A stretch of DNA of 64,000 bases from NCBI GenBank assembly GCA_040006935.1, contig JBDTVZ010000001.1, forward strand, positions 295,772-359,771, in the 5' to 3' direction. Numbering within the stretch: the stretch's first letter is position 1; each line of letters opens with the position of its first letter. The position numbers were made by a program, and so were the translations under genes. The notes below the pieces were generated by a model. The model searched no databases, was not told the origin of the DNA, and saw nothing but the letters and a program-made list of their open reading frames with translations. Source of the DNA: Candidatus Dojkabacteria bacterium (GTDB lineage: Bacteria; Patescibacteriota; Dojkabacteria; J137). Positions 1 through 64,000 of the stretch are shown piece by piece.

Positions 1-740
1 TAAATTTCTCTTCGTCTGTGGAATAACCAACAGCATTTGCATAATTAGTTAAAGCATCAAACCAAACATACATTACTTGAGCGTCATCTCCTGGAACAGG
101 AATTCCCCAAGGAAGATTTTTCTTAAGTCTGGAAATGCTAATGTCCTCGATATTTTTTATAAAGTTGATTAACTCATCGTATTTAGAACTTGGTTTTAAT
201 TTATCTTTATTTTTTGCATAAATATCTAAGAGTTCTTCCTTGTATTTAGAAAGTTTAAAGAAGTAATTTTCTTCTGAATATTGAATTGGTACTGTATTAT
301 GTAAGGGACATTTACCATCTACTAAATCTTTTTCTGTTTTGAATTCTTCACAACCAACGCAGTAAAGGCCTTCGTATTTCTTTTTATAAATATCTCCTTT
401 TGCATCACAAGCTTTCCAGAATGCCTGAGCTGCTTTGTAATGAGCTGGATCTGTTGTTCTGTAAAAATTATCATAATTTATATTGAATAATTTACAGAAT
501 TCCTGCCATTTTGCAGCATAAAAATCTGCATATTCTTTTGGAGTTTGATTTTCTGCTAAAGCCTTTTCGTAAATCTTTAAGCCGTGTTCGTCTGTTCCCA
601 CATTGAAGAAGACGTTTTCTACACCTAATTGCTTTCGGTAAAATCGAATAATCGCATCTGCCTGGAAAAACTCCAATGCATGGCCAATGTGTGGCGCAGC
701 ATTTACGTAGGGCAGAGTTGTTGTTAAGTAAAACTTTGTC
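1..740 (-). CDS. metG: methionyl-tRNA synthetase, N-terminal part (gene continues beyond window start)
   Basis: My own translation of the minus strand from the ATG at 738-740 gives MTKFYLTTTLPYVNAAPHIGHALEF...CVGCEEF...CPLHNTV. It has the HIGH motif and a zinc knuckle typical of MetRS. This ORF is not in the supplied track because it is truncated by the window edge. Confidence 0.8.
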
Positions 741-975
741 ATGTTAAAAAAGTCTAGTAAATTAAGTTATTATAGCACTTCAAAGCTGTTTGAGAATTTG
801 CAGAGCAAATACTAAAACTTAGCTTAGCGTTCCCTTTCGGGATTATTTGTAATGAATATACTTGAAATTTAGATGTAGAAAATTAGGCAGCGGTAGCCGC
901 CATCATGAAGAAATTATTTTTTATCGAAGGTTCATTTGTGAACATATAGTGATTATATCTTAATATATTCAAGAT

Positions 976-1623
976 TTAAACCAGTTGTTTCCAAATAGCC
1001 GTCAACTCTTGAGAAAGTTCTTCTTGGAACTGTACACTATTCATCATATGAATTGCCTTTTCTTCGTCACCATTTGATTTCTCATTTAATAGCTTATTTC
1101 TTACCTCCAAAGCAATGCCTGCAATTATTTCCGCTAAATTTAGATAGGAATTTAGTTCTTCTGTATAAAATTGATCACTGTAATATTTTGTAATCACATC
1201 ATTTTTCAATAGTCTTGAAAAAAATCCCTTTGGGTCTTTTCCTATCAAATGCCAAAACCATAGTGCTGCTGCTTGCTCTTTAGTATCATCTGGCCTTAAC
1301 TTATCAATATCTTCTATAAAGAAGAAAGGTCCTTTTCTATTTTTCAATTGGCTAATTAATTCAGCAAAATTTATATCAAAACTTTTTAAACTTGTTGAAA
1401 GCTCTTCAATAGTTTTTAGAAATTCTGGATCAAAAGTAACTGCGCTAACAAGAGATCTCTGAGCATCAGTCTGAAGATTTAAGGGTTCTTTCTTTAAGTT
1501 GAAAATATTCTTAGCTTTTGCAGAATTTTTCTCTATCCATCTTTTTAGAAATATAAGTGCATTTGGATTCTTTTGTAAATATTCAATTTGTTGAGTTTTT
1601 ATTTCTGGGAATACATTTGTCAT
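976..1623 (-). CDS. hypothetical protein (215 aa)
   Basis: Long ORF in the same orientation as its neighbours, 4-bp overlap with the upstream gene. No motif recognised. Confidence 0.4.
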   Translation of the reverse strand: MTNVFPEIKTQQIEYLQKNPNALIFLKRWIEKNSAKAKNIFNLKKEPLNLQTDAQRSLVSAVTFDPEFLKTIEELSTSLKSFDINFAELISQLKNRKGPFFFIEDIDKLRPDDTKEQAAALWFWHLIGKDPKGFFSRLLKNDVITKYYSDQFYTEELNSYLNLAEIIAGIALEVRNKLLNEKSNGDEEKAIHMMNSVQFQEELSQELTAIWKQLV

Positions 1624-2360
1624 TTTAATTTATCTAATTCTTTTTGTAAGATATCTCTTTCAACTTCAGCACGGAAAGTTTTATAAAAAGTTATTATTTC
1701 CGCAACTGTTGCTGAGTTTGTTACTGATTTACATTCAATTGGATAAAACCCAATTAGCCTTTTATTTTCAGAATTATAATTTATTTGTGATGGAAAGTAT
1801 CTTCCAGGAAAAACATAATCATATTTATTCCAATCTAAGGCAGCTTCTAACATGGGGCTTGGAGTTGTTGATAAAATCGTTACTGATTGTGGGTTTCGGT
1901 TTTTATCTTCTGTATTGTAGTAAAGAGATGTTACATCTGCATTTACAAAACAATACCTATTGTCTTCTGATGCTACGTAAAGAAATAATTTAGACTTTTT
2001 ATCTTCAAAAGTAAATTCCTTCTTTTGTTGATTATTGTCACTTGTGCTTATGGAAAAACTCTCCTTTTCATTTGTAATTCTTGTATAAGCTTCAAAAGTT
2101 GGGAGATTTAATACTTGTTCACTTTCTTGGAAAATTAAATCAGAGTCACTTAAATTAAATATCGAAACTGCATTTTTATATTCTAATTTTGACGCTGTTA
2201 CATTTGTTGCTAAAACGGTCACAGTAGAAGAGAGAAGGAGAGCAATTAACCAAACCGATACTATTTGTCCTCGATCATTAATTATTCTTAAGGTAAGAGT
2301 TTTAGCGTGTTTAAAAACATGTTTTAAAAAGGAAAGGCTTTTCCTTACGTAATCTCTCAT
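1620..2360 (-). CDS. hypothetical membrane-anchored protein (246 aa)
   Basis: N-terminal hydrophobic helix (VWLIALLLSSTVTVLA). Start overlaps the gatC stop by 1 nt, suggesting translational coupling. Confidence 0.45.
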   Translation of the reverse strand: MRDYVRKSLSFLKHVFKHAKTLTLRIINDRGQIVSVWLIALLLSSTVTVLATNVTASKLEYKNAVSIFNLSDSDLIFQESEQVLNLPTFEAYTRITNEKESFSISTSDNNQQKKEFTFEDKKSKLFLYVASEDNRYCFVNADVTSLYYNTEDKNRNPQSVTILSTTPSPMLEAALDWNKYDYVFPGRYFPSQINYNSENKRLIGFYPIECKSVTNSATVAEIITFYKTFRAEVERDILQKELDKLK

Positions 2361-2665
2361 TAGTCTTTGTTGATAATCTTACTAGTAACAATATATCCGT
2401 ATTTTGATCTACCATCAGTAGCATTTTTAAGAAGTTTATCCTGAGATAATGATGGTTTCACCACATCTTCTTGCAAAACTCTTCCTTTAAAATCTGATAA
2501 ATTATGTTCAAACTCAATACCTGTAGTATCGCATTCTTGAATCTGAGAAACATAATCCAGAATATGATTAAATTCTCCAGCAAATTTATCTAATTCTTCA
2601 TTAGAAAAATCTAATTTTGCTAATTCTGCTATTTTTTTAATTTCTTCTTTAGTTAGTGTGTTCAT
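2360..2665 (-). CDS. gatC: Glu-tRNA(Gln) amidotransferase subunit C
   Basis: About 100 aa, with the pattern LTKEEIKKIAELAKLDFSNEELDKF...LQEDVV typical of GatC. Confidence 0.75.
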   Translation of the reverse strand: MNTLTKEEIKKIAELAKLDFSNEELDKFAGEFNHILDYVSQIQECDTTGIEFEHNLSDFKGRVLQEDVVKPSLSQDKLLKNATDGRSKYGYIVTSKIINKD

Positions 2666-2748
2666 TGCTATTTCCTTTTGTCATGTTGAGGTTCTCAAAC
2701 CATGACTTTATTATTATTTAGTTTAGTTCAAAATTTTAGTTTTTACCA

Positions 2749-2802
2749 GGGCGTGTTACGCCCAAGTTCTTTTGTGTCATGGTGAGCGGAGTCGAACCAT
2801 GA
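2749..2802. repeat. 54-bp GC-rich element, family R1: hairpin GGGCGTGTTACGCCC followed by TGTGTCATGGTGAGCGGAGTCGAACCATG
   Basis: Identical at 54 of 55 positions to 3606-3659. Contains two perfect hairpins. Confidence 0.8.
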
Positions 2803-2809
2803 TTTTTCA

Positions 2810-3538
2810 TTATAAAAGTTTAGTTAAATCATTTTTAAATTCGAATTGGAAATCACTCAAGGGTTTATACCCACCTATCTTATTTAATACATTATTATAC
2901 AATTGATTCCAGTAATTATACTTAATTTGAGGATCACTTTCATTAATAAATTCCCCTAATAATTCCAGAAACTCTTTATTCCATTCTCCTAAATCCTTAA
3001 TTAATCTCTTATCACTTACATACCACTTTTCATTGCTAGCATAGAGAGCTTTTATTAACTCATTAATAGCTACATGCATAGATAATAAGGTTGAATCTTT
3101 GTCACTATTAAGATACCTAGTTATTTTATTATTTAAATGATAAATCGAGAAGCGAACATCGTACTCTAATCTTTTATCAAAAATCCTTGGTTTCGCATTT
3201 TCTCTTACGTAATCTCTTAAAGTTGTTGTTTCACCTTCTTTATCAAAAAGTATTTTACTTTCATAAATAATAGGAGGACGGTCACCTTTTTCCATCTCTT
3301 TTTCGGTGGATCTTTTAAGTTGTTGATAGGAAATAAAGGTAAGATCTAACTTAATACCCTCAATAACAGGATTAAGAATAGTAAATGGTCTATCTTCTTT
3401 AGTTATTACCTTAAAATCTAAATCACTGTCTGGACCAAATTCATCCCTAACATAGGAACCAAAAATAAAAGCAGCAATATATTCATCATACTGTTGAAGT
3501 TGCCTTATTTTTTCTATAACTACTAGCGGAGAGGACAT
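2810..3538 (-). CDS. nucleotidyltransferase-domain protein (KNTase/LinB-like minimal NTase plus C-terminal helical domain)
   Basis: FGSYVRDEFGPDSDLDF matches the GS..(D/E).D nucleotidyltransferase signature. 242 aa. Confidence 0.65.
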   Translation of the reverse strand: MSSPLVVIEKIRQLQQYDEYIAAFIFGSYVRDEFGPDSDLDFKVITKEDRPFTILNPVIEGIKLDLTFISYQQLKRSTEKEMEKGDRPPIIYESKILFDKEGETTTLRDYVRENAKPRIFDKRLEYDVRFSIYHLNNKITRYLNSDKDSTLLSMHVAINELIKALYASNEKWYVSDKRLIKDLGEWNKEFLELLGEFINESDPQIKYNYWNQLYNNVLNKIGGYKPLSDFQFEFKNDLTKLL

Positions 3539-3605
3539 ACTGAGTTGAAACTATAGTAATTAATATAATCAATGCCTGAGTTTAGTGTTAACTCAACATA
3601 TGATA

Positions 3606-3719
3606 AGGGCGTGTTACGCCCTAGTTCTTTTGTGTCATGGTGAGCGGAGTCGAACCATGTTCTATATTTCTGATGGGATTGACGTGCCCTCACTTCGTTC
3701 GGGCTCGCAATGACAACAA
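3606..3719. repeat. composite MITE-like element: an R1 copy plus terminal inverted repeats TTGTGTCAT...ATGACAACAA, ending in the GGCTCGCAATGACA module
   Basis: Direct repeat of 2749-2802. The right end matches the family ends at 9690-9704 and 51520-51535. Confidence 0.6.
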
Positions 3720-3787
3720 TAAATAATTATAAATGATCAATTATGAATTATAAGTCCTTATTAAAAAAATTGAGATTCTTCTATTAA

Positions 3788-3866
3788 CCTCCTGCCGTCA
3801 GGCACGGCAAGCTCCATGCCAGCATGCCTAAGGCAGCCGAGGAGGCAGGCAAGCAGGGCAGGCTCA
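3788..3866. repeat. GC-rich imperfect palindromic element
   Basis: CCTCCTGCCG...CGAGGAGGCAGG inverted arms in an otherwise AT-rich spacer. Confidence 0.5.
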
Positions 3867-3901
3867 TTCTGAGATTCTTCTTTTAATTTTTAATTATTAA
3901 T

Positions 3902-5266
3902 TTATAATTGTATTTCCTCTTGCATACTTGGAATATAGCAACTGTTAATTCTCTCACCTTCAAAATATTCTTTTAAAGCTGTTGATCTGTCAATTTCCGC
4001 ATGAATTAAGAATACTTTCTTAAGCTTTTCGTTTGTAAATCTTTTTAACCAAGCTGAATAATCATTTGTATCTCCGTGTGCAGAAAATCCTTTTAATAAA
4101 TGAATTTTAGCTTTTACACTTATGTTTCTACTTCCAATTACAACATTCTTAGCTCCTTCAGTTAATTCTCTTCCTAAAGTTCCTTCTGCTTGATAGCCAA
4201 CAAATATCACAGCATTCTTTGGATTTTCTAATGATCTAGATAAATGCTCTACAATTCTTCCGCCGTCTGCCATTCCACTTCCTGCAATAACAACTTGACC
4301 TGTTTTGCTAGCAATTCCTTGTGATTGTTTATATTTATTTACATAAATTAAACCTTCAAAGTCGAACAAGTTTTCTTCTCCATGTTGTAATGCAGAAATA
4401 TAAATTCTTGTAACTCTTTGAGCTAAAGGACTATCTAACCAAACTTTCAAATCTCTAGTTAGAGCTCCAGCTTGTTTTGCAATTTTTAAGTCATTTAAAA
4501 TTTCCTGAGTTCTTTGTACTGCAAACGATGGAATGAATACACTTCCTCCAGTGCTTACAGTATTACTTATAAGTGTAATCATCTCATTTACAGATTCTTG
4601 TCTTTCTGGGTGAAATTGTCCTCCATAAAGAGATTCTACTAAAACATAATCAGGTTGAGATCGATATTCTCTATCGAATGTATCGATAATATTTGATCCC
4701 ATTCTTCCAATATCACCTGAGAATATTATCTTTTTCCAAACGCCATCATCTTCAATATCTACCTCAATACTTGCAGCTCCTAAAATATGTCCAGCAACTA
4801 AATAAGTTACTTTAATTCCATCTGCAGGTTCGAAAGTCTCATCAAAATTTACTGGCTTAAACTTAGCAATTGTTTTTATTGCATCATTATTATCGTAAAC
4901 AAGAGCTTTAACCTTAGTATACTTTCCATAGAATTCACCTCTCTTAAAATTACTCTCTTGTATTTTGGCAGAATCTAATAAAAGCTCAGTTGAAATTTGA
5001 ATTGTATTGCTTGTTGCATAAATTACACCTTCGAAACCATTCTTTGTAAGCTTTGGAAGCATTCCTGAATGGTCAATATGAGAATGAGTAAGTAGAGCGA
5101 AGTCTAAATCTGTAGGATTATATGAAAGTTCTTCCAAATTCAAGTGTTCTACATCCGGACCTTGAAACATTCCACAATCCACAGCAAAAGTACCATGATT
5201 TGTTGTTACTACATAGTTAGAACCTGTAACGGTTTTAGCCGCACCGCAAAATTTAATTTTTATCAT
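3902..5266 (-). CDS. metallo-beta-lactamase fold beta-CASP ribonuclease (RNase J / CPSF-like)
   Basis: HSHIDHSG motif. 454 aa, with a beta-CASP-like C-terminal half. Confidence 0.65.
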   Translation of the reverse strand: MIKIKFCGAAKTVTGSNYVVTTNHGTFAVDCGMFQGPDVEHLNLEELSYNPTDLDFALLTHSHIDHSGMLPKLTKNGFEGVIYATSNTIQISTELLLDSAKIQESNFKRGEFYGKYTKVKALVYDNNDAIKTIAKFKPVNFDETFEPADGIKVTYLVAGHILGAASIEVDIEDDGVWKKIIFSGDIGRMGSNIIDTFDREYRSQPDYVLVESLYGGQFHPERQESVNEMITLISNTVSTGGSVFIPSFAVQRTQEILNDLKIAKQAGALTRDLKVWLDSPLAQRVTRIYISALQHGEENLFDFEGLIYVNKYKQSQGIASKTGQVVIAGSGMADGGRIVEHLSRSLENPKNAVIFVGYQAEGTLGRELTEGAKNVVIGSRNISVKAKIHLLKGFSAHGDTNDYSAWLKRFTNEKLKKVFLIHAEIDRSTALKEYFEGERINSCYIPSMQEEIQL

Positions 5267-5438
5267 TGAGAAAATTATTAATAAGTAAGATAAACCACCT
5301 CAAACCCATATCTAATTGGCAGGCAATGAGGAAAAATTCAATATTAAATCGCTAAATGATAACAGAAATTGAGCGAAAAATGCTAAGATTAATGCAGATA
5401 ACAGCTACAGAAGCTAGATTACAGATAATTGTGTAAGT

Positions 5439-5481
5439 TTATTCTGTTATCTGTTATCTGTTATCTGTTATCTGTTATCTG
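5439..5481 (+). promoter_or_regulatory. tandem heptamer array (GTTATCT x5 plus one degenerate copy) ending 5 nt before the rnpA start
   Basis: Read directly from the sequence. Inverted copies CAGATAA lie at about 5395-5428. This sits in the divergent promoter region between the RNase J-like gene and rnpA. Confidence 0.6.
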
Positions 5482-5486
5482 TAAAT

Positions 5487-5810
5487 ATGTTGCCAAAACA
5501 TTTAAGACTTCCTTCCAAGGAAATTGTACGAATAGCTAAGAATGGAAAGCGATTTTCAGGTGAACTTTTTGATTTAAAAGTTTGGTACGATAATACTTTG
5601 GGAAATCCTTTAATGACAATATCTATTTCAGTGAAAGTCGATAAGAGATCTACTGTGAGAAATAAAATAAAAAGAAAACTGAGAGCAGTATGGGCAGAAT
5701 TACTTAAAGAAAATAAAATTACAAAAGGGAAGTATTTAATAATTGTAAAATCTCCAAAATTAGAAGAAACTGAGAATTCTGAAATTAAGAAATTACTTTC
5801 CTCAAAGTAG
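5487..5810 (+). CDS. rnpA: ribonuclease P protein component
   Basis: Small basic protein, MLPKHLRLPSKEIVRIAKNGKRFSG...RNKIKRKLR, typical of RnpA. Confidence 0.7.
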   Translation: MLPKHLRLPSKEIVRIAKNGKRFSGELFDLKVWYDNTLGNPLMTISISVKVDKRSTVRNKIKRKLRAVWAELLKENKITKGKYLIIVKSPKLEETENSEIKKLLSSK

Positions 5811-5814
5811 AATA

Positions 5815-6123
5815 TTACATTCTCTCGTAACCGTGGGGACTGGGATTAGCTCTTATAAATTCCTTGATCTCTTCCATTTTTATCTCTTTAGAAGTGCTCA
5901 AAAGCTCTTGTAAAAATAGAAACAATTCCTTCTTATCTATTTTAATTATAAAGCTGGCTTGAAGTTGTTTTATTTCCCAGGGTTGGATTGCCAACTCTAA
6001 TAAATCTGTAATATCCCATAGTGTCATTCTTTCTTCTAGAGAAGCTATGAGTTCTTTAAAAGAATTACAATTTATCCAATCAAATTCAGTTGTTTTTGGA
6101 AATTCCATGATTTTAAAATTCAA
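5815..6123 (-). CDS. small acidic hypothetical protein, paralog 1 of 3
   Basis: About 100 aa. Shares a DWIN..S.EELI.S motif with the two following ORFs. Confidence 0.45.
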   Translation of the reverse strand: MNFKIMEFPKTTEFDWINCNSFKELIASLEERMTLWDITDLLELAIQPWEIKQLQASFIIKIDKKELFLFLQELLSTSKEIKMEEIKEFIRANPSPHGYERM

Positions 6124-6403
6124 TCTGATTTATAAATTTTTGAACATTTTCTTTACTTAAATTAGGAAATTCTTCATTTTCCATTGCATTACTAATCCTT
6201 TCTATTATATCTTCCAGAGCCCAATGTTGTATAAATTCATATTCTTTAGAAGAGATATAATTTCCTTTTTTTAAAACTATAATTAATAGTTTTTGAATTT
6301 CAGTATCATCAAAGAAGCATCGTTCTCTTATAGATTCTACGAGTTCATCAATATTTCCAGATCTTAACCAGCTCTCTATTTTTACCTCTTTAGGCTTTTC
6401 CAT
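6113..6403 (-). CDS. small acidic hypothetical protein, paralog 2 of 3
   Basis: Tandem paralog, overlapping its neighbour by 11 nt. Confidence 0.45.
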   Translation of the reverse strand: MEKPKEVKIESWLRSGNIDELVESIRERCFFDDTEIQKLLIIVLKKGNYISSKEYEFIQHWALEDIIERISNAMENEEFPNLSKENVQKFINQIEF

Positions 6404-6418
6404 AAAATAATATTAGAT

Positions 6419-6742
6419 TTAAAATTCAGAAACAACAGAATCTACAGTAAAACCTTCACCTATTAGATATTGTTTTATCACTCCTGTTCCAAGCTCGGGC
6501 AAATCCTCATTATGAAAAGCTTCTACAACCTTATCTAAAATATCGGCACAATTAGCAGCACTTATAAAGATTTCCTCTTCTTCAAGCAGAGGTCGTTTTT
6601 TTATTGCAATGGAGAACAGTAATTGAATCTGTCGAGGCTTCAAATTTGTATTAGTTAATATAGATTCAATTAATTCTTCTAGACTTCCAGAAAAATTTAT
6701 CCAATCAATGACATCCTGCTTTTTCTCTTGTCTTATTTCCAT
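6419..6742 (-). CDS. small acidic hypothetical protein, paralog 3 of 3
   Basis: Tandem paralog (VIDWINFSGSLEELIESI). Confidence 0.45.
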   Translation of the reverse strand: MEIRQEKKQDVIDWINFSGSLEELIESILTNTNLKPRQIQLLFSIAIKKRPLLEEEEIFISAANCADILDKVVEAFHNEDLPELGTGVIKQYLIGEGFTVDSVVSEF

Positions 6743-6752
6743 ATTTATTAAA

Positions 6753-9329
6753 TTAATTATTAATAATTTGTAAATGTTGTTCTTTCAATTTCTCAACTTC
6801 TGTCGCCAAAATTTCCACATACAATGCATAACCAATTGTAGAAATATACCCACTCTGTTGGTCTCCTAAGATATTACCTGCACCTCTAATTTCTAAATCT
6901 CTACTTGCAATTCTAAACCCTGCGCCTAAGTCTTGATTATCCACCAAAGTTTGGAGTCTGTCTAGATATAATTTAGGTTTAATTTTCTTTTCATTCGCTT
7001 CTTCATTCGTAATTCGTAATTCGTCATTATCTTCTAATTTTGCCCCATCATAAAGTAGGTAACAGTATCCTTGTATATCTGATCTTCCAACTCTTCCTCT
7101 TAATTGATAAAGTTGTGATAATCCAAAATTTTGAGCTCTATTAATAATCATTGTATTAACATTTGGAATGTCTAAGCCATTTTCGATAATAGAAGTTGCA
7201 ATCAAAACGTCATGTTTTTTAATATAAAAATCAGACATAATTCTATCCAATTCCTGTGGACTCATTTGACCATGTGCATGAACAAATTTAATTCCAGGTA
7301 AAAGTCTTTTTAATTTTTCCTCAGTTGCTTTAATCGACATTACTTGGTTATGTACAAAGTAAACTTGGCCTCCTCTAGAAACTTCATACTCAATTGCTTT
7401 TATTGCTCTGTTAAGGCCTGCCCGCCCTCCTGACATGTCGGGAGCAGGCGGGTCGTTTTTAATAATTTCTGTTTTAACTGATTTTCTATTTACTGGAGGC
7501 GTAGATATAATGGATATATCTTGGATAGAAGAGAGTGCCATGCTCAAAGTTCTTGGAATTGGTGTCGCACTTACGGATAATACATGTACCCCATAGTTTA
7601 GAGTTTTGATTTTTTCTTTTTGTTTAACTCCAAACTTTTGTTCTTCGTCTACCACAAGAAGTTTTAACTTTTTAAATTTAACATCATTACTTAATAATCT
7701 GTGAGTTCCAACAACAATGTCCACTTTCCCAGTATTCATTTTATCTACAATTTGATTATTTTTTTCCTTTGTATTAAATCTTGAAATCATTTCGATCGAG
7801 AAAGGAAAGCTCTTGAACCTCTTTTTTAATACTTCAAAATGTTGTGCAGCTAGAATAGTTGTAGGAGCTAGGATGCCAACTTGGCCTCCACCTTCAACAA
7901 CTTTAAATGCAGCTCTCATTAAAACTTCTGTCTTTCCAAATCCAACATCTCCAACTAAAAGTCGATTCATTGGTTTATTTTTTGTTAAATCTGATAAAAC
8001 TTCGTTGATCGACCTGAGTTGATCTTCAGTTTCTTTAAAAGCAAATTCTTCAGTAAATATTTCATAATCTTTAGAATCTTTTTCTGAGATTGGTTCTGCA
8101 CTTGCCACTTCTCGTTTAGCGTAATGCTCAACAAGTTCGTGAGCCAAAAGACTTGTGGATTTTTTAATTTTCTCTTTTACTTGTGCCCATTGAACTCTTC
8201 CAAGTTTTGATAATCTAGGTTCTGAACCTTCGTTTCCAATAAATTTAGTAATTTTTTCAATCTGATTTATTGGAACAAATAGTTGATCTTCTCCAAAATA
8301 CCTAAGCTCTAAATATTCCATCATATTTCCATCTACTTCTTGTTGAGTTAAACCTTTGTATTCTGCAATTCCATAATCTTCGTGAACAACATAATCACCC
8401 ATTTCTATATTTCCTTCAAACTGCCTTAATAATTTTTGAATGTTTGAATTAAACTTCTTAGATTTTTCTGGACGAGTAAGGAAAATAGTCCCGTAAATTT
8501 CTCTATCAGTGAAAACTGCGATCTTAAGAGACTCTGAAATGAACCCAGCTGCAAGGTTAAGGGTCTTGAGTTGATGTGAGATTGTGTTACGAGTAAGTCC
8601 AGTGACTGAGTCCTCTTCAATATTTAACTCAGAATAGTTAGTACTTAATCTGTTGACTGTTTCATTGCTGCTTTTTATTATAATCTCGTAACTCAGTTTC
8701 CTCATTCTCTCGACCTCTAGCTCGAAAATATTAATTTTCGAATAGAACAGAGGAGGGAAGGTAAAGTCTGAATTCATTACATCAAACCCAGAAGGAGAAA
8801 TTTCTCTTAACGAATTTACAAAGATCATCTTCTCAAGTTCATTATTTTTTAATTCGTCATTCGTAATTCGTAATTTTATAGATTCTCTTTCTGTCTTGTC
8901 CTCTATAATCACATCTGAAAGATAAAATCTCTTTATAGGCTCAATCTTTCGACCATATAGTTCGTCAAATAAATACAATGACTCCATTTCTTCACCAAAG
9001 AATTCAATTCTGATTGGATGCTCGTAACCAATTGGCCATAATGAAACAATATCTCCCTTGATTGTATAGTCAAGCTTCTCGGTAATTTGTTCAACTCGAT
9101 TAAATATTGGGAGCTCTTCTTGTGCTACAGAAGTATCTCGAGAATTAACAGCTTGTCTTTCTAAATATTTCTTAATATTGCTAAAAGTTATGTCAGAATA
9201 AGGCTTGAGATCATTTAGGAAATCGACAATTTCTCTGGAATATAAATTTGAATATACAAAACCACCCTCGTTTTTTAAAAACAGGGGTATTAAATGCGGA
9301 AGGGTTTTTATTAACTTTATTCGTTGCAT
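6753..9329 (-). CDS. mfd: transcription-repair coupling factor, N-terminally short form (858 aa)
   Basis: Walker A GFGKT, DEEQ box, and helicase C-terminal region QLRGRVGRS. It lacks the N-terminal UvrB-homology region of the roughly 1150-aa canonical Mfd. Confidence 0.85.
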   Translation of the reverse strand: MQRIKLIKTLPHLIPLFLKNEGGFVYSNLYSREIVDFLNDLKPYSDITFSNIKKYLERQAVNSRDTSVAQEELPIFNRVEQITEKLDYTIKGDIVSLWPIGYEHPIRIEFFGEEMESLYLFDELYGRKIEPIKRFYLSDVIIEDKTERESIKLRITNDELKNNELEKMIFVNSLREISPSGFDVMNSDFTFPPLFYSKINIFELEVERMRKLSYEIIIKSSNETVNRLSTNYSELNIEEDSVTGLTRNTISHQLKTLNLAAGFISESLKIAVFTDREIYGTIFLTRPEKSKKFNSNIQKLLRQFEGNIEMGDYVVHEDYGIAEYKGLTQQEVDGNMMEYLELRYFGEDQLFVPINQIEKITKFIGNEGSEPRLSKLGRVQWAQVKEKIKKSTSLLAHELVEHYAKREVASAEPISEKDSKDYEIFTEEFAFKETEDQLRSINEVLSDLTKNKPMNRLLVGDVGFGKTEVLMRAAFKVVEGGGQVGILAPTTILAAQHFEVLKKRFKSFPFSIEMISRFNTKEKNNQIVDKMNTGKVDIVVGTHRLLSNDVKFKKLKLLVVDEEQKFGVKQKEKIKTLNYGVHVLSVSATPIPRTLSMALSSIQDISIISTPPVNRKSVKTEIIKNDPPAPDMSGGRAGLNRAIKAIEYEVSRGGQVYFVHNQVMSIKATEEKLKRLLPGIKFVHAHGQMSPQELDRIMSDFYIKKHDVLIATSIIENGLDIPNVNTMIINRAQNFGLSQLYQLRGRVGRSDIQGYCYLLYDGAKLEDNDELRITNEEANEKKIKPKLYLDRLQTLVDNQDLGAGFRIASRDLEIRGAGNILGDQQSGYISTIGYALYVEILATEVEKLKEQHLQIINN
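7425..7465. repeat. GC-rich palindromic element inserted in-frame inside mfd (encodes PPAPDMSGGRAGL)
   Basis: GGCCTGCCCGCCCTCCTGACATGTCGGGAGCAGGCGGG is about 75% GC inside a roughly 30% GC gene. Its arms match the intergenic copies at 9476-9510 and 47833-47866. Confidence 0.7.
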
Positions 9330-9410
9330 TAGAACGTAATTATAGCATGGGAAGTGTTAACCTGTTGTATATTTATTACGTAAGGACGCATCTGCCGTGT
9401 GTAGGGTTTG

Positions 9411-9467
9411 TAGACCTGAGATTCGTAGGGGACGCATTTATGCGTCCCCTATAAAAGTGCCAGAATC
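9411..9467. repeat. element family R2 (CTGAGATTCGTAGGGGACGCATTTATGCGTCCCCT...TGCCAGAATC)
   Basis: Second copy at 13231-13290. Contains the perfect hairpin GGGACGCATTTATGCGTCCC. Confidence 0.7.
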
Positions 9468-9475
9468 AAAGAGTA

Positions 9476-9564
9476 ATCCCCGCCTGCTCCCGACCAGCAG
9501 GAGGGCGGGCAGGCAACTTCATGCGGTATTGAACTGCCAGAAACAAAGAAGAGGTGGTAAGGTC
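9476..9564. repeat. element family R3 (CCCGCCTGCTCCCGAC..CAGGAGGGCGGGCAGGCAACTTCATGCGGTATTGAACTGCCAG...GAGGTGGTAAGGT)
   Basis: Near-identical copy at 47833-47914, and a partial copy at 13296-13343. Confidence 0.75.
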
Positions 9565-9606
9565 AAGATACAAAATGACGATAACTTGTGTATACTCAAC
9601 ATAGAT

Positions 9607-9704
9607 CAAGGGCGTGTTACCTGCCTGACTGCGCAGTCAGGCATGGCGCCCTTGACGGGATTGGCCACGCCTCGCTGATAAAATCAGCTCGGCTCGCAAT
9701 GACA
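9607..9704. repeat. element of the R1/R4 composite family (CAAGGGCG..perfect 18-bp palindrome CCTGACTGCGCAGTCAGG..CGCCCTTG, then ACGGGATTGGCCACGCCTCG...GGCTCGCAATGACA)
   Basis: The palindrome was read directly. The right module recurs at 3670-3719 and 51497-51535. Confidence 0.65.
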
Positions 9705-9714
9705 TCCAAGCAAC

Positions 9715-9750
9715 AAAAAAGGCTCCTTACGGAGCCTTTTATTACTTTTT
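9715..9750. terminator. bidirectional intrinsic terminator hairpin (AGGCTCC TTAC GGAGCCT flanked by A and T runs)
   Basis: GC stem with T runs on both strands, immediately downstream of the minus-strand DEAD-box helicase gene. Confidence 0.6.
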
Positions 9751-9761
9751 CAGATTTCTAG

Positions 9762-11339
9762 TTAACTAACAAATGTTAATGCATTACCTTTTTTACCCGC
9801 TCTTCCTGTTCTTCCAATTCTATGAACATAATCTTCATATGTCGCTGGTTCATCATAATTGATCACATGACTAACGTTTGGTATGTCTAGACCTCTTGCG
9901 GCAACATCAGTTGCAATAAGGATACTGATCTTTTCATTCTTAAATTTATATAACGCCTGTTGTCTTTTGAACTGAGATTTATCTCCATGAATGCTGTCTG
10001 CCTTAAATCCAGCTGTTGAAAGCTCTCTTGTAAGTTTGTCAGCACCAATTTTTGTTCTGGTAAAGATGAGTACTTTATAAAATTCAGGTTTGTTTAAAAG
10101 TTCTTTTAATGTATCTATTTTATTTGCTCCTGGTGCAACTCTAATAATGTCTTGGTCAACATTTTTTGCTGTATCTCCTGTTTTTACAGAAACTTTAACT
10201 GGATCTGTAAGAAATGAATTTATGATTCCTTCCATTTGCTTCTCCAATGTAGCAGAGAAGAATAGTGATTGTCTTTGCTTAGGAAATTTTTCTACTAAGA
10301 ATCTGACATCATCTACAAATCCCATGTCCAACATTCGATCAACTTCGTCTAAAACAATGTTTTTAAATCCAGAGAGGTCCAACATTCTTCTATTTACTAA
10401 ATCCTTTAATCTTCCTGGTGTTCCAATTACAAAGTTGAATCGTCTTCTCAATCCATACATTTGGGCTCTTATGTTAGCTCCTCCAATGCATAATACGGAA
10501 TACATATTCATAAATTTACTAAAATCTCTAAATTCATCTTCAATTTGTAGTGCCAACTCTCTTGTTGGAACAATAATCAAAGCTTGTTCGTTTGGATTTG
10601 CAAGTACTTTACTTATAAGTGGAAGCAAAAATGCAGCAGTTTTACCTGTTCCAGTGTTTGCGATTCCAAGTACGTCTTTGCCTTCTATAATTAGAGGTAT
10701 TGTTTGATCTTGAATTGGAGTCGGATTTTTATATCCCTTCAATTCAACATTCTTTTTAACTCTAGCATCTAATTTGAAGTCGTTAAATTCGTATTTAGCA
10801 ACGTAAGGTATTTCTTCTACTAATTCACCTTTTTTAATATATTTGCTTTGATTTATTACTGACGAAAATCTTGCGCCTCTATTCCCGCCCCTATAACCTC
10901 CTGATGATCTACCATAACTTGAACTTCCGCCTCTGTATCCACCTGATGATCTGTTTTGGGAATAACTGCTTCTGTTTTCTGTTCGGTTGTAACCACCTTC
11001 AGGTCTGTTGTAATTGCCTTCTGTTCTGTTTTCGTTTTGGCTAGAATCTCTTCCTCCAAAATTACTATCTGAACTTGGTCTTCTATCATTTCCAAATCTT
11101 CTTGGACCTCTATTTGTTGATGCTGGTCTGAAAGAATAATCTGAGTCAGATCTTCTAGTTTCTGAATCGAAAGGTTTTCGTTCTGGTAAACGTGAATTTC
11201 CGCTTAAGAAATCATTCTTTGGACCTGTTGAAGAAGAATTAAAATCTCTTCTTGGTCTTTCTGTTCTATCCGAAGCTCCTTTAAAAGGATACTTTCTCTT
11301 TTGAAAACCACCTGGTTTTCTGTTGTTGTTATCGTACAT
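9762..11339 (-). CDS. DEAD-box ATP-dependent RNA helicase with an N-terminal low-complexity RGG/YG-rich extension of about 180 aa
   Basis: Q-motif region, GTGKT, DEVD, SAT and HRIGRTGRAG motifs. The N-terminus is SGGYRGG repeats. Confidence 0.85.
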   Translation of the reverse strand: MYDNNNRKPGGFQKRKYPFKGASDRTERPRRDFNSSSTGPKNDFLSGNSRLPERKPFDSETRRSDSDYSFRPASTNRGPRRFGNDRRPSSDSNFGGRDSSQNENRTEGNYNRPEGGYNRTENRSSYSQNRSSGGYRGGSSSYGRSSGGYRGGNRGARFSSVINQSKYIKKGELVEEIPYVAKYEFNDFKLDARVKKNVELKGYKNPTPIQDQTIPLIIEGKDVLGIANTGTGKTAAFLLPLISKVLANPNEQALIIVPTRELALQIEDEFRDFSKFMNMYSVLCIGGANIRAQMYGLRRRFNFVIGTPGRLKDLVNRRMLDLSGFKNIVLDEVDRMLDMGFVDDVRFLVEKFPKQRQSLFFSATLEKQMEGIINSFLTDPVKVSVKTGDTAKNVDQDIIRVAPGANKIDTLKELLNKPEFYKVLIFTRTKIGADKLTRELSTAGFKADSIHGDKSQFKRQQALYKFKNEKISILIATDVAARGLDIPNVSHVINYDEPATYEDYVHRIGRTGRAGKKGNALTFVS

Positions 11340-11586
11340 ACGTAACTGTAAAAAATAATATTATCCCGCTAAACCAAGCTCTAAAACCATTTTTAAGCAT
11401 AAAGCCGGTTCGAACAATAATCTGTTTCGTAAAACGAAACCTATTTAGCTTCTCAGGAAAAATATTTGTTTCTTACACAAGACAAGAAGCTAATTGCGAA
11501 GATAGGAATATTATACCACAGATTCGATCTAAAAGCTACTTTAAGTAGAGTTCTTGGCGAACCATACCATCTAAGACTATCCATGA

Positions 11587-12315
11587 TTACTTACTCTCTT
11601 TAGAATAATAAGCTATACATTTCACTAGATAGTATAACCAGAAAATACTTACAATAATGGCTCCAGATAAGTATTCTCCCGGAACTGGTGAAGTATAAGT
11701 TATTACTTTCCCATTATCTAAAATATAATTTACAATTTGGTAAATACTAGTTGGTATCAAGATTAAACTACTTAAACTAAATATAGCTAATAAAGTAAAA
11801 TTGTAAGTTTTAGCAATCAAACTATATGGTGAAACTGGACCACTAATTCTTTTTATAAATAGAATATTTAATAAAATATGAAGTGCAAAAATAATTAAAG
11901 AACTGACCAGTAGAGAGACTCCAATTACTAATTCTTCACGCTGAGCAGTTGTATTTACAATATATTGATTACTATTAATAGTAATTAAGGATTGATTATC
12001 ACCTAAGTAAGTAGCATCCGGAGCTATCGGTTTTGAATCAACAGGAGTCGGTTGATAATAATTATTAACTTGATAACTAAATTGATAGCCACCAATGTAA
12101 CTCATGGTCGCTCTTAAAATCGATATCAGGCCTGTTGCGATGAATACAATACTCAATAGGCAAATCCCATAGTAATAAACTTGTAAAATTCTACCCACAC
12201 TTATTTTTCTTGGATGAGAATCTTTTAATCTACCTGTTAGAAACGAAACTCCACCAATCAAAACTCCCAAAAATACCATGAGACCGGCAATAAATAAGAA
12301 TATGCTTGTAGACAT
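11587..12315 (-). CDS. hypothetical polytopic membrane protein (242 aa)
   Basis: Several hydrophobic helices. No motif recognised. Confidence 0.45.
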   Translation of the reverse strand: MSTSIFLFIAGLMVFLGVLIGGVSFLTGRLKDSHPRKISVGRILQVYYYGICLLSIVFIATGLISILRATMSYIGGYQFSYQVNNYYQPTPVDSKPIAPDATYLGDNQSLITINSNQYIVNTTAQREELVIGVSLLVSSLIIFALHILLNILFIKRISGPVSPYSLIAKTYNFTLLAIFSLSSLILIPTSIYQIVNYILDNGKVITYTSPVPGEYLSGAIIVSIFWLYYLVKCIAYYSKESK

Positions 12316-12445
12316 AAATATGTTTTAAGATTTAATTAAATACAGTATACATTCTTTGCTATACCATTACGAGTAGTAAGAATAGCCTATTTAATATTTC
12401 ATCCTTCTGTCCTATAATCCTATTAATATTCTTTATACCCATATT

Positions 12446-13222
12446 ATGGAAATTGTTTTACTTTGCATGTGTTTAATAGGATTCTTTATAATCTTTACAG
12501 TTTTCTCAGGATTTAGAATCGTAAATCAGTATCAAATAGGTATTATAATGAGATTGGGTAAAATAGTTGGTATTGCACAACCTGGATTAACATTAATTAT
12601 TCCTTATATTGATAGAATAGTTTTAATTGATACAAGAACTGTGACTCTTCCTATTCAATCTCAGAAAATTATCACTAAAGACAATGTTTCGATTGATGTT
12701 GCTGGAGTTGCATATTTCAGAATAATTGATGCAATCAAATCTTATACTCAAATTACAAATGCAAACGCAGCAGTTGATCAAATAGCCCAAACTACTGTTA
12801 GAGAAATTATAGGAAGATTTATTCTTGATGATCTTTTAACTAAGACAGATGAAATTAATACAGAAATCAGAACAATTTTAGATAAACATACAGAAACATG
12901 GGGAATTGAAGTTACTATTGTTCAGTTGAAAGATATTGAATTACCAGAATCAATGAAGAGAGCAATGTCAAAAGAAGCTGAAGCAGAAAGAGAGAAGAGA
13001 GCAAAAATTATTGCTGCTGAAGGAGAGTTTCAGGCATCAAAACAACTTGCAGAAGCAGCTAAAGTTATGGCAGCACAACCTATTACACTTGAATTGAGAA
13101 CTCTTCAAACATTAACTAATATTGCTGAAGAAAAAAATTCTACAATAATATTCCCTGCGAGATTTATGGATATTGCTGAGGTTTTGGGTGATTTAGGTAA
13201 GAAATTTATGCCGAAGGAATAA
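12446..13222 (+). CDS. SPFH/band 7 (stomatin-like) membrane protein
   Basis: N-terminal TM helix, PGLTLIIPYIDRIVLIDTRT, and a coiled-coil EAEREKRAKI typical of stomatin/HflKC-like proteins. Confidence 0.8.
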   Translation: MEIVLLCMCLIGFFIIFTVFSGFRIVNQYQIGIIMRLGKIVGIAQPGLTLIIPYIDRIVLIDTRTVTLPIQSQKIITKDNVSIDVAGVAYFRIIDAIKSYTQITNANAAVDQIAQTTVREIIGRFILDDLLTKTDEINTEIRTILDKHTETWGIEVTIVQLKDIELPESMKRAMSKEAEAEREKRAKIIAAEGEFQASKQLAEAAKVMAAQPITLELRTLQTLTNIAEEKNSTIIFPARFMDIAEVLGDLGKKFMPKE

Positions 13223-13230
13223 TGTAAGGA

Positions 13231-13290
13231 CTGAGATTCGTAGTGGACGCATTTATGCGTCCACTCATAGATTGCCAGATCCAGCTTAGA
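13231..13290. repeat. element family R2 copy
   Basis: CTGAGATTCGTAGTGGACGCATTTATGCGTCCACT matches 9420-9455. Confidence 0.7.
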
Positions 13291-13295
13291 TCCAA

Positions 13296-13343
13296 CCCCA
13301 CCTATCTTTAACTGCCTTGTGAGTAAATGAGGTGGTAAGGTTC
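13296..13343. repeat. partial R3 copy (AACTGCC..GAGGTGGTAAGGT module)
   Basis: Matches 9528-9564 and 47880-47914. Confidence 0.55.
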
Positions 13344-13378
13344 ATAAATATTATTCTCATTCTCTCCTCCTCTTTGTA

Positions 13379-13435
13379 ACCTGCCTGCCGTCCGTGTCTG
13401 CCGACAGGCGTCAGGCACAGAAGGAGGGAGGGAGG
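13379..13435. repeat. element family R5 (CCTGCCTGCCGTCCGTGTCTGCCGACAGGCGTCAGGCACAGAAGGAGG)
   Basis: Second copy at 40095-40142 (GCCTGCCTTCCGTGTCTGCCGACAGGCAAGGCAGGCACGGAAGG). Confidence 0.7.
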
Positions 13436-13470
13436 AGTTATTAACTCCCCTAACCCCTCTTAACAAGAGG
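13433..13470. repeat. element family R6 (GAGTTATTAACTCCCCTAACCCCTCTTAACAAGAGGGG)
   Basis: Inverted copy at 46070-46107. Confidence 0.65.
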
Positions 13471-13499
13471 GGAAACCTCACACTTCAATTTGAGAAACA

Positions 13500-13528
13500 G
13501 AAAGCGAGGTTAATAAACCTCGCTTCCC
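13500..13528 (-). terminator. hairpin AAGCGAGGT..ACCTCGCTT downstream of typA, a candidate intrinsic terminator
   Basis: 9-bp stem followed on the minus strand by a T-rich stretch. Confidence 0.4.
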
Positions 13529-13546
13529 AGCCCACTTATTTTAATT

Positions 13547-15439
13547 TTACTTAGCTCCCATTTGCTGTTTAGCAAAATCTGTTAGATTTTTTCTCTTACT
13601 CCAATCTCTTTCTGTTTTTGTTAAGAAAGCCTTTCTTAATCTTAAATGTTTTGGTGTAACTTCTAAAACTTCATCGTCGTTCATGAAAACTAATGCGAAT
13701 TCTAAAGTTAATGCTTTAATTGCTTTTAGAGTAGTTTGAGTAATTTCGTCGTGCTTCATTCTAACTGCAGATTTTTGTCTTTCCTTTACTGGATTAACTT
13801 CCAAATCGGCATCATACTTATTTATTCCTAAAATCATTCCTGTATAAACTTCTGTTCCTGGTTCTGTAAATAATTCTCCTCTTTCTTGAATAGTATTTAA
13901 TGAGTAACCCATTGCAACTCCTGGATCAGTAGAAATTAGAACTCCTTTTCTATAAATTTCTGTTTGATGAGTATACGGAACATTATCAATTATGAAGTTA
14001 TTCATTACTAAGTTACCTTTAGTTTGAGTTAAAAGGATATTCCTTAAACCCAAAAGGTTTCTTGTTAAGATTTTATAAGTAAACCTTGCTTGTCCATTTT
14101 CAAGTTTTAAATCCTGCATTTCTGCTCTTCTTTCTGCTAGTGCAGAAGTTACAGTACCTTGATACTCTGAAGGTACATCAATAATTACTTCTTCTAGTGG
14201 TTCGAACTTTTTGCCATCGATTTCTTTCATTAAAACTTCTGGTCTTCTAATTTGGAATTCATACCCTTCTCTTCTTAATGTTTCAATTAAGATCGATAAC
14301 TGAAGCTCTCCTCTTCCTGCTACATAATATGATCCACCATCACTTTTAGTAATTTTCAGAGAAATATTAGTTTCAGCTTCTTTATCCAATCTTTGTTGAA
14401 GTTGTTTTGCTGTAACAAATTTACCTTCTTTTCCAACAAGTGGAGAAGTGTTTGCTTCAAATTTAATTCGAACAGTTGGTTCAGAGATTTTAATTCCTGG
14501 TAATGCTTCTACATTAGTTGATACACAAAGTGTACCTCCAATTGCTGTAGATTCAACTCCTAAAATTGCAACAATATCTCCAGCAATAACATTATCTACT
14601 GCTTTGAATTCAAGTCCTTCTCTAACATAAAGATTTTTAATCTTTCCTGATTCTCTTTTTGGATTTTCTGTATCTCCACTTACAATTACAATATTCTCTC
14701 CTACGCGTGCTTTACCTCTGTTAATTCTTCCAATAAGCATTCTTCCTTGATAACTATCGTATTCAAGAGAACAAATTTGCATTTGTAATGGTCCATTAAT
14801 ATCTCCAACCGGTGCTGGAATATGTTCAATAATTGCATCGAGTAGAGGAGAAATATCTCCAGGTACTGTACTGAAATCTCCTTGAGCATTTTTCTGTGGA
14901 AGTTCTTTCCAAGCTTTTCCTTCTCTTCCAACTGCGTAGAAGACAGGGAAGTCTAATTGTGCTTCGTCTGTAGCAAGTGTTAAGAATAAGTCTGAAGCTT
15001 CGTTTAAAGCTTTTTCTGGTGTTGCGAATGCTTTATCTATCTTATTAATGACTAAAATAGGTTTTAAACCCATTTCTAAAGCTTTTCTAAGTACAAATTT
15101 TGTTTGTGGCATAACTCCTTCTTGTGCATCGATGATTAATAAACAACCATCTGCCATATTCAGAGTTCTTTCTACTTCTCCTCCAAAATCTGCGTGTCCT
15201 GGAGTATCAACAATGTTAATTTTATAATCATTATATGTAATAGAAACATTTTTAGCTTTTATAGTAATTCCTTTTTCTCTTTCTAAATCTCCTGTATCTA
15301 GTATCATTTCCTGGCTCATTTCATCCTGGTTATCTCTAAAAAGGTGACTTTGTTTTAGGAATGCGTCCACTAAAGTAGTTTTACCGTGGTCAACGTGAGC
15401 AATAATAGCAATGTTTCTGATTTTTGATTGGTCTTCCAT
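13547..15439 (-). CDS. typA: translational GTPase TypA/BipA
   Basis: IRNIAIIAHVDHGKTTLVD G1 motif, DTPGHADF, NKID. I chose the ATG at 15439 so the N-terminus matches the canonical BipA start. The track ORF extends to 15529 with a 30-aa leader that is probably not translated. Confidence 0.85.
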   Translation of the reverse strand: MEDQSKIRNIAIIAHVDHGKTTLVDAFLKQSHLFRDNQDEMSQEMILDTGDLEREKGITIKAKNVSITYNDYKINIVDTPGHADFGGEVERTLNMADGCLLIIDAQEGVMPQTKFVLRKALEMGLKPILVINKIDKAFATPEKALNEASDLFLTLATDEAQLDFPVFYAVGREGKAWKELPQKNAQGDFSTVPGDISPLLDAIIEHIPAPVGDINGPLQMQICSLEYDSYQGRMLIGRINRGKARVGENIVIVSGDTENPKRESGKIKNLYVREGLEFKAVDNVIAGDIVAILGVESTAIGGTLCVSTNVEALPGIKISEPTVRIKFEANTSPLVGKEGKFVTAKQLQQRLDKEAETNISLKITKSDGGSYYVAGRGELQLSILIETLRREGYEFQIRRPEVLMKEIDGKKFEPLEEVIIDVPSEYQGTVTSALAERRAEMQDLKLENGQARFTYKILTRNLLGLRNILLTQTKGNLVMNNFIIDNVPYTHQTEIYRKGVLISTDPGVAMGYSLNTIQERGELFTEPGTEVYTGMILGINKYDADLEVNPVKERQKSAVRMKHDEITQTTLKAIKALTLEFALVFMNDDEVLEVTPKHLRLRKAFLTKTERDWSKRKNLTDFAKQQMGAK

Positions 15440-15582
15440 AAATTTGTTTAAAAGCTTTGTATTATACCATAAAAACTGCGTTTTTTCTGCTATAAAGTTT
15501 AAAGGTTTAAAAGTTTGAAGGTTATTCAACCTTACAACATTTCAACTTTAAAACATTTGAACTAAATTAGATTTTAGTTAAA

Positions 15583-16368
15583 ATGTTATCTATGGAACAA
15601 AAACAAATTGTTGTACAAAATTTAATATTAAATTACTACGCATTAGAATCTAAGAAAGAGAAAGGTGGTAAGGTTTTAGTTTTCCTCCATGGCTGGAGAT
15701 CGGATTCTACAGTTTGGTTTGAAACAATGGAAATTATGGCAGAGTTAGGATATCACTCAATTGCGTTAGATTTGCCAGGATTTGGAAAATCTCAAACTCC
15801 AGATCAAGTTTTTAATACAGATAAATATGCTGATTTAGTTGTTGAATTTTTGAATAAATTAAAACTTGAAAAATCAATATGTATTGGTCATTCTTATGGA
15901 GGAAGAGTTTTAATTGATATTGGTGTTAATAATAAAGCAGATTTAGAAAAGATTATTTTAGTAGATGCATCTGGAGTTGGAATAAAAGAAGGCGAAATGA
16001 ATTTAAAGAAAACTTTAGCAAAGATTATAAAACCTCTTTTCAAGCCTAAGTTTATGCAAGGTTTACGAAAAAAAATTTATCAATCAATTGGAGCAGAAGA
16101 TTATATAGTTGCAGAAGACTCTCCATTTTTTAAAGAAACTTATCAAAATATATTAAGAGATCAATATAATGAACTTTTAGCAAAGATCAAAACCCCTTTG
16201 TTCATGATTTGGGGAGAAGAAGATCAGGATACCCCCTTAGTGATGGCTGTCGAAATACAACATGCTACTCATGGGAAGCTAGTAGCAATGGAAAAAGCAG
16301 GACACTTCCCCTTTATCGATCAGCCTGAAGAATTTGTAAAGATTCTCGATTCCTTCTTAACAGAATAA
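15583..16368 (+). CDS. alpha/beta-fold hydrolase
   Basis: GHSYGG nucleophile elbow, and an HGW..D pattern near the start. Confidence 0.6.
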   Translation: MLSMEQKQIVVQNLILNYYALESKKEKGGKVLVFLHGWRSDSTVWFETMEIMAELGYHSIALDLPGFGKSQTPDQVFNTDKYADLVVEFLNKLKLEKSICIGHSYGGRVLIDIGVNNKADLEKIILVDASGVGIKEGEMNLKKTLAKIIKPLFKPKFMQGLRKKIYQSIGAEDYIVAEDSPFFKETYQNILRDQYNELLAKIKTPLFMIWGEEDQDTPLVMAVEIQHATHGKLVAMEKAGHFPFIDQPEEFVKILDSFLTE

Positions 16369-16445
16369 TCACTGTACACTTCGATTAACTATTAAATGTA
16401 GTTATGATAATATTTACTTGCATTCCTAGATTTTAAATCTGTATT

Positions 16446-17960
16446 TTGAACTTTAATCCATACAAAATAATTAAATATCAGTTATATCTTTTTCAATTAG
16501 AAGAATATGATGGCAGGAGATATCTAGATGCAATACTTCATAAAGGATTAATCCCTACAAGTTCGCTAAGAAAAGAATTACAATGGACATTGAAAGCAAA
16601 ATTAATATTTCTAATATCATTAATACTTCAAATCGCAGTGGCTGCAGCAGATTCTCATCTGATCGGTCTAATTTTGTTTAACTCCACACTCGTATTAATT
16701 ATTATCTTAATTTTTGAATTATTCCTTGTTGCTTATCTGAGTTTTATATTCAATATTGTTGCCTCCTGGATATTATTCCCACTTGAATACTTTCAAAAAC
16801 AAAGATTAATAAACCAAGCGAAATCAAAATATCAAAAACTTAAAACTCAAAACTCAGAACTTAAAACTATCGGCATTACTGGTAGCTTTGGGAAAACAAC
16901 TATGAAAGAAACCTTAAGCACAATTCTTTCTGAGAAATTTAAAGTAGTAAGTACTCCAGAAAATATTAATACTCCTATCGGTTTAGCTAGAGTTATTCTA
17001 AGTTCATTGAACGAAAGCACTGAAGTATTTGTAGTTGAGATGGGAGAATACGTAAAAGGAGATGTAGATGCACTTTGTCAAATTGCAAAACCCGATATTT
17101 CTGTTATTACTGGAATAAACGAAGCTCACTTAGAAAGATATGGAAGCATGAAGAATGCTGTTGATACAAAATTTGAAATTGTTGAAAATACTCCTGAGGG
17201 TGGATTAGTTGTTTTAAATGGTAATGACAAATTAACAACTGAGAACTACGAAAGATTTACAAAAAACAAAAGAGTAGAGTGGTTTAATTCTGAAAGTTCC
17301 CCGCCTGTTTACCTGACGAATGGCAAGGCTCCTGACGCAGGAGGGCGGGCAGGTAAGTTTAAAGTTTTAAGTTCTAAGTTTGACATTGAGAAATTAGTCA
17401 GAAGAATTGAAATTCAAACCCCTACATCAGCTCTTTCAGCTCAAACAAATATTATTGCCGAATATATTGGAGGGAATATACTTGCTTCGATGATTGTTGG
17501 AACAGAGTTAGGAATGAGTGAAGCTCAAATAAAATTAGGAATTACTCAGTTAAAACCTGCTCCTTATAGATTAGAAGTTAAGAAGAATGGCGATATAGTG
17601 GTCATAGATGACACTTATAACGGTAATTCAGATGGAATTAAAGCTGGAATTAAATTACTTTCTGAATTTACTAATAGAAGAAAAGTTTATGTAACTCCTG
17701 GACTTGTAGAAACTGGTGAACTTAAGGAAGAAATTCATAAGGAAATTGGTAAACAATTAGCTTCTGTTGCGGATTTAGTAATATTAACAAAGAATTCTGC
17801 AACACCATTTATCGCTGAAGGATTGAAAGAAGCAGGATTTACAGAAGATAAAATAGTTTGGTACGAGACATCAAAGGAAACTTACGAAAAATTAAGAGAG
17901 AATCTACAAACTGGAGATGTTGTTATGATGCAGAACGATTGGAGCGATAATTATTTCTAA
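16446..17960 (+). CDS. murF: Mur ligase family protein, MurF-like (UDP-MurNAc-tripeptide--D-Ala-D-Ala ligase), with an unusual polytopic membrane N-terminus
   Basis: GITGSFGKTT P-loop and a DDTYNGN C-terminal motif. The first roughly 135 aa are hydrophobic helices instead of the normal MurF domain 1. Adjacent to ddl. Confidence 0.65.
   Translation: MNFNPYKIIKYQLYLFQLEEYDGRRYLDAILHKGLIPTSSLRKELQWTLKAKLIFLISLILQIAVAAADSHLIGLILFNSTLVLIIILIFELFLVAYLSFIFNIVASWILFPLEYFQKQRLINQAKSKYQKLKTQNSELKTIGITGSFGKTTMKETLSTILSEKFKVVSTPENINTPIGLARVILSSLNESTEVFVVEMGEYVKGDVDALCQIAKPDISVITGINEAHLERYGSMKNAVDTKFEIVENTPEGGLVVLNGNDKLTTENYERFTKNKRVEWFNSESSPPVYLTNGKAPDAGGRAGKFKVLSSKFDIEKLVRRIEIQTPTSALSAQTNIIAEYIGGNILASMIVGTELGMSEAQIKLGITQLKPAPYRLEVKKNGDIVVIDDTYNGNSDGIKAGIKLLSEFTNRRKVYVTPGLVETGELKEEIHKEIGKQLASVADLVILTKNSATPFIAEGLKEAGFTEDKIVWYETSKETYEKLRENLQTGDVVMMQNDWSDNYF
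17299..17354. repeat. GC-rich R3-arm element in-frame inside the murF-like gene (encodes SPPVYLTNGKAPDAGGRAGK)
   Basis: CCCGCCTG...CAGGAGGGCGGGCAGG is identical to the arm of the intergenic copies at 9495-9510 and 47850-47866. Confidence 0.65.
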
Positions 17961-17966
17961 ACATGC

Positions 17967-18058
17967 ATTGTGTCATCCCGAGCGAAGTCGAGGGATCTAT
18001 AACCACAGAAGTTAAAGATTTCTCGACTCGGCTAAAGCCTCGCTCGAAATGACACAAT
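17967..18058. mobile_element. 92-bp MITE-like element with perfect 10-bp terminal inverted repeats ATTGTGTCAT / ATGACACAAT
   Basis: The inverted repeats were read directly. The subterminal CCCGAGCGAAG / CTCGCTCGAA are also inverted. It lies between the murF-like gene and ddl. Confidence 0.55.
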
Positions 18059-18095
18059 CTGTTAGAATCTTTTTATTCATTTACTTTAAAATCAT

Positions 18096-19268
18096 ATGAA
18101 AATTGCAGTATTTTTTGGATCTAGAAACCCGGAGCACGATGTGTCTATAATTACAGGACAACTTATTATTTCCGGTTTGAAAGAACTTGGTCACGAAGTT
18201 ATCCCAGTATATATTTCCAAAGATGGCAGTTGGTATGTGGGAGAAGAACTTGGTAATTTAGATTTCTTCAAAAAAGAAAACTATAGATTAGAACTTAAAA
18301 ACTACGAAGGATTTAATCTTCAGTTAAATACTAATGGGAAAATGATTTTCAAGAAGCAATCAATGTTTAATTCAACCGAGTTAGTTGCTGATTTTGCTTT
18401 TCCAGCGATTCACGGACAGAATGGTGAAGATGGAACTATTCAAGGAATGTTCGAAATGTTGAATGTTCCTTATGCTGGATGTGATGTTCCTGCTTCAGCA
18501 AATGCGATGGATAAAGTTACTACAAAATTGATTTATCAAAGATTTAATATTCCAACTACAAAATTCACTTTCTTCCATACAAATGAATGGTTAACAAAAA
18601 AAGATGAGATTATGAATGAGATTGGAAAAAGTTTAACTTTTCCTTTATTTGTAAAACCTTCTAGACTAGGTTCTTCTATCGGAATTGCTAAAGTTAATTC
18701 TAAGGAAGATTTAGAATTTGCAATTGAAGTAGCCCTTCATTATGATGACAAGGTTTTAGTAGAAGAAGGAATTGAAGATTTAAAGGATTTAACAGTTTGT
18801 TTGATTGGAAACGATGAACCAATTATAAGTAAGATTCAAGAATCTACATATACAAAAGACTTTTTTTCTTACGAAGACAAGTACATTAACGAAGGTGGTG
18901 CTCAAATTGGAAATGCTCAGAAGAAAATGATTATTCCGGCAGATTTAGATGAAAAAACAACTGAGGAAATTAAACAACAAGCTAAGGATGTATACAGAAT
19001 TTTTGGATGCTCTGGAATTGCGAGAGTAGATTTTTTGTATGATAGAACATTCAAGAAATATTATGCTAATGAGATTAATACTCTTCCAGGAACAATTTAC
19101 CAACACTTATGGAAACAAAGTGGAATTGAATTAAAAGAGTTATTAACAAAATTAATTGAGTATGGAAAAGAAAAACATGATAAGAAACAAAAATTGACCT
19201 ATACATTTGAAAGTGAGATACTCAAGAAATCAAATTCTAATAAATTAAAGCTGAAAGGTAATAATTAA
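18096..19268 (+). CDS. ddl: D-alanine--D-alanine ligase
   Basis: ATP-grasp: HGQNGEDGTIQG, LFVKPSRLGSSIGI, ANEINTLPG. Confidence 0.85.
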   Translation: MKIAVFFGSRNPEHDVSIITGQLIISGLKELGHEVIPVYISKDGSWYVGEELGNLDFFKKENYRLELKNYEGFNLQLNTNGKMIFKKQSMFNSTELVADFAFPAIHGQNGEDGTIQGMFEMLNVPYAGCDVPASANAMDKVTTKLIYQRFNIPTTKFTFFHTNEWLTKKDEIMNEIGKSLTFPLFVKPSRLGSSIGIAKVNSKEDLEFAIEVALHYDDKVLVEEGIEDLKDLTVCLIGNDEPIISKIQESTYTKDFFSYEDKYINEGGAQIGNAQKKMIIPADLDEKTTEEIKQQAKDVYRIFGCSGIARVDFLYDRTFKKYYANEINTLPGTIYQHLWKQSGIELKELLTKLIEYGKEKHDKKQKLTYTFESEILKKSNSNKLKLKGNN

Positions 19269-19269
19269 T

Positions 19270-20589
19270 ATGGAGATCCCTTCGACAGATTATCTGAATC
19301 TTGAGAAAAGTAACGAAGCAAGAGAGCAGTATAGAATTAAAACAAGTAGGGCTCGCGCAACTGCATTAGTTAAGTACGTACAACATCGTGAATTTGAAAG
19401 ATATGGTATGTTCGTCCCTCAAAGCGTTAAGGATAGAGATGATGAATGGATATCAAGTACGTCTAAACAAGTAAAAAAGATTGCCCTTTCAGAAGCTCCT
19501 TTACTTAAAATACTTCAGCCTAAAGTGTTTATCAATTACCGTAATGAGCATAATTTACGCACCCTTATACAACTTCCTGAAGAATTTTATGTTTATAACC
19601 CCACTGGTAATAGAGTTGGTATTGAGATAGAAATTGAGGAGCCTCCTAATTTAAGTCGTGAAGAAGTTAATCTATATCTTGAAGACCTAGATAAAGAGGT
19701 TCAAGACTTAGGATTGTTAATTGGATACGATTCTTTAAGAGAAATACCATTGCCTCCTTCATCATTAGAAAATCAACTAGCAGGTTATGCGGAAATGTTT
19801 AATTGTAAGTTTATTCTTCCAGGTCAGGAATTAAATACCCATATTAACTTTGAGAATATTGTACAACCTCTAAAGTATTTAAAAGAAATGCTCATTATTC
19901 ATCTTTGTTTCTCAGCTTCAGGAATATTTCATAGGCCTGTGTGGGATATTGACCTAGATTATACTGGAACTAATAAACCAATTACCGATGAAGATTTAAT
20001 ATCTTGGGATCCAAACCTAAGAGGGCAGCCTCATGGCTACCCTTTAAAAGTAAGAAGTACTAACGTAACAGAGTTTAGACTAATAAACATGAAGAACGAA
20101 GGCTTTGAGAAATTTTCCAGTGGACTTATTTCCCTATACAATATTATTCAATGTTTTATAAGTTATACAAAAATTAAAGAGGGTGTTGAATTTAGTAAGC
20201 AAGATTCGGAACAATCACAAATGTTTGAGGACTTTATGGAACAAGTAAGTTATCAAATGAAAACTAACATAATTAGTAAAGTCTCTGAAACTAACACCAA
20301 TTTTAATTTTGATTTTTCAATGGAAGTAATTGGGAAATTTCTATATTTAAGTGTTCTAAAAGTTAGTTTAATGTCTAAAGGTAATGATTTAGAATATTCA
20401 GATGAATTTTTAATACATCTACAAGATATGTATTGTTCTGGTTCCGAATTCAATGAGATTTGGAGTCAAATTAATTTTTCTGCAATAAAGAAACCCTTGT
20501 TTATGCAGCAATTATACGAAGAAATTATTAGTGTTTCAAACCGTGTTGTTAAACAAAATGAAAATAATTTTGCAAAAGATAACTCTTAA
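19270..20589 (+). CDS. hypothetical protein (439 aa), start 2 nt after the ddl stop
   Basis: Long ORF, apparently translationally coupled to ddl. No motif recognised. Confidence 0.5.
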   Translation: MEIPSTDYLNLEKSNEAREQYRIKTSRARATALVKYVQHREFERYGMFVPQSVKDRDDEWISSTSKQVKKIALSEAPLLKILQPKVFINYRNEHNLRTLIQLPEEFYVYNPTGNRVGIEIEIEEPPNLSREEVNLYLEDLDKEVQDLGLLIGYDSLREIPLPPSSLENQLAGYAEMFNCKFILPGQELNTHINFENIVQPLKYLKEMLIIHLCFSASGIFHRPVWDIDLDYTGTNKPITDEDLISWDPNLRGQPHGYPLKVRSTNVTEFRLINMKNEGFEKFSSGLISLYNIIQCFISYTKIKEGVEFSKQDSEQSQMFEDFMEQVSYQMKTNIISKVSETNTNFNFDFSMEVIGKFLYLSVLKVSLMSKGNDLEYSDEFLIHLQDMYCSGSEFNEIWSQINFSAIKKPLFMQQLYEEIISVSNRVVKQNENNFAKDNS

Positions 20590-20730
20590 TGTAATAATTA
20601 CAGTCATGATAATTAATGTATTAACTAAAAATTGTTGTTGTCCTTACTGTACATAGCCAGGAAGGATTCTCTATAAGTATTTAGAAAACCTCCTGGAAAC
20701 GGGAGATTTTTTTATTTTTAACTAAAATTT

Positions 20731-21522
20731 ATGTTTTTTTTAATATTTATTTTATCGTTAATAATTGGTTATATAATGATCTTGATTTTACTTCAGGATT
20801 TACATTTTCCTAACCTTGAACTGAAAAAATTCCAGGTTAAAGATTCCGAATCAAAAACTAATGTTTTATTTATTTTTCCACACCCAGATGATGAGGTCAT
20901 GTCTTCAGGTGGATTATTAAGAAAATTAGTAAAAGATAAAAATTTTAATGTTTTTGTGGTGGATGTTACAAAAGGCGATAGAGGAGACGAGATTCTAAAG
21001 TTATCTCCAGAAGAATTAGGGAAAGTGAGAGAGAGTGAATTTAAAATAGTAATGAAGATTGTAGGCGTTAAGAATGGTGAAGTGTGGGATATTCCTGATG
21101 GAAAAGTACCAGAGAATTTTGAAAAGTTAAAAAGACAAGTAGAGGAGTTTATACAAAAGAATAATATAAATCTGGTAGTAACTTATGAAAAATGGGGAGT
21201 TTATGGTCATCAAGACCATGTTGCATTAAGTAAAGTAGTCCATGAAATTTCTGAAAGCAATAAGGATGTAAAAGTACTTTATTCTACTATTGGACCTAAA
21301 GTGGCTAGAAGTCTTAACTTAAAAAAATATATAAAAGGATTAGATTTAGCTAATTTTGAAAGTAATGAACCTCCAGAATTTAAATTATTTACTTTAAAAG
21401 AAGCTTTTGCTCGATTTTTAGCAGCGAGACAGTACAAATCACAGAATCTATCGCACAAATATCCACTTTGGGTTACAATTCTAATGAATCCATATGAGTA
21501 CTACACGACGAAGTACGAATAA
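20731..21522 (+). CDS. PIG-L/LmbE family N-acetylglucosaminyl deacetylase, membrane anchored
   Basis: FPHPDDEVMSSGG (the HPDDE zinc-binding signature), an N-terminal TM helix, and a later HQDH. Confidence 0.6.
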   Translation: MFFLIFILSLIIGYIMILILLQDLHFPNLELKKFQVKDSESKTNVLFIFPHPDDEVMSSGGLLRKLVKDKNFNVFVVDVTKGDRGDEILKLSPEELGKVRESEFKIVMKIVGVKNGEVWDIPDGKVPENFEKLKRQVEEFIQKNNINLVVTYEKWGVYGHQDHVALSKVVHEISESNKDVKVLYSTIGPKVARSLNLKKYIKGLDLANFESNEPPEFKLFTLKEAFARFLAARQYKSQNLSHKYPLWVTILMNPYEYYTTKYE

Positions 21523-21545
21523 TAATGATTATCTAAATCAAATTT

Positions 21546-22958
21546 ATGCTTAAAATTTACAATACATTAGGAAGAGAATTAGAGACATTTAAGTCTATAA
21601 AAGATAAATATGTAAGTATTTATAGATGTGGACCGACTGTTTACTGGACACAACATATTGGAAACATGAGAGGAATGGTAATGTCTGATTTAATAGAAAG
21701 AACTTTAAAGTACGAAGGGTACAAAGTTAAATTTGTTCAAAATTACACAGATGTGGGTCATTTGACTAGTGATGAGGACGAAGGCGAAGATAAGATGGAG
21801 AAAGGAGCAAAAAGAGAAGGATTAAGTCCAAAAGAAATCGCAGATAAATATATTGCTCAGTTTGAGAATGATGTTGCAAAGTTAAATGTTTTAGAACCAG
21901 ACTATAAACCTAGAGCTACAGAATATGTAAAACAGATGATTGAAATGGTTCAAGAACTTTTAGATAAAGGTTTTGCTTATGAAAGGCCAAATGCAATTTA
22001 TTTCGATATATCTAAGTTTCCTAAATACAACGAACTCAACGGACAAAGGTTAGATATGAATAGAGAAGGAGAAGGACATGGAGATGTTACGGACGAAAAT
22101 AAAAAAAATCCTCAAGATTTTGCTTTGTGGTTTTTCAGAACTGACGTACATAAAAATGCTTTACAATATTGGCCGTCTCCTTTTAAATCTTCTGAAGTAG
22201 AAAATGGAGAAGGTTTTCCAGGCTGGCATATTGAATGTTCTGCAATGGCAAGAGATCTACTAGGAAATCCTATTGATATTCACATAGGAGGAATTGAACA
22301 TATAGCTGTTCATCATACTAACGAAATTGCCCAAAGCGAGGCTGCGAATGGAGAAAAATTTGCAAACTATTGGTTACATCATGAGCATTTGGATGTTGAT
22401 GGTAAGAAGATGAGTAAGTCTTTAGGAAACATATATTCACTTGATAATATATTGGAATCTAATTATAGTCCGATGCATTTGAGATATTTCTTTTTACAAG
22501 CACACTATAGATCAAAACAAAATTTTACATTCGAAGCTCTTGATGGAGCTAAAAAAGCTTATGAAAGGCTTATCAACTTTGTAAAAACGTGGGCAGAAGA
22601 TTCAGATAAACAGAAATCTAACGATTTCAAGATTAATAAGGGATTTAAGGAAAAGTTTACAGAGGCAATTGAAGATGATTTCAATATTCCAAATGCGTTA
22701 GCAATTGTTTGGGAATTAACTAAATCTGACTTACAAAGTGATGATAAATTAGGAACTCTTTTAGATTTTGATAAAGTTTTAGGCTTAGGATTAGAACATG
22801 CTTTATCACAACCTAAAGAAAAAGAAATTCCACTTGAGGCCCAAATGTTAATTGAGGAGAGAAATATAGCAAGATTAAGTAAAGACTTTAAAAAAGCTGA
22901 CGAGATTAGGGACCAACTTAAGAGTAGATTTGGAGTTGATGTAGTGGATAAGAGGTGA
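21546..22958 (+). CDS. cysS: cysteinyl-tRNA synthetase
   Basis: CGPTVYWTQHIGN (HIGH), KMSKSLGN, and the DNFN anticodon-binding region. Confidence 0.9.
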   Translation: MLKIYNTLGRELETFKSIKDKYVSIYRCGPTVYWTQHIGNMRGMVMSDLIERTLKYEGYKVKFVQNYTDVGHLTSDEDEGEDKMEKGAKREGLSPKEIADKYIAQFENDVAKLNVLEPDYKPRATEYVKQMIEMVQELLDKGFAYERPNAIYFDISKFPKYNELNGQRLDMNREGEGHGDVTDENKKNPQDFALWFFRTDVHKNALQYWPSPFKSSEVENGEGFPGWHIECSAMARDLLGNPIDIHIGGIEHIAVHHTNEIAQSEAANGEKFANYWLHHEHLDVDGKKMSKSLGNIYSLDNILESNYSPMHLRYFFLQAHYRSKQNFTFEALDGAKKAYERLINFVKTWAEDSDKQKSNDFKINKGFKEKFTEAIEDDFNIPNALAIVWELTKSDLQSDDKLGTLLDFDKVLGLGLEHALSQPKEKEIPLEAQMLIEERNIARLSKDFKKADEIRDQLKSRFGVDVVDKR

Positions 22959-23195
22959 TTAATTTAAAGATATGTCCGAAGGGTTCTCTATAATTGCTAG
23001 AAGGTAACTAGCGAGATCCTCATCATAAGCACCTGTCTCATCCATTTGTTCTAATAAAAAATTAGCATCATTTTTAGATAGACTTCCTGCAGAGGCATAA
23101 ATAACCAGATCTTCTATTTTACTATTTAGTAAATCAAGGAGTTCTTGTCTTCGAGTATTTAAATTCTGGTTTCTATTATATGCGTCATCCAACAT
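22959..23195 (-). CDS. small acidic hypothetical protein (78 aa)
   Basis: ORF convergent on cysS. No homology recognised. Confidence 0.3.
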   Translation of the reverse strand: MLDDAYNRNQNLNTRRQELLDLLNSKIEDLVIYASAGSLSKNDANFLLEQMDETGAYDEDLASYLLAIIENPSDISLN

Positions 23196-23200
23196 AATTA

Positions 23201-23458
23201 TTAATTAACAGAGTATAATTCTAGAAATGTTTTAAACTCAATTAGTCTATCCACTAAAATATATTTTAAAGACTCTGGAATGCAAGTTATGCATTGACAG
23301 CAATTCAATATATAATTTGCCTCTGATAGACTAATTTCTTCGTCTTCTATTCTCTGAATAAGGAAATTAATTCCTTTTTCACTACTTAAAAGATCGAAGA
23401 TATCTTTTATTGTGAATTCTGGCAATGGCTGTTGACCCTGCGTTGAAAATTCTTCCAT
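23201..23458 (-). CDS. small acidic hypothetical protein with a CCQC..C cysteine cluster (85 aa)
   Basis: ORF only. Confidence 0.3.
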   Translation of the reverse strand: MEEFSTQGQQPLPEFTIKDIFDLLSSEKGINFLIQRIEDEEISLSEANYILNCCQCITCIPESLKYILVDRLIEFKTFLELYSVN

Positions 23459-23595
23459 AAAATATTATTACTAATTATTGTTCCTTAGCCCAATTAACAA
23501 AATCATCCGGAACTTCCCCATCTCTATATGACCGCACCCCCTTAAACTAAGACAGGTTTCTATGACTAAGATAAAATAATTTAGTTATTAAATTT

Positions 23596-23859
23596 GTGAA
23601 TATGTACAAAAGAATACCAGTAGAAATCAAAAATGAAGTTTTGCAAAAAGTGCGTAATGGAGAAAAGGTAATAGATTTAGCAAGACTTTATGGAATTGGA
23701 GATAAAACCATTTATCAATGGTTAAAAGAATCTGTAAAACAAGAAGTATCAATATGGGAACATAGAAGGATAAAAGCAGAAAATGAAGAGCTAAAAAGAA
23801 TTCTAGGAATGGTAATGCTGGAACTTGAGAGGAAAAAAAAAGGTGGAGATAATAAATAG
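23596..23859 (+). CDS. IS3-family transposase OrfA (helix-turn-helix)
   Basis: 87 aa, ending just after the A9 slippery run (23833-23841). Confidence 0.8.
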   Translation: MNMYKRIPVEIKNEVLQKVRNGEKVIDLARLYGIGDKTIYQWLKESVKQEVSIWEHRRIKAENEELKRILGMVMLELERKKKGGDNK

Positions 23860-24655
23860 CTCAACAAACAAAAAACTAATAGCAAAAGTTGCAAAAATTA
23901 ATCACAAAGATATTTACTACAAATCGAGAATGGAAGATAAAGATTTCAAATTAATCGAAAAAATTACCACAATGCATAAAAGCCATCCATCATATGGATA
24001 TCTAAGAGCAGCAATAGAACTTGGTATTAACAAAAAACGCACTCAAAGAGTTATGGCAAAATACAGCATTAGAGCTCCTAGAAGAAAAGTTAGGAAATTC
24101 AGCACTACGCAATGTGTAGAAAATACTAGCTATACAAATCTAATTAAAGATTTAGAAATAAAAAGACCTTATCAGCTACTGTGTACTGATTTAACATATA
24201 TTAAATTTCAAGGGAAATTCATTTATCTGGGAACAGTTGAAGATATATTTACTAGAGAAATATTATCTGCTAATTTATCCGATAAACATGATAGCCAATT
24301 AGCTCTAAGTATAGCTAGAGAAGCTATCAACAAATCCAATGGTAATACACAGATATTTCATTCAGATCAAGGTTCTGAATTTATGGCTCAGAGTGTTACA
24401 GGTTTTATTGAATCAAAGAATGTAAAAGTTTCAGTAAGTGATAAAGGAAGTCCATGGCAAAATGGATATAAAGAATCTTTCTTTTCAAGATTTAAAGATG
24501 AGAATGGAGATTTGAGTAGATTTGATACTTTAGGTGAATTAACAGAAGAGATTTACAGTTATATTAACTATTACAATAAATATCGAATTCATACCAAACT
24601 CAAAATGAGTCCTGTTCAATTTAAAGCTACTCTCGTAGAATCTAGTCTTAAATAA
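23825..24655 (+). CDS. IS3-family transposase OrfB (DDE/rve integrase core), expressed by a -1 frameshift from orfA
   Basis: Reading frame is -1 relative to orfA, at A AAA AAA AAG. It has the DDE-type core (CTDLTYI...HSDQGSEF...SPWQNGYKESFF). Confidence 0.8.
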   Translation: MRGKKKVEIINSSTNKKLIAKVAKINHKDIYYKSRMEDKDFKLIEKITTMHKSHPSYGYLRAAIELGINKKRTQRVMAKYSIRAPRRKVRKFSTTQCVENTSYTNLIKDLEIKRPYQLLCTDLTYIKFQGKFIYLGTVEDIFTREILSANLSDKHDSQLALSIAREAINKSNGNTQIFHSDQGSEFMAQSVTGFIESKNVKVSVSDKGSPWQNGYKESFFSRFKDENGDLSRFDTLGELTEEIYSYINYYNKYRIHTKLKMSPVQFKATLVESSLK

Positions 24656-25134
24656 AGGGGGTGTTGACAATAAGTTCTTTCTTCCACATACTCTTCCTCG
24701 TTTATTGGAGCTAAGAAGTTAAAACTATTACTATTGATGATTGCTTCTATTCTTGCTTTTAATCTATCTCTGTTAGACATAACTTCTGATGTGTTTGTTA
24801 ATATTCTATTCATAGATCCATAATCTATTGCACCTTTAGGTCCCGAAAATTTTCTTTGTTCGATTAGCATCTCTGCGACCCAAAGTAATTTTATAAGCAT
24901 TTCATGAGTATAAAAAATTCCGTTCCGACCTACATTTCTATAAGGTAAAACTAATCTATTTTTTACAAGATTATCTAGAAAACTTACTACAACTACATCT
25001 CTATCATCAGCATATTTTATTTCATAAAAAAATCTCAGAACTTGCTGCCTTGTCAACGTTTCAGGAAGTTTATCAAAAATGATATCTCTTCTCCCTAGAA
25101 GATGATTATTCAATAATAATTTATCTCCGGCCAT
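24616..25134 (-). CDS. hypothetical protein whose last 17 codons are supplied by the IS3 right end (C-terminus replaced by the insertion)
   Basis: The codon for Tyr (TAT) is the ATA target-site duplication. Removing the IS restores an alternative 16-aa tail, RDGEVPDDFVNWAKEQ. Confidence 0.5.
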   Translation of the reverse strand: MAGDKLLLNNHLLGRRDIIFDKLPETLTRQQVLRFFYEIKYADDRDVVVVSFLDNLVKNRLVLPYRNVGRNGIFYTHEMLIKLLWVAEMLIEQRKFSGPKGAIDYGSMNRILTNTSEVMSNRDRLKARIEAIINSNSFNFLAPINEEEYVEERTYCQHPLYLRLDSTRVALN

Positions 25135-25265
25135 ACGTGCTACTTAAAGGATATATATATACATGATAGCAAATCAACCACAGATTGTCACTGGTGGTCG
25201 GCATCATATTATTTTATTGACAATTTAACCCTTCGGATATACCATCTATGAGTTGAATTAAGAAT

Positions 25266-26024
25266 ATGAATAAAATTATAATATCAGTCAAAAATTTAAT
25301 AAAGAAATATGGAGATTTTCAAGCTGTAAAAGGAATCAGTTTTGATGTATACGAAGGAGAAATCTTTGGACTTTTGGGACCTAATGGAGCAGGAAAGACT
25401 ACTACTCTTGAAATAATGGAAACACTCAGAGATGAAAGTGATGGAGAAGTAACTGTAGGAGGATATTCGATTAATAAGGACCCAGCCAAGGTGAAATCTA
25501 TTATTGGTGTTCAACTTCAAGCAGCTGGTTTTCACCCTGGTTTAAAATTAACTGAGATTTTAGAGCTCTTTGCAAGTTTATATGGAGTAAGGATAAATCC
25601 GATTGAGTTTTTGGAAAAGATTTCACTTAAAGACAAAGCCAAAGCTAAGATTAAAGAACTTTCTGGAGGTCAAAAACAAAGATTTTCCATAGCAACAACT
25701 TTAATAAATAACCCAAAAGTTATTTTTTTGGACGAACCTTCAACAGGTTTGGACCCTCAAGCACGAAGAAATTTATGGGATTTAATTAAAGAAATTAGAG
25801 ATAGTGGGACAACAGTTGTAATTACAACTCACTTTATGGATGAGGCAGAATATTTGTGCGATAGAGTAGCAATTATAGATGAAGGTATAATTTTAAAAAT
25901 AGATACACCAGATAATTTGATAGATCAACTTATCCATAAAGGATTTACAAAACCAAAACCTGCTAAAGATGCAAGTTTGGAAGATGTATTTATTGATTTA
26001 ACTGGGAAAGCACTTAGAGAGTAA
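25266..26024 (+). CDS. ABC transporter ATP-binding protein (ABC-2 type)
   Basis: Walker A GPNGAGKTT, signature LSGGQKQR, Walker B IFLDEPSTGLD. Confidence 0.85.
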   Translation: MNKIIISVKNLIKKYGDFQAVKGISFDVYEGEIFGLLGPNGAGKTTTLEIMETLRDESDGEVTVGGYSINKDPAKVKSIIGVQLQAAGFHPGLKLTEILELFASLYGVRINPIEFLEKISLKDKAKAKIKELSGGQKQRFSIATTLINNPKVIFLDEPSTGLDPQARRNLWDLIKEIRDSGTTVVITTHFMDEAEYLCDRVAIIDEGIILKIDTPDNLIDQLIHKGFTKPKPAKDASLEDVFIDLTGKALRE

Positions 26025-26039
26025 ATTTAATTAAAAACT

Positions 26040-27179
26040 ATGAGTCAAGGTAAACCAACGCAAATTAGAGCTATTCTTGCATTAACCAAAGCAAGCTTAC
26101 TTTCTACTTTTAGAAACCCATCCGCAGTATTTTTTAGCTTTGCGTTCCCATTTATTTTTATTATTGTATTTGGACTTTTAGCACAAGGAAGTAGTGCAAT
26201 TGATATAGGAGTTAGGCAGAATTCAGATAAATCTGGAATTTTTTACGAGACTTTAGATAAACTCTCACAGGATAACGGTGATAAGAAGAAAATTGTAAAT
26301 TTGATTACTGACAAAACCGATGATGAGCTAAATGATCAGTTAAAAAAGGGTCAAATTCCTCTAGTTATAAACCTACATAAAAAAGGTGATGTAAATGTAG
26401 TTGATCAAACAGTAGGAGTTTATGATTTAACTGTAGAAAGATCTGCCGCATCTCAATCTTCTCAATCTGCAGAAACTATTGTGAATAGTATTACTGAGAG
26501 TATAAATAACCCAGATGATCCTTCAAGAGTAAAGTTAATTAATACTAATGTTGTAACAGTTGAGGGTAGAAAGTATACACAAATAGATTTTATACTTCCA
26601 GGACAGTTATCTTTTGCATTATTAATGAGCGCCATGAATGGAATAGCCTTTTCGTTTATTGCGTTAAGAAAAGAACTTGTTATTAAAAGAATATTTGCAA
26701 CACCTACAAGTAAATCATCAATTATACTTTCAGAAATTTTAAGTAAAATTGTTCTCGCTGTTTTGCAATCTTTATTAATAATTACAGTTGGGAATATATT
26801 CTTCGGGTTTACTCTTGCAAATGGAATTTGGACATTACTGTCAATGATTACACTAGCAATTATTGGATTATTAGTATTCCTTGGATTTGGTTTATTAGTT
26901 ACAACCTTTGGTAATGACGAGGATGCAATTGCACCAGCAGCTAATTTAATTTCAATGCCTCAGTTATTTTTATCTGGTTCGTTCTTCCCAATTGATGCTT
27001 TCCCTTCATTCTTGCAGCCTATTGCAAGAATTCTTCCGATGACGTTTTTAAATGACGCTATGAGAAAAGTTGCTTTTGAAGGAGTTCCACTGTCCGATAC
27101 ATTACCTCAAATTTTAGGATTAATTGTTTGGGGAATTCTAATTTATATTATTGTAGTAAGGCTATTTAAATGGGAATAA
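26040..27179 (+). CDS. ABC-2 family permease
   Basis: N-terminal TM helix, a large loop, then five TM helices. Immediately follows the ATPase. Confidence 0.6.
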   Translation: MSQGKPTQIRAILALTKASLLSTFRNPSAVFFSFAFPFIFIIVFGLLAQGSSAIDIGVRQNSDKSGIFYETLDKLSQDNGDKKKIVNLITDKTDDELNDQLKKGQIPLVINLHKKGDVNVVDQTVGVYDLTVERSAASQSSQSAETIVNSITESINNPDDPSRVKLINTNVVTVEGRKYTQIDFILPGQLSFALLMSAMNGIAFSFIALRKELVIKRIFATPTSKSSIILSEILSKIVLAVLQSLLIITVGNIFFGFTLANGIWTLLSMITLAIIGLLVFLGFGLLVTTFGNDEDAIAPAANLISMPQLFLSGSFFPIDAFPSFLQPIARILPMTFLNDAMRKVAFEGVPLSDTLPQILGLIVWGILIYIIVVRLFKWE

Positions 27180-30100
27180 CTACATAGAACAATATTCACA
27201 TTCTCGGCACAAAGGATATTCTTCAGTTCCTGAGAATTCTAGATTCCTAATCTTAGTAATAACATCTTTGATTTTTTCTTTCAAAATATTTACATCTTCG
27301 TTTGTAATTTCCAAAGAAACTCGTTTAAACTGTCCATTTGGTTGTGGTTTTAAGAAGTCAACTTCAGCTTGTTGCACTTCGTATTTTGAAGAATTTATAT
27401 TAGATCTAAAGTGTTCATCGCATTCTGCTAGTAACTTATAGAAAACTAGTTGTCTGAATATATTTCCTTTAGAATTTTTTGTTAAACCTCTGATAGAATT
27501 TTCACTTTCAGGAACTTTAGTTTTGTAATCAATAACTTTCACTTTTGTAACTTGTCCTAATGTATCTTTTTCCAATGGTTCTATTTTATCCATCTTTCCA
27601 GATAAAGGAATTGCATCTATTCCAGGTATTTCTAAAAGAAGGTTTCTTCCATAAAATCCATACTCAACTTCAATTGGTTTTACAAAAGTTCCTTTATAGA
27701 AATTATAATATTCATCGATGATTTTATTTCCTTCTATTAATACCGATTCAAAGTCCTCAGGACCTAGTAATTCTCGTTCTAGCTGTTGTTGAAATAAAAA
27801 TTTAAGATAATTATTATCTTTTTCATCTCCCTTTATTAAGCTTCTGTAAAAATGTTCTAATGCAAAGTGCATCGCATTTCCCAATGCAATACTTTTATCT
27901 TTAAATTTAGGAACTTTTAATAATCTGTTGAATTTAAATTTTAATGGACATTCAATATATTCGTTTAATGCGCTGGCGCTTAATTTGAAGTTTGATATTA
28001 AATATTTCAAGTATTCTTCTTCCGAAATAGAGTAGTTTGTTGCTACTGCTGGCTTTAGAATATTCTTTAATCTCTCAATATCAATTTCTTCATATTTTTG
28101 TGTATTTACTTTCTCTATTAAATTCTCCGGAAGTTCTGCTAAAAATTGACTTGGTGATGTTTGCGTTGTTGAATTTCCACTCGGGTAAGATTGTGCGTAT
28201 GTGATATAAACAAATTCCTTAGCTCTAGTTAAGGCTACAAAAAATAATCTCCTTTCGTCTTCAATTTCGTCTATTTCTTCTGGATCTTCGTCTGTGTTTA
28301 GTAAAAGTTTTATTTTATTTTTATCTGCGGCTCCACCCCAAGTTTTATCTACAAATTTAATTATGAAAACATGTTTAAATTCTAATCCTTTGGATTTATG
28401 TGCTGTTAATAAATTTACCCCTTTTCTATTAATCTCTAAATCTTTTTCATTTATAGGCATTTTTTCCTCTTCCAAAGTTGTTAAATCTGATAAAAATTCC
28501 GCAAGAGAAATTTTCTTATTCAATTTATTTACGTCTTTTGTATATGAAAAGAATGAGTTCACTGAATTTATATTCTCTATAGAAGTTTCATTTTTATCTG
28601 TTTTCTTAAATACATAATCTATAAATCCACTTTCACTTCCAACTACTTCTAAAAATTGTGTAATTGATAAATTGCTTGATACTCCTTTCCAGTTGGCAAT
28701 TTTTAAGGCAAAGTTTTTTAAATCTTCTTCTTGTTTTAAATTCAAACCTCGTAACTTTTCTTGAAATTCTTCCTTTGTTAGTAAATCAAAGATTGAGAGT
28801 TTTTCATCTCCCGCTATTCTTGTAATTTTAAAAATATCAAGTCTATCAAAGTTAAGAAAATTAAAAAACAATACTTTGAATAATAAAAAATCACGATCTT
28901 TATTTGTATACTCAATTGTTTTTAATAAATCTATAAACTGTTCTACTACTTTATTATCTGTGGCATTTTTACCCGCTGTAACTTGAAGTGGAATATTTTC
29001 TTTTACTAAGGCTTCGATTAATTCTGTTGCATTCGAATGATTTCTATAAATTATTGCAACATCTTTTAAATCAATTCCTTGAGATTGAAGTTCTTTTATT
29101 TTATCTACAATATAAGCAATTTCACCATCTGAAGTATTGAATTCCAAGATTTGTGCTTTATGATTTGGAATTTCAATTGCTGCTTTTAATTTTTTATTTA
29201 AGTAAGGAATATAATTTACCAATCTCGCTTTATTATTTTCTATAACTCCTGATGCAAGGTCTAATATGTTTTGACTAGATCGGTAATTCTCTGTGATTGG
29301 AATAGTTTGAACATTTTGAAATTGTTTTTCAAAAAACAATAAATTTTCTACATTTGCTCCTTGGAATCTGTAAATTGCTTGGTCGTCATCTCCAACTGCA
29401 AATATATTTGGTGAACTATCAAAGTTTCCCAGATATTTTAAAATTTCATTTTGAGCTCCATTTGTATCTTGGTATTCATCGACTAGAATATATAAATATT
29501 TTTCTTGGTAAGAAGATAAAATATCTGGATTTGTTTTAAATTTTTCTAGAACAAATAGAATCATGTCTTCGTAATCGTAGAATCCTTTTTCTGTTAAGAG
29601 AGCAGAGTACGTTTTATAAATTCTAGAAAGTTCTAAATTCTTCTGAGCACTTTTTCGGGCTGTATCCCATTTCCCAGTTGGCTTTCCTGTTTTTTTATTG
29701 ATTGCTGTATTTGATTCTAAATCTTCAATTACTTTCTGTGCATTTTTTTCTAAAGTTTCTGGAGTAACTCCTTCTCGTTTTAATGTTTGAATAGAGGAGT
29801 TTATAGCTCTAATATATGAATACTTATCTCTAAAAGGAATTAATTTGAACTCTGATTTTCCAACCTCAATCTCAACTTTATCAATTGCTTCTCTTAGTAA
29901 TTTTAGACGATTTAAATCGTCTAACTGAGTTAGTTCTTTTGAGAACATAAATTCTTCAGGGAAGGTTTGAATTACTTCATTGCAAAAACTATGGAAAGTA
30001 TGAATTCGAACATAATATGCATCGTTTCCTATCATTTCTAACAGTCTTCTTCGCATTGCTGTTACTCCAGACTCTGTGAATGTTAAACAAAGAATATTAG

Positions 30101-30266
30101 AGGCGTTGGCATCTGTTTTTTGGAGTATATTTGCAATCCTAAGAGTAAGAACCTGTGTTTTACCAGTTCCTGGACCTGCAACAACTAAAACTGGTCCTTC
30201 AACTGTTTCGACGGCTTTTCGTTGTTGTGGATTGAGTTTTTCTAAAAGGTGGTCAATATTCTGCAT
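27180..30266 (-). CDS. UvrD/PcrA-type superfamily 1 helicase fused to a C-terminal PD-(D/E)xK (Cas4/AddB-like) nuclease domain with a CxxC..C cluster
   Basis: AGPGTGKTQVL Walker A, a DEYQDT-like motif, and a C-terminal VIDYKT...CRECEYC. Confidence 0.75.
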   Translation of the reverse strand: MQNIDHLLEKLNPQQRKAVETVEGPVLVVAGPGTGKTQVLTLRIANILQKTDANASNILCLTFTESGVTAMRRRLLEMIGNDAYYVRIHTFHSFCNEVIQTFPEEFMFSKELTQLDDLNRLKLLREAIDKVEIEVGKSEFKLIPFRDKYSYIRAINSSIQTLKREGVTPETLEKNAQKVIEDLESNTAINKKTGKPTGKWDTARKSAQKNLELSRIYKTYSALLTEKGFYDYEDMILFVLEKFKTNPDILSSYQEKYLYILVDEYQDTNGAQNEILKYLGNFDSSPNIFAVGDDDQAIYRFQGANVENLLFFEKQFQNVQTIPITENYRSSQNILDLASGVIENNKARLVNYIPYLNKKLKAAIEIPNHKAQILEFNTSDGEIAYIVDKIKELQSQGIDLKDVAIIYRNHSNATELIEALVKENIPLQVTAGKNATDNKVVEQFIDLLKTIEYTNKDRDFLLFKVLFFNFLNFDRLDIFKITRIAGDEKLSIFDLLTKEEFQEKLRGLNLKQEEDLKNFALKIANWKGVSSNLSITQFLEVVGSESGFIDYVFKKTDKNETSIENINSVNSFFSYTKDVNKLNKKISLAEFLSDLTTLEEEKMPINEKDLEINRKGVNLLTAHKSKGLEFKHVFIIKFVDKTWGGAADKNKIKLLLNTDEDPEEIDEIEDERRLFFVALTRAKEFVYITYAQSYPSGNSTTQTSPSQFLAELPENLIEKVNTQKYEEIDIERLKNILKPAVATNYSISEEEYLKYLISNFKLSASALNEYIECPLKFKFNRLLKVPKFKDKSIALGNAMHFALEHFYRSLIKGDEKDNNYLKFLFQQQLERELLGPEDFESVLIEGNKIIDEYYNFYKGTFVKPIEVEYGFYGRNLLLEIPGIDAIPLSGKMDKIEPLEKDTLGQVTKVKVIDYKTKVPESENSIRGLTKNSKGNIFRQLVFYKLLAECDEHFRSNINSSKYEVQQAEVDFLKPQPNGQFKRVSLEITNEDVNILKEKIKDVITKIRNLEFSGTEEYPLCRECEYCSM

Positions 30267-30310
30267 GAACTATTTATACCACAACTTTTAGAAACGTGAA
30301 GGAAAGTTAA

Positions 30311-30838
30311 TTATTTTCTATCTGTCTTGTGTAGAGGACTGTAGAATGGATCTTCGGGAAGAATGGAGTTGGGTAATTTATATTCTGTTTTGAACTCTTC
30401 ATCAACTGTATCAAGCAATTGATTAGTTACCTCTGATCCAAAAATAAGATCGTTAATTTCTCTTAAGAAGAGGAGTCTTTTATTATCATCAGGAATAATG
30501 TAATCCCTCATTCTTAATGCAATTTTCTTATATAAACCCAATATATTTAAATATATTTCTTCATTTGTTTTTTTAGATGCTTTTTCTGCAAAGGTATCTG
30601 CAATAACACCTTTAGGGTAATTACTTCTTACTAAAAGTACATATTCCCATGCACTTTTAATATTTTCTAAGGATAAAGATCTATTTTCATAGCTTAGTAA
30701 ATCTGGTTCATTTACGGCTTCTAAAGAAGCAAAAACTTCTTCTAAAAGTATGGTAAAACAATTTTCAGCCGCAGTTAAACTAAGCTCTGGTTGTACAAAC
30801 CAAACCAAGTTCATTCTTTGTTCTTGTGCTGCCTCCAT
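30311..30838 (-). CDS. hypothetical acidic protein (175 aa)
   Basis: ORF in an operon-like arrangement with lepB and the helicase-nuclease. Confidence 0.4.
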   Translation of the reverse strand: MEAAQEQRMNLVWFVQPELSLTAAENCFTILLEEVFASLEAVNEPDLLSYENRSLSLENIKSAWEYVLLVRSNYPKGVIADTFAEKASKKTNEEIYLNILGLYKKIALRMRDYIIPDDNKRLLFLREINDLIFGSEVTNQLLDTVDEEFKTEYKLPNSILPEDPFYSPLHKTDRK

Positions 30839-30965
30839 AAAAGTTGACTAAGATCTAGAATTATATCAAATCATAATTTATTATGTCAACACTTTACGGC
30901 GACATAATTACATTCACACAAGAGTAGGAATACACTGTAAATAAAGCAGAATTAACTATAGGAAG

Positions 30966-31571
30966 TTATTTTAAGCTACTTTCACCTGCACCTATCACAC
31001 CGATTTCATCTGCAGGCCATATTCTTAAGAAGATTTTACCTTGAAGCCAATCTTCTTGAATTATTCCAATATATCTAGAATCCGAGCTTACACGTCTGTT
31101 ATCACCCATTACAAAATAGTTTTCTTCTGGAAGAGTTAGATCCTTTCCTTCTTTTAAGTATGTACCACCACCAGTATATGTTCCTGAAGGTAGATAACTT
31201 TCTTCTAATTCCTTACCATTTATATAGACTTTTCCATTTTCTACTCTAATTGTTTCCCCAGGTAATCCAATAACTCTTTTGATTAAGGAAACTATTCCTG
31301 GTTTATCTACTACCACGACATCTCCTCGTTTATATTCAAGGCCTAAAGTTTTACCTACTTGAGTTGAACCTACCCAATGCGAAAGTCTATTAGTATAAAG
31401 TCTATCTCCAGTAGTGTAGTTTGGCTGCATAGAACTCCCATCTACTTCGTTTGGAGCAGCCACGAAGGTGATTATAAATATACAAATTACTATGGAAACT
31501 ATAACAGATTGGCCAAATTCAATAATTTGTTTTTTAAATTCGGGTGTAAGAATATTTTTCATATTCCTCAT
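30966..31571 (-). CDS. lepB: signal peptidase I
   Basis: GSSMQPN (catalytic Ser box), GDNRRVSSDSR (Lys/Arg box region), N-terminal TM anchor. Confidence 0.8.
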   Translation of the reverse strand: MRNMKNILTPEFKKQIIEFGQSVIVSIVICIFIITFVAAPNEVDGSSMQPNYTTGDRLYTNRLSHWVGSTQVGKTLGLEYKRGDVVVVDKPGIVSLIKRVIGLPGETIRVENGKVYINGKELEESYLPSGTYTGGGTYLKEGKDLTLPEENYFVMGDNRRVSSDSRYIGIIQEDWLQGKIFLRIWPADEIGVIGAGESSLK

Positions 31572-31610
31572 TTTACAGTAATAATGGAATTTTGAGGAGT
31601 GGAAAAACTT

Positions 31611-32237
31611 TTAAGGCCTGAATATATAATCTAAGTATTCCTTTTCCTCGATATAGAAAGGCATATATTTAGGCTTCTGCTCATCCGGTGAGAGTGAACT
31701 GTCAGGTTCATATTGAATTAATTCATAATGTGTGTATAAATCATCTCTGACTGGAGTAAAGTTCCCATCAAGATCACGATTTAAATAGCTTAATATCCTT
31801 CTATAAAATCTATAGCTATCTATTTCGTCCTCTGAAGCAAAATCACCTTCAATTAGAAGTTCATATCTAATTTTTACACTTAATTCAGTAAATATTCGAT
31901 TTATTTTTTCTATGAATGGGGATACAATCACCTCAAATACTTCGTCTATATTTAGTTTCTTGTTAGATTTAAAAGAATTGTAAATTATTGCAATACATCT
32001 TAAGAGTTCATCTTGATAATCTACATTTTCAGGATCTTCTAAAAAATTTTTAGCAGCAAAATTAAATAAAGCTATGACATCTTCAGCTTGATATTGTTTT
32101 TCATCTTCTGAAATAGGAGTAGATACTAGAGTTAGAAGGCTAATTCCAAAGTAACTTTCTAGGAAACTATTATAATCAACTAGTAATTGACTTTCTCCAA
32201 ATTTTACTATGCCATCTTCAACTATTATATCTGCCAT
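31611..32237 (-). CDS. hypothetical acidic protein (208 aa)
   Basis: ORF only. Confidence 0.4.
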   Translation of the reverse strand: MADIIVEDGIVKFGESQLLVDYNSFLESYFGISLLTLVSTPISEDEKQYQAEDVIALFNFAAKNFLEDPENVDYQDELLRCIAIIYNSFKSNKKLNIDEVFEVIVSPFIEKINRIFTELSVKIRYELLIEGDFASEDEIDSYRFYRRILSYLNRDLDGNFTPVRDDLYTHYELIQYEPDSSLSPDEQKPKYMPFYIEEKEYLDYIFRP

Positions 32238-32240
32238 TAT

Positions 32241-32786
32241 TTATTGTTCTAAAATTTGTTTTATTGGACTAGGTTTTCTAAACTGCCATACAAGTTCTTT
32301 CCCATTCAAATTAATTGTATGCTCTGTATAAAATTGCTCTATTAGGTCAATATATTTAAATACTAACACTTTTAGTGCCTGTTTAAATTTAGTTTGTCTA
32401 ACTAGATCATAAGATTGAAAGCGTTTATCTGCTAAGAATAAATTTCCCAAATTCAAGTCTAATAATAATTCTTGTCCTGGATTAATCTTAATCTGGAAAA
32501 CTTTGCTTAACATATCTTTCATTGTTTGAAATACTAAAAGATCCTCAGTAATATTTGCTGTTATTACGTTTATATAAGTTTTATTAAAAGCTGTCCAAAG
32601 TTCAATATAGAAATTCTCAATTCTAGAATTGAGCTCAACTCTTGTTGAATCATTTCTAATTAATGACTCTAACTTATTAATAATATTATTATATTTTTTT
32701 TGAAGCCCGTAAATTTCAGGATCTAGGAGAAGATCTAAATCTTTTGAAGAATCTACTTTAACAACAATGTCTCCATTCAATGGCAT
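32241..32786 (-). CDS. hypothetical protein (181 aa)
   Basis: ORF only. Confidence 0.4.
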   Translation of the reverse strand: MPLNGDIVVKVDSSKDLDLLLDPEIYGLQKKYNNIINKLESLIRNDSTRVELNSRIENFYIELWTAFNKTYINVITANITEDLLVFQTMKDMLSKVFQIKINPGQELLLDLNLGNLFLADKRFQSYDLVRQTKFKQALKVLVFKYIDLIEQFYTEHTINLNGKELVWQFRKPSPIKQILEQ

Positions 32787-32866
32787 ATATTTATATAACC
32801 GTTATAGGATTATACCGGTTTAATTATATATTCTGCAAGTGAATCTAATAAAATGTACGTCAGAAT

Positions 32867-33604
32867 TCAAGGCTCCATAACTTCACTTCTTAGTATCTTT
32901 GGATGCAAGGATTTACCCAATTTTTCCTCGAGAAAGGAAATAAGATCTTGTAGAGTAGAGTTTTCTCTTAGTGAATTAAATAGTAAAAGTAAACTGTCTA
33001 ATTTCTGTAGCTCAACGACTACGCTTACATTTGATATTTGATGCATAACTTCCAAGGAAAAATACCCGAGATATTTATTAATTAGGTCTTTAATTAAAAA
33101 AGGATCAATATCAATCCCAACAGCTTTGGAATATCTTAATTGTTGAAGGAAACAAGATAACAATTCAGGCCCATTATCTTCTGTTAGAATTTTCATTCTC
33201 AAACAAAGCTCAATGTATCGCTGCTCAAATACTTTAAAGTATTCTCTAAAATATTCACCATGGGGTATTTCCGACACTATTTTCTCAAGGTAAATTATCT
33301 CTCCTTCTACATCTTCAAGTATTAATTGAGAAGTTGAGTTGGGTGGGAAACATTCCTGCAACCTCAATTGATTTCTCTTTATTAGAAACCATAAGCTTCT
33401 TCGAGGATCCGCTTCCTGAATAGCCTTTTGGCTAATAGAAGTCATCTCCAATATTTCCACCGGCATTTCCAGATATGGGCGTAGTTCTTCAGTATCTGGA
33501 AATAACGAAAGTCTCTTACTAGTGTTAACAAACATAATAGTCGACTGATCTATGTTCATAATAGTGAATAGGATAAATACCTCGCTATTATATTTAAGTG
33601 ACAT
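32867..33604 (-). CDS. hypothetical protein (245 aa)
   Basis: ORF only. Confidence 0.4.
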   Translation of the reverse strand: MSLKYNSEVFILFTIMNIDQSTIMFVNTSKRLSLFPDTEELRPYLEMPVEILEMTSISQKAIQEADPRRSLWFLIKRNQLRLQECFPPNSTSQLILEDVEGEIIYLEKIVSEIPHGEYFREYFKVFEQRYIELCLRMKILTEDNGPELLSCFLQQLRYSKAVGIDIDPFLIKDLINKYLGYFSLEVMHQISNVSVVVELQKLDSLLLLFNSLRENSTLQDLISFLEEKLGKSLHPKILRSEVMEP

Positions 33605-33667
33605 TACGAAATCAAGAAAAAAAAGAGTCCCGTTTTAGAGGACTCTTTATACTTCACAAGATTTCTA

Positions 33668-35827
33668 CTATTTTGTTGTGGCTGTTCCTAATACTTTTTC
33701 CATGATATTTCTTGGAACTTCAGCATAGTGGCTTGGCTCCATGTTTCCGGCTGCAGTTCCAGAAGTTAGGTTTCTTAAATCCCCAATATATCCGAAAAGT
33801 TCTGCCAAAGGTGCTTCTGCAACAATTTCCTTAGTTTTACCTCTTTGTAAAAGATTCTTAATTAAACCTCTTTTTGAAGATAAATATCCAGTCACAGATC
33901 CAACATATTCATCCGGAACATTAATTGTTACATTCATAATTGGCTCTAATAGAACAGGATTCGCTTTTTTAATAGCATTTTTAATTCCATAGAATGCACA
34001 ACTTCTGAAAGTATCTGTATTTGAGTCCACATCGTGATAAGTACCATCTGTAATTTCTGCTTCAACATCAACAACAGGGAATCCTCCTAAAGGTCCTGCA
34101 GTAATAGATTCTTGGAATCCTTTATCAATAGCTGGGATATATTCTCTTGGAATAGATCCTCCTTTGATAGAATCCTTGAAGTTATATCCTGCTCCTCTTT
34201 CTCTTGGTCTAACTATCATATCAATATCTGCATATTGCCCAGCTCCTCCAGATTGTTTCTTCAAAAGTTCTCTGTGCTGTGCCTCTTCTTTAATAGTTTC
34301 TCTATAAGCTACCTGAGGCTTACCTACAGCAACTTCAATCCCGTACTCTCTCTTCATAATGTCTACTTTGATGTCCAAGTGCAACTCTCCCATTCCTGAG
34401 ATAATAACTTGTCCTGTTTCTGAGTCTGTTTTTGCTCTAAAAGTAGGATCTTCTGATACAAGTTTTGCAAGGACTTCACCCATCTTTTCTTGGTCAGACT
34501 TTGTTTTTGGCTCAATAGCAAAACTAACAACTGGTTCTGGGAAATTAATACTTTCAAGAATAATTGGATTTTTATCATCTGAGATTGTTTCTCCAGTTCT
34601 TGTATCTTTAAATCCTACGATAGCAGCGATATCTCCTGTCTTTACTTCTTTCACTTCCTCTCTGTGGTTTGCATGCATTAATAAAATTCGCCCAACTCTT
34701 TCCTTAATATCTTTTGAACTATTGTAAACATAAGATCCAGCTTGTAGTTTACCAGAGTAAACTCTAAAGAAAGCTAAGTTTCCAACGTGTGGGTCAACAG
34801 CAAGTTTAAATACTAAACCTGAGAAAGGTTCATTTTCATTAAGCTCTCTAGTTGTGAATTCACCAGTTTCTGGATTTGTTCCTGGAATTTTTCCTTTTAG
34901 CACTTTTTCTTCTCCTGTTTCTTTATCGTCATATGTATATTCTTTATCTAATGGAGAAGGTAAGTATAGACAAACATTATCTAACATTGCTTGCACACCT
35001 TTATTTCTTAAAGATGATCCAGCCATTACTGGGAATAGCTTTAAGGCTAGAGTAGCTTTTCGAACTCCTGATTCAAGTTCATCACCAGAAATTTCTTGTC
35101 CTTCTAAGTATTTCATTGCGATATCATCATCTGCATCTGCAACAACTTCGATAAGTTTTGTTCTCCATTCTAATGCTTTGGCCTTTAAGTCTTCGCTTAC
35201 TGGTTTTACTTCAATATCTTTTCCTTCATCGTCTAAGTGAATTCTAGTTTCCATTCTTACCAAATCGATTATTCCTTTGAATTCATTTTCAATTCCAATT
35301 GGTAGTGAGATTGGAACTGCTTTTTCTGTTAAGTGGTCTGTAATACTTGTGTAAGATTTATAGAAGTCTGCACCAATGTTATCTAGTTTATTAATGTAAC
35401 ACATTCTAGGAACTCTATATTTTTCTGCTTGGAACCAAACTTTTGAAGATTGTGGTTCAACTCCCATCTTTCCGTCGAATACAACAATTGCACCATCTAA
35501 AACTCTTAAAGATCTTTCTACTTCAGCAGTAAAGTCTACGTGCCCTGGTGTATCAATAATGTTAATTCTATATGGTTGATTTTTCAAGCTCCAAAATGCT
35601 GTTGTAGCAGCTGATTGGATGGTAATACCTCTTTCTCTTTCCTGTGCCATAAAGTCCATTTCGGCAGCTCCTTCATGAACTTCTCCTACTTTGTGTTTTC
35701 TACCTGTAAAGAATAAGATTCTTTCTGTAGTTGTAGTTTTACCTGCATCTACATGTGCAATAATTCCTATATTTCTATAGTACTTTGTATCTTTTACTTT
35801 CGTGTAATCTAAATGTACCTCTGCCAT
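33668..35827 (-). CDS. fusA: elongation factor G (stand-alone copy, not in an rpsL-rpsG-fusA-tuf context)
   Basis: AHVDAGKTTTTE, DTPGHVDF, and full-length five-domain architecture. No ribosomal protein genes flank it. Confidence 0.9.
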   Translation of the reverse strand: MAEVHLDYTKVKDTKYYRNIGIIAHVDAGKTTTTERILFFTGRKHKVGEVHEGAAEMDFMAQERERGITIQSAATTAFWSLKNQPYRINIIDTPGHVDFTAEVERSLRVLDGAIVVFDGKMGVEPQSSKVWFQAEKYRVPRMCYINKLDNIGADFYKSYTSITDHLTEKAVPISLPIGIENEFKGIIDLVRMETRIHLDDEGKDIEVKPVSEDLKAKALEWRTKLIEVVADADDDIAMKYLEGQEISGDELESGVRKATLALKLFPVMAGSSLRNKGVQAMLDNVCLYLPSPLDKEYTYDDKETGEEKVLKGKIPGTNPETGEFTTRELNENEPFSGLVFKLAVDPHVGNLAFFRVYSGKLQAGSYVYNSSKDIKERVGRILLMHANHREEVKEVKTGDIAAIVGFKDTRTGETISDDKNPIILESINFPEPVVSFAIEPKTKSDQEKMGEVLAKLVSEDPTFRAKTDSETGQVIISGMGELHLDIKVDIMKREYGIEVAVGKPQVAYRETIKEEAQHRELLKKQSGGAGQYADIDMIVRPRERGAGYNFKDSIKGGSIPREYIPAIDKGFQESITAGPLGGFPVVDVEAEITDGTYHDVDSNTDTFRSCAFYGIKNAIKKANPVLLEPIMNVTINVPDEYVGSVTGYLSSKRGLIKNLLQRGKTKEIVAEAPLAELFGYIGDLRNLTSGTAAGNMEPSHYAEVPRNIMEKVLGTATTK

Positions 35828-36042
35828 AAAAAAATTATAAGTAATAAGTTTTTAGTTATAAGTTCACAGGTTTTGAGTTCTGGGAATAGCTTTTAAAGCC
35901 ACTACCAATATAGAAGTCTATCTTTATTAGTTATTCGTTATTCAACTGAAAACTTATAACTGAGAACTAAAAACTTGCTTCGAAGTATGCCACAAAAGCC
36001 TTTGAAAATCAAGCTATAGCTATCCTTTGCTAAAAGTTTAAC

Positions 36043-37860
36043 TTAACTTCCACCACTAACTCCATTACCAATCAAATCAAGAAGTTTGATAAAACCTATT
36101 TGTTCCCCAATATTATAGTTTTGATAACTGCTATCCGAGAAATTCGCCATTCCAAACCAAGGAACTTCACCAGAATATATCTTATCTCCATATCGAAATA
36201 AGATTTTATTGGTAGTAGTTTCAGTAGTATATTGTCCATATCCAGGGTAGGATGTTGGAATTGAGATTGGGAACCTTGCTTTAACTTCTTGAAGGTAGGA
36301 TACAGGATATTGTCCAGACATATAAGGATAACCACCCAGTAATGTCTGATAGATTTTGACAGGTATATCTTCATTATTAATAATTAATTTAGAATCGTAT
36401 TGTGTTGAAACCGCAGAGTAGGAGGTAATATTGCTGAGTAATTTATCATAACCTGCACCTTCCTCAAATTGATTAATATAGAAATACAAAGAGTTATATT
36501 TATCTGTAAGAATGTATGAAAGTACGGGGAACCTTACATCGTAATTTTGCTCTTCTTGAGCATAAATTTCATCTCCTTTTAAACCAGCAGGGTAAAAATT
36601 CCTATCTCTATAATAATCGGCATTAACAACAGCTGCCGGAAGATTCTTTACTGTCATAGAGAATAAGCTAAAATCATCATTCAACGGAAAGATTATGCTT
36701 AAATTATGGTCTTTCATATAATTTGCAACTCTATTTGCATACTCAACTTTTGAAAATACATAATTTTTCCAATCTGCAATTCTTATATTATCTTTAAACA
36801 TCTGCTCAAATTCATTAGAAACGCTGTTGAAGTCTGTTGTTTTATAAGTAGCATTATACTCTGCTGCCCAGATTAAATTATTTGGCGATACTTCTCCAAT
36901 ATATAGCTTCCTTCCAACAATTTCGTAAGATTCAGCATCAATTGTTTGTATTGAAATAATTGGAACTAAACCATTGTCGTTTGAATATTTAGAAACAGAA
37001 TCAGGAAGTGCACCTCCACAATAATTATTATATTCCATTTTTACTTCATAATAGGATCTTCCACTAGTTTGAAATATTCTTTGAATTGTTGCACCATAGC
37101 CAAAATAATTTTGTATTGCAGCGTACGAAGTTGGGAATGAAACATTAGGCTTATCAATACTATTGTTGAAATACATTCCGCCTGAATACCAATTTGGCGT
37201 ATATTTTGTAACTATAGCAAAAGTTCCACCTTGGTAATTATAAGTCTCATTATCATTTACCCCATAGTGAGAAGTGTAATAACCTTCAAGGCTTCCATCT
37301 TCACTATCCACTTTTGATGTGTAGTATGAGTTTTCTGAATCAAAATACTCAGAAGTTGTTTGAGTACTTGTAGCCTTAGGAGAATAATAGTTAGGACAAA
37401 TTCCTGATAAATCACCTGGAGTAGTTTTTGTAATAATCTTTCTAAAATTATATTTTGTAAGGTCTGGTTGTGCTTCTGGACCAACTCCTACTGGATTTGT
37501 TGAAGCGCTTTCTATATTCTCTGCTATACCTGTTATCGGATCTACTCGAACGTAACCTTTATTCCCCTGAAAAGTACTTTGTGAAGTTGAAGAATCTGAA
37601 GTAGGAACTGCTGGGCTTACATTTGTCTTAGGATTGTTTTTTATAATCTCTGAGAGTATTTGATTTTTTTGGGCAGGATTTTGATCAATTTTCTGAGCCT
37701 CTGTGAATTCTTTGGAACTTATTCCATTATTATTAGTTATAAAGAAAACTGCTAATATTGCAGCTATAGAAAAGAGTCCAACGCCAGCTAGCAAAATTAT
37801 TCTTGATTTTGGATCTGCAATATATTTTTTAAATTCTGCAAGGAAATCTTCATTTTCCAT
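36043..37860 (-). CDS. large Tyr/Ser/Asn-rich membrane-anchored surface protein (605 aa)
   Basis: N-terminal TM helix (IILLAGVGLFSIAAILAVFFI). The rest is low-complexity YSN-rich. No catalytic motif recognised. Confidence 0.5.
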   Translation of the reverse strand: MENEDFLAEFKKYIADPKSRIILLAGVGLFSIAAILAVFFITNNNGISSKEFTEAQKIDQNPAQKNQILSEIIKNNPKTNVSPAVPTSDSSTSQSTFQGNKGYVRVDPITGIAENIESASTNPVGVGPEAQPDLTKYNFRKIITKTTPGDLSGICPNYYSPKATSTQTTSEYFDSENSYYTSKVDSEDGSLEGYYTSHYGVNDNETYNYQGGTFAIVTKYTPNWYSGGMYFNNSIDKPNVSFPTSYAAIQNYFGYGATIQRIFQTSGRSYYEVKMEYNNYCGGALPDSVSKYSNDNGLVPIISIQTIDAESYEIVGRKLYIGEVSPNNLIWAAEYNATYKTTDFNSVSNEFEQMFKDNIRIADWKNYVFSKVEYANRVANYMKDHNLSIIFPLNDDFSLFSMTVKNLPAAVVNADYYRDRNFYPAGLKGDEIYAQEEQNYDVRFPVLSYILTDKYNSLYFYINQFEEGAGYDKLLSNITSYSAVSTQYDSKLIINNEDIPVKIYQTLLGGYPYMSGQYPVSYLQEVKARFPISIPTSYPGYGQYTTETTTNKILFRYGDKIYSGEVPWFGMANFSDSSYQNYNIGEQIGFIKLLDLIGNGVSGGS

Positions 37861-37881
37861 ATAGTATTGATAACAAAAGTA

Positions 37882-38094
37882 TTATGGACAAGGTTTAAAT
37901 TCACAATTATTTAACGGATCTCTTCCAACTGCTGAACCATCTGGACACATTTTCGCTTCTAAAGTGCAAGCGATTGGGCCTGTAGATTTTGGATTATTCA
38001 TTAAATAATAAATAATTCCAAATCCTATAGTACATATCCCACAAATGAATGCTAGAATAAAACAACTGATTGCTATTATCGTTTTTTGATTCAT
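37882..38094 (-). CDS. small membrane protein with an extracytoplasmic 4-Cys tail (70 aa)
   Basis: A TM helix followed by C..C..C..C. Lies just upstream of the surface protein. Confidence 0.4.
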   Translation of the reverse strand: MNQKTIIAISCFILAFICGICTIGFGIIYYLMNNPKSTGPIACTLEAKMCPDGSAVGRDPLNNCEFKPCP

Positions 38095-38290
38095 TGTGAG
38101 ACAATAATATTTATCTGGGAATATTCTACAACAAATACTGTCAGTTTATAAGAATATACTATAATATATTCGGAAATTTTCAATTACATAATTTACAGTT
38201 TCCAAACAATGATTAAATTTAATAATTCTAAAATTGTTTCATTGCAAAGTGAAAATTTAAAGGCAGAATTTATAATTTAGGATTTTTTAA

Positions 38291-40024
38291 ATGAGAAAAA
38301 AGTTAGTAATAATAGGCCTAGGAGTATTGTTCCTACTCTCAATTCTGGTAAATGGTTCTCCATTTATATTTGGAGATGGTTATGGATATTTTCACAATGC
38401 AAAAACTTTAGTAACAACTGGTAGTTTTTTAGAATTAAAAGAACCTGAGTATTTTCCTTATACTGGGCATGCAGTCACAGAGCAAAATGGGAAATTTGTA
38501 ACATCATATCCTCCTGGAAGTTCAATCTTACTTTGGCCATTTTTGACTGTTTCTAAATTTTTCGATTCTGGGACTATTTATACAGATTATTATAAAGCTT
38601 TTGACGGGCATTCTGTCGCTGATGGATTAGCAGTTTTACTTGCAGCCAGTTTTTATGCATTTCTAAGTTTAGTAATTATTTATAAAATTTTAAAAAGTTT
38701 AGGATTCAATTCAAAAATTTCCTTAATATCAGTTGTTGTTGTTTACATTGGAAGTTATGCTTTAAGTTACACAGAACAATTTGCATCATATTCACATATT
38801 TATGAGATCTTTGCAGTTTCAACACTCTTATACTTTTTAATTCAGTTTGGGAAAAAATTTGAATATAAATATACACTTTTTGCTGGAGCAGCTGCAGGTT
38901 TATTAGTTTTAATTCGACCAGTTGATGTAGTGATTGTAATTCCTATTTTATTCTTTGTATTTGCTTATAGAAATACTAAATCAAGTATTTTATTTATCCT
39001 AGGTGCAATTCCCTCAGCATTAATTTTCTTTCTTTATAATACAATTAATTTCGGAAACCCTTTATCTACAGGTTACGGTTCTTCCGAAAAATTATTCGAT
39101 TTTACAAAATTTAACTTAGTGAACTTACTATTTTCTGATGTACGAGGTTGGTACATTTATTCTCCTGTAATGTTAATTGGAAGTATTGGATTATTAATTT
39201 ATGCTTGGAGAAATAGACCATCATTTTTAATTTATTTAGCTCCATGCATCTTACTAATTTTAACTTATTCATTTTGGCCAAATTGGTGGGCAGGAGATAG
39301 TTTAGGACAAAGGTTTTTCCTAGTTTTAATTCCATTTATGGCAATTGGAATTGCGGTGTCTTTGCGAGGAGCGCAGCGACAAAGCAATCTCATACAAACA
39401 ATAGCTATATTTTTCATCGCTACACTTACTATCTATTCACTGACAATTACAATTCTTTACAGAATTACACCAACTGATGAGCTTTACAAAACGAATGCTG
39501 TTACAGCGGAAAAATATCCGGAAGTTACACCAGCCGAGCGCTTTACACCTTTTGATATTTTGAATTATCATAAAGAATTAATAGATCAAGGAGAATTTAA
39601 ATTTCCTAATAAATTAATTCAAGGATTTAACGGAGGTAGAAGTTTACTCTTATTAGCATTAGGACAAACTTACCCCATAGCGAAACTAGAAAAAATTTCT
39701 GACTTAACGTTTATAATTCATTTAATTCCAAATAATATTAATTCCCCGGTTATATCTAATGTTCGAATCGGCATACAGCAGAGTAGTAATTATTATGTGT
39801 TTACGTTTAAAAATGTAGATCTTTCAAAAACTTCCGAAATTCAGCTTGATTGTTCGATAGAGAGTGATTGTGTAATTAAAAATAGTATTAATGAATTTAC
39901 CAAAGAAGTCTTGAGTACGACTGAAATAACTTCAAAGCAAATAGAATTAAGCTCGGATCTAAAAATTGATTTCGAAGCAGGTGAGAATATTAAACTTGTA
40001 GATTATAAACTGAAGAATTTATAG
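38291..40024 (+). CDS. polytopic membrane glycosyltransferase, GT39/GT83 (PMT/ArnT)-like
   Basis: About 12 TM helices plus a C-terminal soluble domain. This architecture is common in CPR genomes. I could not confirm the Asp-Glu catalytic dyad by eye. Confidence 0.5.
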   Translation: MRKKLVIIGLGVLFLLSILVNGSPFIFGDGYGYFHNAKTLVTTGSFLELKEPEYFPYTGHAVTEQNGKFVTSYPPGSSILLWPFLTVSKFFDSGTIYTDYYKAFDGHSVADGLAVLLAASFYAFLSLVIIYKILKSLGFNSKISLISVVVVYIGSYALSYTEQFASYSHIYEIFAVSTLLYFLIQFGKKFEYKYTLFAGAAAGLLVLIRPVDVVIVIPILFFVFAYRNTKSSILFILGAIPSALIFFLYNTINFGNPLSTGYGSSEKLFDFTKFNLVNLLFSDVRGWYIYSPVMLIGSIGLLIYAWRNRPSFLIYLAPCILLILTYSFWPNWWAGDSLGQRFFLVLIPFMAIGIAVSLRGAQRQSNLIQTIAIFFIATLTIYSLTITILYRITPTDELYKTNAVTAEKYPEVTPAERFTPFDILNYHKELIDQGEFKFPNKLIQGFNGGRSLLLLALGQTYPIAKLEKISDLTFIIHLIPNNINSPVISNVRIGIQQSSNYYVFTFKNVDLSKTSEIQLDCSIESDCVIKNSINEFTKEVLSTTEITSKQIELSSDLKIDFEAGENIKLVDYKLKNL

Positions 40025-40094
40025 GACTTTACCACCTGCATTACTCGTCTGTTATAAAGAAAACAGAGTTACTCAGACCTTTGTGTTATTTCGC

Positions 40095-40142
40095 TTGCCT
40101 GCCTTCCGTGTCTGCCGACAGGCAAGGCAGGCACGGAAGGGG
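40095..40142. repeat. R5 palindromic element between convergent genes
   Basis: Copy of 13379-13435. Confidence 0.7.
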
Positions 40143-40146
40143 TTAT

Positions 40147-40458
40147 TTAAAACCTAAACATATACTTATCCAAATCCACTTTTCTTTCCTCAGTAAATTC
40201 AATACCATCATTTTCTAATCTTTGTTTTTGTTCCTGCCATCCCCCAAGAGAGAATTTCTCTGCAAGAGAACCATCTTTAGCAACAACTCTGTGGCAAGGT
40301 ACTTTAGGATTTTGATTTCCATAAACAGCCCAACCAACTTTTCTAGCATCTTTGGACCCTACAAATCTTGCAACATCTCCATAAGTTGTAACTTTTCCTT
40401 TTGGAATCATTGCTACTGCTGCTCTTATTTTTTCGAATAAGGATTCTTTTTCGTCCAT
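40147..40458 (-). CDS. ogt: methylated-DNA--protein-cysteine methyltransferase, C-terminal (DNA-binding/active-site) domain only
   Basis: The PCHRVV active-site motif with cysteine is present. 103 aa. Confidence 0.7.
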   Translation of the reverse strand: MDEKESLFEKIRAAVAMIPKGKVTTYGDVARFVGSKDARKVGWAVYGNQNPKVPCHRVVAKDGSLAEKFSLGGWQEQKQRLENDGIEFTEERKVDLDKYMFRF

Positions 40459-40486
40459 ATGATTGATTTTAACATGAAGACAATTC

Positions 40487-41251
40487 CTATGCTTCAGAAG
40501 CTCCTCTCGCCATTCCTACAATAATGCTCTCAGCTTGAACAATTTGATCTCTTAAATGGTCGGCACCATAAGAAGCTTCCATACTTACGGCTAGAGAAGA
40601 AAATATAATTTCTTTAACTCCAACAAGTAAGTTTTCCAAACCACCATAAAAATCTAATATCTCAAGAAAAATTTCTCCATATTTATTTTGAAGTTTCTTT
40701 TCTTCGTCTTCGACATTTTTCTTCCCATTCTGGAAATATCTAATATTAAATTTTTCTTCGGCAACGTTTAACATAAATAATGCTAATGCAGCGTGTTTAT
40801 GTAGTTCAAAAAGATCTCTGATTTTTGCTCTTACATATTCCCAATTTTCTAAACCCTCTTCTAATAAATACAACTGCATTAAATTATAGAGTACATCACC
40901 TACTTCGGACATAACATGCATGCCGAGTTCGACAAGAATATCTGGATTAGTTTCGTGAATATCCTTACTATTTATTAACTCAAAAACAGCGACCGCTGCT
41001 TCTGTTAACTCACAGTCTTTTTTAGCTGGCTTATCTGGTCTCGAGTCTAAGTCTGTAATATGGCCATTAATTCTTACTTTTGCATTACTAACATTTCCAG
41101 CGCTAAGAAAGCTCACAATAAAATCTCGTGGTTTCTTTTCTCTTCCGTATAAAGCATTCTCTGTTCTTGTTAGAGTATTTATACTGGCAAAGAAATCAGG
41201 AAGTTCTCTTTTTAAATTATTTTGTTTTAATAAACCTTCTAAAATTTCCAT
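40487..41251 (-). CDS. possible MazG-like all-alpha NTP pyrophosphohydrolase
   Basis: An E..E..GDVL..L-like helix pair. Weak, by eye only. Confidence 0.3.
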   Translation of the reverse strand: MEILEGLLKQNNLKRELPDFFASINTLTRTENALYGREKKPRDFIVSFLSAGNVSNAKVRINGHITDLDSRPDKPAKKDCELTEAAVAVFELINSKDIHETNPDILVELGMHVMSEVGDVLYNLMQLYLLEEGLENWEYVRAKIRDLFELHKHAALALFMLNVAEEKFNIRYFQNGKKNVEDEEKKLQNKYGEIFLEILDFYGGLENLLVGVKEIIFSSLAVSMEASYGADHLRDQIVQAESIIVGMARGASEA

Positions 41252-41336
41252 TGAGAATTAATTAATCGAACGATTATATCATCCAGGAAAGCATCTGTCA
41301 TCGAAAACAAGTGACTATATGATATAATTACTATAT

Positions 41337-42377
41337 ATGAACCAATACAGACTTCCTAACAATTGGGATGAGCATAAATTCGAATACTTCGATGGAGAGA
41401 GGGATGTCTATTTAGTCAGCAATGACCCCTCTGTCTCACATTATGCCTACGAAAAGCTTACAGAGAATTATAAGTACAACGATGGAATTGTCCTTGCTGT
41501 TTGTGGTGGAATGGACTCAGCATTTAATTTATTTGCTGCTACTAAGTCCGATGTGGGAAAGGATGAGCGAGTATTGATTCTTGCGGATACTAATAATGTA
41601 ACTATTGATTCTTTTGCACCTTATAGACTTGACCTAATTGCAAAATTTGAAGACCCGCTTGAATATATCATACATGCCTTTCCTTTTGATCCGATAATTT
41701 TAGAGATAATGAAAGTAACTAAGCGCAACAGTTATAATAGTAAAATAGCTGGCTTGTATAGACGATTAGATAGTTTTACTCCTAATATTGATGAATCTAC
41801 AATTAAGATAGGTATTGATGCATTAGATTATCCAGAAGAGATCAAAATTAAAATCCTGAATATCATTTTTAATTCGGATATGGTTAGAAGAAACACCGAC
41901 GGAGATATCGTTGGAAGTGTTAAAGGAAACATAACATATCCTCTAACTCAATTTATTTTGCATATTGACGATGTAAATTGGCTTCAAGAAGAAAACTACA
42001 AAATAATTAGGACTGCTATATTAGAAGGTAGAGTAAAGTTAGTTCGTATGCCAATACAATTTATGCCTAAATACAGAAAGGATAACTCGATGGGGTTAGG
42101 AAATAAACCAATAAGGTCTATAATGCTTTCAAATGTTCCTCAATACCTAAATGAAAGTGAACTAGATAATCTAATACAAGGACTTGAAGATTATAATTCT
42201 CACTCAGAAGCTCCTGAATCTAATTTATTAGTAAATGGATTTACATTCCCGGACGCAATGGAAGTCTATATCTCATTATTTCACAGTGCTGATTATGCTA
42301 AATATAGGGAACAATTATTAATGCAGAATTGGATGTTTGGTAAACCTAGTGCCATGGACGATGTTACTGAAGCATAG
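41337..42377 (+). CDS. hypothetical protein with a PP-loop-like motif (VLAVCGGMDSA)
   Basis: Resembles the SGGxDS ATP pyrophosphatase signature. Otherwise unrecognised. Confidence 0.3.
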   Translation: MNQYRLPNNWDEHKFEYFDGERDVYLVSNDPSVSHYAYEKLTENYKYNDGIVLAVCGGMDSAFNLFAATKSDVGKDERVLILADTNNVTIDSFAPYRLDLIAKFEDPLEYIIHAFPFDPIILEIMKVTKRNSYNSKIAGLYRRLDSFTPNIDESTIKIGIDALDYPEEIKIKILNIIFNSDMVRRNTDGDIVGSVKGNITYPLTQFILHIDDVNWLQEENYKIIRTAILEGRVKLVRMPIQFMPKYRKDNSMGLGNKPIRSIMLSNVPQYLNESELDNLIQGLEDYNSHSEAPESNLLVNGFTFPDAMEVYISLFHSADYAKYREQLLMQNWMFGKPSAMDDVTEA

Positions 42378-42396
42378 TTATTTCTTTGAAACAAAT

Positions 42397-42930
42397 TTAT
42401 TGCTCTTGATTTAACAATTCTACAAGCTTAGCTTGAATTTCCGGAAGATGGTCTATACGGTAGTGCTTTATATCTATAAGTAGACTCCAGAAAAGAGGAA
42501 AGAATTCATTCAAACGCATACTCTTGTTCCAGTCGTTGGACGGAATGCCTTTATATGCAAAAACTAAATTCTGTGAAATTTCAATAAACTCTCCAAATAC
42601 CTTTTCCCAACTTAAAAATCTCCTTTCATTAACATTATCTGCATTGAATTGATTCATCTCATCATCACCATCAACCCAAACACTATCCTCATCTCTTAGA
42701 GTACGGGCTATATCGTCAATAGTAAGTTGATTCCATCCTGAAAAATGAGCAAGGCTATCCTTTAAACTCCATTCTCCGATTAAAGTAATTTCTCTATACT
42801 CTTCTGGAAATTGATTAATTAATTCTATAAAGGAATTTATTGCACCGGCAAGTATTTCTTGAGTTTTCTCAATATCAATATTTTCTTGTTTTGTTTCAAA
42901 AATTTTCTCGTATGTATCGTATATTTCCAT
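42397..42930 (-). CDS. DinB/ClbS-like four-helix-bundle protein (tentative)
   Basis: Size and a conserved-looking H/W pattern. Low certainty. Confidence 0.3.
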   Translation of the reverse strand: MEIYDTYEKIFETKQENIDIEKTQEILAGAINSFIELINQFPEEYREITLIGEWSLKDSLAHFSGWNQLTIDDIARTLRDEDSVWVDGDDEMNQFNADNVNERRFLSWEKVFGEFIEISQNLVFAYKGIPSNDWNKSMRLNEFFPLFWSLLIDIKHYRIDHLPEIQAKLVELLNQEQ

Positions 42931-42982
42931 AATTAGATTATATCATGAAGATATTAGATATTCCTAGGTGAAATATGTGCGG

Positions 42983-43585
42983 TTAAGATTTTCTACTTAC
43001 AAATTTATTTTCTTTTATATAAAATCTATAATCAAATTCCTTAGCTTTAGATATTCCAACTCTTTTAGTTTTAATAATCTTCGATTCAGGTAATTTAAAC
43101 CCATCATCCATAATATAGATCTCTGATTTTTCTGAAGTTAAATCAATTCCATCTAATTCTTTTGTAATTCCTAAAGCTTTGCATAACTTTCCTGGTCCTG
43201 AAGTAAGGCTCTTTTCATCCGCCTTCGCTAACGCTTCGGCGGACAAGTTCCTTAGCTCTTTCATTTTATCTATTCCATCAATTGGTTCTAAAGCTCTAAT
43301 CAAAACACTTGTTGGAACTTCTGCAACAACATCCAGACAAAAGTGAGTATGAATAGAGTAAATGTAAGAATTTCCAGGTTTAGAAAATAGAGATTTATTC
43401 CTTTTGGTTTCTCCTTTAAAAGCATGTGCGGCTTCATCTTGGTTTGCAAGATAGGCTTCTACTTCTACAATACGGCCAGAAATAATTTGGCCGTTCAAAT
43501 TACGAACTAGAACCTTTCCTAAAAGTTCAGGAGCGAGTCTTATAGCATTGCGATTGTAGAAAGATTGATTTAGAATTTGCATCAT
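42983..43585 (-). CDS. mpg: 3-methyladenine DNA glycosylase (MPG/AAG family)
   Basis: AIRLAPELLGKVLVR...GRIVEVEAY...GNSYIYSIHTHFCLDVV is characteristic of the Mpg family. Confidence 0.7.
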   Translation of the reverse strand: MMQILNQSFYNRNAIRLAPELLGKVLVRNLNGQIISGRIVEVEAYLANQDEAAHAFKGETKRNKSLFSKPGNSYIYSIHTHFCLDVVAEVPTSVLIRALEPIDGIDKMKELRNLSAEALAKADEKSLTSGPGKLCKALGITKELDGIDLTSEKSEIYIMDDGFKLPESKIIKTKRVGISKAKEFDYRFYIKENKFVSRKS

Positions 43586-43677
43586 TTTTTAGACTGGCTT
43601 AAGCCTGCACCTAAAGATAAACCTATATATTGTTCCCTGTTTTTGTCTTTCATAAATTATTATTTATAAATAGATAG

Positions 43678-43709
43678 CTGACTGCGAGAATCGAACTCAC
43701 ACCCTACTG
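43678..43709 (-). other. tRNA 3'-end-like fragment (GTGAG TTCGATT CTCGC AGTCAGC) immediately downstream of tRNA-Thr
   Basis: T-arm-like and acceptor-like sequence with no 5' half. A hairpin GCTTAT CCCG ATAAAGC lies between it and the tRNA. Confidence 0.25.
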
Positions 43710-43722
43710 CTTATCCCGATAA

Positions 43723-43795
43723 AGCTGGAAGTGAGATTTGAACTCACGATCTACGGTTTACGATACCGTTGCTTTACCAACTAAGCCATTCCAGC
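43723..43795 (-). tRNA. tRNA-Thr (anticodon CGU)
   Basis: I folded it by hand as a cloverleaf: acceptor GCTGGAA/TTCCAGC, D-stem GCTT/AAGC, anticodon stem ACGGT/ACCGT with loop ATCGTAA, T-arm GTGAG TTCAAAT CTCAC. No encoded CCA. Confidence 0.8.
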
Positions 43796-44127
43796 TTTAT
43801 CAGGACTCTCCATACTTGCCAGCCAGACTGGTCCCCTTGGACGGATGCTACATCGCCAATAAGCGAAATTATACATTAACCTATAGAAATTTTCTGAAAA
43901 GAAATATCATAATTTTCTAAATACTTCGATACAAACTAATTATACTGACAGGTAAAAACATTTGGACAGTATCTGTACGATCTTATATAGATGATTTTTA
44001 TTTGATTTTCTTTTTTAAATACCCTAAACTAAATCTAGTGACATATACGTTACTAAATTGCTCGATATATCTCCATACATAAAGATAAAAAGCAATTATT
44101 AAAAATAATATTTTTTATTTTAGGTTT

Positions 44128-44955
44128 ATGAAATTATTAAGAAACCTTTCAGTAATTGCATTCATTGCAATGTTTACTTTGGGTCAAACCGTAGTAACTA
44201 AAGCTGCAACATCACCAGTTTTTGGTGCTGCAGGTACTTATGCAGTATTAGGAGGTTCTATTGTAAGTAATACTGGAGCAACTGTAGTAACAGGAGATGT
44301 AGGTGTTAGCCCTAGTATTGGAGTACCCCCACACATAACAGGTTTCCCACCTGGGATTGTTAATGGGTCACAACATGACGCAGATACAAATGCTGGTGCT
44401 GCTCAGGCAGACGATACATCTTTATTTGGTGCTATTGACCAAGGCTGCGATACTACATATGGTGGAGTGCAAGATTTAACTTTGGTGTCTCCTCTTGTAG
44501 CTGGTACTTATTGTTCAACTGGTTCATTTGCTCTTACTGGAAATTTAACTCTTTCTGGAGCAGGGGTCTGGATTTTTAAATCTGCATCTACAATTATTAC
44601 ATCACCTGGCTCATCTGTTACTGGAGGAAATCCTTGTAATATATGGTGGAGAGCAGTTAGTTCTGTAACTTTAGATACAACTACTTCCTTTCAAGGAAAT
44701 GTTTTAGCACTAACAGATATCACTATGAATACTGGTGCTACATTAAATGGTAGACTTTTAGCACAAACTGGAGAAGTTACTTTAGATTCTAATGTGATTA
44801 CTAATGCTGCTTGTGCTACATTACCAAGTACAGCAGGTGGAGAAGTTACACAGGTTTCTAATTCACCTTGGAGTTATGTAATAGTAGCACTAGCTGGAGT
44901 ATCAACAGTTTTATTCTTTTTCAGCCCAAGAAGAAGGAAAGAAACAGCTCTTTAG
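44128..44955 (+). CDS. ice-binding-like (DUF3494) family secreted surface protein with an LPSTAG sorting-like motif and a C-terminal hydrophobic segment plus RRRK tail
   Basis: A signal peptide followed by AAGTYAVLGGSIVSNTGATVVTGDVGVSPSIG...ITGFPPG, characteristic of DUF3494. The C-terminus is LPSTAGG...VIVALAGVSTVLFFFSPRRRKE. Confidence 0.55.
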   Translation: MKLLRNLSVIAFIAMFTLGQTVVTKAATSPVFGAAGTYAVLGGSIVSNTGATVVTGDVGVSPSIGVPPHITGFPPGIVNGSQHDADTNAGAAQADDTSLFGAIDQGCDTTYGGVQDLTLVSPLVAGTYCSTGSFALTGNLTLSGAGVWIFKSASTIITSPGSSVTGGNPCNIWWRAVSSVTLDTTTSFQGNVLALTDITMNTGATLNGRLLAQTGEVTLDSNVITNAACATLPSTAGGEVTQVSNSPWSYVIVALAGVSTVLFFFSPRRRKETAL

Positions 44956-44999
44956 GATAACAAATATAAAGTAAATGCAAAAAGACTCGCAAGAGTCTT

Positions 45000-45614
45000 T
45001 TGCTCTTTAAAATATTATTCATGAAAACTTTCAAAATTCTTAGAAGATTAAATATTATTATATCTATTACAATAGGGGTCCTTGCCTTATATATTCTTCT
45101 AATTCCTGCTTTACCAGGAATTATTTTTGCAATAAATACAAATCAATATTATGGTTTTGCATATAAATCACAAAAGACTTTAGAAATTCTTAGAGAAAAA
45201 GCAAACGAACTTCCAGAAATTCCTAAAGAAAATACTTTAGTAATTCCTCAAATATATGTAAATGCAAAAATTAACGAAGGAACCCAGGAATCTACCTTAA
45301 ACCTTGGTATGTGGAGAAGGCCAAACACAAGTACACCGGATAAAGGAGGCAATACAGTTATAACTTCACATAGATTTCTACATACAATCGGTCCAAATAC
45401 ATTTTTCAATTTAGATAGACTTGAAATAAATAATATTGTTCTAGTCTACTGGCAGGGCAAAGAATATGTTTATAAAGTTTACGAAATTTCCAATGTATTG
45501 CCTCAGCAAGTCGATATTGAATTTAATACAAAAGATCCAATACTTACATTATATACATGTGAACCCTTATGGACATCCGAGAAAAGGCTGGTAGTAAAAG
45601 CAAAACTTCAGTAA
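45000..45614 (+). CDS. sortase (transpeptidase)
   Basis: N-terminal TM helix, ITSHRF (His), LTLYTCEP (TLxTC Cys), and a downstream Arg. Directly follows the putative substrate. Confidence 0.7.
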   Translation: MLFKILFMKTFKILRRLNIIISITIGVLALYILLIPALPGIIFAINTNQYYGFAYKSQKTLEILREKANELPEIPKENTLVIPQIYVNAKINEGTQESTLNLGMWRRPNTSTPDKGGNTVITSHRFLHTIGPNTFFNLDRLEINNIVLVYWQGKEYVYKVYEISNVLPQQVDIEFNTKDPILTLYTCEPLWTSEKRLVVKAKLQ

Positions 45615-45674
45615 CAAAAAAACAGCTTATTATTGAATCTGTACATTTAATATTAAGAGTGATTTTGCTATGCA

Positions 45675-46052
45675 TTATAATCCTTTATATTTATCGCCAT
45701 TCTTATCTCTGGTAAATAAAGAAGAATTTAACTTATTAAAATCTTGAATATCTAAATGGATAAAAGAAAGTTTAATATCTAATTTATTTTCTTCTAAAAA
45801 TTCTGAGATTTTATACATTGTCCAATTACAAAAAGAATCTGATGGAATTCCATGTTGAATTTTAATATTCGGAATAAATAAATCATAACTTTCTTTTCCT
45901 ACTCTATTCACTTTACCTTGATTAAATTTGTTAATTGCTTTAATTTTTTCAAGATCAACCTTTAATTTCTGAAAGATGAAAACGTTACCGAAATCTTTTT
46001 TGAGAAGTTCTTTGTGTTTGAATGAGTTAAAGGTATAAGTTAAAGTTTTCAT
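45675..46052 (-). CDS. hypothetical protein (125 aa)
   Basis: ORF only. Confidence 0.35.
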   Translation of the reverse strand: MKTLTYTFNSFKHKELLKKDFGNVFIFQKLKVDLEKIKAINKFNQGKVNRVGKESYDLFIPNIKIQHGIPSDSFCNWTMYKISEFLEENKLDIKLSFIHLDIQDFNKLNSSLFTRDKNGDKYKGL

Positions 46053-46069
46053 AAATCGTAAATAACATT

Positions 46070-46107
46070 CCCCTCTTTGTAAGAGGGGTTAAGGGAGTTA
46101 TAAAACA
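46070..46107. repeat. R6 element (inverted orientation)
   Basis: CCCCTCTTTGTAAGAGGGGTTAAGGGAGTTATAA is the reverse complement of 13433-13470 with a few mismatches. Confidence 0.65.
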
Positions 46108-46111
46108 ATAA

Positions 46112-46149
46112 GGACCGCCCAAGAACCTTATCCTGCTTTCGGGGCGGTA
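46112..46149. repeat. R7 element (GGACCGCCCAAGAACCTTATCCTGCTTTCGGGGCGGTA hairpin)
   Basis: Related copy at 51142-51179 (GGACCGCACAAGATCTTTGTCGTGCTTTCGGTGCGGTA). Confidence 0.65.
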
Positions 46150-46151
46150 TT

Positions 46152-46230
46152 AACTCCTCCCGACCTCCTCCCCGCCTGCCTCTTTAAAATAGGTCTAAAA
46201 TTTGAAATCGGCGGGCAGGTTAAAAAGAGG
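46152..46230. repeat. long imperfect GC-rich palindrome (CTCCTCCCGACCTCCTCCCCGCCTGCCTCTTT...CGGCGGGCAGGTTAAAAAGAGGAGGAG)
   Basis: The inverted arms were read directly. Confidence 0.5.
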
Positions 46231-46237
46231 AGGAGAA

Positions 46238-47746
46238 TTAAATCTTAATCAAAACAACCTCATCACCTTCATCAAACACAACCATCCAATCCTTATCCTC
46301 CATCAACAAATTCACAATCTTTGAATTCTTATTCATCAAAACAACGCGAATATCGTATGCTTCAATAGCTTTTCTCCAATTCACTCCAACCGATTCTAAC
46401 TCCATATAATCTTTTAAAATATTAGTCTCAACTTTTCCAGCGCAATTCCACGCAGGCATTCTCCCATCAATAAACCATTTTTGTTCCGGCATTACCCAGG
46501 ATAAATATCCGCCCCAAGTATAAAAGTTGAAAATATTTAATTTTAAATACTCAGGATGTGTTTTTAAAAACTCAACAGATTTATAAGGATAATTTTCAAA
46601 TTCAAAATTTATAGAGTATTTAAAATCTAAATTTGTTTTTACCCAATCATAAAAATTATATAAACCTCCAGCAGAAATTATTAAAATAAAAACAATTGGA
46701 ATTACAGTCGTCATACTTTTTAATAATTTTGAAACATCGTCTGTTAGGAAAAATGCTTTGGTTTTGTTATAAAAATAAATAAACTCAACGCAAAAACAAA
46801 TGGAGACAATAGGAGCAGCAATGAGTGCGTATCGAATTGTATAAAGAGAAAGCAATCCAAAAATTAATAGCAAAGCTAAACGTAAATAATTTACTTTCTT
46901 ATTCAAAATTATGAGGACTAAAGTTGAAATAAAAATCAGAAAGTAGAGTAGTCCGTATTGCTGTTTTAAATTTACAGAGGACCATTCACTTATAAAACTA
47001 GAATTTTGAGGAGAAACAATATTATTAAAAGCTTCAACCCAAGAGTTAAATCCGAAAGGATTAATCACAGTAAAAGGCAAGGAAGTTAGAATCAGTATGA
47101 AAAATTTTGAACTTTCTTTTAATTTTTTAAATGCTAATTCAGGCTTTGCATTTTGAAAAATAAGTAGTGTAAATTTTGTAAAAATAACCAGAATAAATAA
47201 AGAAATTAAAGCATACCCAACAACAAATCCTCCGTGAAGATTTCCCCAAAGTAAAAATAGAATAATTCCGAAAACAACATCTTTCTTGGATAAATTTTCG
47301 TAATAAATTTTTACTAATCTATTTAATAAAATTGAAATGAAAACGAAACTAATAATTTGAGGTCTAATCGTAATGAATGCCATTAGAATTAAATAGGAAA
47401 TTATTATAAATAGTACAGTATGAAAATATGAAACCTTATCTTTAAATAAATATTTAAAAGTTTTGTAATTAAAATAAACTCCCAGAATAATTAAAAAAGA
47501 GAAGAAAGCAGATAAAATTGCCATTCCCAAGTGAATATATATCCAATATATATCAACATCGCTTAACCACGAATGATTAGTCCAAATATAATTTGTACAA
47601 GTGTAAGTTATATTATTTGTGAAAGTATTATTCTCTAGAATTTCCTTTCCTAAACGTAAATGCCAGCCAAAATCCGGATCGATTCGAGTGGTGAAGAAGA
47701 GAAAGGCGAGAGGTAATAGGAATATGTATTTCAGTTTGTTTTTCAT
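46238..47746 (-). CDS. polytopic membrane protein (502 aa) with a C-terminal soluble domain
   Basis: More than 10 hydrophobic helices. Possibly a glycosyltransferase or O-antigen-ligase-like protein, but unrecognised. Confidence 0.45.
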   Translation of the reverse strand: MKNKLKYIFLLPLAFLFFTTRIDPDFGWHLRLGKEILENNTFTNNITYTCTNYIWTNHSWLSDVDIYWIYIHLGMAILSAFFSFLIILGVYFNYKTFKYLFKDKVSYFHTVLFIIISYLILMAFITIRPQIISFVFISILLNRLVKIYYENLSKKDVVFGIILFLLWGNLHGGFVVGYALISLFILVIFTKFTLLIFQNAKPELAFKKLKESSKFFILILTSLPFTVINPFGFNSWVEAFNNIVSPQNSSFISEWSSVNLKQQYGLLYFLIFISTLVLIILNKKVNYLRLALLLIFGLLSLYTIRYALIAAPIVSICFCVEFIYFYNKTKAFFLTDDVSKLLKSMTTVIPIVFILIISAGGLYNFYDWVKTNLDFKYSINFEFENYPYKSVEFLKTHPEYLKLNIFNFYTWGGYLSWVMPEQKWFIDGRMPAWNCAGKVETNILKDYMELESVGVNWRKAIEAYDIRVVLMNKNSKIVNLLMEDKDWMVVFDEGDEVVLIKI

Positions 47747-47788
47747 ATGATTGATTATAAATTAAATACGATGAGGTGTCTTTAATAA

Positions 47789-47914
47789 CCCCTCCTGATC
47801 CTAACGGATCTTCCTCCCCCTAGGGAGGTGGCGACTGCCTGCTCCTGACTAGCAGGAGGGCGGGGAGGCAACTTCATGCAGTAAGAAACTGCCAGGAGAG
47901 TAGGTGAGGTGGGC
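47789..47914. repeat. cluster of GC-rich elements including an R3 copy (47833-47914)
   Basis: GACTGCCTGCTCCTGACTAGCAGGAGGGCGGGGAGGCAACTTCATGCAGTAAGAAACTGCCAG..GGTGAGGTGGG matches 9476-9564. Confidence 0.7.
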
Positions 47915-48000
47915 TAAAGCCAACATAAATCTATGGCTCGCAAAGCTCGCTAAGATTTATAGCTGTAAATGTCATGAATAATGTATGATATATTATAAGT

Positions 48001-49113
48001 ATGGACGAAATCGGAACCGAAACTAAAAAGAAAGAACGATTGATAAGCAAATACTCACTCCCGATGATGAGAGAATACTTATCTAATTTGAAAAACAATA
48101 ACTATTCCAAAGAAACTTTAGAGAATTATGCCAGAGATTTAGAAATTTTTTCCTCTTACTTAGCTTACTTAGATATCACTTTCGATAAAATAGATAAACT
48201 ATTAATTTCCGATTATAAAGGATTTTTAAGAGAACAAAATTACCTTCCAATACTACATAAATATCAAGCAGGTAGAGAAATCACAGATATTGATGTAGAT
48301 AAAAGTAAACAAGATATTTCCGAATTAAAAAAAGCAATGTATAAAGGACAATTATCCGACGCTTCTGTAAATCGAATGCTTTCATCGTTAAGATCTTACC
48401 TATCTTTTTTAGTGGACGTTGATCAAGCGATTCCAATCCCACCAAGTGCAATTAAAATGATTAAAGCTGAAAAAAAAGAGAAACAAGTTGCAGAACTAAG
48501 TGAGCTTGTGCATTTAATTGAAAGTCCGTTTCAATTTGAAGCAGAGCCAATCATTAAAGCGAGGAATAGAGCAATTTTAGAATTAATATTTTCGACTGGA
48601 ATGAGAATTTCGGAAGTAGTTAACTTAAATCGTGATCAAGTGAAGATGGATAATAACCAAATTGTTGATGATAAAACCTATATTATGGGAAAAGGTAAAA
48701 AACAAAGATTTGTATATTTAACTGAACGTGCAATTCAATTTATGAATGAATATTTGAAAATGCGAACTGACGATTTCCCTGCAATGTTTATTCCGACAAA
48801 AGGAACTCGAAAAGCTACAGAAAATCCATATATTGTAAGGCTTTCTCAAAATTATATTCAAATGAAAATTAAAGATTATCGAACACGATTAGGAATTGTA
48901 GTTCCAACATCCGCACATAGCTTAAGGCATGGTTTTGCAACTTACATTGCAGAGGAAGGAGCAAATCCCGCAGCAATACAAAGGCTTCTAGGGCATTCCT
49001 CATTGCAAACAACTTCTAAATATGTTCACGCTTCGGATAAATTTGCAGAGGATGCTCATAGAAAGTTCCATCCATTACAGGAAAATGACAAATTACGAGT
49101 GACGAATGACTAA
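48001..49113 (+). CDS. tyrosine site-specific recombinase (XerC/XerD/phage-integrase family)
   Basis: R...HSLRHGFAT...LLGHSSLQTTSKYVH catalytic region (R-H-R-Y), with an N-terminal SAM-like core-binding domain. Confidence 0.75.
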   Translation: MDEIGTETKKKERLISKYSLPMMREYLSNLKNNNYSKETLENYARDLEIFSSYLAYLDITFDKIDKLLISDYKGFLREQNYLPILHKYQAGREITDIDVDKSKQDISELKKAMYKGQLSDASVNRMLSSLRSYLSFLVDVDQAIPIPPSAIKMIKAEKKEKQVAELSELVHLIESPFQFEAEPIIKARNRAILELIFSTGMRISEVVNLNRDQVKMDNNQIVDDKTYIMGKGKKQRFVYLTERAIQFMNEYLKMRTDDFPAMFIPTKGTRKATENPYIVRLSQNYIQMKIKDYRTRLGIVVPTSAHSLRHGFATYIAEEGANPAAIQRLLGHSSLQTTSKYVHASDKFAEDAHRKFHPLQENDKLRVTND

Positions 49114-49195
49114 TAGTACTCTTAATTCATAATTCATAAGGAATTCATATTTCGGTGCTAAAATAATCCATAAAGTAATTTTTATAAATTAAGAT

Positions 49196-49912
49196 ATGCA
49201 GTCAACACCAGGTTTAATTCAAGAATCCAGTACTGTTTTCGGTAGTTTTATGGCTCAAGTTTACGGATGGATGGTAATTGGGTTAATGGTAACTTTTGCA
49301 GTCGCATTCGGAGTTGAATTTATAACAGAAAGAAATGAGCAAATATATCTATTACTCGCAACACTATCTCCATTTATTATAATTGGCCAGCTTATTATTG
49401 TATTAGTGATGGCATTCCTCTGGAGAAAAATGAATGTATTTATATCTGCAGGACTATTCCTCTTCTATTCTTTAACAATGGGATTATTTTTTGGAATAAT
49501 ATTTTTAGACTTTACTTCAAGTTCGATTCTTTTAGTATTCGGCGCAACAATCGCAACTTTTGTTGTAATGGCATTATTTGGAACTTTAACTAAACAAGAC
49601 TTAACATCCTGGGGAAGATTAGCATTATTTGGTTTACTTGGATTAATAATTGCGACAGTAATTAATATAGTTTTTTATTTATTCAATCCAGGATTAGCAC
49701 AGTCATTTGAATGGGTTTTAACATATTTAGGAGTTGGAATATTCTTGATTTTAATTGCTTACGATACTCAAAAATTGAAAACAATGGCTGCAAGTGCAGA
49801 GCAAAGTGGTTTGGGAATGGCAAATGTAGCAATACAAGGAGCCTTAACACTTTACTTGGATTTTATTAATATATTTATAAGGCTCTTATTTATTATGGGT
49901 AAACGTAAGTAA
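49196..49912 (+). CDS. Bax-inhibitor-1/YccA family membrane protein
   Basis: 7-TM, about 238 aa, with an N-terminal ...FMAQVYGWMVIGL pattern typical of BI-1/YccA. Confidence 0.5.
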   Translation: MQSTPGLIQESSTVFGSFMAQVYGWMVIGLMVTFAVAFGVEFITERNEQIYLLLATLSPFIIIGQLIIVLVMAFLWRKMNVFISAGLFLFYSLTMGLFFGIIFLDFTSSSILLVFGATIATFVVMALFGTLTKQDLTSWGRLALFGLLGLIIATVINIVFYLFNPGLAQSFEWVLTYLGVGIFLILIAYDTQKLKTMAASAEQSGLGMANVAIQGALTLYLDFINIFIRLLFIMGKRK

Positions 49913-49933
49913 TTAAATTTTATATTTCTTAAT

Positions 49934-51136
49934 ATGAAAAAAGGTCGGATACTATTAGGCTGCGTTTTAATTTTAGTAATTTGTTCATCTACACTATTTG
50001 GAACTATTGGTGGCTATTTAGGCGGAAGATTTTTGAACAGTGGAGGTGTGGGACAAACTCTACAGAATATTACAAACAGTAATGTTCAAGTTGTACATGA
50101 AGAATCAGAAGTAATTTCTGCAGTTGAAAATTCTACAAATTCTGTTGTGAGTATTGTAATTACAAAAGACGTTCCCAAATATGAAAATATTAATTCACCA
50201 TTAGGTAGTGATTTTGGATTTACAATTCCACAAAAAAAACAGGTAGGTACAGAACAACAAGAAGTTGGTGCTGGAACTGGATTTATTATCTCCACAGATG
50301 GAATGATAATTACAAATCGACATGTTGTTGATGATGAAACAGCATCTTACACAGCAATTTTTAATGATGGAACAAAGAAAGAAGCTAAAGTGTTAGCTCG
50401 AGATACTTTACTAGATATAGCATTCTTGAAAATCGATGGTGCTGATTACAAGCCAATACCTCTAGGTTCATCAGCACAATTAAAATCAGGACAAAGCGTT
50501 ATAGCAATTGGCAATGCATTAGGAGAGTTTTCAAATACAATAAGTACAGGCGTTATTTCTGGGCTAGGTAGAAACATTCAAGCAACAGATCAAGATGGTG
50601 GAAATGCTGAAACGCTTTCAGATATTATTCAAACAGACGCAAGCATAAATTTTGGAAATTCCGGAGGGCCACTTTTAGATATTAAGGGAAACGTAATTGG
50701 AGTAAACGTTGCGAGATCCTCCGATGGAGAAAACATTGGATTTGCAATTCCAATCGATGTAGTAAAAGATCTTATAGATATGCTTAATACAACAGGGAAA
50801 ATAGAAAGGCCAGTATTAGGAGTTCGATATATTCCAGTTGATGCAACCTTTAAAGCACAAAATAATATCCCATACGATTACGGAGCTTATATTTCTGGGA
50901 ATACTCAAAACCAAACATTAGGAGTAGTTCCTGGAAGTCCAGCAGATAAAGCAGGATTGAAAGATGGAGATATTATTCTAGAAGTTAACGGGAAAAGAGT
51001 AGATGATGCAAATCCATTATCAAATTTAATTCAATCATTTAAAATAGACGATACCATCACTTTAAAGATTTATACAAAAGGAGCAGAGCAAGACATTCAA
51101 GTAAAGTTAGAGAGATTTGAGATTCCGACTAATTAA
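49934..51136 (+). CDS. htrA: HtrA/DegP-family serine protease with a PDZ domain
   Basis: TNRHVV (His), D..LLDIAFLKI (Asp), and GNSGGPL (Ser) triad motifs. PDZ at the C-terminus. Confidence 0.85.
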   Translation: MKKGRILLGCVLILVICSSTLFGTIGGYLGGRFLNSGGVGQTLQNITNSNVQVVHEESEVISAVENSTNSVVSIVITKDVPKYENINSPLGSDFGFTIPQKKQVGTEQQEVGAGTGFIISTDGMIITNRHVVDDETASYTAIFNDGTKKEAKVLARDTLLDIAFLKIDGADYKPIPLGSSAQLKSGQSVIAIGNALGEFSNTISTGVISGLGRNIQATDQDGGNAETLSDIIQTDASINFGNSGGPLLDIKGNVIGVNVARSSDGENIGFAIPIDVVKDLIDMLNTTGKIERPVLGVRYIPVDATFKAQNNIPYDYGAYISGNTQNQTLGVVPGSPADKAGLKDGDIILEVNGKRVDDANPLSNLIQSFKIDDTITLKIYTKGAEQDIQVKLERFEIPTN

Positions 51137-51141
51137 AAAAT

Positions 51142-51290
51142 GGACCGCACAAGATCTTTGTCGTGCTTTCGGTGCGGTAAACATCCACCGTCCAGCTAAA
51201 GCTGGCCACCTCCTTCAAAGGAGGAATTCGTAGGGTCAGCCCACCTGACTTAACCTAAAGGGAGGTATTATCATCAACGTCAACTGATTA
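51142..51290. repeat. R7 copy plus further small palindromes (CCAGCTAAAGCTGG, CCTCCTTCAAAGGAGG)
   Basis: The hairpins were read directly. Confidence 0.55.
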
Positions 51291-51439
51291 TAGCCACATT
51301 TATATTCTCGGTAAAAGGGAGTTTGAGGGAAAATTCTTTTGACTTCCACGTTCCAGCTCCAAAATTATTTTCTCTCAAAACTTTTTTTGCTTACTTTTTT
51401 TAGTTATAAAAAAAGTAAGGTAAGAAAACCTCTCGAGTA

Positions 51440-51537
51440 ATGGTTCGAGAGCCTCATCATGACAATAGGCAGAAATCCCATCGGGAAATCAAATCACGGG
51501 ATCGCCACGCTCGTCTTCGGCTCCTCGCAATGACAAC
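51440..51537. repeat. R4-type element ending ...ACGGGATCGCCACGCTCGTCTTCGGCTCCTCGCAATGACAACA
   Basis: The right module matches 9657-9704 and 3670-3719. Confidence 0.6.
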
Positions 51538-51559
51538 ATTCACCTGATATAATAAATTT

Positions 51560-52441
51560 ATGAAAACAATCAACGGAACTGAAATTGCAGAATCAATCCT
51601 ACACAGTCTTAAAGAAAAGATTACCTCACTCGACCTGCACCCTAAGCTAGCAATAGTCTTAGCCTCAGACGACGAATCCAGCAAAATTTATACCTCGATG
51701 AAATCTAAAAAAGCCGAAAGCATTGGAATCCAAACAGAACTACATACTCTTGATCTAAAAGACAATAATTTAAAAGAAACTTTAATCAGCAAACTCAAGC
51801 AACTTAATGATGATAAAGAAGTACATGGAATACTTTTACAATTACCTTTAGCTGAAAGTATTAAAGAATATTCGGATGAAATTATAAACACAATAGATCC
51901 CAGCAAAGATGTAGATGGACTTACAGCAATAAACCAAGGAAGATTAATGCAAGGTTTAAAAACTTTCAGGCCTGCAACAGTAGATGCCATATTGGAATGT
52001 ATAAAATTTACTTGTCCGAATCGAGATGAGGAAATAGAAGGATATCTTAGCTACCTTGATACATTTTTAAGAGGAAAGAATGTAGTGATTATTAATAACT
52101 CAAACCTTATCGGGAAACCACTTAGTGTGCTCTTGGAGAGTTATAATACATCCGTTTCTGTTCTAAATAAGTATTCCTTAGACCTCAAATCCTTTACACA
52201 ACAGGCAGATATTTTAATTACTGCAACAGGTGCAACTTCTATTATTGATCATCTGGATGTTAAAGATAATTGTACAATTATCGATGTAACTAGCGTTAAA
52301 AAAGAAGGCCAAATTTTAGGAGATGTTACAATTTCGAAAGAATTAGAAGAAAAAGTTGAATGGATAACTCCCGTCCCAGGAGGAGTGGGTCCGCTTACTA
52401 TTGCATGCTTATTGAGGAATTTGGTCAGAGCTATTACTTGA
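51560..52441 (+). CDS. folD: bifunctional methylenetetrahydrofolate dehydrogenase/cyclohydrolase
   Basis: KDVDGL, the IITATGA Rossmann segment, and PVPGGVGPLT at the C-terminus. Confidence 0.85.
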   Translation: MKTINGTEIAESILHSLKEKITSLDLHPKLAIVLASDDESSKIYTSMKSKKAESIGIQTELHTLDLKDNNLKETLISKLKQLNDDKEVHGILLQLPLAESIKEYSDEIINTIDPSKDVDGLTAINQGRLMQGLKTFRPATVDAILECIKFTCPNRDEEIEGYLSYLDTFLRGKNVVIINNSNLIGKPLSVLLESYNTSVSVLNKYSLDLKSFTQQADILITATGATSIIDHLDVKDNCTIIDVTSVKKEGQILGDVTISKELEEKVEWITPVPGGVGPLTIACLLRNLVRAIT

Positions 52442-53249
52442 ACTCAATTAAGTAGGGTAAAGTTTTAAAATCTCTAAATGATACTTCTGCATTTTCCTGA
52501 GAATATATTGCTGTTGAAGATCCACCATCCAAATTAACTACAGAAATAGTTTCCCCTTCAAAAAAGTCTTTACTTAGTAACTTTTCTCCCAACTGTCTCA
52601 AATCGTAACCTTGTGTGGTAATTCCTACGAAAATTCTTCCTGATGAAGTATATCCAATAAATGATCGTAAAGAACTTTGGTTACCATTTAAAGAATGATC
52701 AATTAGTGAAGTTTGTAATTCGTTATTATCTATAATTAAAGGTCCTGTTTGAAAATATATATTATCTGAATTCTCGATTAAGTCCTTAGGTGTAAAATCT
52801 AAATCTGATTTAAAAGTTAACTTGCCACTAATTTTATTAAAATTAACTATATGAGTTGCTTGTTGATTGTCCTTGGATAAACTGCCTAATTGATTTGAAC
52901 CGTCCCAAAGTAATCCAATGTAGGACTTATCCTCTGCAAAGTAACCTCCATTTACAACGATTTGATCGCTATCTTGTATAGCTAATTGTTTTGGAGATAG
53001 TAAATTATCTTCCGAACTCTTAAAAACATTTATATCAAAATTACCAGAGATAATGCTTATCCCATCTTTTATATAGTAAGTATATTTCCCAGATAGAATA
53101 GGTTTACTTACAATTGGAGTTGCAGAAATATTACTAAAACTCTCTTGGATAGTGATTAAGTAACTCTTTATAGTATTTACTAGCAAAAAGCCAACAACCC
53201 CTAAAAGAATTATTAGAACTAGCAAAAATGTTATGTAATATTTTTTCAT
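52434..53249 (-). CDS. phosphodiester glycosidase family (DUF2233) protein with an N-terminal membrane anchor
   Basis: VVNLDGGSSTAIY and VVNGGYF motifs. I start it at the ATG at 53249 (MKKYYITFLLV signal anchor). The longer track ORF (to 53366) is unlikely because it approaches the tRNA-Lys gene. Confidence 0.55.
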   Translation of the reverse strand: MKKYYITFLLVLIILLGVVGFLLVNTIKSYLITIQESFSNISATPIVSKPILSGKYTYYIKDGISIISGNFDINVFKSSEDNLLSPKQLAIQDSDQIVVNGGYFAEDKSYIGLLWDGSNQLGSLSKDNQQATHIVNFNKISGKLTFKSDLDFTPKDLIENSDNIYFQTGPLIIDNNELQTSLIDHSLNGNQSSLRSFIGYTSSGRIFVGITTQGYDLRQLGEKLLSKDFFEGETISVVNLDGGSSTAIYSQENAEVSFRDFKTLPYLIEFK

Positions 53250-53308
53250 TACTTGATTATAAAGGAAGATTGCGAATTTTGCGAAGTATACATTAATATT
53301 AATTAATA

Positions 53309-53380
53309 TGGTCTGACCGAGACTCGAACTCGGAACCAACTGCTTAAAAGGCAGCTGCTCTACCATTGAGCTATCAAACC
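53309..53380 (-). tRNA. tRNA-Lys (anticodon UUU)
   Basis: Hand-folded: acceptor GGTTTGA/TCAGACC, D-arm GCTC AATGGTA GAGC, anticodon stem GCTGC/GCAGT with loop CTTTTAA, T-arm CCGAG TTCGAGT CTCGG, discriminator A. No encoded CCA. Confidence 0.85.
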
Positions 53381-53464
53381 TTAAGAATATCCATGTAAGA
53401 TCTATTTAACCTTACGAATGCGGAGAATTATAGCATAAGAAAAACCAAAGTTAAAAGCTCAATT

Positions 53465-55543
53465 TCAACTGCTGCTCTCCAATTTCTGCATTCTCGCAAC
53501 CACACTTTCTTCTGGAATAGTTTCAAAAATTACTCCTCTTGGTCTTAAATCTAATACTTTTGGCCATATATTCTCCGGAAGATAATCAATCTTAATTACG
53601 ATATCAAAGGTTTTTCCCTTTGCTGTTTTATTAATAAGCTCTAACTGAGGTAATATTAAACTATAGTCATATTCAAATAGCTCGTTTCTTTGCAAACTCA
53701 TTTTCAATAGAGAAGTTATATCTACAATTAGTCCGTCAAGATCAGTTTTTTGCAAATTCTCTAAATCAAAAATGAAGGATGGATAGGAAATTTCTGCATA
53801 GATACTATAACCATTTCCCTTTTTGATACCTTGAGTACTTAATATCTTTTTTAAACTTTCAAAATTCTTTGCATTCCTCACGGCTGGAACAGATACGCTT
53901 ATATTCTTACTGCCAAAGAAGTTTTTGGATTTTTTTATTGCTATTGCTTCAGTAATTAAGCTTTCTGGGTTATCAATAAATCTTTCATCTCCACTGAATT
54001 TAAATTTATTTTCAACTCCTAATAATTTCTTTTCATAATCATTGATATTTGAGAAGGAATAAATAAATGGCTTATGTTCGGAAACCTTCGAAGCTACAGA
54101 GATATCTAATGCGTATTTATCTGCAAGTTCTCCAAGCTTTACTGGGTTATCTATATGTTCTTCAGCTAGCATATTATTTGTTAAAACCATTTCAGTAGCA
54201 TCAAAAAAAGTGCCGTTAAAATTATGTGCAGCAGATATTCTTGCAGAAGTAACTTTTGATAAGTCTAAGTAAATTGCAGTTTTTAAATCATATTTATCTG
54301 TCCATTTTGGAGTTGCATCTAATTGAATGGATCTTTTTCTAATATCGGCCAAAGTTAAGTGCTTCTTTTTTGTTTCATCATCATATTGTGGTGCCTCATC
54401 AATTTCTTCTTCATCATTTGCAGAAACCATTGCCTGTACTTCCTTAACAAGATTAGGAATACTAATTTTTGGTTTGTCCTTATTTGTATGAACTTCTTCA
54501 ACTCCCAGGCTATGTGAAATTTTTTCTGATTCGTTTTTTAAGCTAGTGGCCATTAATTTATTTAGGTCCATCAATTTTACTTCCACTACATAAACATCTC
54601 CTGATTCAATAGACCAACTTATTTCCACTGGTTGTTCGTAAATACTTGCTAAGTGTTCGGTAATCAACCCTACTTGGATTGCTCTTTCATCCATTATTTT
54701 TTGTTTCTTTTGCCAAGCTTCACTTATACTTACCTTGAAATTTGGTTCATCCTTGTGTCCAATTTTGCCTTTTCGGACATACATTTCACTTTGTGGGACA
54801 ATGAATTTCTCAACTATCTTTTTATTTACTAAGTCAATTTTATATTTATCGCAATAAGTATCAAAATCCATTTTTACATCCTTCAATCCATAAATTGACC
54901 GAACTTCTACAAGATTCTTTTCCAAAGTTTCGGGCGGAATAGAGTAGGCTTTTCCTGAAATTTCGCTTGCAACGGATCTTTTTACTAAAACCCCCATGGA
55001 TAATGGTCCACTATAATAGCTATTTGCCCTTTGTTCGATTGCTTCTGGTGTAAATAGGGTTAGCCAAGCCATTTTTATCTGATAAATCAGACCATCAATA
55101 CCGGAAATATTCTTTTCTAGTTGATTATCATCAGTAATTTCCTCTGGAAGAAATTTGGTGTTTAGAATATGTGAAGGCTGGATCTTTACAAAAGGCATTT
55201 CGTGCACCACATTTAAATTCCTGTATGCTTCTACAATTGGACGTTCAATAATACTTGGAAGCTTGGCACTAAGCATTAAATTTGTTATTTGCTCACTAGC
55301 CTCTACAGCAGTTTCCCGTATAAATGGTCGAACTTTCTTTAGTGCAAGCGAAAGAGGTTGTATTAAATCAGCTGCAGTTAGGAAATCATCAAAAGCAATC
55401 GTAGTAATTACAAAGCTAGGCGGTGTAGGCACATTGGCTAAGTAAACGTAAGAATGGAGTAAAGCTTCCTTACCTACGAGTTCGAAGTCTTTATCTTTAA
55501 CATTTCCTAAATTAAGAATATATGGAGTAGTTTTTCCAAGCAT
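53465..55543 (-). CDS. PEP-utilising-enzyme family protein: an N-terminal pyruvate-phosphate-dikinase/PEP-synthase-like ATP-grasp domain and a divergent C-terminal region, with no clear phospho-His domain
   Basis: N-terminal GKEALLHSYVYLANVPTPPSFVITTIAF resembles PPDK_N. The rest is unrecognised. Confidence 0.45.
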   Translation of the reverse strand: MLGKTTPYILNLGNVKDKDFELVGKEALLHSYVYLANVPTPPSFVITTIAFDDFLTAADLIQPLSLALKKVRPFIRETAVEASEQITNLMLSAKLPSIIERPIVEAYRNLNVVHEMPFVKIQPSHILNTKFLPEEITDDNQLEKNISGIDGLIYQIKMAWLTLFTPEAIEQRANSYYSGPLSMGVLVKRSVASEISGKAYSIPPETLEKNLVEVRSIYGLKDVKMDFDTYCDKYKIDLVNKKIVEKFIVPQSEMYVRKGKIGHKDEPNFKVSISEAWQKKQKIMDERAIQVGLITEHLASIYEQPVEISWSIESGDVYVVEVKLMDLNKLMATSLKNESEKISHSLGVEEVHTNKDKPKISIPNLVKEVQAMVSANDEEEIDEAPQYDDETKKKHLTLADIRKRSIQLDATPKWTDKYDLKTAIYLDLSKVTSARISAAHNFNGTFFDATEMVLTNNMLAEEHIDNPVKLGELADKYALDISVASKVSEHKPFIYSFSNINDYEKKLLGVENKFKFSGDERFIDNPESLITEAIAIKKSKNFFGSKNISVSVPAVRNAKNFESLKKILSTQGIKKGNGYSIYAEISYPSFIFDLENLQKTDLDGLIVDITSLLKMSLQRNELFEYDYSLILPQLELINKTAKGKTFDIVIKIDYLPENIWPKVLDLRPRGVIFETIPEESVVARMQKLESSS

Positions 55544-55591
55544 TTACAATTCAATTACAACTACTTATTATGAAGAGATTTATAAGTATTG

Positions 55592-56146
55592 TCAATTATA
55601 TCTAATTGTTTTTACAAGACTTTCAGCATCATTTGGACTAGTACCTGGAGGGAAATTTAGTGTTAATGTTAAATAAATATTCTTATCTACCAATGCAGAG
55701 TAAGAAATTAAACCATCTGAAGGAAATACTGTTTCATCTAAACTTCCGAATTCTAGCCTTCTAAATTCAATAGTATTTATATTAACTTTAGTATCGTTTA
55801 GAAGTTTTTTTGTTGCTTTTAGCTTTTCTGCACGGTCATTTACTATATCGTCCAAGTTTTTAGTTCCGTCAGTTTGTGCTGTTGCTACTAATATATTTAA
55901 GTCTCCTTTCTCTAAAATCACACCTTCTGTTCCATTATTCGCAATACTCCAAGCATCTGAATAGTTCATTTTTAATTTACTAAGAATATCCATTTCTAGA
56001 GGTAATTCGGACTTAATCCCAAAAGTATAACCTATGAGCGTAAAAGGTTGGCCTTTATATAAATTCAAGAATAGGAGTACAACTGCAAAAACAGCTACTA
56101 CTGTAATTAATAAATAAATAGGCAAATATTGTGTATTTTTCTTCAT
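55592..56146 (-). CDS. hypothetical membrane-anchored protein (184 aa)
   Basis: N-terminal TM helix. ORF only. Confidence 0.4.
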   Translation of the reverse strand: MKKNTQYLPIYLLITVVAVFAVVLLFLNLYKGQPFTLIGYTFGIKSELPLEMDILSKLKMNYSDAWSIANNGTEGVILEKGDLNILVATAQTDGTKNLDDIVNDRAEKLKATKKLLNDTKVNINTIEFRRLEFGSLDETVFPSDGLISYSALVDKNIYLTLTLNFPPGTSPNDAESLVKTIRYN

Positions 56147-56300
56147 ATAATAAGATTATTTACTTGTACATTCTTATTCATTTTAGTTCTTTTGTAAAGC
56201 CATTAAGATACAAGATTAGGGAAGAGTGAGAACAGACTCAATGAATATGTTATATTTATGTAAGAATATTGTAATCTATTTCTATTATCTGTTACCTTAA

Positions 56301-57116
56301 ATGGCTTTATCTCGTGATGACCAAAATACTTTTTTAATGATTGGGGGTGTATTAATCGTATGTATAATTGCTTTGATTGCTGTTGCAAGTAGTATTTGGG
56401 CATTAATTAGAGATCCTGTAAATGCAGTTATTAATACAGTTTCGAGCTTTGTAAGAATACAAACCTTGGATTACAATTTCCCATTACCAGTAGTTACTGC
56501 ACAAACAACACCAACGTCCACACCTTCTCCAGCACCTAATCCTGTTCCAAATCCACCTGCAAATAATGCAACTAGTAATACTACCCCAAGCAATATAAAT
56601 AAAGATATTGATTACAATTTCCCAGTAGAAAATATTGCCTTAAGTGGTTTAGAAGATGCGATTATTAGTGATTCAAAACTTCTTGAGTTGAGTGCTAAGA
56701 ATGTGCCGGTTACACAACCTAATATAAGTATTCAGATTTTATCAATTGGAGTAAATAGCCCGGTATTGCAAGGCTTAGATTCCGAGAATCTTTTGAAGCA
56801 GGGATTTTGGATTGTTCCATCATCGAGAATCTTAGGGAAGGCGGAAATAATTTTTTTATGCAATAGAAGATATTTTGGTTCGGACGATCCAAAATCTTGC
56901 TGGTTTTTAGATAAAGTGATTTTAGGAAATGACGTAACTTTGAAATACAATAATCTTGTTTTGAAGTACAAGGTCGTAGGAGTTAACCGCTTTCCAGCGA
57001 GTGATCCCCTTGTTTATGATGCTAACGAGACAGAGGATCTTATTAGGATTGTAACCACAGATCCATTATATTCTAACGATCAAAGACTTGTAATTTTGGC
57101 CGAAAGAGTAAAATGA
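56301..57116 (+). CDS. sortase-fold paralog lacking the catalytic Cys and His (TLYTCEP replaced by RIVTTDP, SHR replaced by CNRR), with a Pro/Thr-rich linker
   Basis: My own alignment of its C-terminal half with the sortase at 45000-45614: LTLYTCEPLWTSEKRLVV against IRIVTTDPLYSNDQRLVI. Confidence 0.45.
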   Translation: MALSRDDQNTFLMIGGVLIVCIIALIAVASSIWALIRDPVNAVINTVSSFVRIQTLDYNFPLPVVTAQTTPTSTPSPAPNPVPNPPANNATSNTTPSNINKDIDYNFPVENIALSGLEDAIISDSKLLELSAKNVPVTQPNISIQILSIGVNSPVLQGLDSENLLKQGFWIVPSSRILGKAEIIFLCNRRYFGSDDPKSCWFLDKVILGNDVTLKYNNLVLKYKVVGVNRFPASDPLVYDANETEDLIRIVTTDPLYSNDQRLVILAERVK

Positions 57117-57262
57117 TAATTAAAAAATGAAAATAGTGAAGAGAATTAAAAATTGAATAACCAATAAGAAAAATATCTTCATTCCTTCATTCCTTCATTC
57201 GTACTACTTGCACCATGAACCTTTTCCCTATATTATATTGTTGAACCTTTAATTTAAATCTC

Positions 57263-58819
57263 TTGGCTGAACAATACAAAAGACCAAAACCAGTTGTAAT
57301 GATTTCTATGGACGGAGTGGGCGTAGCTCCACAAGGTCCTGGTAATGCCGTTATGCTTGCCAATACCGCAAATTTAGATAGATTTTGGCCATTATATCCC
57401 CATACCTACTTAGAAGCATCTGGACTACATGTTGGATTACCTCCTGGTACAGACGGAAATTCTGAGGTGGGGCACATGGCAATTGGGTCAGGAAGAGTTA
57501 TTTATCAGAACTTGCCACGTATTGATAATGCTATTAACAATGGCTCTTTTTTCCAGAATCCTGCTATTAAGAAGGCATTTGAACATACCAAAGAGAACCA
57601 TAGTAAGGTACATGTTATGGGTATTGTAGGAAATGGAATGGTTCATGGTTCTGTAGAACATTTACTCGCAATTATAAAGTTTGCAGTACAAGAAAAAGTA
57701 GATCCAGATAGATTATTTATACATGCCTTTACTGATGGGCGAGACTCTGCGCCAGATTCTGCTTTAGATGTATTGGATAAGATTGAAGCATATTGTTTAC
57801 AAAAAAGAATGGGTAGAATTGCAACTGTTGTGGGTAGAGCTTACGCAATGGATAGAAATAGAAATTGGGCTAGAACTAAAATAGCTTATGACTTGTTGGC
57901 TGAAGGGAAAGGAAGAATTATAAATAACTATAAAAAAGCTATCGAAGAATCATATAACAATAAAGTCTTTGATGAATATTTAGATCCGATTTGTATTGTT
58001 CCTGATGGAGAACAACCAGTTAAAATTGAAAAAGGAGATTCCGTTATTTTCTTTAACTTCAGACCAGATAGAGCAGTTCAATTAACAATGGCGATAGAAG
58101 ACAAAGAGTTTAAAGGCTTTGAACGAGTATTAATCCCAGATATTTTCTTTGTAGGAATGGCAGATTATGAGAATGGATTCCCTTCAAATCCTGCTTTCCC
58201 TCCTGAGAAAGTAACTACGCCTTTAGGTAAAGTTATTTCAGACGCGGGATTAAAGCAATTGAGAATTGCTGAATCTGAGAAGTTTCCACACGTTACATAT
58301 TTCTTTAATGGGCAAAATAAAGAGATATACCCCGGTGAAACATGGTTGGAAGTACCGTCTCCAAAGGATGTTGCAACTTATGATCAAAAGCCTGAAATGA
58401 GCCAGATTTTAGTTACTGATATTTTAGTAGATAAAATTGAAAAAGAAGATTTTGATTTTATCCTTGTGAACTTTGCAGGTCCAGACATGGTTGCTCATAC
58501 AGGAGTAATTCCACCTGCTGTAAAAGCTATGGAAGTGTGCGATCAATGCGTTGGCAGAATAGTAGAGGCAACTTTAAAAAGAGATGGTGTAGTTGTAATA
58601 AGTTCGGACCATGGGAATTGCGAAGAAATGATTGATTTGCAAACTGGCGAAGCAGATACAAAACACTCTACAAATCCAGTACCTTTCATATTAATTAAGA
58701 ATGGTCTTGTATCGAGAGAATTACCAGTTGGAGGTTTAAGTGATATTGCACCAACAATCTTAGGTATTATGGGTATGGAAATTCCAGCAGAAATGACTGG
58801 ACGAGACCTACTTAGTTAA
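57263..58819 (+). CDS. gpmI: 2,3-bisphosphoglycerate-independent phosphoglycerate mutase
   Basis: SMDGVGVAP and GNSEVGHMAIGSGR motifs. Confidence 0.9.
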   Translation: MAEQYKRPKPVVMISMDGVGVAPQGPGNAVMLANTANLDRFWPLYPHTYLEASGLHVGLPPGTDGNSEVGHMAIGSGRVIYQNLPRIDNAINNGSFFQNPAIKKAFEHTKENHSKVHVMGIVGNGMVHGSVEHLLAIIKFAVQEKVDPDRLFIHAFTDGRDSAPDSALDVLDKIEAYCLQKRMGRIATVVGRAYAMDRNRNWARTKIAYDLLAEGKGRIINNYKKAIEESYNNKVFDEYLDPICIVPDGEQPVKIEKGDSVIFFNFRPDRAVQLTMAIEDKEFKGFERVLIPDIFFVGMADYENGFPSNPAFPPEKVTTPLGKVISDAGLKQLRIAESEKFPHVTYFFNGQNKEIYPGETWLEVPSPKDVATYDQKPEMSQILVTDILVDKIEKEDFDFILVNFAGPDMVAHTGVIPPAVKAMEVCDQCVGRIVEATLKRDGVVVISSDHGNCEEMIDLQTGEADTKHSTNPVPFILIKNGLVSRELPVGGLSDIAPTILGIMGMEIPAEMTGRDLLS

Positions 58820-58900
58820 TTATAAATTAAGAATTAAAAATTATAAGAAGTAAATAGATGACTTCATCAACTTATAATTTGTAATTTATAATTTATAATT

Positions 58901-59722
58901 TTGCACTTGTTTCTTCTTTTCGACATTGGTGGCACTCATACAAGATTTAGTATTGCTCCAGATATAAATACCCTTAGCGACCCATTGATTATAGATACTC
59001 CAAAAAATTTTGATGAGTTTGAATCTAGATTAAAATATTTTGTTGAAAAGAATCTAAAGAATTCCAAACTTGAGAAAATAGTTGGAGGGATCGCAGGAGT
59101 ACTTGATGAAGATGGAGCTAAACTTTATAACTCTCCTAACTTACAGGATTGGATTGGAAAGCCTCTTAAAGAGGTAATAATTCGAGTAACAGGATGTGAA
59201 GATGTGACTATAGAAAATGATGCAAATTTGTGTGGATTAGGCGAAGCAGTGAATGGAGGAGGAAAAGATTATGACATTGTAGCTTATATTACAATTGGTA
59301 CTGGTATTGGAGGTACAAGAATAGTGAATAAAAAGATTGATGAAAATGTAATGGGATTTGAGCCCGGCCATCAGATTATTAGAATTTCGGATGAAAGAAA
59401 AATAGAAACTTTCGAACAACTTGCAGGAGGAAATGCTATTTTTAAAAAATATGGTAAAAGAGCAAGTGAAATTGAAGATTTACAAATCATTGATGATATT
59501 TATTTTTACACAGCTTGTGGAATTCATAATGCAATTTTGCATTGGTCTCCAGATGTTGTTGTATTAGGAGGATCCTTAGGTGAAGATATGGATTTACCGA
59601 AGTTAAAATCATATTTAACTGAGATAATGCATATCTTTAAGAAAATACCACCTTTAAAATCAGCTAAGCTTGGGAAAACTAATGGTGTAATTGGCGCTTT
59701 CCATTTATTAAAATTTGGTTAA
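58901..59722 (+). CDS. ROK/glucokinase-family sugar kinase (short form)
   Basis: DIGGTHTRF N-terminal phosphate-1 motif, GIGGT, and an ASKHA fold. The start codon is TTG. Confidence 0.55.
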   Translation: MHLFLLFDIGGTHTRFSIAPDINTLSDPLIIDTPKNFDEFESRLKYFVEKNLKNSKLEKIVGGIAGVLDEDGAKLYNSPNLQDWIGKPLKEVIIRVTGCEDVTIENDANLCGLGEAVNGGGKDYDIVAYITIGTGIGGTRIVNKKIDENVMGFEPGHQIIRISDERKIETFEQLAGGNAIFKKYGKRASEIEDLQIIDDIYFYTACGIHNAILHWSPDVVVLGGSLGEDMDLPKLKSYLTEIMHIFKKIPPLKSAKLGKTNGVIGAFHLLKFG

Positions 59723-60446
59723 TATCTTTTATTATTATTTTATGAAAAGGAAAATATTTTTAGTTATAGTTATTCTCTTTTTATGTGTTGTTGCTTTGCT
59801 TTCAAGTATTGGTGCACTTTTGCTATTCAGGCAAAATCAACTAACAACAAATGAATTAATCAATCAAAATAATAAGGTAGATGAATTGCAAAAACAAATT
59901 AATAATAATGCAGCAGGAGGAACGTTCCTTGAAGGAAGTGGTGCAACAGGTTCAGATACCCCAGGTGTTCCACCTGTTGATGCTGGTGATTCAACTACTG
60001 CTATTACAAAAATATATTTTTCAAAAACTCCTCAAAGCTATGATAGTGATTTCAGTTATGTAGTTGGAGTAGATAGAGAAGTAAATAAAAGCGAGTCAGT
60101 AGTACAAGCTATTGAAAAGATATTGGCAGGACCAACTGCAGCAGAAACTGCTTTAGGATATAAAAATCCAATCACATTAACAGGATCTTCAAATTGCGGA
60201 GGTAATTTATTTACTTTTAGCTCTAATTACGACAGTATGGCCACAGCTAACGATGTAACTATCAAGTTCTGTAAAGATGTGACTATTAGTGGGATAGGAG
60301 ATTCTGGAAGAATTCAAGCTGTAATTAAAAAGACACTTCAAGGTTTAGAACATACTGCGGATTATAAGGTTGGAAAGATTGCAATTTTAGATAAAAATGG
60401 AAATTGTTTAGGAGATGAAAGTGGCATGAATGCTTGCTTAAACTAG
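59715..60446 (+). CDS. secreted or membrane-anchored hypothetical protein, possibly GerMN-like
   Basis: A signal anchor followed by a Gly/Thr-rich linker and a Cys-containing domain. The assignment is weak. Confidence 0.35.
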   Translation: MVNIFYYYFMKRKIFLVIVILFLCVVALLSSIGALLLFRQNQLTTNELINQNNKVDELQKQINNNAAGGTFLEGSGATGSDTPGVPPVDAGDSTTAITKIYFSKTPQSYDSDFSYVVGVDREVNKSESVVQAIEKILAGPTAAETALGYKNPITLTGSSNCGGNLFTFSSNYDSMATANDVTIKFCKDVTISGIGDSGRIQAVIKKTLQGLEHTADYKVGKIAILDKNGNCLGDESGMNACLN

Positions 60447-60821
60447 TATTCGACTTTGAGTTTTTGCAAGCTCTTCTGACTTTACTTGTAAGATTTCGGC
60501 TTCTAAAATATTGAAGTCTTTATCTGCTGGAATTAAATGAACATGCACATGTGGGACCTCAAAACCTTCTACCCACATTAAAACTCTGTCTGGATTCATC
60601 TTAGCTTTTAAGAGTTTAGAAACAGTTTTTGCAGATATTAGTAACTCCATATATTCTTGATCATTCAGTTCAAAAATATAATCTCCTAAGTTTTCCTTAG
60701 GAACAACTAATGTATGTCCTTGTGTTAAAGGATTTATATCGAGAAATGCTATGTGCTTTTCATTTTCCCAAATTACGAAAGCCTTTCCTTCACCCTTTCC
60801 TATTTTTTCAAATATTGTCAT
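60438..60821 (-). CDS. HIT-family (histidine triad) nucleotide hydrolase
   Basis: HVHVHLIP HxHxHxx motif. Confidence 0.8.
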   Translation of the reverse strand: MTIFEKIGKGEGKAFVIWENEKHIAFLDINPLTQGHTLVVPKENLGDYIFELNDQEYMELLISAKTVSKLLKAKMNPDRVLMWVEGFEVPHVHVHLIPADKDFNILEAEILQVKSEELAKTQSRILV

Positions 60822-60880
60822 GTTTAAACTATAAAATATACTTTTTGTCTAAATTCGAAACTTTAAATTTTGATAGCATT

Positions 60881-61255
60881 TCAAATCCATCCCCATTCTT
60901 TATAGGCTTTTTCACCTTTATCTAAAGCTTCTTTTATTTGTAAATATAGAACTTCATCATCTTTCTTAATATGGAAACAGGTTTTGCCTTTTAAGCATTT
61001 TACTAATTCTGGTGTCAAAGATTTCAACATTTCTGGATGTGCGTAAATAGGCATGTAATAAAATCCAACAAAATTTTTCTGATTTTTCACAGCTGCAAAA
61101 TACATTCTTGGGAATTTTCTCCCTAACATTTCCATAGGTTTATTTGTATAAAGTTCGTATCCTTGATCAGAATCAGTAGTTGCCGTAAATGTGTTTGAAT
61201 ATTCTTTTAAAATATCTTTTATTCTTCCGAAGATTTTTTGTTGATCTTTTATCAT
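60881..61255 (-). CDS. hypothetical protein, possibly DUF1801/YdhG-like
   Basis: Size and pattern only. Confidence 0.3.
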   Translation of the reverse strand: MIKDQQKIFGRIKDILKEYSNTFTATTDSDQGYELYTNKPMEMLGRKFPRMYFAAVKNQKNFVGFYYMPIYAHPEMLKSLTPELVKCLKGKTCFHIKKDDEVLYLQIKEALDKGEKAYKEWGWI

Positions 61256-61258
61256 AGT

Positions 61259-61891
61259 TTATAGATTATATTCTTTATTTAATTCTAAAATTTGAAATTT
61301 TAGTCCATTTTGTTCCAATACTATTGATGGCATTCTAGATCCTAGATTTGTATCTTTCAATATTCCATCGTGAACAGGAAAAGTAACTTGTGCTTTGACA
61401 TTCAAGGCATAATCTATTGCTTCAGATATTTTCATCCATGGGCCAGCCACAGGTAAAGCTAAAATTTGAACAGGTTTTCCAGGATTAAAGAAAGAATCTC
61501 CAGGATAAAAAAATTTATTATTAATAAAATAACCAGTATTCTGTGCTGGGACAGTTTTATAAACAATTGCGTGATCTTTTCCAAATCCTTCAATTAATAT
61601 TTCTTTTTCTGTTGTATTTTGACTATCTTCCAGAATTTGATATTTAATTCCTTCTTGGTCCAGTAATTTGCCTACTGCTGTATTTGTTATAACTTTAGCT
61701 TGAGGATTATTTTGTAAAAGAATTTTTAAAGAATCAACATGAAAATGATCTTGATGTTCGTGAGTTATTAAAACAACATCAATATTTTTAACTTCTGTTT
61801 GTTGAGTAGAGTAAACTCCTGGGTCTGTAAGAATTCTTACTCCATTCTCTTCGATTAATAAACAACAATGTCCGAATTTTGTAATTTTCAT
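61259..61891 (-). CDS. MBL-fold metallo-hydrolase
   Basis: THEHQDHF (HxHxDH) motif. Confidence 0.7.
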   Translation of the reverse strand: MKITKFGHCCLLIEENGVRILTDPGVYSTQQTEVKNIDVVLITHEHQDHFHVDSLKILLQNNPQAKVITNTAVGKLLDQEGIKYQILEDSQNTTEKEILIEGFGKDHAIVYKTVPAQNTGYFINNKFFYPGDSFFNPGKPVQILALPVAGPWMKISEAIDYALNVKAQVTFPVHDGILKDTNLGSRMPSIVLEQNGLKFQILELNKEYNL

Positions 61892-62018
61892 AAAATATTA
61901 GTAATTACTAATCAATTATATAACATCTCTTAGCTTTTTACTTCGTTTCTAAACCTTCTAGTATCATTTAAAAAATGAGTACAATTTGATATAATCCAGT
62001 ATTTGTTACCAAATTTAA

Positions 62019-63218
62019 ATGACCGACATAAATGATGAGTACTGGCTTCAAGTTCCGGCTTTACGATTAGTAAATATCTTTTCTGCTCATATTCTTCAAA
62101 AGATAGGCATTCAATATACAGTTGAAGAAGAGAAGGGCGAGAATGGTGAAACGTTATACAAAGAAGTCTTTAAATTAACTGGCGAAGTTGATGTTAATAC
62201 CCAAGAACGTTTACAACAAATTTTCTTAAAGCTCGATAGTAGTTTAGAAAAGAGGTGGGTGGAAATTCTTAACCTTCTAGGCTTAGATATCAATAAAATA
62301 GAGAATGACATGGATAAAAGTTTTAGTTTGTTCGAGGATAAATATAGTGCGATTAAAAGTATTCACTTTAAAATCACTAAGGGTTTAGTACAAGTTGGAC
62401 TATTAAACTACACAGCACTAAGAAACGTAATCAATCAGAGATTGGCAAATAATGCACTAAGGGCAAATCGTGCATCAATACAAGCAAGAGCTGAGGCAAG
62501 TCCAAACGGAATTCTAGTTGCAACCGATGATTTTTTAGAATATCTATCTCTAGAATGTTCACCAGTTTCAGACATTTATTGGGATTTTAGAGTTTATGCT
62601 TGGGAAGAATTAATTAAAAGAATTAGAGAATACTTTGGAATAATAACAGATTACGACAATTTAAGAAATTTTATGATGTACAATGGAATTAATGCTCCTT
62701 CTAGTAAAGACATCGTTAAAGCTGGGACTAGAATTTATTCTGCACTTGAAGCAATTTCTAATGATTTAGATAACAGTGATGATTCGAGGGTAGTTCAAAT
62801 AGTTGAGATCTTCTCAAATTCACTAACTTCAATCAAATATAAATATAATGAGATTCTTAAATTATTAGATATTGAGGGAGAGGCGAGCATTGGAGTCTAT
62901 GTAGTTCAGAATCAATTCTTATTAAAACTAGTCAAATTTCTCAAATTAAAAGGGTATTTAGCAAATATTGAAACGGAGGAAATATTTTGGACATTTCCAG
63001 AGCATATTCACCAAAGAGTCGCTATGTTTATAAAAGAAGGAAGATCAGAGGAGATATTAAAGATTTTAAATTCAAGAGATAATACTGATATTAAATTTAG
63101 AAGCTTACTAACTATTCTAAATTTACCTATCAAGAATGGAATGGTCTTCAATTCAGGTAAGCATATGGACAGATTGAACTTAGTTAGAAATCAAATACAG
63201 AAACATATCGAAGGATAA
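62019..63218 (+). CDS. hypothetical protein (399 aa)
   Basis: ORF only. Confidence 0.45.
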   Translation: MTDINDEYWLQVPALRLVNIFSAHILQKIGIQYTVEEEKGENGETLYKEVFKLTGEVDVNTQERLQQIFLKLDSSLEKRWVEILNLLGLDINKIENDMDKSFSLFEDKYSAIKSIHFKITKGLVQVGLLNYTALRNVINQRLANNALRANRASIQARAEASPNGILVATDDFLEYLSLECSPVSDIYWDFRVYAWEELIKRIREYFGIITDYDNLRNFMMYNGINAPSSKDIVKAGTRIYSALEAISNDLDNSDDSRVVQIVEIFSNSLTSIKYKYNEILKLLDIEGEASIGVYVVQNQFLLKLVKFLKLKGYLANIETEEIFWTFPEHIHQRVAMFIKEGRSEEILKILNSRDNTDIKFRSLLTILNLPIKNGMVFNSGKHMDRLNLVRNQIQKHIEG

Positions 63219-63232
63219 TTAATCGAGTAGTT

Positions 63233-63613
63233 TTAAAGATTACAATAGAGATCAACCTTATAACCATCTGGATCTTCGACAATACAATATCTTTGTCCCC
63301 AAAAAGCATTCCATGGTTCTCTAACTATCTTGAAACCTGACTCTTTTACTTTCTCAGCAATATTATTTATTTCTTTAGATGAATCGTATTGAATTGCAAA
63401 TGAAGAATGGTTACTTGGTTTTGGTTCCTCTCCAAGAATTTCTTTTATCAAACCTTTTTTATCTATCATCAATCTTGCAGAACCGTTTGGAGTAGTTGGT
63501 TCCAAATGATCATCTTCTGATTTAAATTCACCGAAAGTAAAACCTAGAAGTTTATAGAACTCTACTGTTTTCTCCATATCCGAACTTGTTACTCCTACTA
63601 CATCTATTTTCAT
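63233..63613 (-). CDS. VOC/glyoxalase/bleomycin-resistance family protein
   Basis: Size and a beta-alpha-beta-beta-beta-like pattern (MKIDVVGVTSSDMEKTVEFYKLLGF). Confidence 0.55.
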   Translation of the reverse strand: MKIDVVGVTSSDMEKTVEFYKLLGFTFGEFKSEDDHLEPTTPNGSARLMIDKKGLIKEILGEEPKPSNHSSFAIQYDSSKEINNIAEKVKESGFKIVREPWNAFWGQRYCIVEDPDGYKVDLYCNL

Positions 63614-63615
63614 AT

Positions 63616-64000
63616 TTATTTTAAATTACCAATTATTCCATACTTCTCCTAAATCAGGATTATCAGTTTTTAAATCTTTGTTTCCTTTGTCAGAATTAAT
63701 ATCCTGAATTAGTTGATCTAATTGCTCTTCCAAGGTTGTTTCGGTATCGATATCTTTACCAGTCATAGATTTAATCATTTCTCTCACCATACCTGTGCCT
63801 GACATAACCCGGTGGCTTTCATAAGATTCATTGAGCTCTTTACAGTATTTAAATATAGATTCTGCAATATCAAAACCATACTGATTATTAAGATCATTAA
63901 AAATTAGAGTTTTTGCATCATTTTCACTAAGTCCTTTTTCTTCGAGGGCTTGAATTACACCTGCTAAAATATCAGGTGTTGAAAAAGAAGGTAAAAATTT
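63616..64000 (-). CDS. C-terminal part of a hypothetical protein (gene starts beyond the window end)
   Basis: My own translation of the minus strand: ...FLPSFSTPDILAGVIQALEEKGLSEND...GEVWNNW, stopping at 63616-63618. Confidence 0.45.

Follow-up and report, generated by a model that had tools for sequence, protein, structure and literature searches.

Introduction

GTAG-tagged REPs and REPINs are reportedly mobilized by RAYTs, a result ascribed to Bertels and Rainey in 2011, and the Rickettsia palindromic elements, RPE-1 and its relatives, are said to have been described by Ogata et al. in 2000. The very AT-rich mitochondrial genome of yeast also carries short GC-rich palindromes, the mobile GC clusters, which are nested, modular, and sometimes in frame (VAR1). 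We know of no REP/RPE-type repeats described so far in the CPR/Patescibacteria, a group of tiny-genome bacteria whose genomes are ~1 Mb and are usually called streamlined.

Among the systems closest to the repeats reported here, the CGTC/TGTC REP superfamily includes RPE-4 and RPE-6 of Rickettsia and dRS3 of Neisseria (Di Nocera et al. 2013, PMC3733652). Its members have a stem of 8 to 9 bp, a loop of 4 to 5 nt, a 3-nt unpaired tail with the consensus CCA, and an unpaired terminal CGTC (or TGTC/CCTC) tag (PMC3733652). Five host phyla are listed for the CGTC repeats, the CPR not among them, and no associated transposase is known (PMC3733652).

Here we analyze the GC-rich hairpin repeats of an uncultured Candidatus Dojkabacteria bacterium (CPR/Patescibacteria) whose AT-rich genome is represented by a MAG; a 64-kb stretch of its DNA (the window) was examined. 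Three proteins of the window, Mfd, MurF, and a glycosyltransferase, have 100% matches among NCBI proteins of a Candidatus Dojkabacteria MAG, all on one contig of 516,739 bp. We conclude that the GC-rich blocks are probably mobile and largely selfish palindromes of mixed REP/RPE type, namely, GTAG-tagged REPs, TGTC-tagged hairpins that are single or in doublets resembling REPINs, and palindromes without a tag, R3 among them.

Results

The repeats were located by self-BLASTN, repeat finding, and direct reading of the window. Every family listed in a first-pass annotation of this DNA was recovered in place, together with a 92-bp inverted-repeat element and both of the hairpins quoted there. Self-comparison of the window bore out that there are several palindromic families, repeated rather than single-copy, and that they are modular as proposed; modules are shared and recombined among loci, and elements are nested as well. 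The annotation went too far in placing elements in almost every gap above 100 bp, because only 9 of the 23 intergenic gaps that reach 100 bp contain them. The spacer is not uniformly GC-rich, with 36 to 48% GC in element-bearing gaps versus 21 to 34% in the other gaps; over the whole window, the GC content of noncoding DNA (33%) is close to that of coding DNA (32%). GC-rich stretches (at least 40 nt, at least 60% GC) numbered 16, compared to 2.6 expected from a first-order Markov model. With a 30-nt criterion, the count was 29 versus 18.7 ± 4.3 expected, and most short GC islands inside genes can thus be attributed to chance.

When gaps of at least 100 bp were sorted by the orientation of the flanking genes, elements were found in 8 of 14 nondivergent gaps versus 1 of 9 divergent gaps. 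The published distribution of REPs agrees with this favored placement and also includes intragenic REPs in uvrA/B/D and recBCD (PMC3733652). No element had a match in Rfam. The elements also generate spurious ORFs, for example at 9397-9678. On the basis of their tags, the repeats fall into three classes: GTAG-tagged REPs (R2), TGTC-tagged hairpins (R1, R4, and the 92-bp element annotated as a MITE), and untagged palindromes (R3, R5, R6, and R7). Four sister loci (L011, L012, L040, and L041), which are syntenic with the window and whose genes share ~72 to 84% nucleotide identity with it, were used for comparison.

The R2 copies at 9416 and 13231 (32 to 49 nt, 86 to 97% identity) read GTAG followed by (G/T)GGACGCA-TTTA-TGCGTCC(C/A). 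Their 8-bp perfect stem and 4-nt loop lie within the published range for GTAG REPs, a stem of 5 to 13 bp and a loop of 2 to 20 nt (Table 1, PMC3733652).

9416-9464, plus strand: R2 GTAG-tagged REP, GTAG and then GGGACGCA-TTTA-TGCGTCCC at 9425-9448
13231-13345, plus strand: second R2 GTAG REP (13240-13263), in which G>T and C>A compensate each other in the stem; next to it, a part-copy of the R3 extension that lacks the core

With a third unit at ~51229 (GTAG, then GGTCAG-CCCAC-CTGACT), the 64-kb window holds two to three GTAG units; GTAG REPs number in the tens to thousands per genome. No R2-like copy was present in the 41 loci from elsewhere that were scanned.

Among the TGTC-tagged hairpins, the two R1 copies (2748-2801 and 3606-3659) are 98% identical over 54 nt, and R4 ends in ...CTCGCAATGACA at ~3715, 9700, and 51537.

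2748-2801, plus strand: R1 copy a; hairpin GGGCGTGTTACGCCC, then a TGTC-tagged hairpin (2775-2801) that reads TGTC, ATGGT-GAGCGGAGTCGA-ACCAT, G
2810-3538, minus strand: nucleotidyltransferase gene (MntA/Pol-beta-like) between the two direct R1 copies
3606-3716, plus strand: R1 copy b, then an inverted R4 unit; 3632-3716 is a doublet with its TGTC tags outward (TGTCAT...ATGACA)
9604-9702, no strand assigned: nested palindrome, TCAAGGGCG...CGCCCTTGA around CCTGACTGCGCAGTCAGG; next comes a minus-strand R4 unit that ends ...CTCGCAATGACA
17967-18058, no strand assigned: 92-bp inverted-repeat element in the MurF-Ddl spacer; a doublet of hairpins with TGTC tags (plus strand, 17971-17997; minus strand, 18017-18054)
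39354-39389, plus strand: TGTC-like GC motif GTGTCTTTGCGAGGAGCGCAGCGACAAAGCAATCTC in a loop of a PMT_2 glycosyltransferase, with no net length gain relative to homologues
51486-51540, minus strand: R4 copy, minus strand reading TGTCATTGCGAGGAGCCGAAGACGAGCGTGGCGATCCCG

An unpaired TGTC stands ahead of the stem at four window positions (2775, 3633, 17971, and, on the minus strand, 18054), as well as in the R4 units and in sister loci L012 and L040. The stems begin with A-T/T-A pairs in R1 and the 92-bp doublet (ATGGT/ACCAT, ATCCC/GGGAT, and ATTTC/GAAAT) and in the L012 units (ATCCCGGA/TCCGGGAT and ATGCCGCA/TGCGGCAT), and a weaker AT-first stem is found in R4. Window units have perfect stems of 5 bp and loops of 12 to 23 nt with the conserved core GAGCG[A/G]AGTCGA; L012 units have stems of 8 bp and loops of 14 to 15 nt. 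No CCA tail was found in the TGTC units, whose tails read CTA, CTT, GAT, and GTT, and ...CCCA is the end of a single R4 unit. When viral contigs were scanned with the three stem positions left free, 17 of 18 copies had complementary stems, which were of four types; in the same alignment, 96% of cells pair, compared to 15 to 52% when the partners are slid. The resemblance to REP/RPE-type repeats proposed in the annotation stands, by the GTAG tag of R2 and by the TGTC tag and AT-first stem of R1, R4, and the "MITE," whereas the proposed resemblance to Correia elements does not. Judged from the ends alone, Correia elements are a poor match: the ends start with TGTCAT, and no TA target site duplication was seen.

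The 92-bp element has the MITE features of terminal inverted repeats, short length, and absence of an ORF. It carries the perfect 10-nt inverted repeat ATTGTGTCAT within 19-nt arms that are 89% complementary, and it folds at -46 kcal/mol (z = -9). Its flanks contain a possible AT/AT duplication, indistinguishable from an extension of the palindrome. We found no clean empty site among the sister spacers (L040 and L041), because a related element is already present in that of L040, and that of L041 shows no relationship. The single insertion sequence in the window, of the IS3 family (~23531-24667; inverted repeats TGACCGCACCCCCTT / TGTCAACACCCCCTT), was considered as a parent of the 92-bp element and rejected, the repeats being unrelated and sharing only ~5 nt with TGTCATCCCGAGCG. 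Sixty ORFs of at least 80 aa were taken as genes, and all except GatC (2360-2665) were compared with Pfam; these 59 window ORFs included no RAYT, Y1_Tnp, or other plausible mobilizing gene.

Among the other untagged families, identities are 89% between the R5 copies (13382 and 40096), 91% between R6 (13442-13474) and its inverted copy (46068-46100), and ~80% between the R7 copies (46112 and 51142). Compensatory stem changes are seen between the R7 copies, as between those of R2.

3783-3874, plus strand: cluster of short hairpins, 92 nt, 61% GC, rich in CCTGCC/GGCAGG
13361-13474, plus strand: R5 long imperfect palindrome (13361-13441), then R6 hairpin (13442-13474); 46068-46236 has both ends again, inverted
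40088-40146, plus strand: R5 copy, hairpin with a 15-bp stem, between convergent genes
46068-46236, minus strand: composite of inverted R6, R7 hairpin (46112-46152), and a long palindrome with an end that matches 13363-13390 inverted
51142-51255, plus strand: R7 copy with a compensatory C>A / G>T stem change, then three short hairpins, one of them GTAG-tagged

R3 has an untagged palindromic core of 33 to 36 nt. Its intergenic copies at 9482 and 47837 are 88% identical over 59 nt, and a part-copy of the extension lies at 13296.

7416-7452, minus strand: R3 in Mfd; core CCCGCCTGCTCCCGAC-ATGT-CAGGAGGGCGGGCAGG, an in-frame insert that adds PPAPDMSGGRAG between two helicase domains
9478-9570, plus strand: R3 core (9478-9514) and extension module, ...AACTGCCAG...GAGGTGGTAAGGT
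17299-17355, plus strand: R3 variant in MurF; the left arm of the core is followed by 21 additional nt; in frame, adding the 18 residues SPPVYLTNGKAPDAGGRA
47785-47921, plus strand: two short GC hairpins, then the R3 long form (core 47834-47868, and extension), in a divergent gap adjoining a Xer-like recombinase gene

The copies inside Mfd and MurF had been missed in the first-pass annotation, as had the GC island in the glycosyltransferase; in-frame insertion into housekeeping genes is an RPE-like hallmark. Read-through of in-gene copies adds 12 to 18 residues. The 12-residue Mfd insert was absent from 39 of 39 aligned homologues, and the 18-residue MurF insert was absent from 29 of 29. We located the R3 core at 20 distinct sites, which are spread over Saccharibacteria, Paceibacterota, Patescibacteria, a Scalindua bin, and metagenome contigs; exact-match scans gave only one or two cores per genome outside the window. 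Nine real genes carry it: those for Mfd, MurF, UvrB, YidC, a Mur ligase, MreC, a phosphoribosyltransferase-domain protein, an S41 peptidase, and a methyltransferase. By eye, the phosphoribosyltransferase-domain protein is ComF-like. All nine in-gene copies preserve the reading frame; R3 length is a multiple of 3 in 9 of 9 cases in genes versus 3 of 9 outside genes (hypergeometric p ~0.005). Neither a target site duplication nor a target consensus was seen for R3.

The comparison with sister genomes suggested in the annotation revealed presence/absence polymorphism. The sister loci lack most of the window elements and have different ones of their own, including, in L012 Mfd, a different in-frame insert that is a TGTC doublet. 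Block 2656-3899 is absent from the sister genomes, in which the GatC/beta-CASP spacer measures 51 to 121 bp by called genes. The elements thus come and go over evolutionary time and nest into one another. They persist only at low-harm sites: spacers with a gene 3' end, and frame-preserving spots at or near the edges of recognized domains in housekeeping proteins.

Discussion

If the blocks are mobile REP/RPE-type palindromes, they would be nonautonomous and largely selfish, and an enzyme provided in trans would probably copy them as folded hairpins of single-stranded DNA. For the GTAG class only, the clear candidate is a HUH tyrosine transposase of the RAYT type. The high GC content may reflect the need for a stable, specifically recognized hairpin rather than host mutational bias, and effects on mRNA 3' ends, if any, would be secondary. 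Several observations tell against this reading: the 59 window ORFs compared with Pfam include no plausible mobilizing gene, the IS3-family element has unrelated inverted repeats, R3 shows neither a target site duplication nor a target consensus, the 92-bp element has no clean empty site in the sister spacers, and R3 is scarce in each genome elsewhere and unexpectedly well conserved in the methyltransferase genes described below.

Could the elements instead be host-beneficial RNA signals, that is, 3'-UTR GC hairpins for termination or for protection from 3' exonucleases that are kept by selection? A gene 3' end is present in eight of the nine element-bearing gaps, compensatory changes keep the stems, the G-U pairs of R3 form on one strand only, and RNA-level roles have been argued for REPs (PMC3733652). 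We nevertheless regard this as unlikely, and the terminator role suggested in the annotation fared poorly. Canonical terminators, a hairpin plus a T-run, are separate from the repeats and lie beside them, as does the bidirectional one at 9717-9740, which argues against such a role. The sole terminator-like repeat hairpin, that of R1, is on the plus strand, whereas the neighboring genes are on the minus strand. Intergenic R3 occurs in either orientation relative to its flanking genes, R3 is also found within essential ORFs, and the same spacers in sister genomes do without elements.

A second possibility concerns at least R3, which may be the recognition site of a CPR-wide protein or guide RNA, held by purifying selection and not self-spreading. 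Across CPR classes, the 16-nt arms show no differences and the loop varies by 1 to 4 nt, although arm identity is partly built in by a scan pattern that required the arms to be exact. The R3 copies of three orthologous methyltransferase genes are 32 to 33/33 identical, and the flanks are 66 to 84% identical. R3 is far better conserved there than its host gene, which is not expected of a decaying selfish insert, and this points to selection, gene conversion, or repeated insertion. The low copy number of R3 per genome outside the window would also fit a recognition site. However, R3 is missing from the nearest relatives of the Mfd and MurF hosts. The genes that it occupies are unrelated, as are its positions in them, it occurs in both orientations and in four reading frames, and its variable spacer length is ill-suited to a dimeric double-stranded-DNA-binding site. 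We give such a recognition site only a slim chance. There is likewise a small chance that R3 (CCCGCCTGCTCC-YGAC-N1-4-CAGGAGGGCGGGCAGG) is a functional, selected nucleic acid signal or an actively homing mini-element common to CPR classes. In that case R3 would not be passive junk, being near-invariant even in essential genes while the surrounding codons diverge by 16 to 34%.

Finally, assembly or binning artefacts, or foreign contamination joined into an AT-rich MAG, are highly improbable: element GC does differ from the background, and one R3 match lies on a short Scalindua-binned contig and two on 65% GC metagenome contigs, but in-gene copies keep long reading frames of conserved proteins, both flanks are collinear with sister genomes, and the same element types occur in independent assemblies.

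Mobile REP/RPE-type palindromes are a known kind, and the best reading of our data is that these are new families in a new host phylum. This would add one phylum to the hosts published for each of the two tagged REP superfamilies. A dense, multifamily REP-type load with read-through copies in Mfd and MurF indicates that small mobile DNA still has a place in such genomes, whether tolerated or used. On the practical side, the elements produce spurious ORFs and unexplained insertions in protein alignments from MAGs. The cross-lineage R3 core, conserved above its host genes, offers a concrete handle on how REPs without a known transposase are copied or maintained.

How do these elements compare with known systems? 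The yeast mitochondrial GC clusters, which may be alike in outline, are organellar, have their own family structure, and are not known to be related in sequence to the window elements. R2 resembles GTAG REPs in its GTAG tag, 8-bp GC-rich stem, 4-nt loop, and position downstream of genes, and the doublet architecture of the 92-bp element is REPIN-like; in the 64 kb of the window, only two to three GTAG units were seen, and no RAYT gene. The TGTC units share with CGTC/TGTC REPs the unpaired tag, the A-T/T-A stem start, and the occurrence as singlets and inverted doublets (17967-18058 and 3632-3716, and in frame in L012 Mfd). They also share a location mainly between codirectional and convergent genes, with some units in frame in genes, DNA repair genes included. 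They differ in their 5-bp stems, 12- to 23-nt loops, lack of a CCA tail, and CPR host. R3, at 33 to 57 nt, is shorter than RPE-1 (~100 to 150 nt), and it spans several CPR classes and beyond, unlike the genus-bound RPEs. By features rather than by sequence, the window elements are nonetheless like RPEs: the palindromes are GC-richer, their genome is small and AT-rich, some are in-frame inserts at tolerated positions in housekeeping genes, and related genomes differ in which copies they have.

Repeat content of the window

The GC-rich blocks are real and well observed, and they form a repeat population of the already known REP/RPE type (REP, short palindromic repeat; RPE, Rickettsia palindromic element). 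They constitute new families, in a host phylum that is new for such repeats. All repeat counts given here for the source genome refer to the 64-kb window only. Mfd, MurF, and a glycosyltransferase encoded there match NCBI proteins of a Candidatus Dojkabacteria (WS6, CPR/Patescibacteria) MAG at 100% identity. Self-BLASTN of the window, which has a GC content of 32%, yielded nine pairs of GC-rich repeats at E < 1e-3. Together with repeat finding and direct reading, it confirmed the positions that the first-pass annotation had assigned to families R1 to R7, to the R4 ends, and to the 92-bp inverted-repeat element in the MurF-Ddl spacer (17967-18058). Identity between copies of a family ranges from about 80% to 98%. 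Stretches of ≥40 nt at ≥60% GC were six-fold enriched (16 versus 2.6 expected). Islands of 30 nt were only mildly enriched (29 versus 18.7 ± 4.3 expected), and thus we attribute most GC islands inside genes to chance.

The elements had been described as occupying almost every intergenic gap longer than 100 bp, which proved wrong: they are present in 9 of 23 such gaps. The GC content of element-bearing gaps is 36-48%, versus 21-34% in the remaining gaps, and non-coding GC overall equals coding GC. No element matched Rfam, either at the gathering threshold or at E ≤ 1, and ARAGORN detected tRNA-Thr and tRNA-Lys and nothing else in the window. Within 43714-43859, the tRNA-Thr gene (43722-43796, minus strand) lies between the halves of a 17-nt inverted repeat, 94% complementary, which lengthens the acceptor stem; directly upstream is a 54-nt island of 57% GC (43806-43859) that matched neither Rfam nor ARAGORN. 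An extremely AT-rich intergenic repeat (33 nt, about 6% GC) at 3877-3909 and 58818-58900, with inverted copies 94% identical, is a separate repeat family; its sequence at 58818-58900 is arranged as a 30-nt inverted repeat. Tandem TTATCTG heptamers (5447-5483) immediately precede the gene for the RNase P protein and pair with an upstream inverted copy at 5406-5428.

Three classes of hairpin

Every element is a hairpin or a nest of hairpins, and three classes can be distinguished:

Class 1, R2: GTAG tag, 8-bp GC stem, and 4-nt loop; a textbook GTAG-tagged REP
Class 2, TGTC-tagged hairpins: TGTC stands at the start of R1's right half, of the R4 ends, and of each arm of the 92-bp element
Class 3, untagged palindromes: R3, R5, R6, R7, and CCTGACTGCGCAGTCAGG

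A compensatory G>T / C>A change in the stem distinguishes the two R2 copies, and there is a third GTAG unit near 51229. The TGTC of R1 and of each arm of the 92-bp doublet is followed by an AT-first stem of variable sequence (ATGGT/ACCAT, ATCCC/GGGAT, ATTTC/GAAAT) that encloses the conserved loop GAGCG[A/G]AGTCGA. The R4 units carry the TGTC tag and start with ATTGCGAG, with less regular pairing. Both the 92-bp element and 3632-3716 are inverted doublets of TGTC units. An open hairpin scan allowing any tag, which proved uninformative in this AT-rich window, returned 19 GTAG hairpins (about 10 expected) and 12 TGTC/CGTC hairpins (about 15 expected); matches other than the two R2 units were AT-rich, chance-like hairpins.

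The modularity proposed from the first reading was borne out, as modules both combine and nest. R2 with its tail module occurs with the R3 core (a 33-36-nt palindrome of two arms and a short loop) at 9416-9570 and without it at 13231-13345. At 9604-9655, the loop of one palindrome houses another. Self-BLASTN revealed that both ends of 13363-13474 reappear inverted at 46068-46236, where they enclose different contents. R2, R3, and the nested palindrome are all spanned by a 93-aa GTG-start open reading frame (ORF) with no family match (9397-9678), which most likely arises spuriously because GC-rich repeats are poor in stop codons. At the corresponding position in the sister locus L011, a 96-aa gene is called.

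Turnover against sister genomes

Four loci (L011, L012, L040, and L041) from three sister assemblies (GCA_034680565.1, GCA_039922295.1, and GCA_047445235.1) are syntenic with window positions 1-19,000, at about 72-84% nucleotide identity in genes, and are without nearly all window elements. The GatC/beta-CASP spacer measures 51-121 bp between called genes in the sisters versus 1,236 bp in the window, where two R1 copies enclosing a nucleotidyltransferase gene, followed by R4 and a 92-nt GC block, make up the extra sequence. The sisters have elements of their own. Mfd of L012 contains a different in-frame 90-bp TGTC-hairpin doublet (VIPDERSEDPGSHSKVINKMPHHANAVRHD; L012 903-994) in a variable linker that precedes the R3 site of the window gene by about 400 residues. 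The MurF-Ddl spacer of L040 holds a related, rearranged element, and no empty site for the 92-bp element was obtained in the sister comparison. By our own count, the first 18 kb of the window contain roughly 15 modules versus 2-4 per comparable sister locus.

Three regions (748-1629, 2656-3899, and 16369-16445) depart from the sisters in gene content. L011 and L012 lack an ORF at 976-1623 (215 aa, no family match) as well as the nucleotidyltransferase (2810-3538), and between the hydrolase and MurF, L040 and L041 instead have three or four additional called genes.

Repeats inside essential genes

The repeat population reaches into essential genes, which the first-pass annotation had overlooked:

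6753-9329, minus strand, Mfd gene: between the DEAD and Helicase_C domains, a 36-nt R3 core contributes PPAPDMSGGRAG
16446-17960, MurF gene: 18 additional residues come from an R3 variant that is longer by 21 nucleotides

The Mfd insert was absent in 39 of 39 closest homologues, three of them at 75-77% identity. DNA alignment revealed GAC-TGG-AAT in the sisters and GAC-R3-CTT-AAC in the window, and BLAST collinearity with L011 and L012 is interrupted exactly at R3. The site (residues about 626-637; 7416-7452) is an indel hot spot, and unrelated inserts of 7-17 residues occur at the same alignment position in other Dojkabacteria-like homologues (P0007, P0010, P0014, and P0015). None of 29 MurF homologues carries the 18-residue insert. 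A PMT_2 glycosyltransferase loop with a TGTC-like motif and GC island showed zero net length gain against 29 homologues. Alignment to solved homologues ruled out the GC island of the MPG glycosylase (43213-43251) as an insertion.

R3 across genomes

Scans requiring exact arms located the R3 core at 10 loci in GTDB genomes (Saccharibacteria, Paceibacterota, Patescibacteria, an unclassified bacterium, and a Scalindua bin) and at 13 loci in metagenomes. The same exact-arm scan gave zero R3 matches on IMG/VR viral contigs, and phage was rejected as the R3 vector. De-duplication left 20 distinct sites, four of them in the window, at which R3 measures 33-36 nt with variation, given the exact arms required, confined to a 1-4-nt loop. 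Nine sites lie in genes with Pfam support: those for Mfd, MurF, UvrB, YidC, a Mur ligase, MreC, a phosphoribosyltransferase-domain protein (ComF-like by eye), an S41 peptidase, and a SAM methyltransferase. The inserts fall mostly just outside or between Pfam domains, the MreC insert being inside its domain, and occur in both orientations and four reading frames. R3 length was a multiple of three in all nine in-gene copies versus 3 of 9 clearly non-coding copies (our own hypergeometric calculation, P about 0.005). R3 is thus read through in its host genes, and frame-preserving copies alone survive. Neither a target consensus nor a target duplication was visible in the R3 flanks.

In three orthologous methyltransferase genes (L004, L033, and L035), R3 is identical at 32-33 of 33 positions, whereas the 80-150-nt flanks are 66-84% identical; we calculate the chance of 33 unchanged positions at 75% identity as about 1e-4. 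Selection acting on the sequence, repeated insertion, or conversion from other copies could each underlie this conservation. In the Scalindua rubra bin contig MAYW01000382.1 (L002, about 2020-2058), CTAACCCCTCTCTTATAAAGAGAGGGGAA follows the R3 core and by eye resembles window R6 (CCCCTAACCCCTCTTAACAAGAGGGGAA), a likeness that was not significant at BLAST E ≤ 0.05.

TGTC hairpins on viral contigs

Viral contigs with a GC content of 35-65% carry the TGTC hairpin. Six IMG/VR contigs (45-63% GC) contain exact matches to the 26 nt at the left end of the 92-bp element, some as full doublets. A viral-contig scan with three inner stem positions left free recovered 18 copies of four stem types, 17 of them complementary, a sample that is small but unbiased for the freed positions. 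When the five distinct hairpin sequences among these copies were aligned, 96% of cells paired versus 15-52% in slid controls, and two stem pairs changed on both sides. Viral contigs with paired TGTC hairpins are high in GC and crowded with overlapping ORFs. Within 186 kb of CPR loci, TGTC hairpins were present in Dojkabacteria sister loci only.

Placement and proposed mobilization

Elements were present in 8 of 14 gaps containing a gene 3' end versus 1 of 9 divergent gaps (one-sided P about 0.04). A role as terminators, suggested earlier, was unsupported: the canonical bidirectional terminator at 9717-9740 is separate from the repeats, and the R1 hairpin, which is terminator-like, is on the wrong strand for the neighboring genes. 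A hairpin with a T-rich tail that by eye resembles the terminator at 9717-9740 lies 3' of the BipA gene (about 13503-13525).

We infer a copying mechanism for the repeats; neither a RAYT (REP-associated HUH tyrosine transposase) nor any other candidate mobilizing enzyme was found in the window. The sole transposase found belongs to an IS3-family element (about 23531-24667), in which orfA (HTH_Tnp_1, 23596-23859) overlaps orfB (rve, 23825-24655) in the style of a frameshift pair, with imperfect 31-nt inverted repeats at 23535-23565 and 24633-24663. We rejected it as the mobilizer, its ends and inverted repeats being unrelated to those of the repeats. Directly downstream of the long R3 copy lies a gene for a Xer-like tyrosine recombinase (48001-49113; 370 aa, about 45 residues beyond the XerC/XerD models). 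It scores as XerC/D-like, below cut-offs, and does not score as IntI; an integron integrase was rejected.

Comparison with known repeat systems

Our literature search found nothing relevant on repeats of this kind in CPR or on the literal repeat sequences, and a 2024 review of prokaryotic MITEs leaves CPR unmentioned. The GTAG and CGTC/TGTC REP superfamilies were defined by Di Nocera et al. 2013 (PMC3733652), and CPR is not among the host phyla listed there. According to that study, units of both superfamilies lie chiefly between co-directional and convergent genes, with intragenic units often in uvrA/B/D and recBCD; CGTC stems begin A-T, T-A; CGTC-1 and CGTC-4 are counterparts of RPE-6, RPE-4, and Neisseria dRS3; and no transposase is known for CGTC repeats (PMC3733652).

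R2 agrees with the GTAG superfamily in tag, stem, and loop, the features that could be tested. The TGTC units of the window share with the CGTC/TGTC superfamily the tag, the AT-first stem, the dimers, and the intragenic copies but differ in stem and loop dimensions and in the CCA tail; because of these differences, we class them as resembling that superfamily and not as proven members. The inverted-doublet layout of the 92-bp element and of 3632-3716 is like that of REPINs (REP doublets), the bias toward gaps with a gene 3' end is that of published REPs, and the frame-keeping read-through of in-gene R3 is the situation described for RPE.

Follow-up and report, generated by a model that had tools for sequence, protein, structure and literature searches.

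A small GC-rich hairpin repeat found in frame in mfd and a MurF-like gene of Candidatus Dojkabacteria, with related copies in other CPR genomes

Hairpin copies and host genes in the analysed region

The window (the whole 64,000-nucleotide stretch of DNA analysed here) has a GC content of ~32% and belongs to a MAG of Candidatus Dojkabacteria (CPR), a lineage other than Rickettsia, as the original prediction had supposed. Its features relevant to this study are the following.

6753–9329, minus strand: mfd, transcription-repair coupling factor, 858 aa, intact (Pfam UvrB_inter, CarD_TRCF_RID, DEAD, Helicase_C)
7417–7452, minus strand: hairpin inside mfd, 36 nt, both arms with 0 mismatches (from sequence and translation)
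9479–9513, plus strand: intergenic hairpin copy, 35 nt, loop CAG, between a DEAD-box helicase gene and mfd
9514–9557, plus strand: 3' extension found only with the intergenic copies at 9479 and 47834, GCAACTTCATGC...AACTGCCAG...GAGGTGG (partner at 47869–47912)
16446–17960, plus strand: MurF-like Mur ligase, 504 aa, intact, with an N-terminal helical extension (Pfam Mur_ligase_M, Mur_ligase_C)
17300–17353, plus strand: 54-nt hairpin derivative inside the MurF-like gene, CCCGCCTG-[TTTACCTGACGAATGGCAAGG]-CTCCTGAC-G-CAGGAGGGCGGGCAGG
46171–46219, plus strand: fifth hairpin member, intergenic, 49 nt, with the same ends (CCCGCCTGCC...GGCGGGCAGG) and an AT-rich interior
47834–47868, plus strand: intergenic hairpin copy, 35 nt, loop TAG, upstream of a tyrosine recombinase gene

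The mini-element is a GC-rich hairpin of the form CCCGCCTGCTCCCGAC-loop-CAGGAGGGCGGGCAGG, about 33–54 nt long in the window and 18–56 nt across the whole family. The family is defined by conserved ends (5'-CCCGCC(TG)...GGCGGGCAGG-3') around a variable interior, which in the R3 subfamily reads TGCTCCYGAC-loop-CAGGAG. Read on the opposite strand, the hairpin is a CCCGCC/GGCGGG stem preceded by the tetranucleotide CCTG; this CCTG-first strand is the better-folding of the two, with a predicted fold of −11.3 kcal/mol (z = −3.2) as compared to −8.5 kcal/mol (z = −1.25) for its complement.

The mfd copy, an imperfect palindrome with the minus-strand sequence CCCGCCTGCTCCCGAC-ATGT-CAGGAGGGCGGGCAGG, encodes PPAPDMSGGRAG (Mfd residues 627–638), followed by L. 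The copy in the MurF-like gene retains an intact right arm, while its left arm is interrupted by 21 nt; it encodes (S)PPVYLTNGKAPDAGGRAG(K), an 18-residue insertion at residues ~285–303. Neither host reading frame is interrupted or shortened, and each retains its full set of domains, in agreement with the prediction that the palindrome lies in frame in both genes. The mfd copy had been placed at 7425–7465 with a length of 41 bp, which was off by about 8–13 nt. The identity of the hosts is supported by a match of the mfd product to Mfd in the PDB (E = 5e-148) and to a Dojkabacteria MAG protein (100%), and by PDB matches of the ligase to MurF (source name UDP-N-acetylmuramoyl-tripeptide--D-alanyl-D-alanine ligase).

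The arm CAGGAGGGCGGGCAGG, a 16-mer predicted to be common to the coding and the intergenic R3 copies, indeed occurs four times in the window (allowing up to 2 mismatches) against 0.01 expected, a count reached by 0/100 shuffles; the left arm occurs three times against 0.02 expected. This repetition is not due to chance. The intergenic copies at 9479 and 47834, the latter with a degenerate 5' end (ACTGCCTG) and one mismatch in its right arm, are further linked by the direct-repeat family D3 (76 nt, 82% identity, with ~45 nt of shared sequence on the 3' side). No D3-type 3' extension follows the coding copies or the copies in other genomes. In another Dojkabacteria genome (L036, positions 8299–8346), a methyltransferase gene contains an in-frame 48-nt version resembling the fifth member (46171–46219).

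The hairpin has no match in Rfam, either at the gathering threshold or at E ≤ 1, and is therefore not a known RNA family. An origin from a tRNA or tmRNA was rejected: the window contains only tRNA-Thr and tRNA-Lys, both away from the element. No T-run of the kind found at intrinsic terminators follows the window copies, where the next bases are CAACTT, CCTTAA or TAAGTT; elsewhere, a T-run was seen after one copy only (L007).

The window contains other features of similar appearance. A separate repeat family (D6) has the canonical form of GTAG plus a hairpin (9423 and 13238). A GC scan also returned GC islands inside ORFs: one in an MPG glycosylase gene (43203–43263) does not represent an insertion relative to human AAG, another in a PMT_2-like gene (39350–39390) falls in a variable loop whose length is normal, and two more lie at 52353–52411 and 57298–57364.

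The coding copies are absent from close relatives and are predicted to lie in loops

The original prediction had proposed alignment with orthologs as a check and had placed the inserts in loops, and both points hold. In an alignment of 60 Mfd homologs, the 12-residue segment is found in the window protein only and is absent from the other 59; the three closest homologs (75–77% identity) have a single W at the insert site. The three closest MurF-like homologs (69–71% identity) are 486 aa long as compared to 504 aa, lacking exactly 18 residues at the site. At the codon level, the two copies are clean additions of 36 nt (mfd) and 54 nt (MurF-like), and the empty sites in relatives read GAC|TGG (L018) and TCG|AAA (L019), so that each filled site carries a 3n addition without duplication. 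A close filled/empty pair in another gene is similar (ATG AAA [33 nt] GAT as compared to ATG AAG|AAT). No target-site duplication was found in these three comparisons, and neither a target consensus nor a target duplication is visible in the flanks of about 20 copies.

In the genomes most closely related to that of the window, both coding sites are empty and 33 kb of flanking DNA is likewise free of the element. Small inserts at the Mfd site in other Dojkabacteria were considered as possible remnants and rejected: they differ from the window insert, and at the DNA level the element cannot be recognised in them. The observations that would have refuted the prediction, namely an ancestral PDxGGRAG segment in orthologs or a frameshift or stop in the host genes, were not encountered. 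Judged from these sequence comparisons, the mfd and MurF-like insertions are lineage-specific. Both copies appear to be recent and are probably neutral passengers.

The Mfd insert, 12 residues extra relative to E. coli Mfd and located between the two helicase lobes, is modelled by AlphaFold as coil between a strand (619–624) and a helix (637–651), with a modest dip in pLDDT. This copy occupies the linker between the two motor lobes. In the MurF-like model, the insert is a coil loop between strands 276–280 and 306–313, and residues 290–301, which cover most of it, form the only segment with pLDDT<50. This copy occupies a beta-hairpin loop and has undergone a secondary expansion of 21 nt. In the models, both inserts are therefore located in loops, with low (MurF-like) or reduced (Mfd) confidence in the structure. 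Peptide stretches predicted from the host ORFs to span the junctions or inserts are IIKNDPPAPDMSGGRAGLNR, KNDPPAPDMSGGRAGLNR and SSPPVYLTNGKAPDAGGRAGKFK.

The hairpin family in other CPR genomes

The same hairpin was found at 10 low-GC CPR loci in a genome collection and on 14 metagenome contigs. The collection scans demanded exact arms, and the conservation of the stems is therefore partly an effect of ascertainment. At the 8 end positions not fixed by the search pattern, 79/80 bases are identical, and the loops vary in both length and sequence. Scan matches in high-GC genomes (63–73% GC; Microbacterium, Pseudarthrobacter, Acidimicrobiales, Syntrophothermus, Fimbriimonas, Propionibacteriaceae and Symbiobacteriaceae) do not show the conserved ends; they were dropped as chance matches. 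Several of the MAGs have unreliable taxon labels: one locus (L006) is titled Saccharibacteria, and the named relatives of its protein are Paceibacterota or Nomurabacteria.

All 13 copies in verified genes have a length of 3n (18, 21, 27, 33, 36, 48 or 54 nt) and are free of stops in the host frame, whereas only 4/14 copies outside genes have a length of 3n (Fisher's exact test on the first set, 10/10 vs 3/11: P = 0.001). The host genes encode Mfd, the MurF-like ligase, an RlmI-like methyltransferase, an S41 peptidase, MurD-like, ComF-like and MurC-like proteins, MreC, YidC, a penicillin-binding protein, UvrB, a ParB-like protein and a TrmA-like methyltransferase. Since the coding copies are all 3n and the non-coding copies mostly are not, we conclude that the former are translated and have been filtered for frame; translation is inferred from this rule and was not observed. 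The encoded peptides are rich in Pro, Gly and Ala and 6–18 residues long (for example PPAPDxGGRAG, RLLPTxQEGGQ, PARPPxSGAGG).

Some insertion sites are occupied repeatedly. In the RlmI-like methyltransferase, one and the same site is occupied by a family member in 23/120 homologs. Four variants of the interior occur there, and the carriers are scattered among non-carriers. Decayed copies are also present (PARPTESGAGG, PARPSESGAGG, PARPPASRAGG).

Alternative explanations

The hairpin might not be selfish DNA at all, and might instead be a functional DNA or RNA signal under selection, acting in uptake, in recombination or as the binding site of a protein present across CPR. Its ends and stems are near-identical between distinct CPR lineages, including at positions that the search did not fix; three orthologous methyltransferase sites retain 32/32 arm bases in flanks that are only ~75–80% identical; GC-rich codons (CCT GCC CGC ... 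GGC GGG) are retained in AT-rich genomes; and one site is filled in many lineages. As proof of function, however, strict conservation of the stems is weakened, because copies with substituted arms exist and because the requirement for exact arms inflates the apparent conservation. A signal of this kind would also have to be reconciled with its absence from the closest relatives, at both coding sites and in the 33 kb around them, with the phylogenetic scatter of the carriers and with the lack of a T-run or terminator context. Known DNA-uptake signals occur about once per kb, and the hairpin, at 5 per 64 kb, is well under that density. We regard a functional signal as unlikely, while not dismissing it.

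Two further readings concern the coding copies and the data themselves. The insert might be removed or bypassed before or during translation, as a mini-intron, an archaeal bulge-helix-bulge intron or a yeast mitochondrial 'byp' would be, leaving the peptide missing from the protein. The element would form a stable hairpin in mRNA, and there is a precedent in Magnusiomyces mitochondria, where, as Lang et al. (2014, cited in PMC4478555) reportedly found, GC-rich mobile hairpins are bypassed by ribosomes. A 3n and stop-free constraint on copies within genes, and not on most copies outside them, makes sense only if the element is read through, and the intragenic interiors, ranging from 18 to 54 nt, have no common splice or take-off/landing motif; we give this reading very little weight. 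It is harder still to attribute the family to an artefact, be it errors of MAG assembly or binning, convergent palindromes generated by slippage, or decaying pseudogenes as hosts. Every sequence is a metagenome assembly, and the centres of palindromes are known to be unstable. Yet identical 32-nt arms occur with differing flanks in assemblies from many unrelated projects, the frame-consistent lengths are unlike assembly noise, no domain is missing from the full-length host ORFs, whose folds are modelled with high confidence, and the shuffles exclude chance.

Proposed explanation and route of spread

The explanation that we favour, and consider likely, is a tiny GC-rich hairpin repeat, itself non-autonomous, that spreads inside the AT-rich genomes of CPR (Patescibacteria) and from one such genome to another. 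The repetition, the polarity of insertion, the frame filtering, the location in loops and the distribution across CPR lineages are observed. Copies of the repeat would land in spacers and genes alike; within a gene, survival would require a length of 3n, a stop-free frame and a permissive surface loop, and the surviving copies would be transcribed and translated along with the host protein.

How the repeat spreads is inferred only. The most likely route may be mobilisation in trans of the single-stranded hairpin by an unidentified structure- and end-specific enzyme, similar to what has been proposed for REP/RAYT; such a route would fit the lack of target duplication. Homologous recombination would then move filled alleles among relatives. 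Pfam searches of the ~60 window ORFs for a mobilising gene returned only an IS3-like pair and a tyrosine recombinase, with no HUH/Y1 (Y1_Tnp) protein; the sole IS in the window (IS3-like, 23596–24655) has ends unrelated to the hairpin. Because no transposition intermediate has been seen for the family, and no target consensus or duplication, true transposition is not demonstrated, and ectopic or allelic recombination could explain part of the spread.

More tentatively, and with some doubt on our part, the CCCGCC...GGCGGGCAGG ends may be the recognition site of an unknown CPR or phage enzyme that inserts the element without target duplication and returns repeatedly to the same sites in a homing-like manner, horizontally across CPR classes, seeding loops in Mfd, Mur ligases, UvrB, YidC, MreC and ParB.

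Implications

CPR/Patescibacteria have tiny, streamlined genomes that are usually thought to be poor in repetitive DNA. The window contradicts this picture: GC-rich hairpin modules form mosaics in its spacers, and members of at least one such family lie in frame within essential proteins. A literature search, which did not cover most subscription journals, returned no description of such elements from CPR. If the behaviour is general, Rickettsia and fungal mitochondria would be joined by a third, independent example of selfish hairpins making new protein segments, which would strengthen the case for hairpin insertion as a regular route of protein-loop evolution in reduced, AT-rich genomes. The behaviour would also explain part of the puzzling length variation and the odd Pro/Gly/Arg-rich inserts of CPR orthologs, identify one origin of the small, spurious 'hypothetical proteins' annotated in MAGs, offer the near-identical ends in different CPR classes as a marker of DNA exchange among episymbionts, and point to an unidentified hairpin-handling enzyme.

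Comparison with known systems

The likeness to Rickettsia palindromic elements (RPEs) that had been proposed for the hairpin holds for its behaviour. In both cases, palindromic repeats are found in spacers and in frame in unrelated housekeeping genes, a peptide is added at positions compatible with the fold, the hosts appear functional and the insertions are lineage-specific. The likeness does not extend to membership of an RPE family. RPEs are found in Rickettsia, an alphaproteobacterium, each family encoding a conserved peptide of ~30–50 aa, and RPE-1 to RPE-10 (Ogata et al. 2000/2002, summarised in PMC10969869) are about 100–150 bp long. The CPR hairpin (18–54 nt) is 3–5 times shorter and has no visible target duplication. 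It consists of ~6–10 nt ends and a free interior, is read in at least four different frames and is spread over several CPR lineages. The two are not known to be related in sequence, nor has such a relationship been shown.

The GC clusters of yeast and fungal mitochondria (for example GC42; Wu & Hao 2015, PMC4478555) are likewise GC-rich hairpins of 30–50 nt in a very AT-rich genome, with conserved stems and variable loops, a sporadic distribution, and fast turnover of presence and absence among close relatives. Further shared features are interspecies exchange via homologous recombination, merging and shuffling into new variants (PMC4478555), and occasional copies within coding sequence. GC clusters differ from the CPR hairpin in being organellar and in having a putative AG target duplication; the CPR hairpin is bacterial, shows no duplication in three empty/filled pairs and has a different sequence. 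Ribosomes skip the mitochondrial byp elements; for the CPR hairpin, the 3n rule points to read-through.

With the REP/RAYT system the hairpin shares an imperfect GC-rich palindrome of 20–40 nt preceded on one strand by a conserved tetranucleotide, and the lack of MITE-type terminal inverted repeats and target duplication. As in the REP/BIME arrays of E. coli, hairpin modules are clustered in mosaic intergenic arrays (window positions 9330–9761, 13223–13546 and 47747–48000). REPs, however, lie outside genes by definition, usually number in the hundreds, are specific to a species and begin with GTAG; the tetranucleotide of the CPR hairpin is CCTG, 2/5 of its window copies are intragenic, and it is shared across distant lineages. 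There is no RAYT gene among the ~60 window ORFs. MITEs that make in-frame fusions, such as ERIC, BOX and the Anabaena MITEs (PMC10969869), are also non-autonomous repeats readable as part of a host ORF, but are 50–500 bp long, end in inverted repeats that match those of a parent IS and are flanked by target duplications; the CPR hairpin, shorter than 56 nt, shows none of this. The hairpin thus behaves like RPEs and mitochondrial GC clusters, while being a member of neither, nor of the REP or MITE families.

Copies of the R3 element in and around genes

The window has a GC content of 28–36% (in 2-kb bins) and a high coding density. Five members of the family that includes the R3 element, a short GC-rich hairpin repeat composed of a left arm, a loop and a right arm, lie within it:

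7417–7452, in ORF 6753..9329 (mfd, minus strand): 36-nt GC-rich imperfect palindrome
17300–17353, in ORF 16446..17960 (MurF-like, plus strand): 54-nt relative, CCCGCCTG-[TTTACCTGACGAATGGCAAGG]-CTCCTGAC-G-CAGGAGGGCGGGCAGG
9479–9513: intergenic full copy, 35 nt
47834–47868: intergenic full copy, 35 nt
46171–46219: fifth member, with identical ends and an AT-rich interior

On its coding strand the mfd copy has the sequence CCCGCCTGCTCCCGAC-ATGT-CAGGAGGGCGGGCAGG, which encodes the peptide PPAPDMSGGRAG. The original prediction gave this peptide correctly, but its interval (7425–7465, 41 bp) was offset by ∼8–13 nt from the 36-nt element. The MurF-like copy is the same element as in mfd, but its loop is a single base and its left arm has secondarily gained 21 nt, flanked on both sides by CCTGACG. 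The right arm occurs four times in the window (0.01 expected) and the left arm three times (0.02 expected). The two intergenic full copies have a further ∼45 nt downstream in common, which the coding copies lack.

Coding copies are insertions in loops

ORF 6753..9329 encodes Mfd (Pfam UvrB_inter, CarD_TRCF_RID, DEAD and Helicase_C; match to E. coli Mfd with E = 5e-148) and ORF 16446..17960 a MurF-type Mur ligase; both match proteins of a Candidatus Dojkabacteria MAG at 100%, and the best homologs of both are Dojkabacteria proteins. Both ORFs are full length relative to their orthologs, and the genes are therefore not pseudogenes. In an alignment of 60 Mfd homologs the segment is exclusive to the window protein: the nearest three (75–77% identity) read ...IIKND-W-NKAVKAIE..., versus ...IIKND-PPAPDMSGGRAGL-NRAIKAIE... 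in the window. A HMMER comparison with E. coli Mfd places a 12-residue gap exactly at the element site, between the two helicase lobes. The nearest three MurF-like homologs (69–71% identity) have 486 residues versus 504, and lack exactly the 18 residues in question. At the codon level, the window differs from the empty sites of two relatives (GAC|TGG AAT in locus L018 and TCG|AAA in L019) by clean gains of 36 and 54 nt, without a duplicated target.

In the MurF-like structure model (mean pLDDT 90.6) the only segment below 50, residues 290–301, falls within the insert, between strands 276–280 and 306–313. The Mfd insert is modelled as coil, preceded by a strand (619–624) and followed by a helix (637–651), with a local dip in confidence. 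The alignments, codon comparison and models therefore favour lineage-specific insertions in loops, as had been predicted. Neither condition named in advance as refuting this applies: orthologs do not carry an ancestral PDxGGRAG segment, and the host genes contain neither frameshift nor stop. The same Mfd loop has been hit repeatedly, as four other Dojkabacteria Mfd proteins contain unrelated short inserts there.

A further segment of Mfd, AT-rich and some 20 residues long (ELRITNEEANEKKIKPKLYLD; residues ∼768–790, window ∼6960–7030, minus strand), is absent from E. coli Mfd, is modelled with low confidence and is common in some form to CPR homologs. Every Dojkabacteria Mfd has ∼850 residues, versus ∼1150 in E. 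coli.

The reading frame filters coding copies

Every copy was classified as coding if it lay inside an ORF with Pfam-supported identity.

Coding copies by host gene (L-handles denote DNA loci from other genomes or metagenomes)
Mfd, window: 36 nt
MurF-like, window: 54 nt
RlmI-like methyltransferase, L006 (orthologous copies L027, L029): 33 nt
RlmI-like methyltransferase, same-site variants, L034 and L035: 36 and 18 nt
S41 peptidase, L007: 33 nt
MurD-like ligase, L009: 36 nt
ComF-like phosphoribosyltransferase, L015: 33 nt
MreC, L016: 33 nt
YidC, L021: 33 nt
Penicillin-binding protein, L024: 33 nt
UvrB, L026: 36 nt
ParB-like, L021: 27 nt
MurC-like, L009: 21 nt
TrmA-like methyltransferase, L036: 48 nt

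With each host gene counted once, 13 of 13 are multiples of three and free of stops in the host frame. Copies that lie in no gene, or 5' of a likely start codon, measure 35, 35, 49, 34, 34, 35, 34, 35, 36, 36, 33, 31, 56 and 27 nt; 4/14 are multiples of three, where about one third is expected by chance. Fisher's exact test, applied to the first set only (10/10 coding versus 3/11 non-coding), gave P = 0.001, and six later copies, serving as a blind check, all fit the rule. The element is read in four of its six possible ways (PPAPDxGGRAG, RLLPTxQEGGQ, PARPPxSGAGG and LPALLxREQA); neither of the two Cys/Arg-rich readings was seen inside a verified gene. Removal or bypass of the element before or during translation is unlikely, because such a constraint is expected only if the element is translated.

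The UvrB protein of L026 also has a PRLASGKAG segment (residues ∼258–266), possibly a further insertion of a small hairpin.

Distribution, architecture and turnover

A scan for the exact hairpin pattern in a collection with one genome per species gave 17 loci. Seven were set aside as chance-like (genomes of 63–73% GC, conserved ends missing); 10 came from MAGs of 35–45% GC bearing the titles Candidatus Saccharibacteria, Candidatus Paceibacterota, Patescibacteria group or ‘bacterium’, together with one 2-kb contig that had been binned with Scalindua. A further 14 contigs, some of them from the same organisms, were obtained by scanning metagenomes. MAG titles are imperfect taxon labels, as for L006, the named relatives of whose protein are Paceibacterota or Nomurabacteria. 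Nonetheless, the element, a dispersed repeat spread over CPR lineages, occurs in at least Dojkabacteria and Paceibacterota-type genomes. No member was found in 33 kb of DNA from two closely related Dojkabacteria (L018, L019).

Over ten genome hits, eight end positions outside the fixed pattern (5' CCC, 3' GCAGG) agree at 79 of 80 bases, while the loop varies in length (1–4 nt) and sequence. Viewed from the opposite strand, the constant part consists of CCTG and then a CCCGCC/GGCGGG stem. The CCTG-first strand folds at −11.3 kcal/mol (z = −3.2) and its complement at −8.5 kcal/mol (z = −1.25), because a common C variant yields G-T pairs on the former and C-A mismatches on the latter.

In 23 of 120 homologs of the RlmI-like methyltransferase, an insertion occupies exactly the same point (MMK|DF), in four forms: PARPPxSGAGG, PARNASxxxAGG, PASPSQGG and PARLGG. 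Their DNA has a common frame and a free interior (CCCGCCTGCTCCCGAC-G-CAGGAGGGCGGGCAGG; CCCGCCTGCATCGCTATGCGAAGCATTGCGGGCAGG; minimal form CCCGCC-TA-GGCGGGCAGG), and further interior variants occur at other loci. Carriers are dispersed among non-carriers, the nearest neighbour being a carrier for 8/23 (4.3 expected, P = 0.11). A very close pair of homologs, P0244 (filled) and P0266 (empty), differs by a clean 33 nt without duplication, with a small substitution cluster adjoining the site. Sites are reused, with no visible target duplication. At three orthologous filled sites 32/32 arm bases are kept, with flanks ∼75–80% identical; this stem conservation is suggestive only, because copies with arm substitutions exist and the collection scans demanded exact arms.

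A second hypervariable region with insertions lies in the middle of the same protein (L006, L038, L039). The methyltransferase also has other inserted peptides that recur (PEDRLR, PKDGLL, LSAETLVKAG) and resemble translations of further GC-rich hairpin families; these observations extend to the MMK|DF regions of homologs P0246, P0284, P0322, P0283 and P0351.

Other hairpin modules and repeats in the window

The spacers at 2666–2809, 3539–3901, 9330–9761, 13223–13546, 40025–40146, 46053–46237, 47747–48000 and 51137–51559 are mosaics of different hairpin modules, with 40–47% GC versus ∼32% for the genome, and resemble E. coli BIME arrays. Modules recur between them: a 54-nt repeat at 2748 and 3606 (98% identical), CCTGCCTGCCGTC...GACAGGC hairpins at 13378, 40093 and 3790, and CCCCTCTT-AACA-AGAGGGG at 13453 and 46070. 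In a separate family with canonical REP architecture, GTAG directly precedes a GC-rich hairpin, TTCGTAGGGGACGCATTTATGCGTCCCC (9416–9464, 13231–13279 and ∼51228). GTAG plus hairpin also adjoins the R3 element in L025 and L016, a hint of a RAYT-type system in CPR genomes.

The motif GCTCGCAATGACA, which reads ARND, ends several arrays (3703, 9692, 51523, 18042 and, as reverse complement, 39357). A related GC-rich palindromic stretch encodes VSLRGAQRQSNL in a PMT_2-like ORF (38291..40024), where insertion could not be demonstrated because the variable loop has normal length. The MurF-like/ddl spacer (17971–18058) is one large composite palindrome, GTGTCATCCCGAGCGAAGTCGAGGGATC ... GATTTCTCGACTCGGCTAAAGCCTCGCTCGAAATGACAC. 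A GC-rich palindrome in the methylpurine DNA glycosylase gene (43203–43263, TCCGCCTTCGCTAACGCTTCGGCGGA) encodes SAEALAKAD, without length insertion relative to human AAG. Adjoining tRNA-Thr (43722–43796, minus strand), the stretch 43678–43720 (GACTGCGAGAATCGAACTCACACCC) resembles part of another tRNA, its T-arm and acceptor end, and may be a tRNA fragment; neither ARAGORN nor Rfam called a tRNA there. Two 7-nt tandem repeats, perfect or nearly so, directly precede rnpA (TCTGTTA ×5.7, 5443–5482) and a ROK-family, glucokinase-like gene (TTATAAT ×4.3, 58872–58901).

Possible mode of spread

We infer that new copies would arise by trans-mobilisation of the hairpin, probably single-stranded and recognised via its ends, in a REP/RAYT or IS200/IS605 style that leaves no target duplication. 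Homologous recombination, which has been demonstrated for GC42 in yeast mitochondria (PMC4478555), may also have moved filled alleles. Instability at the palindrome centre could produce the variable loops and interiors.

Pfam analysis of ∼60 ORFs, confined to the window and not the rest of the genome, identified housekeeping genes, one IS3-like transposase pair and one tyrosine recombinase, and no candidate mobilising enzyme. The IS3-family element (23596–24655; an HTH_Tnp_1 ORF and an overlapping rve integrase-core ORF, likely a frameshift pair) has ends unrelated to the hairpins. The tyrosine recombinase gene (48001–49113; Phage_integrase and N-terminal SAM-like domains) starts 130 nt past the intergenic copy at 47834–47868, an adjacency that may be coincidental.

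Comparison with known systems

No Rfam family matches the element, and a literature search that included the arm sequences found no description of such elements in CPR. Its combination of tetranucleotide and hairpin, together with the mosaic arrays in spacers, is reminiscent of REPs and BIMEs. REPs, however, are extragenic, start with GTAG and are accompanied by a RAYT gene, and the element fails on both location and start. It likewise fails the criteria for MITEs, namely terminal inverted repeats of a parent IS, target duplication and a length over 50 bp.

The in-frame palindromes in mfd and the MurF-like gene were confirmed, and their interpretation as peptide-adding repeats that behave like Rickettsia palindromic elements is supported, although the latter are ∼150 bp long and found only in Rickettsia (PMC10969869). 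The yeast mitochondrial GC cluster, which is organellar and has an AG target duplication, comes closest in size, composition, stem/loop pattern, turnover and horizontal exchange (PMC4478555). We place the element among the known selfish palindromic repeats whose copies inside genes are read through; it stands out for being very small, being defined by its ends and occurring in essential genes of several CPR lineages.
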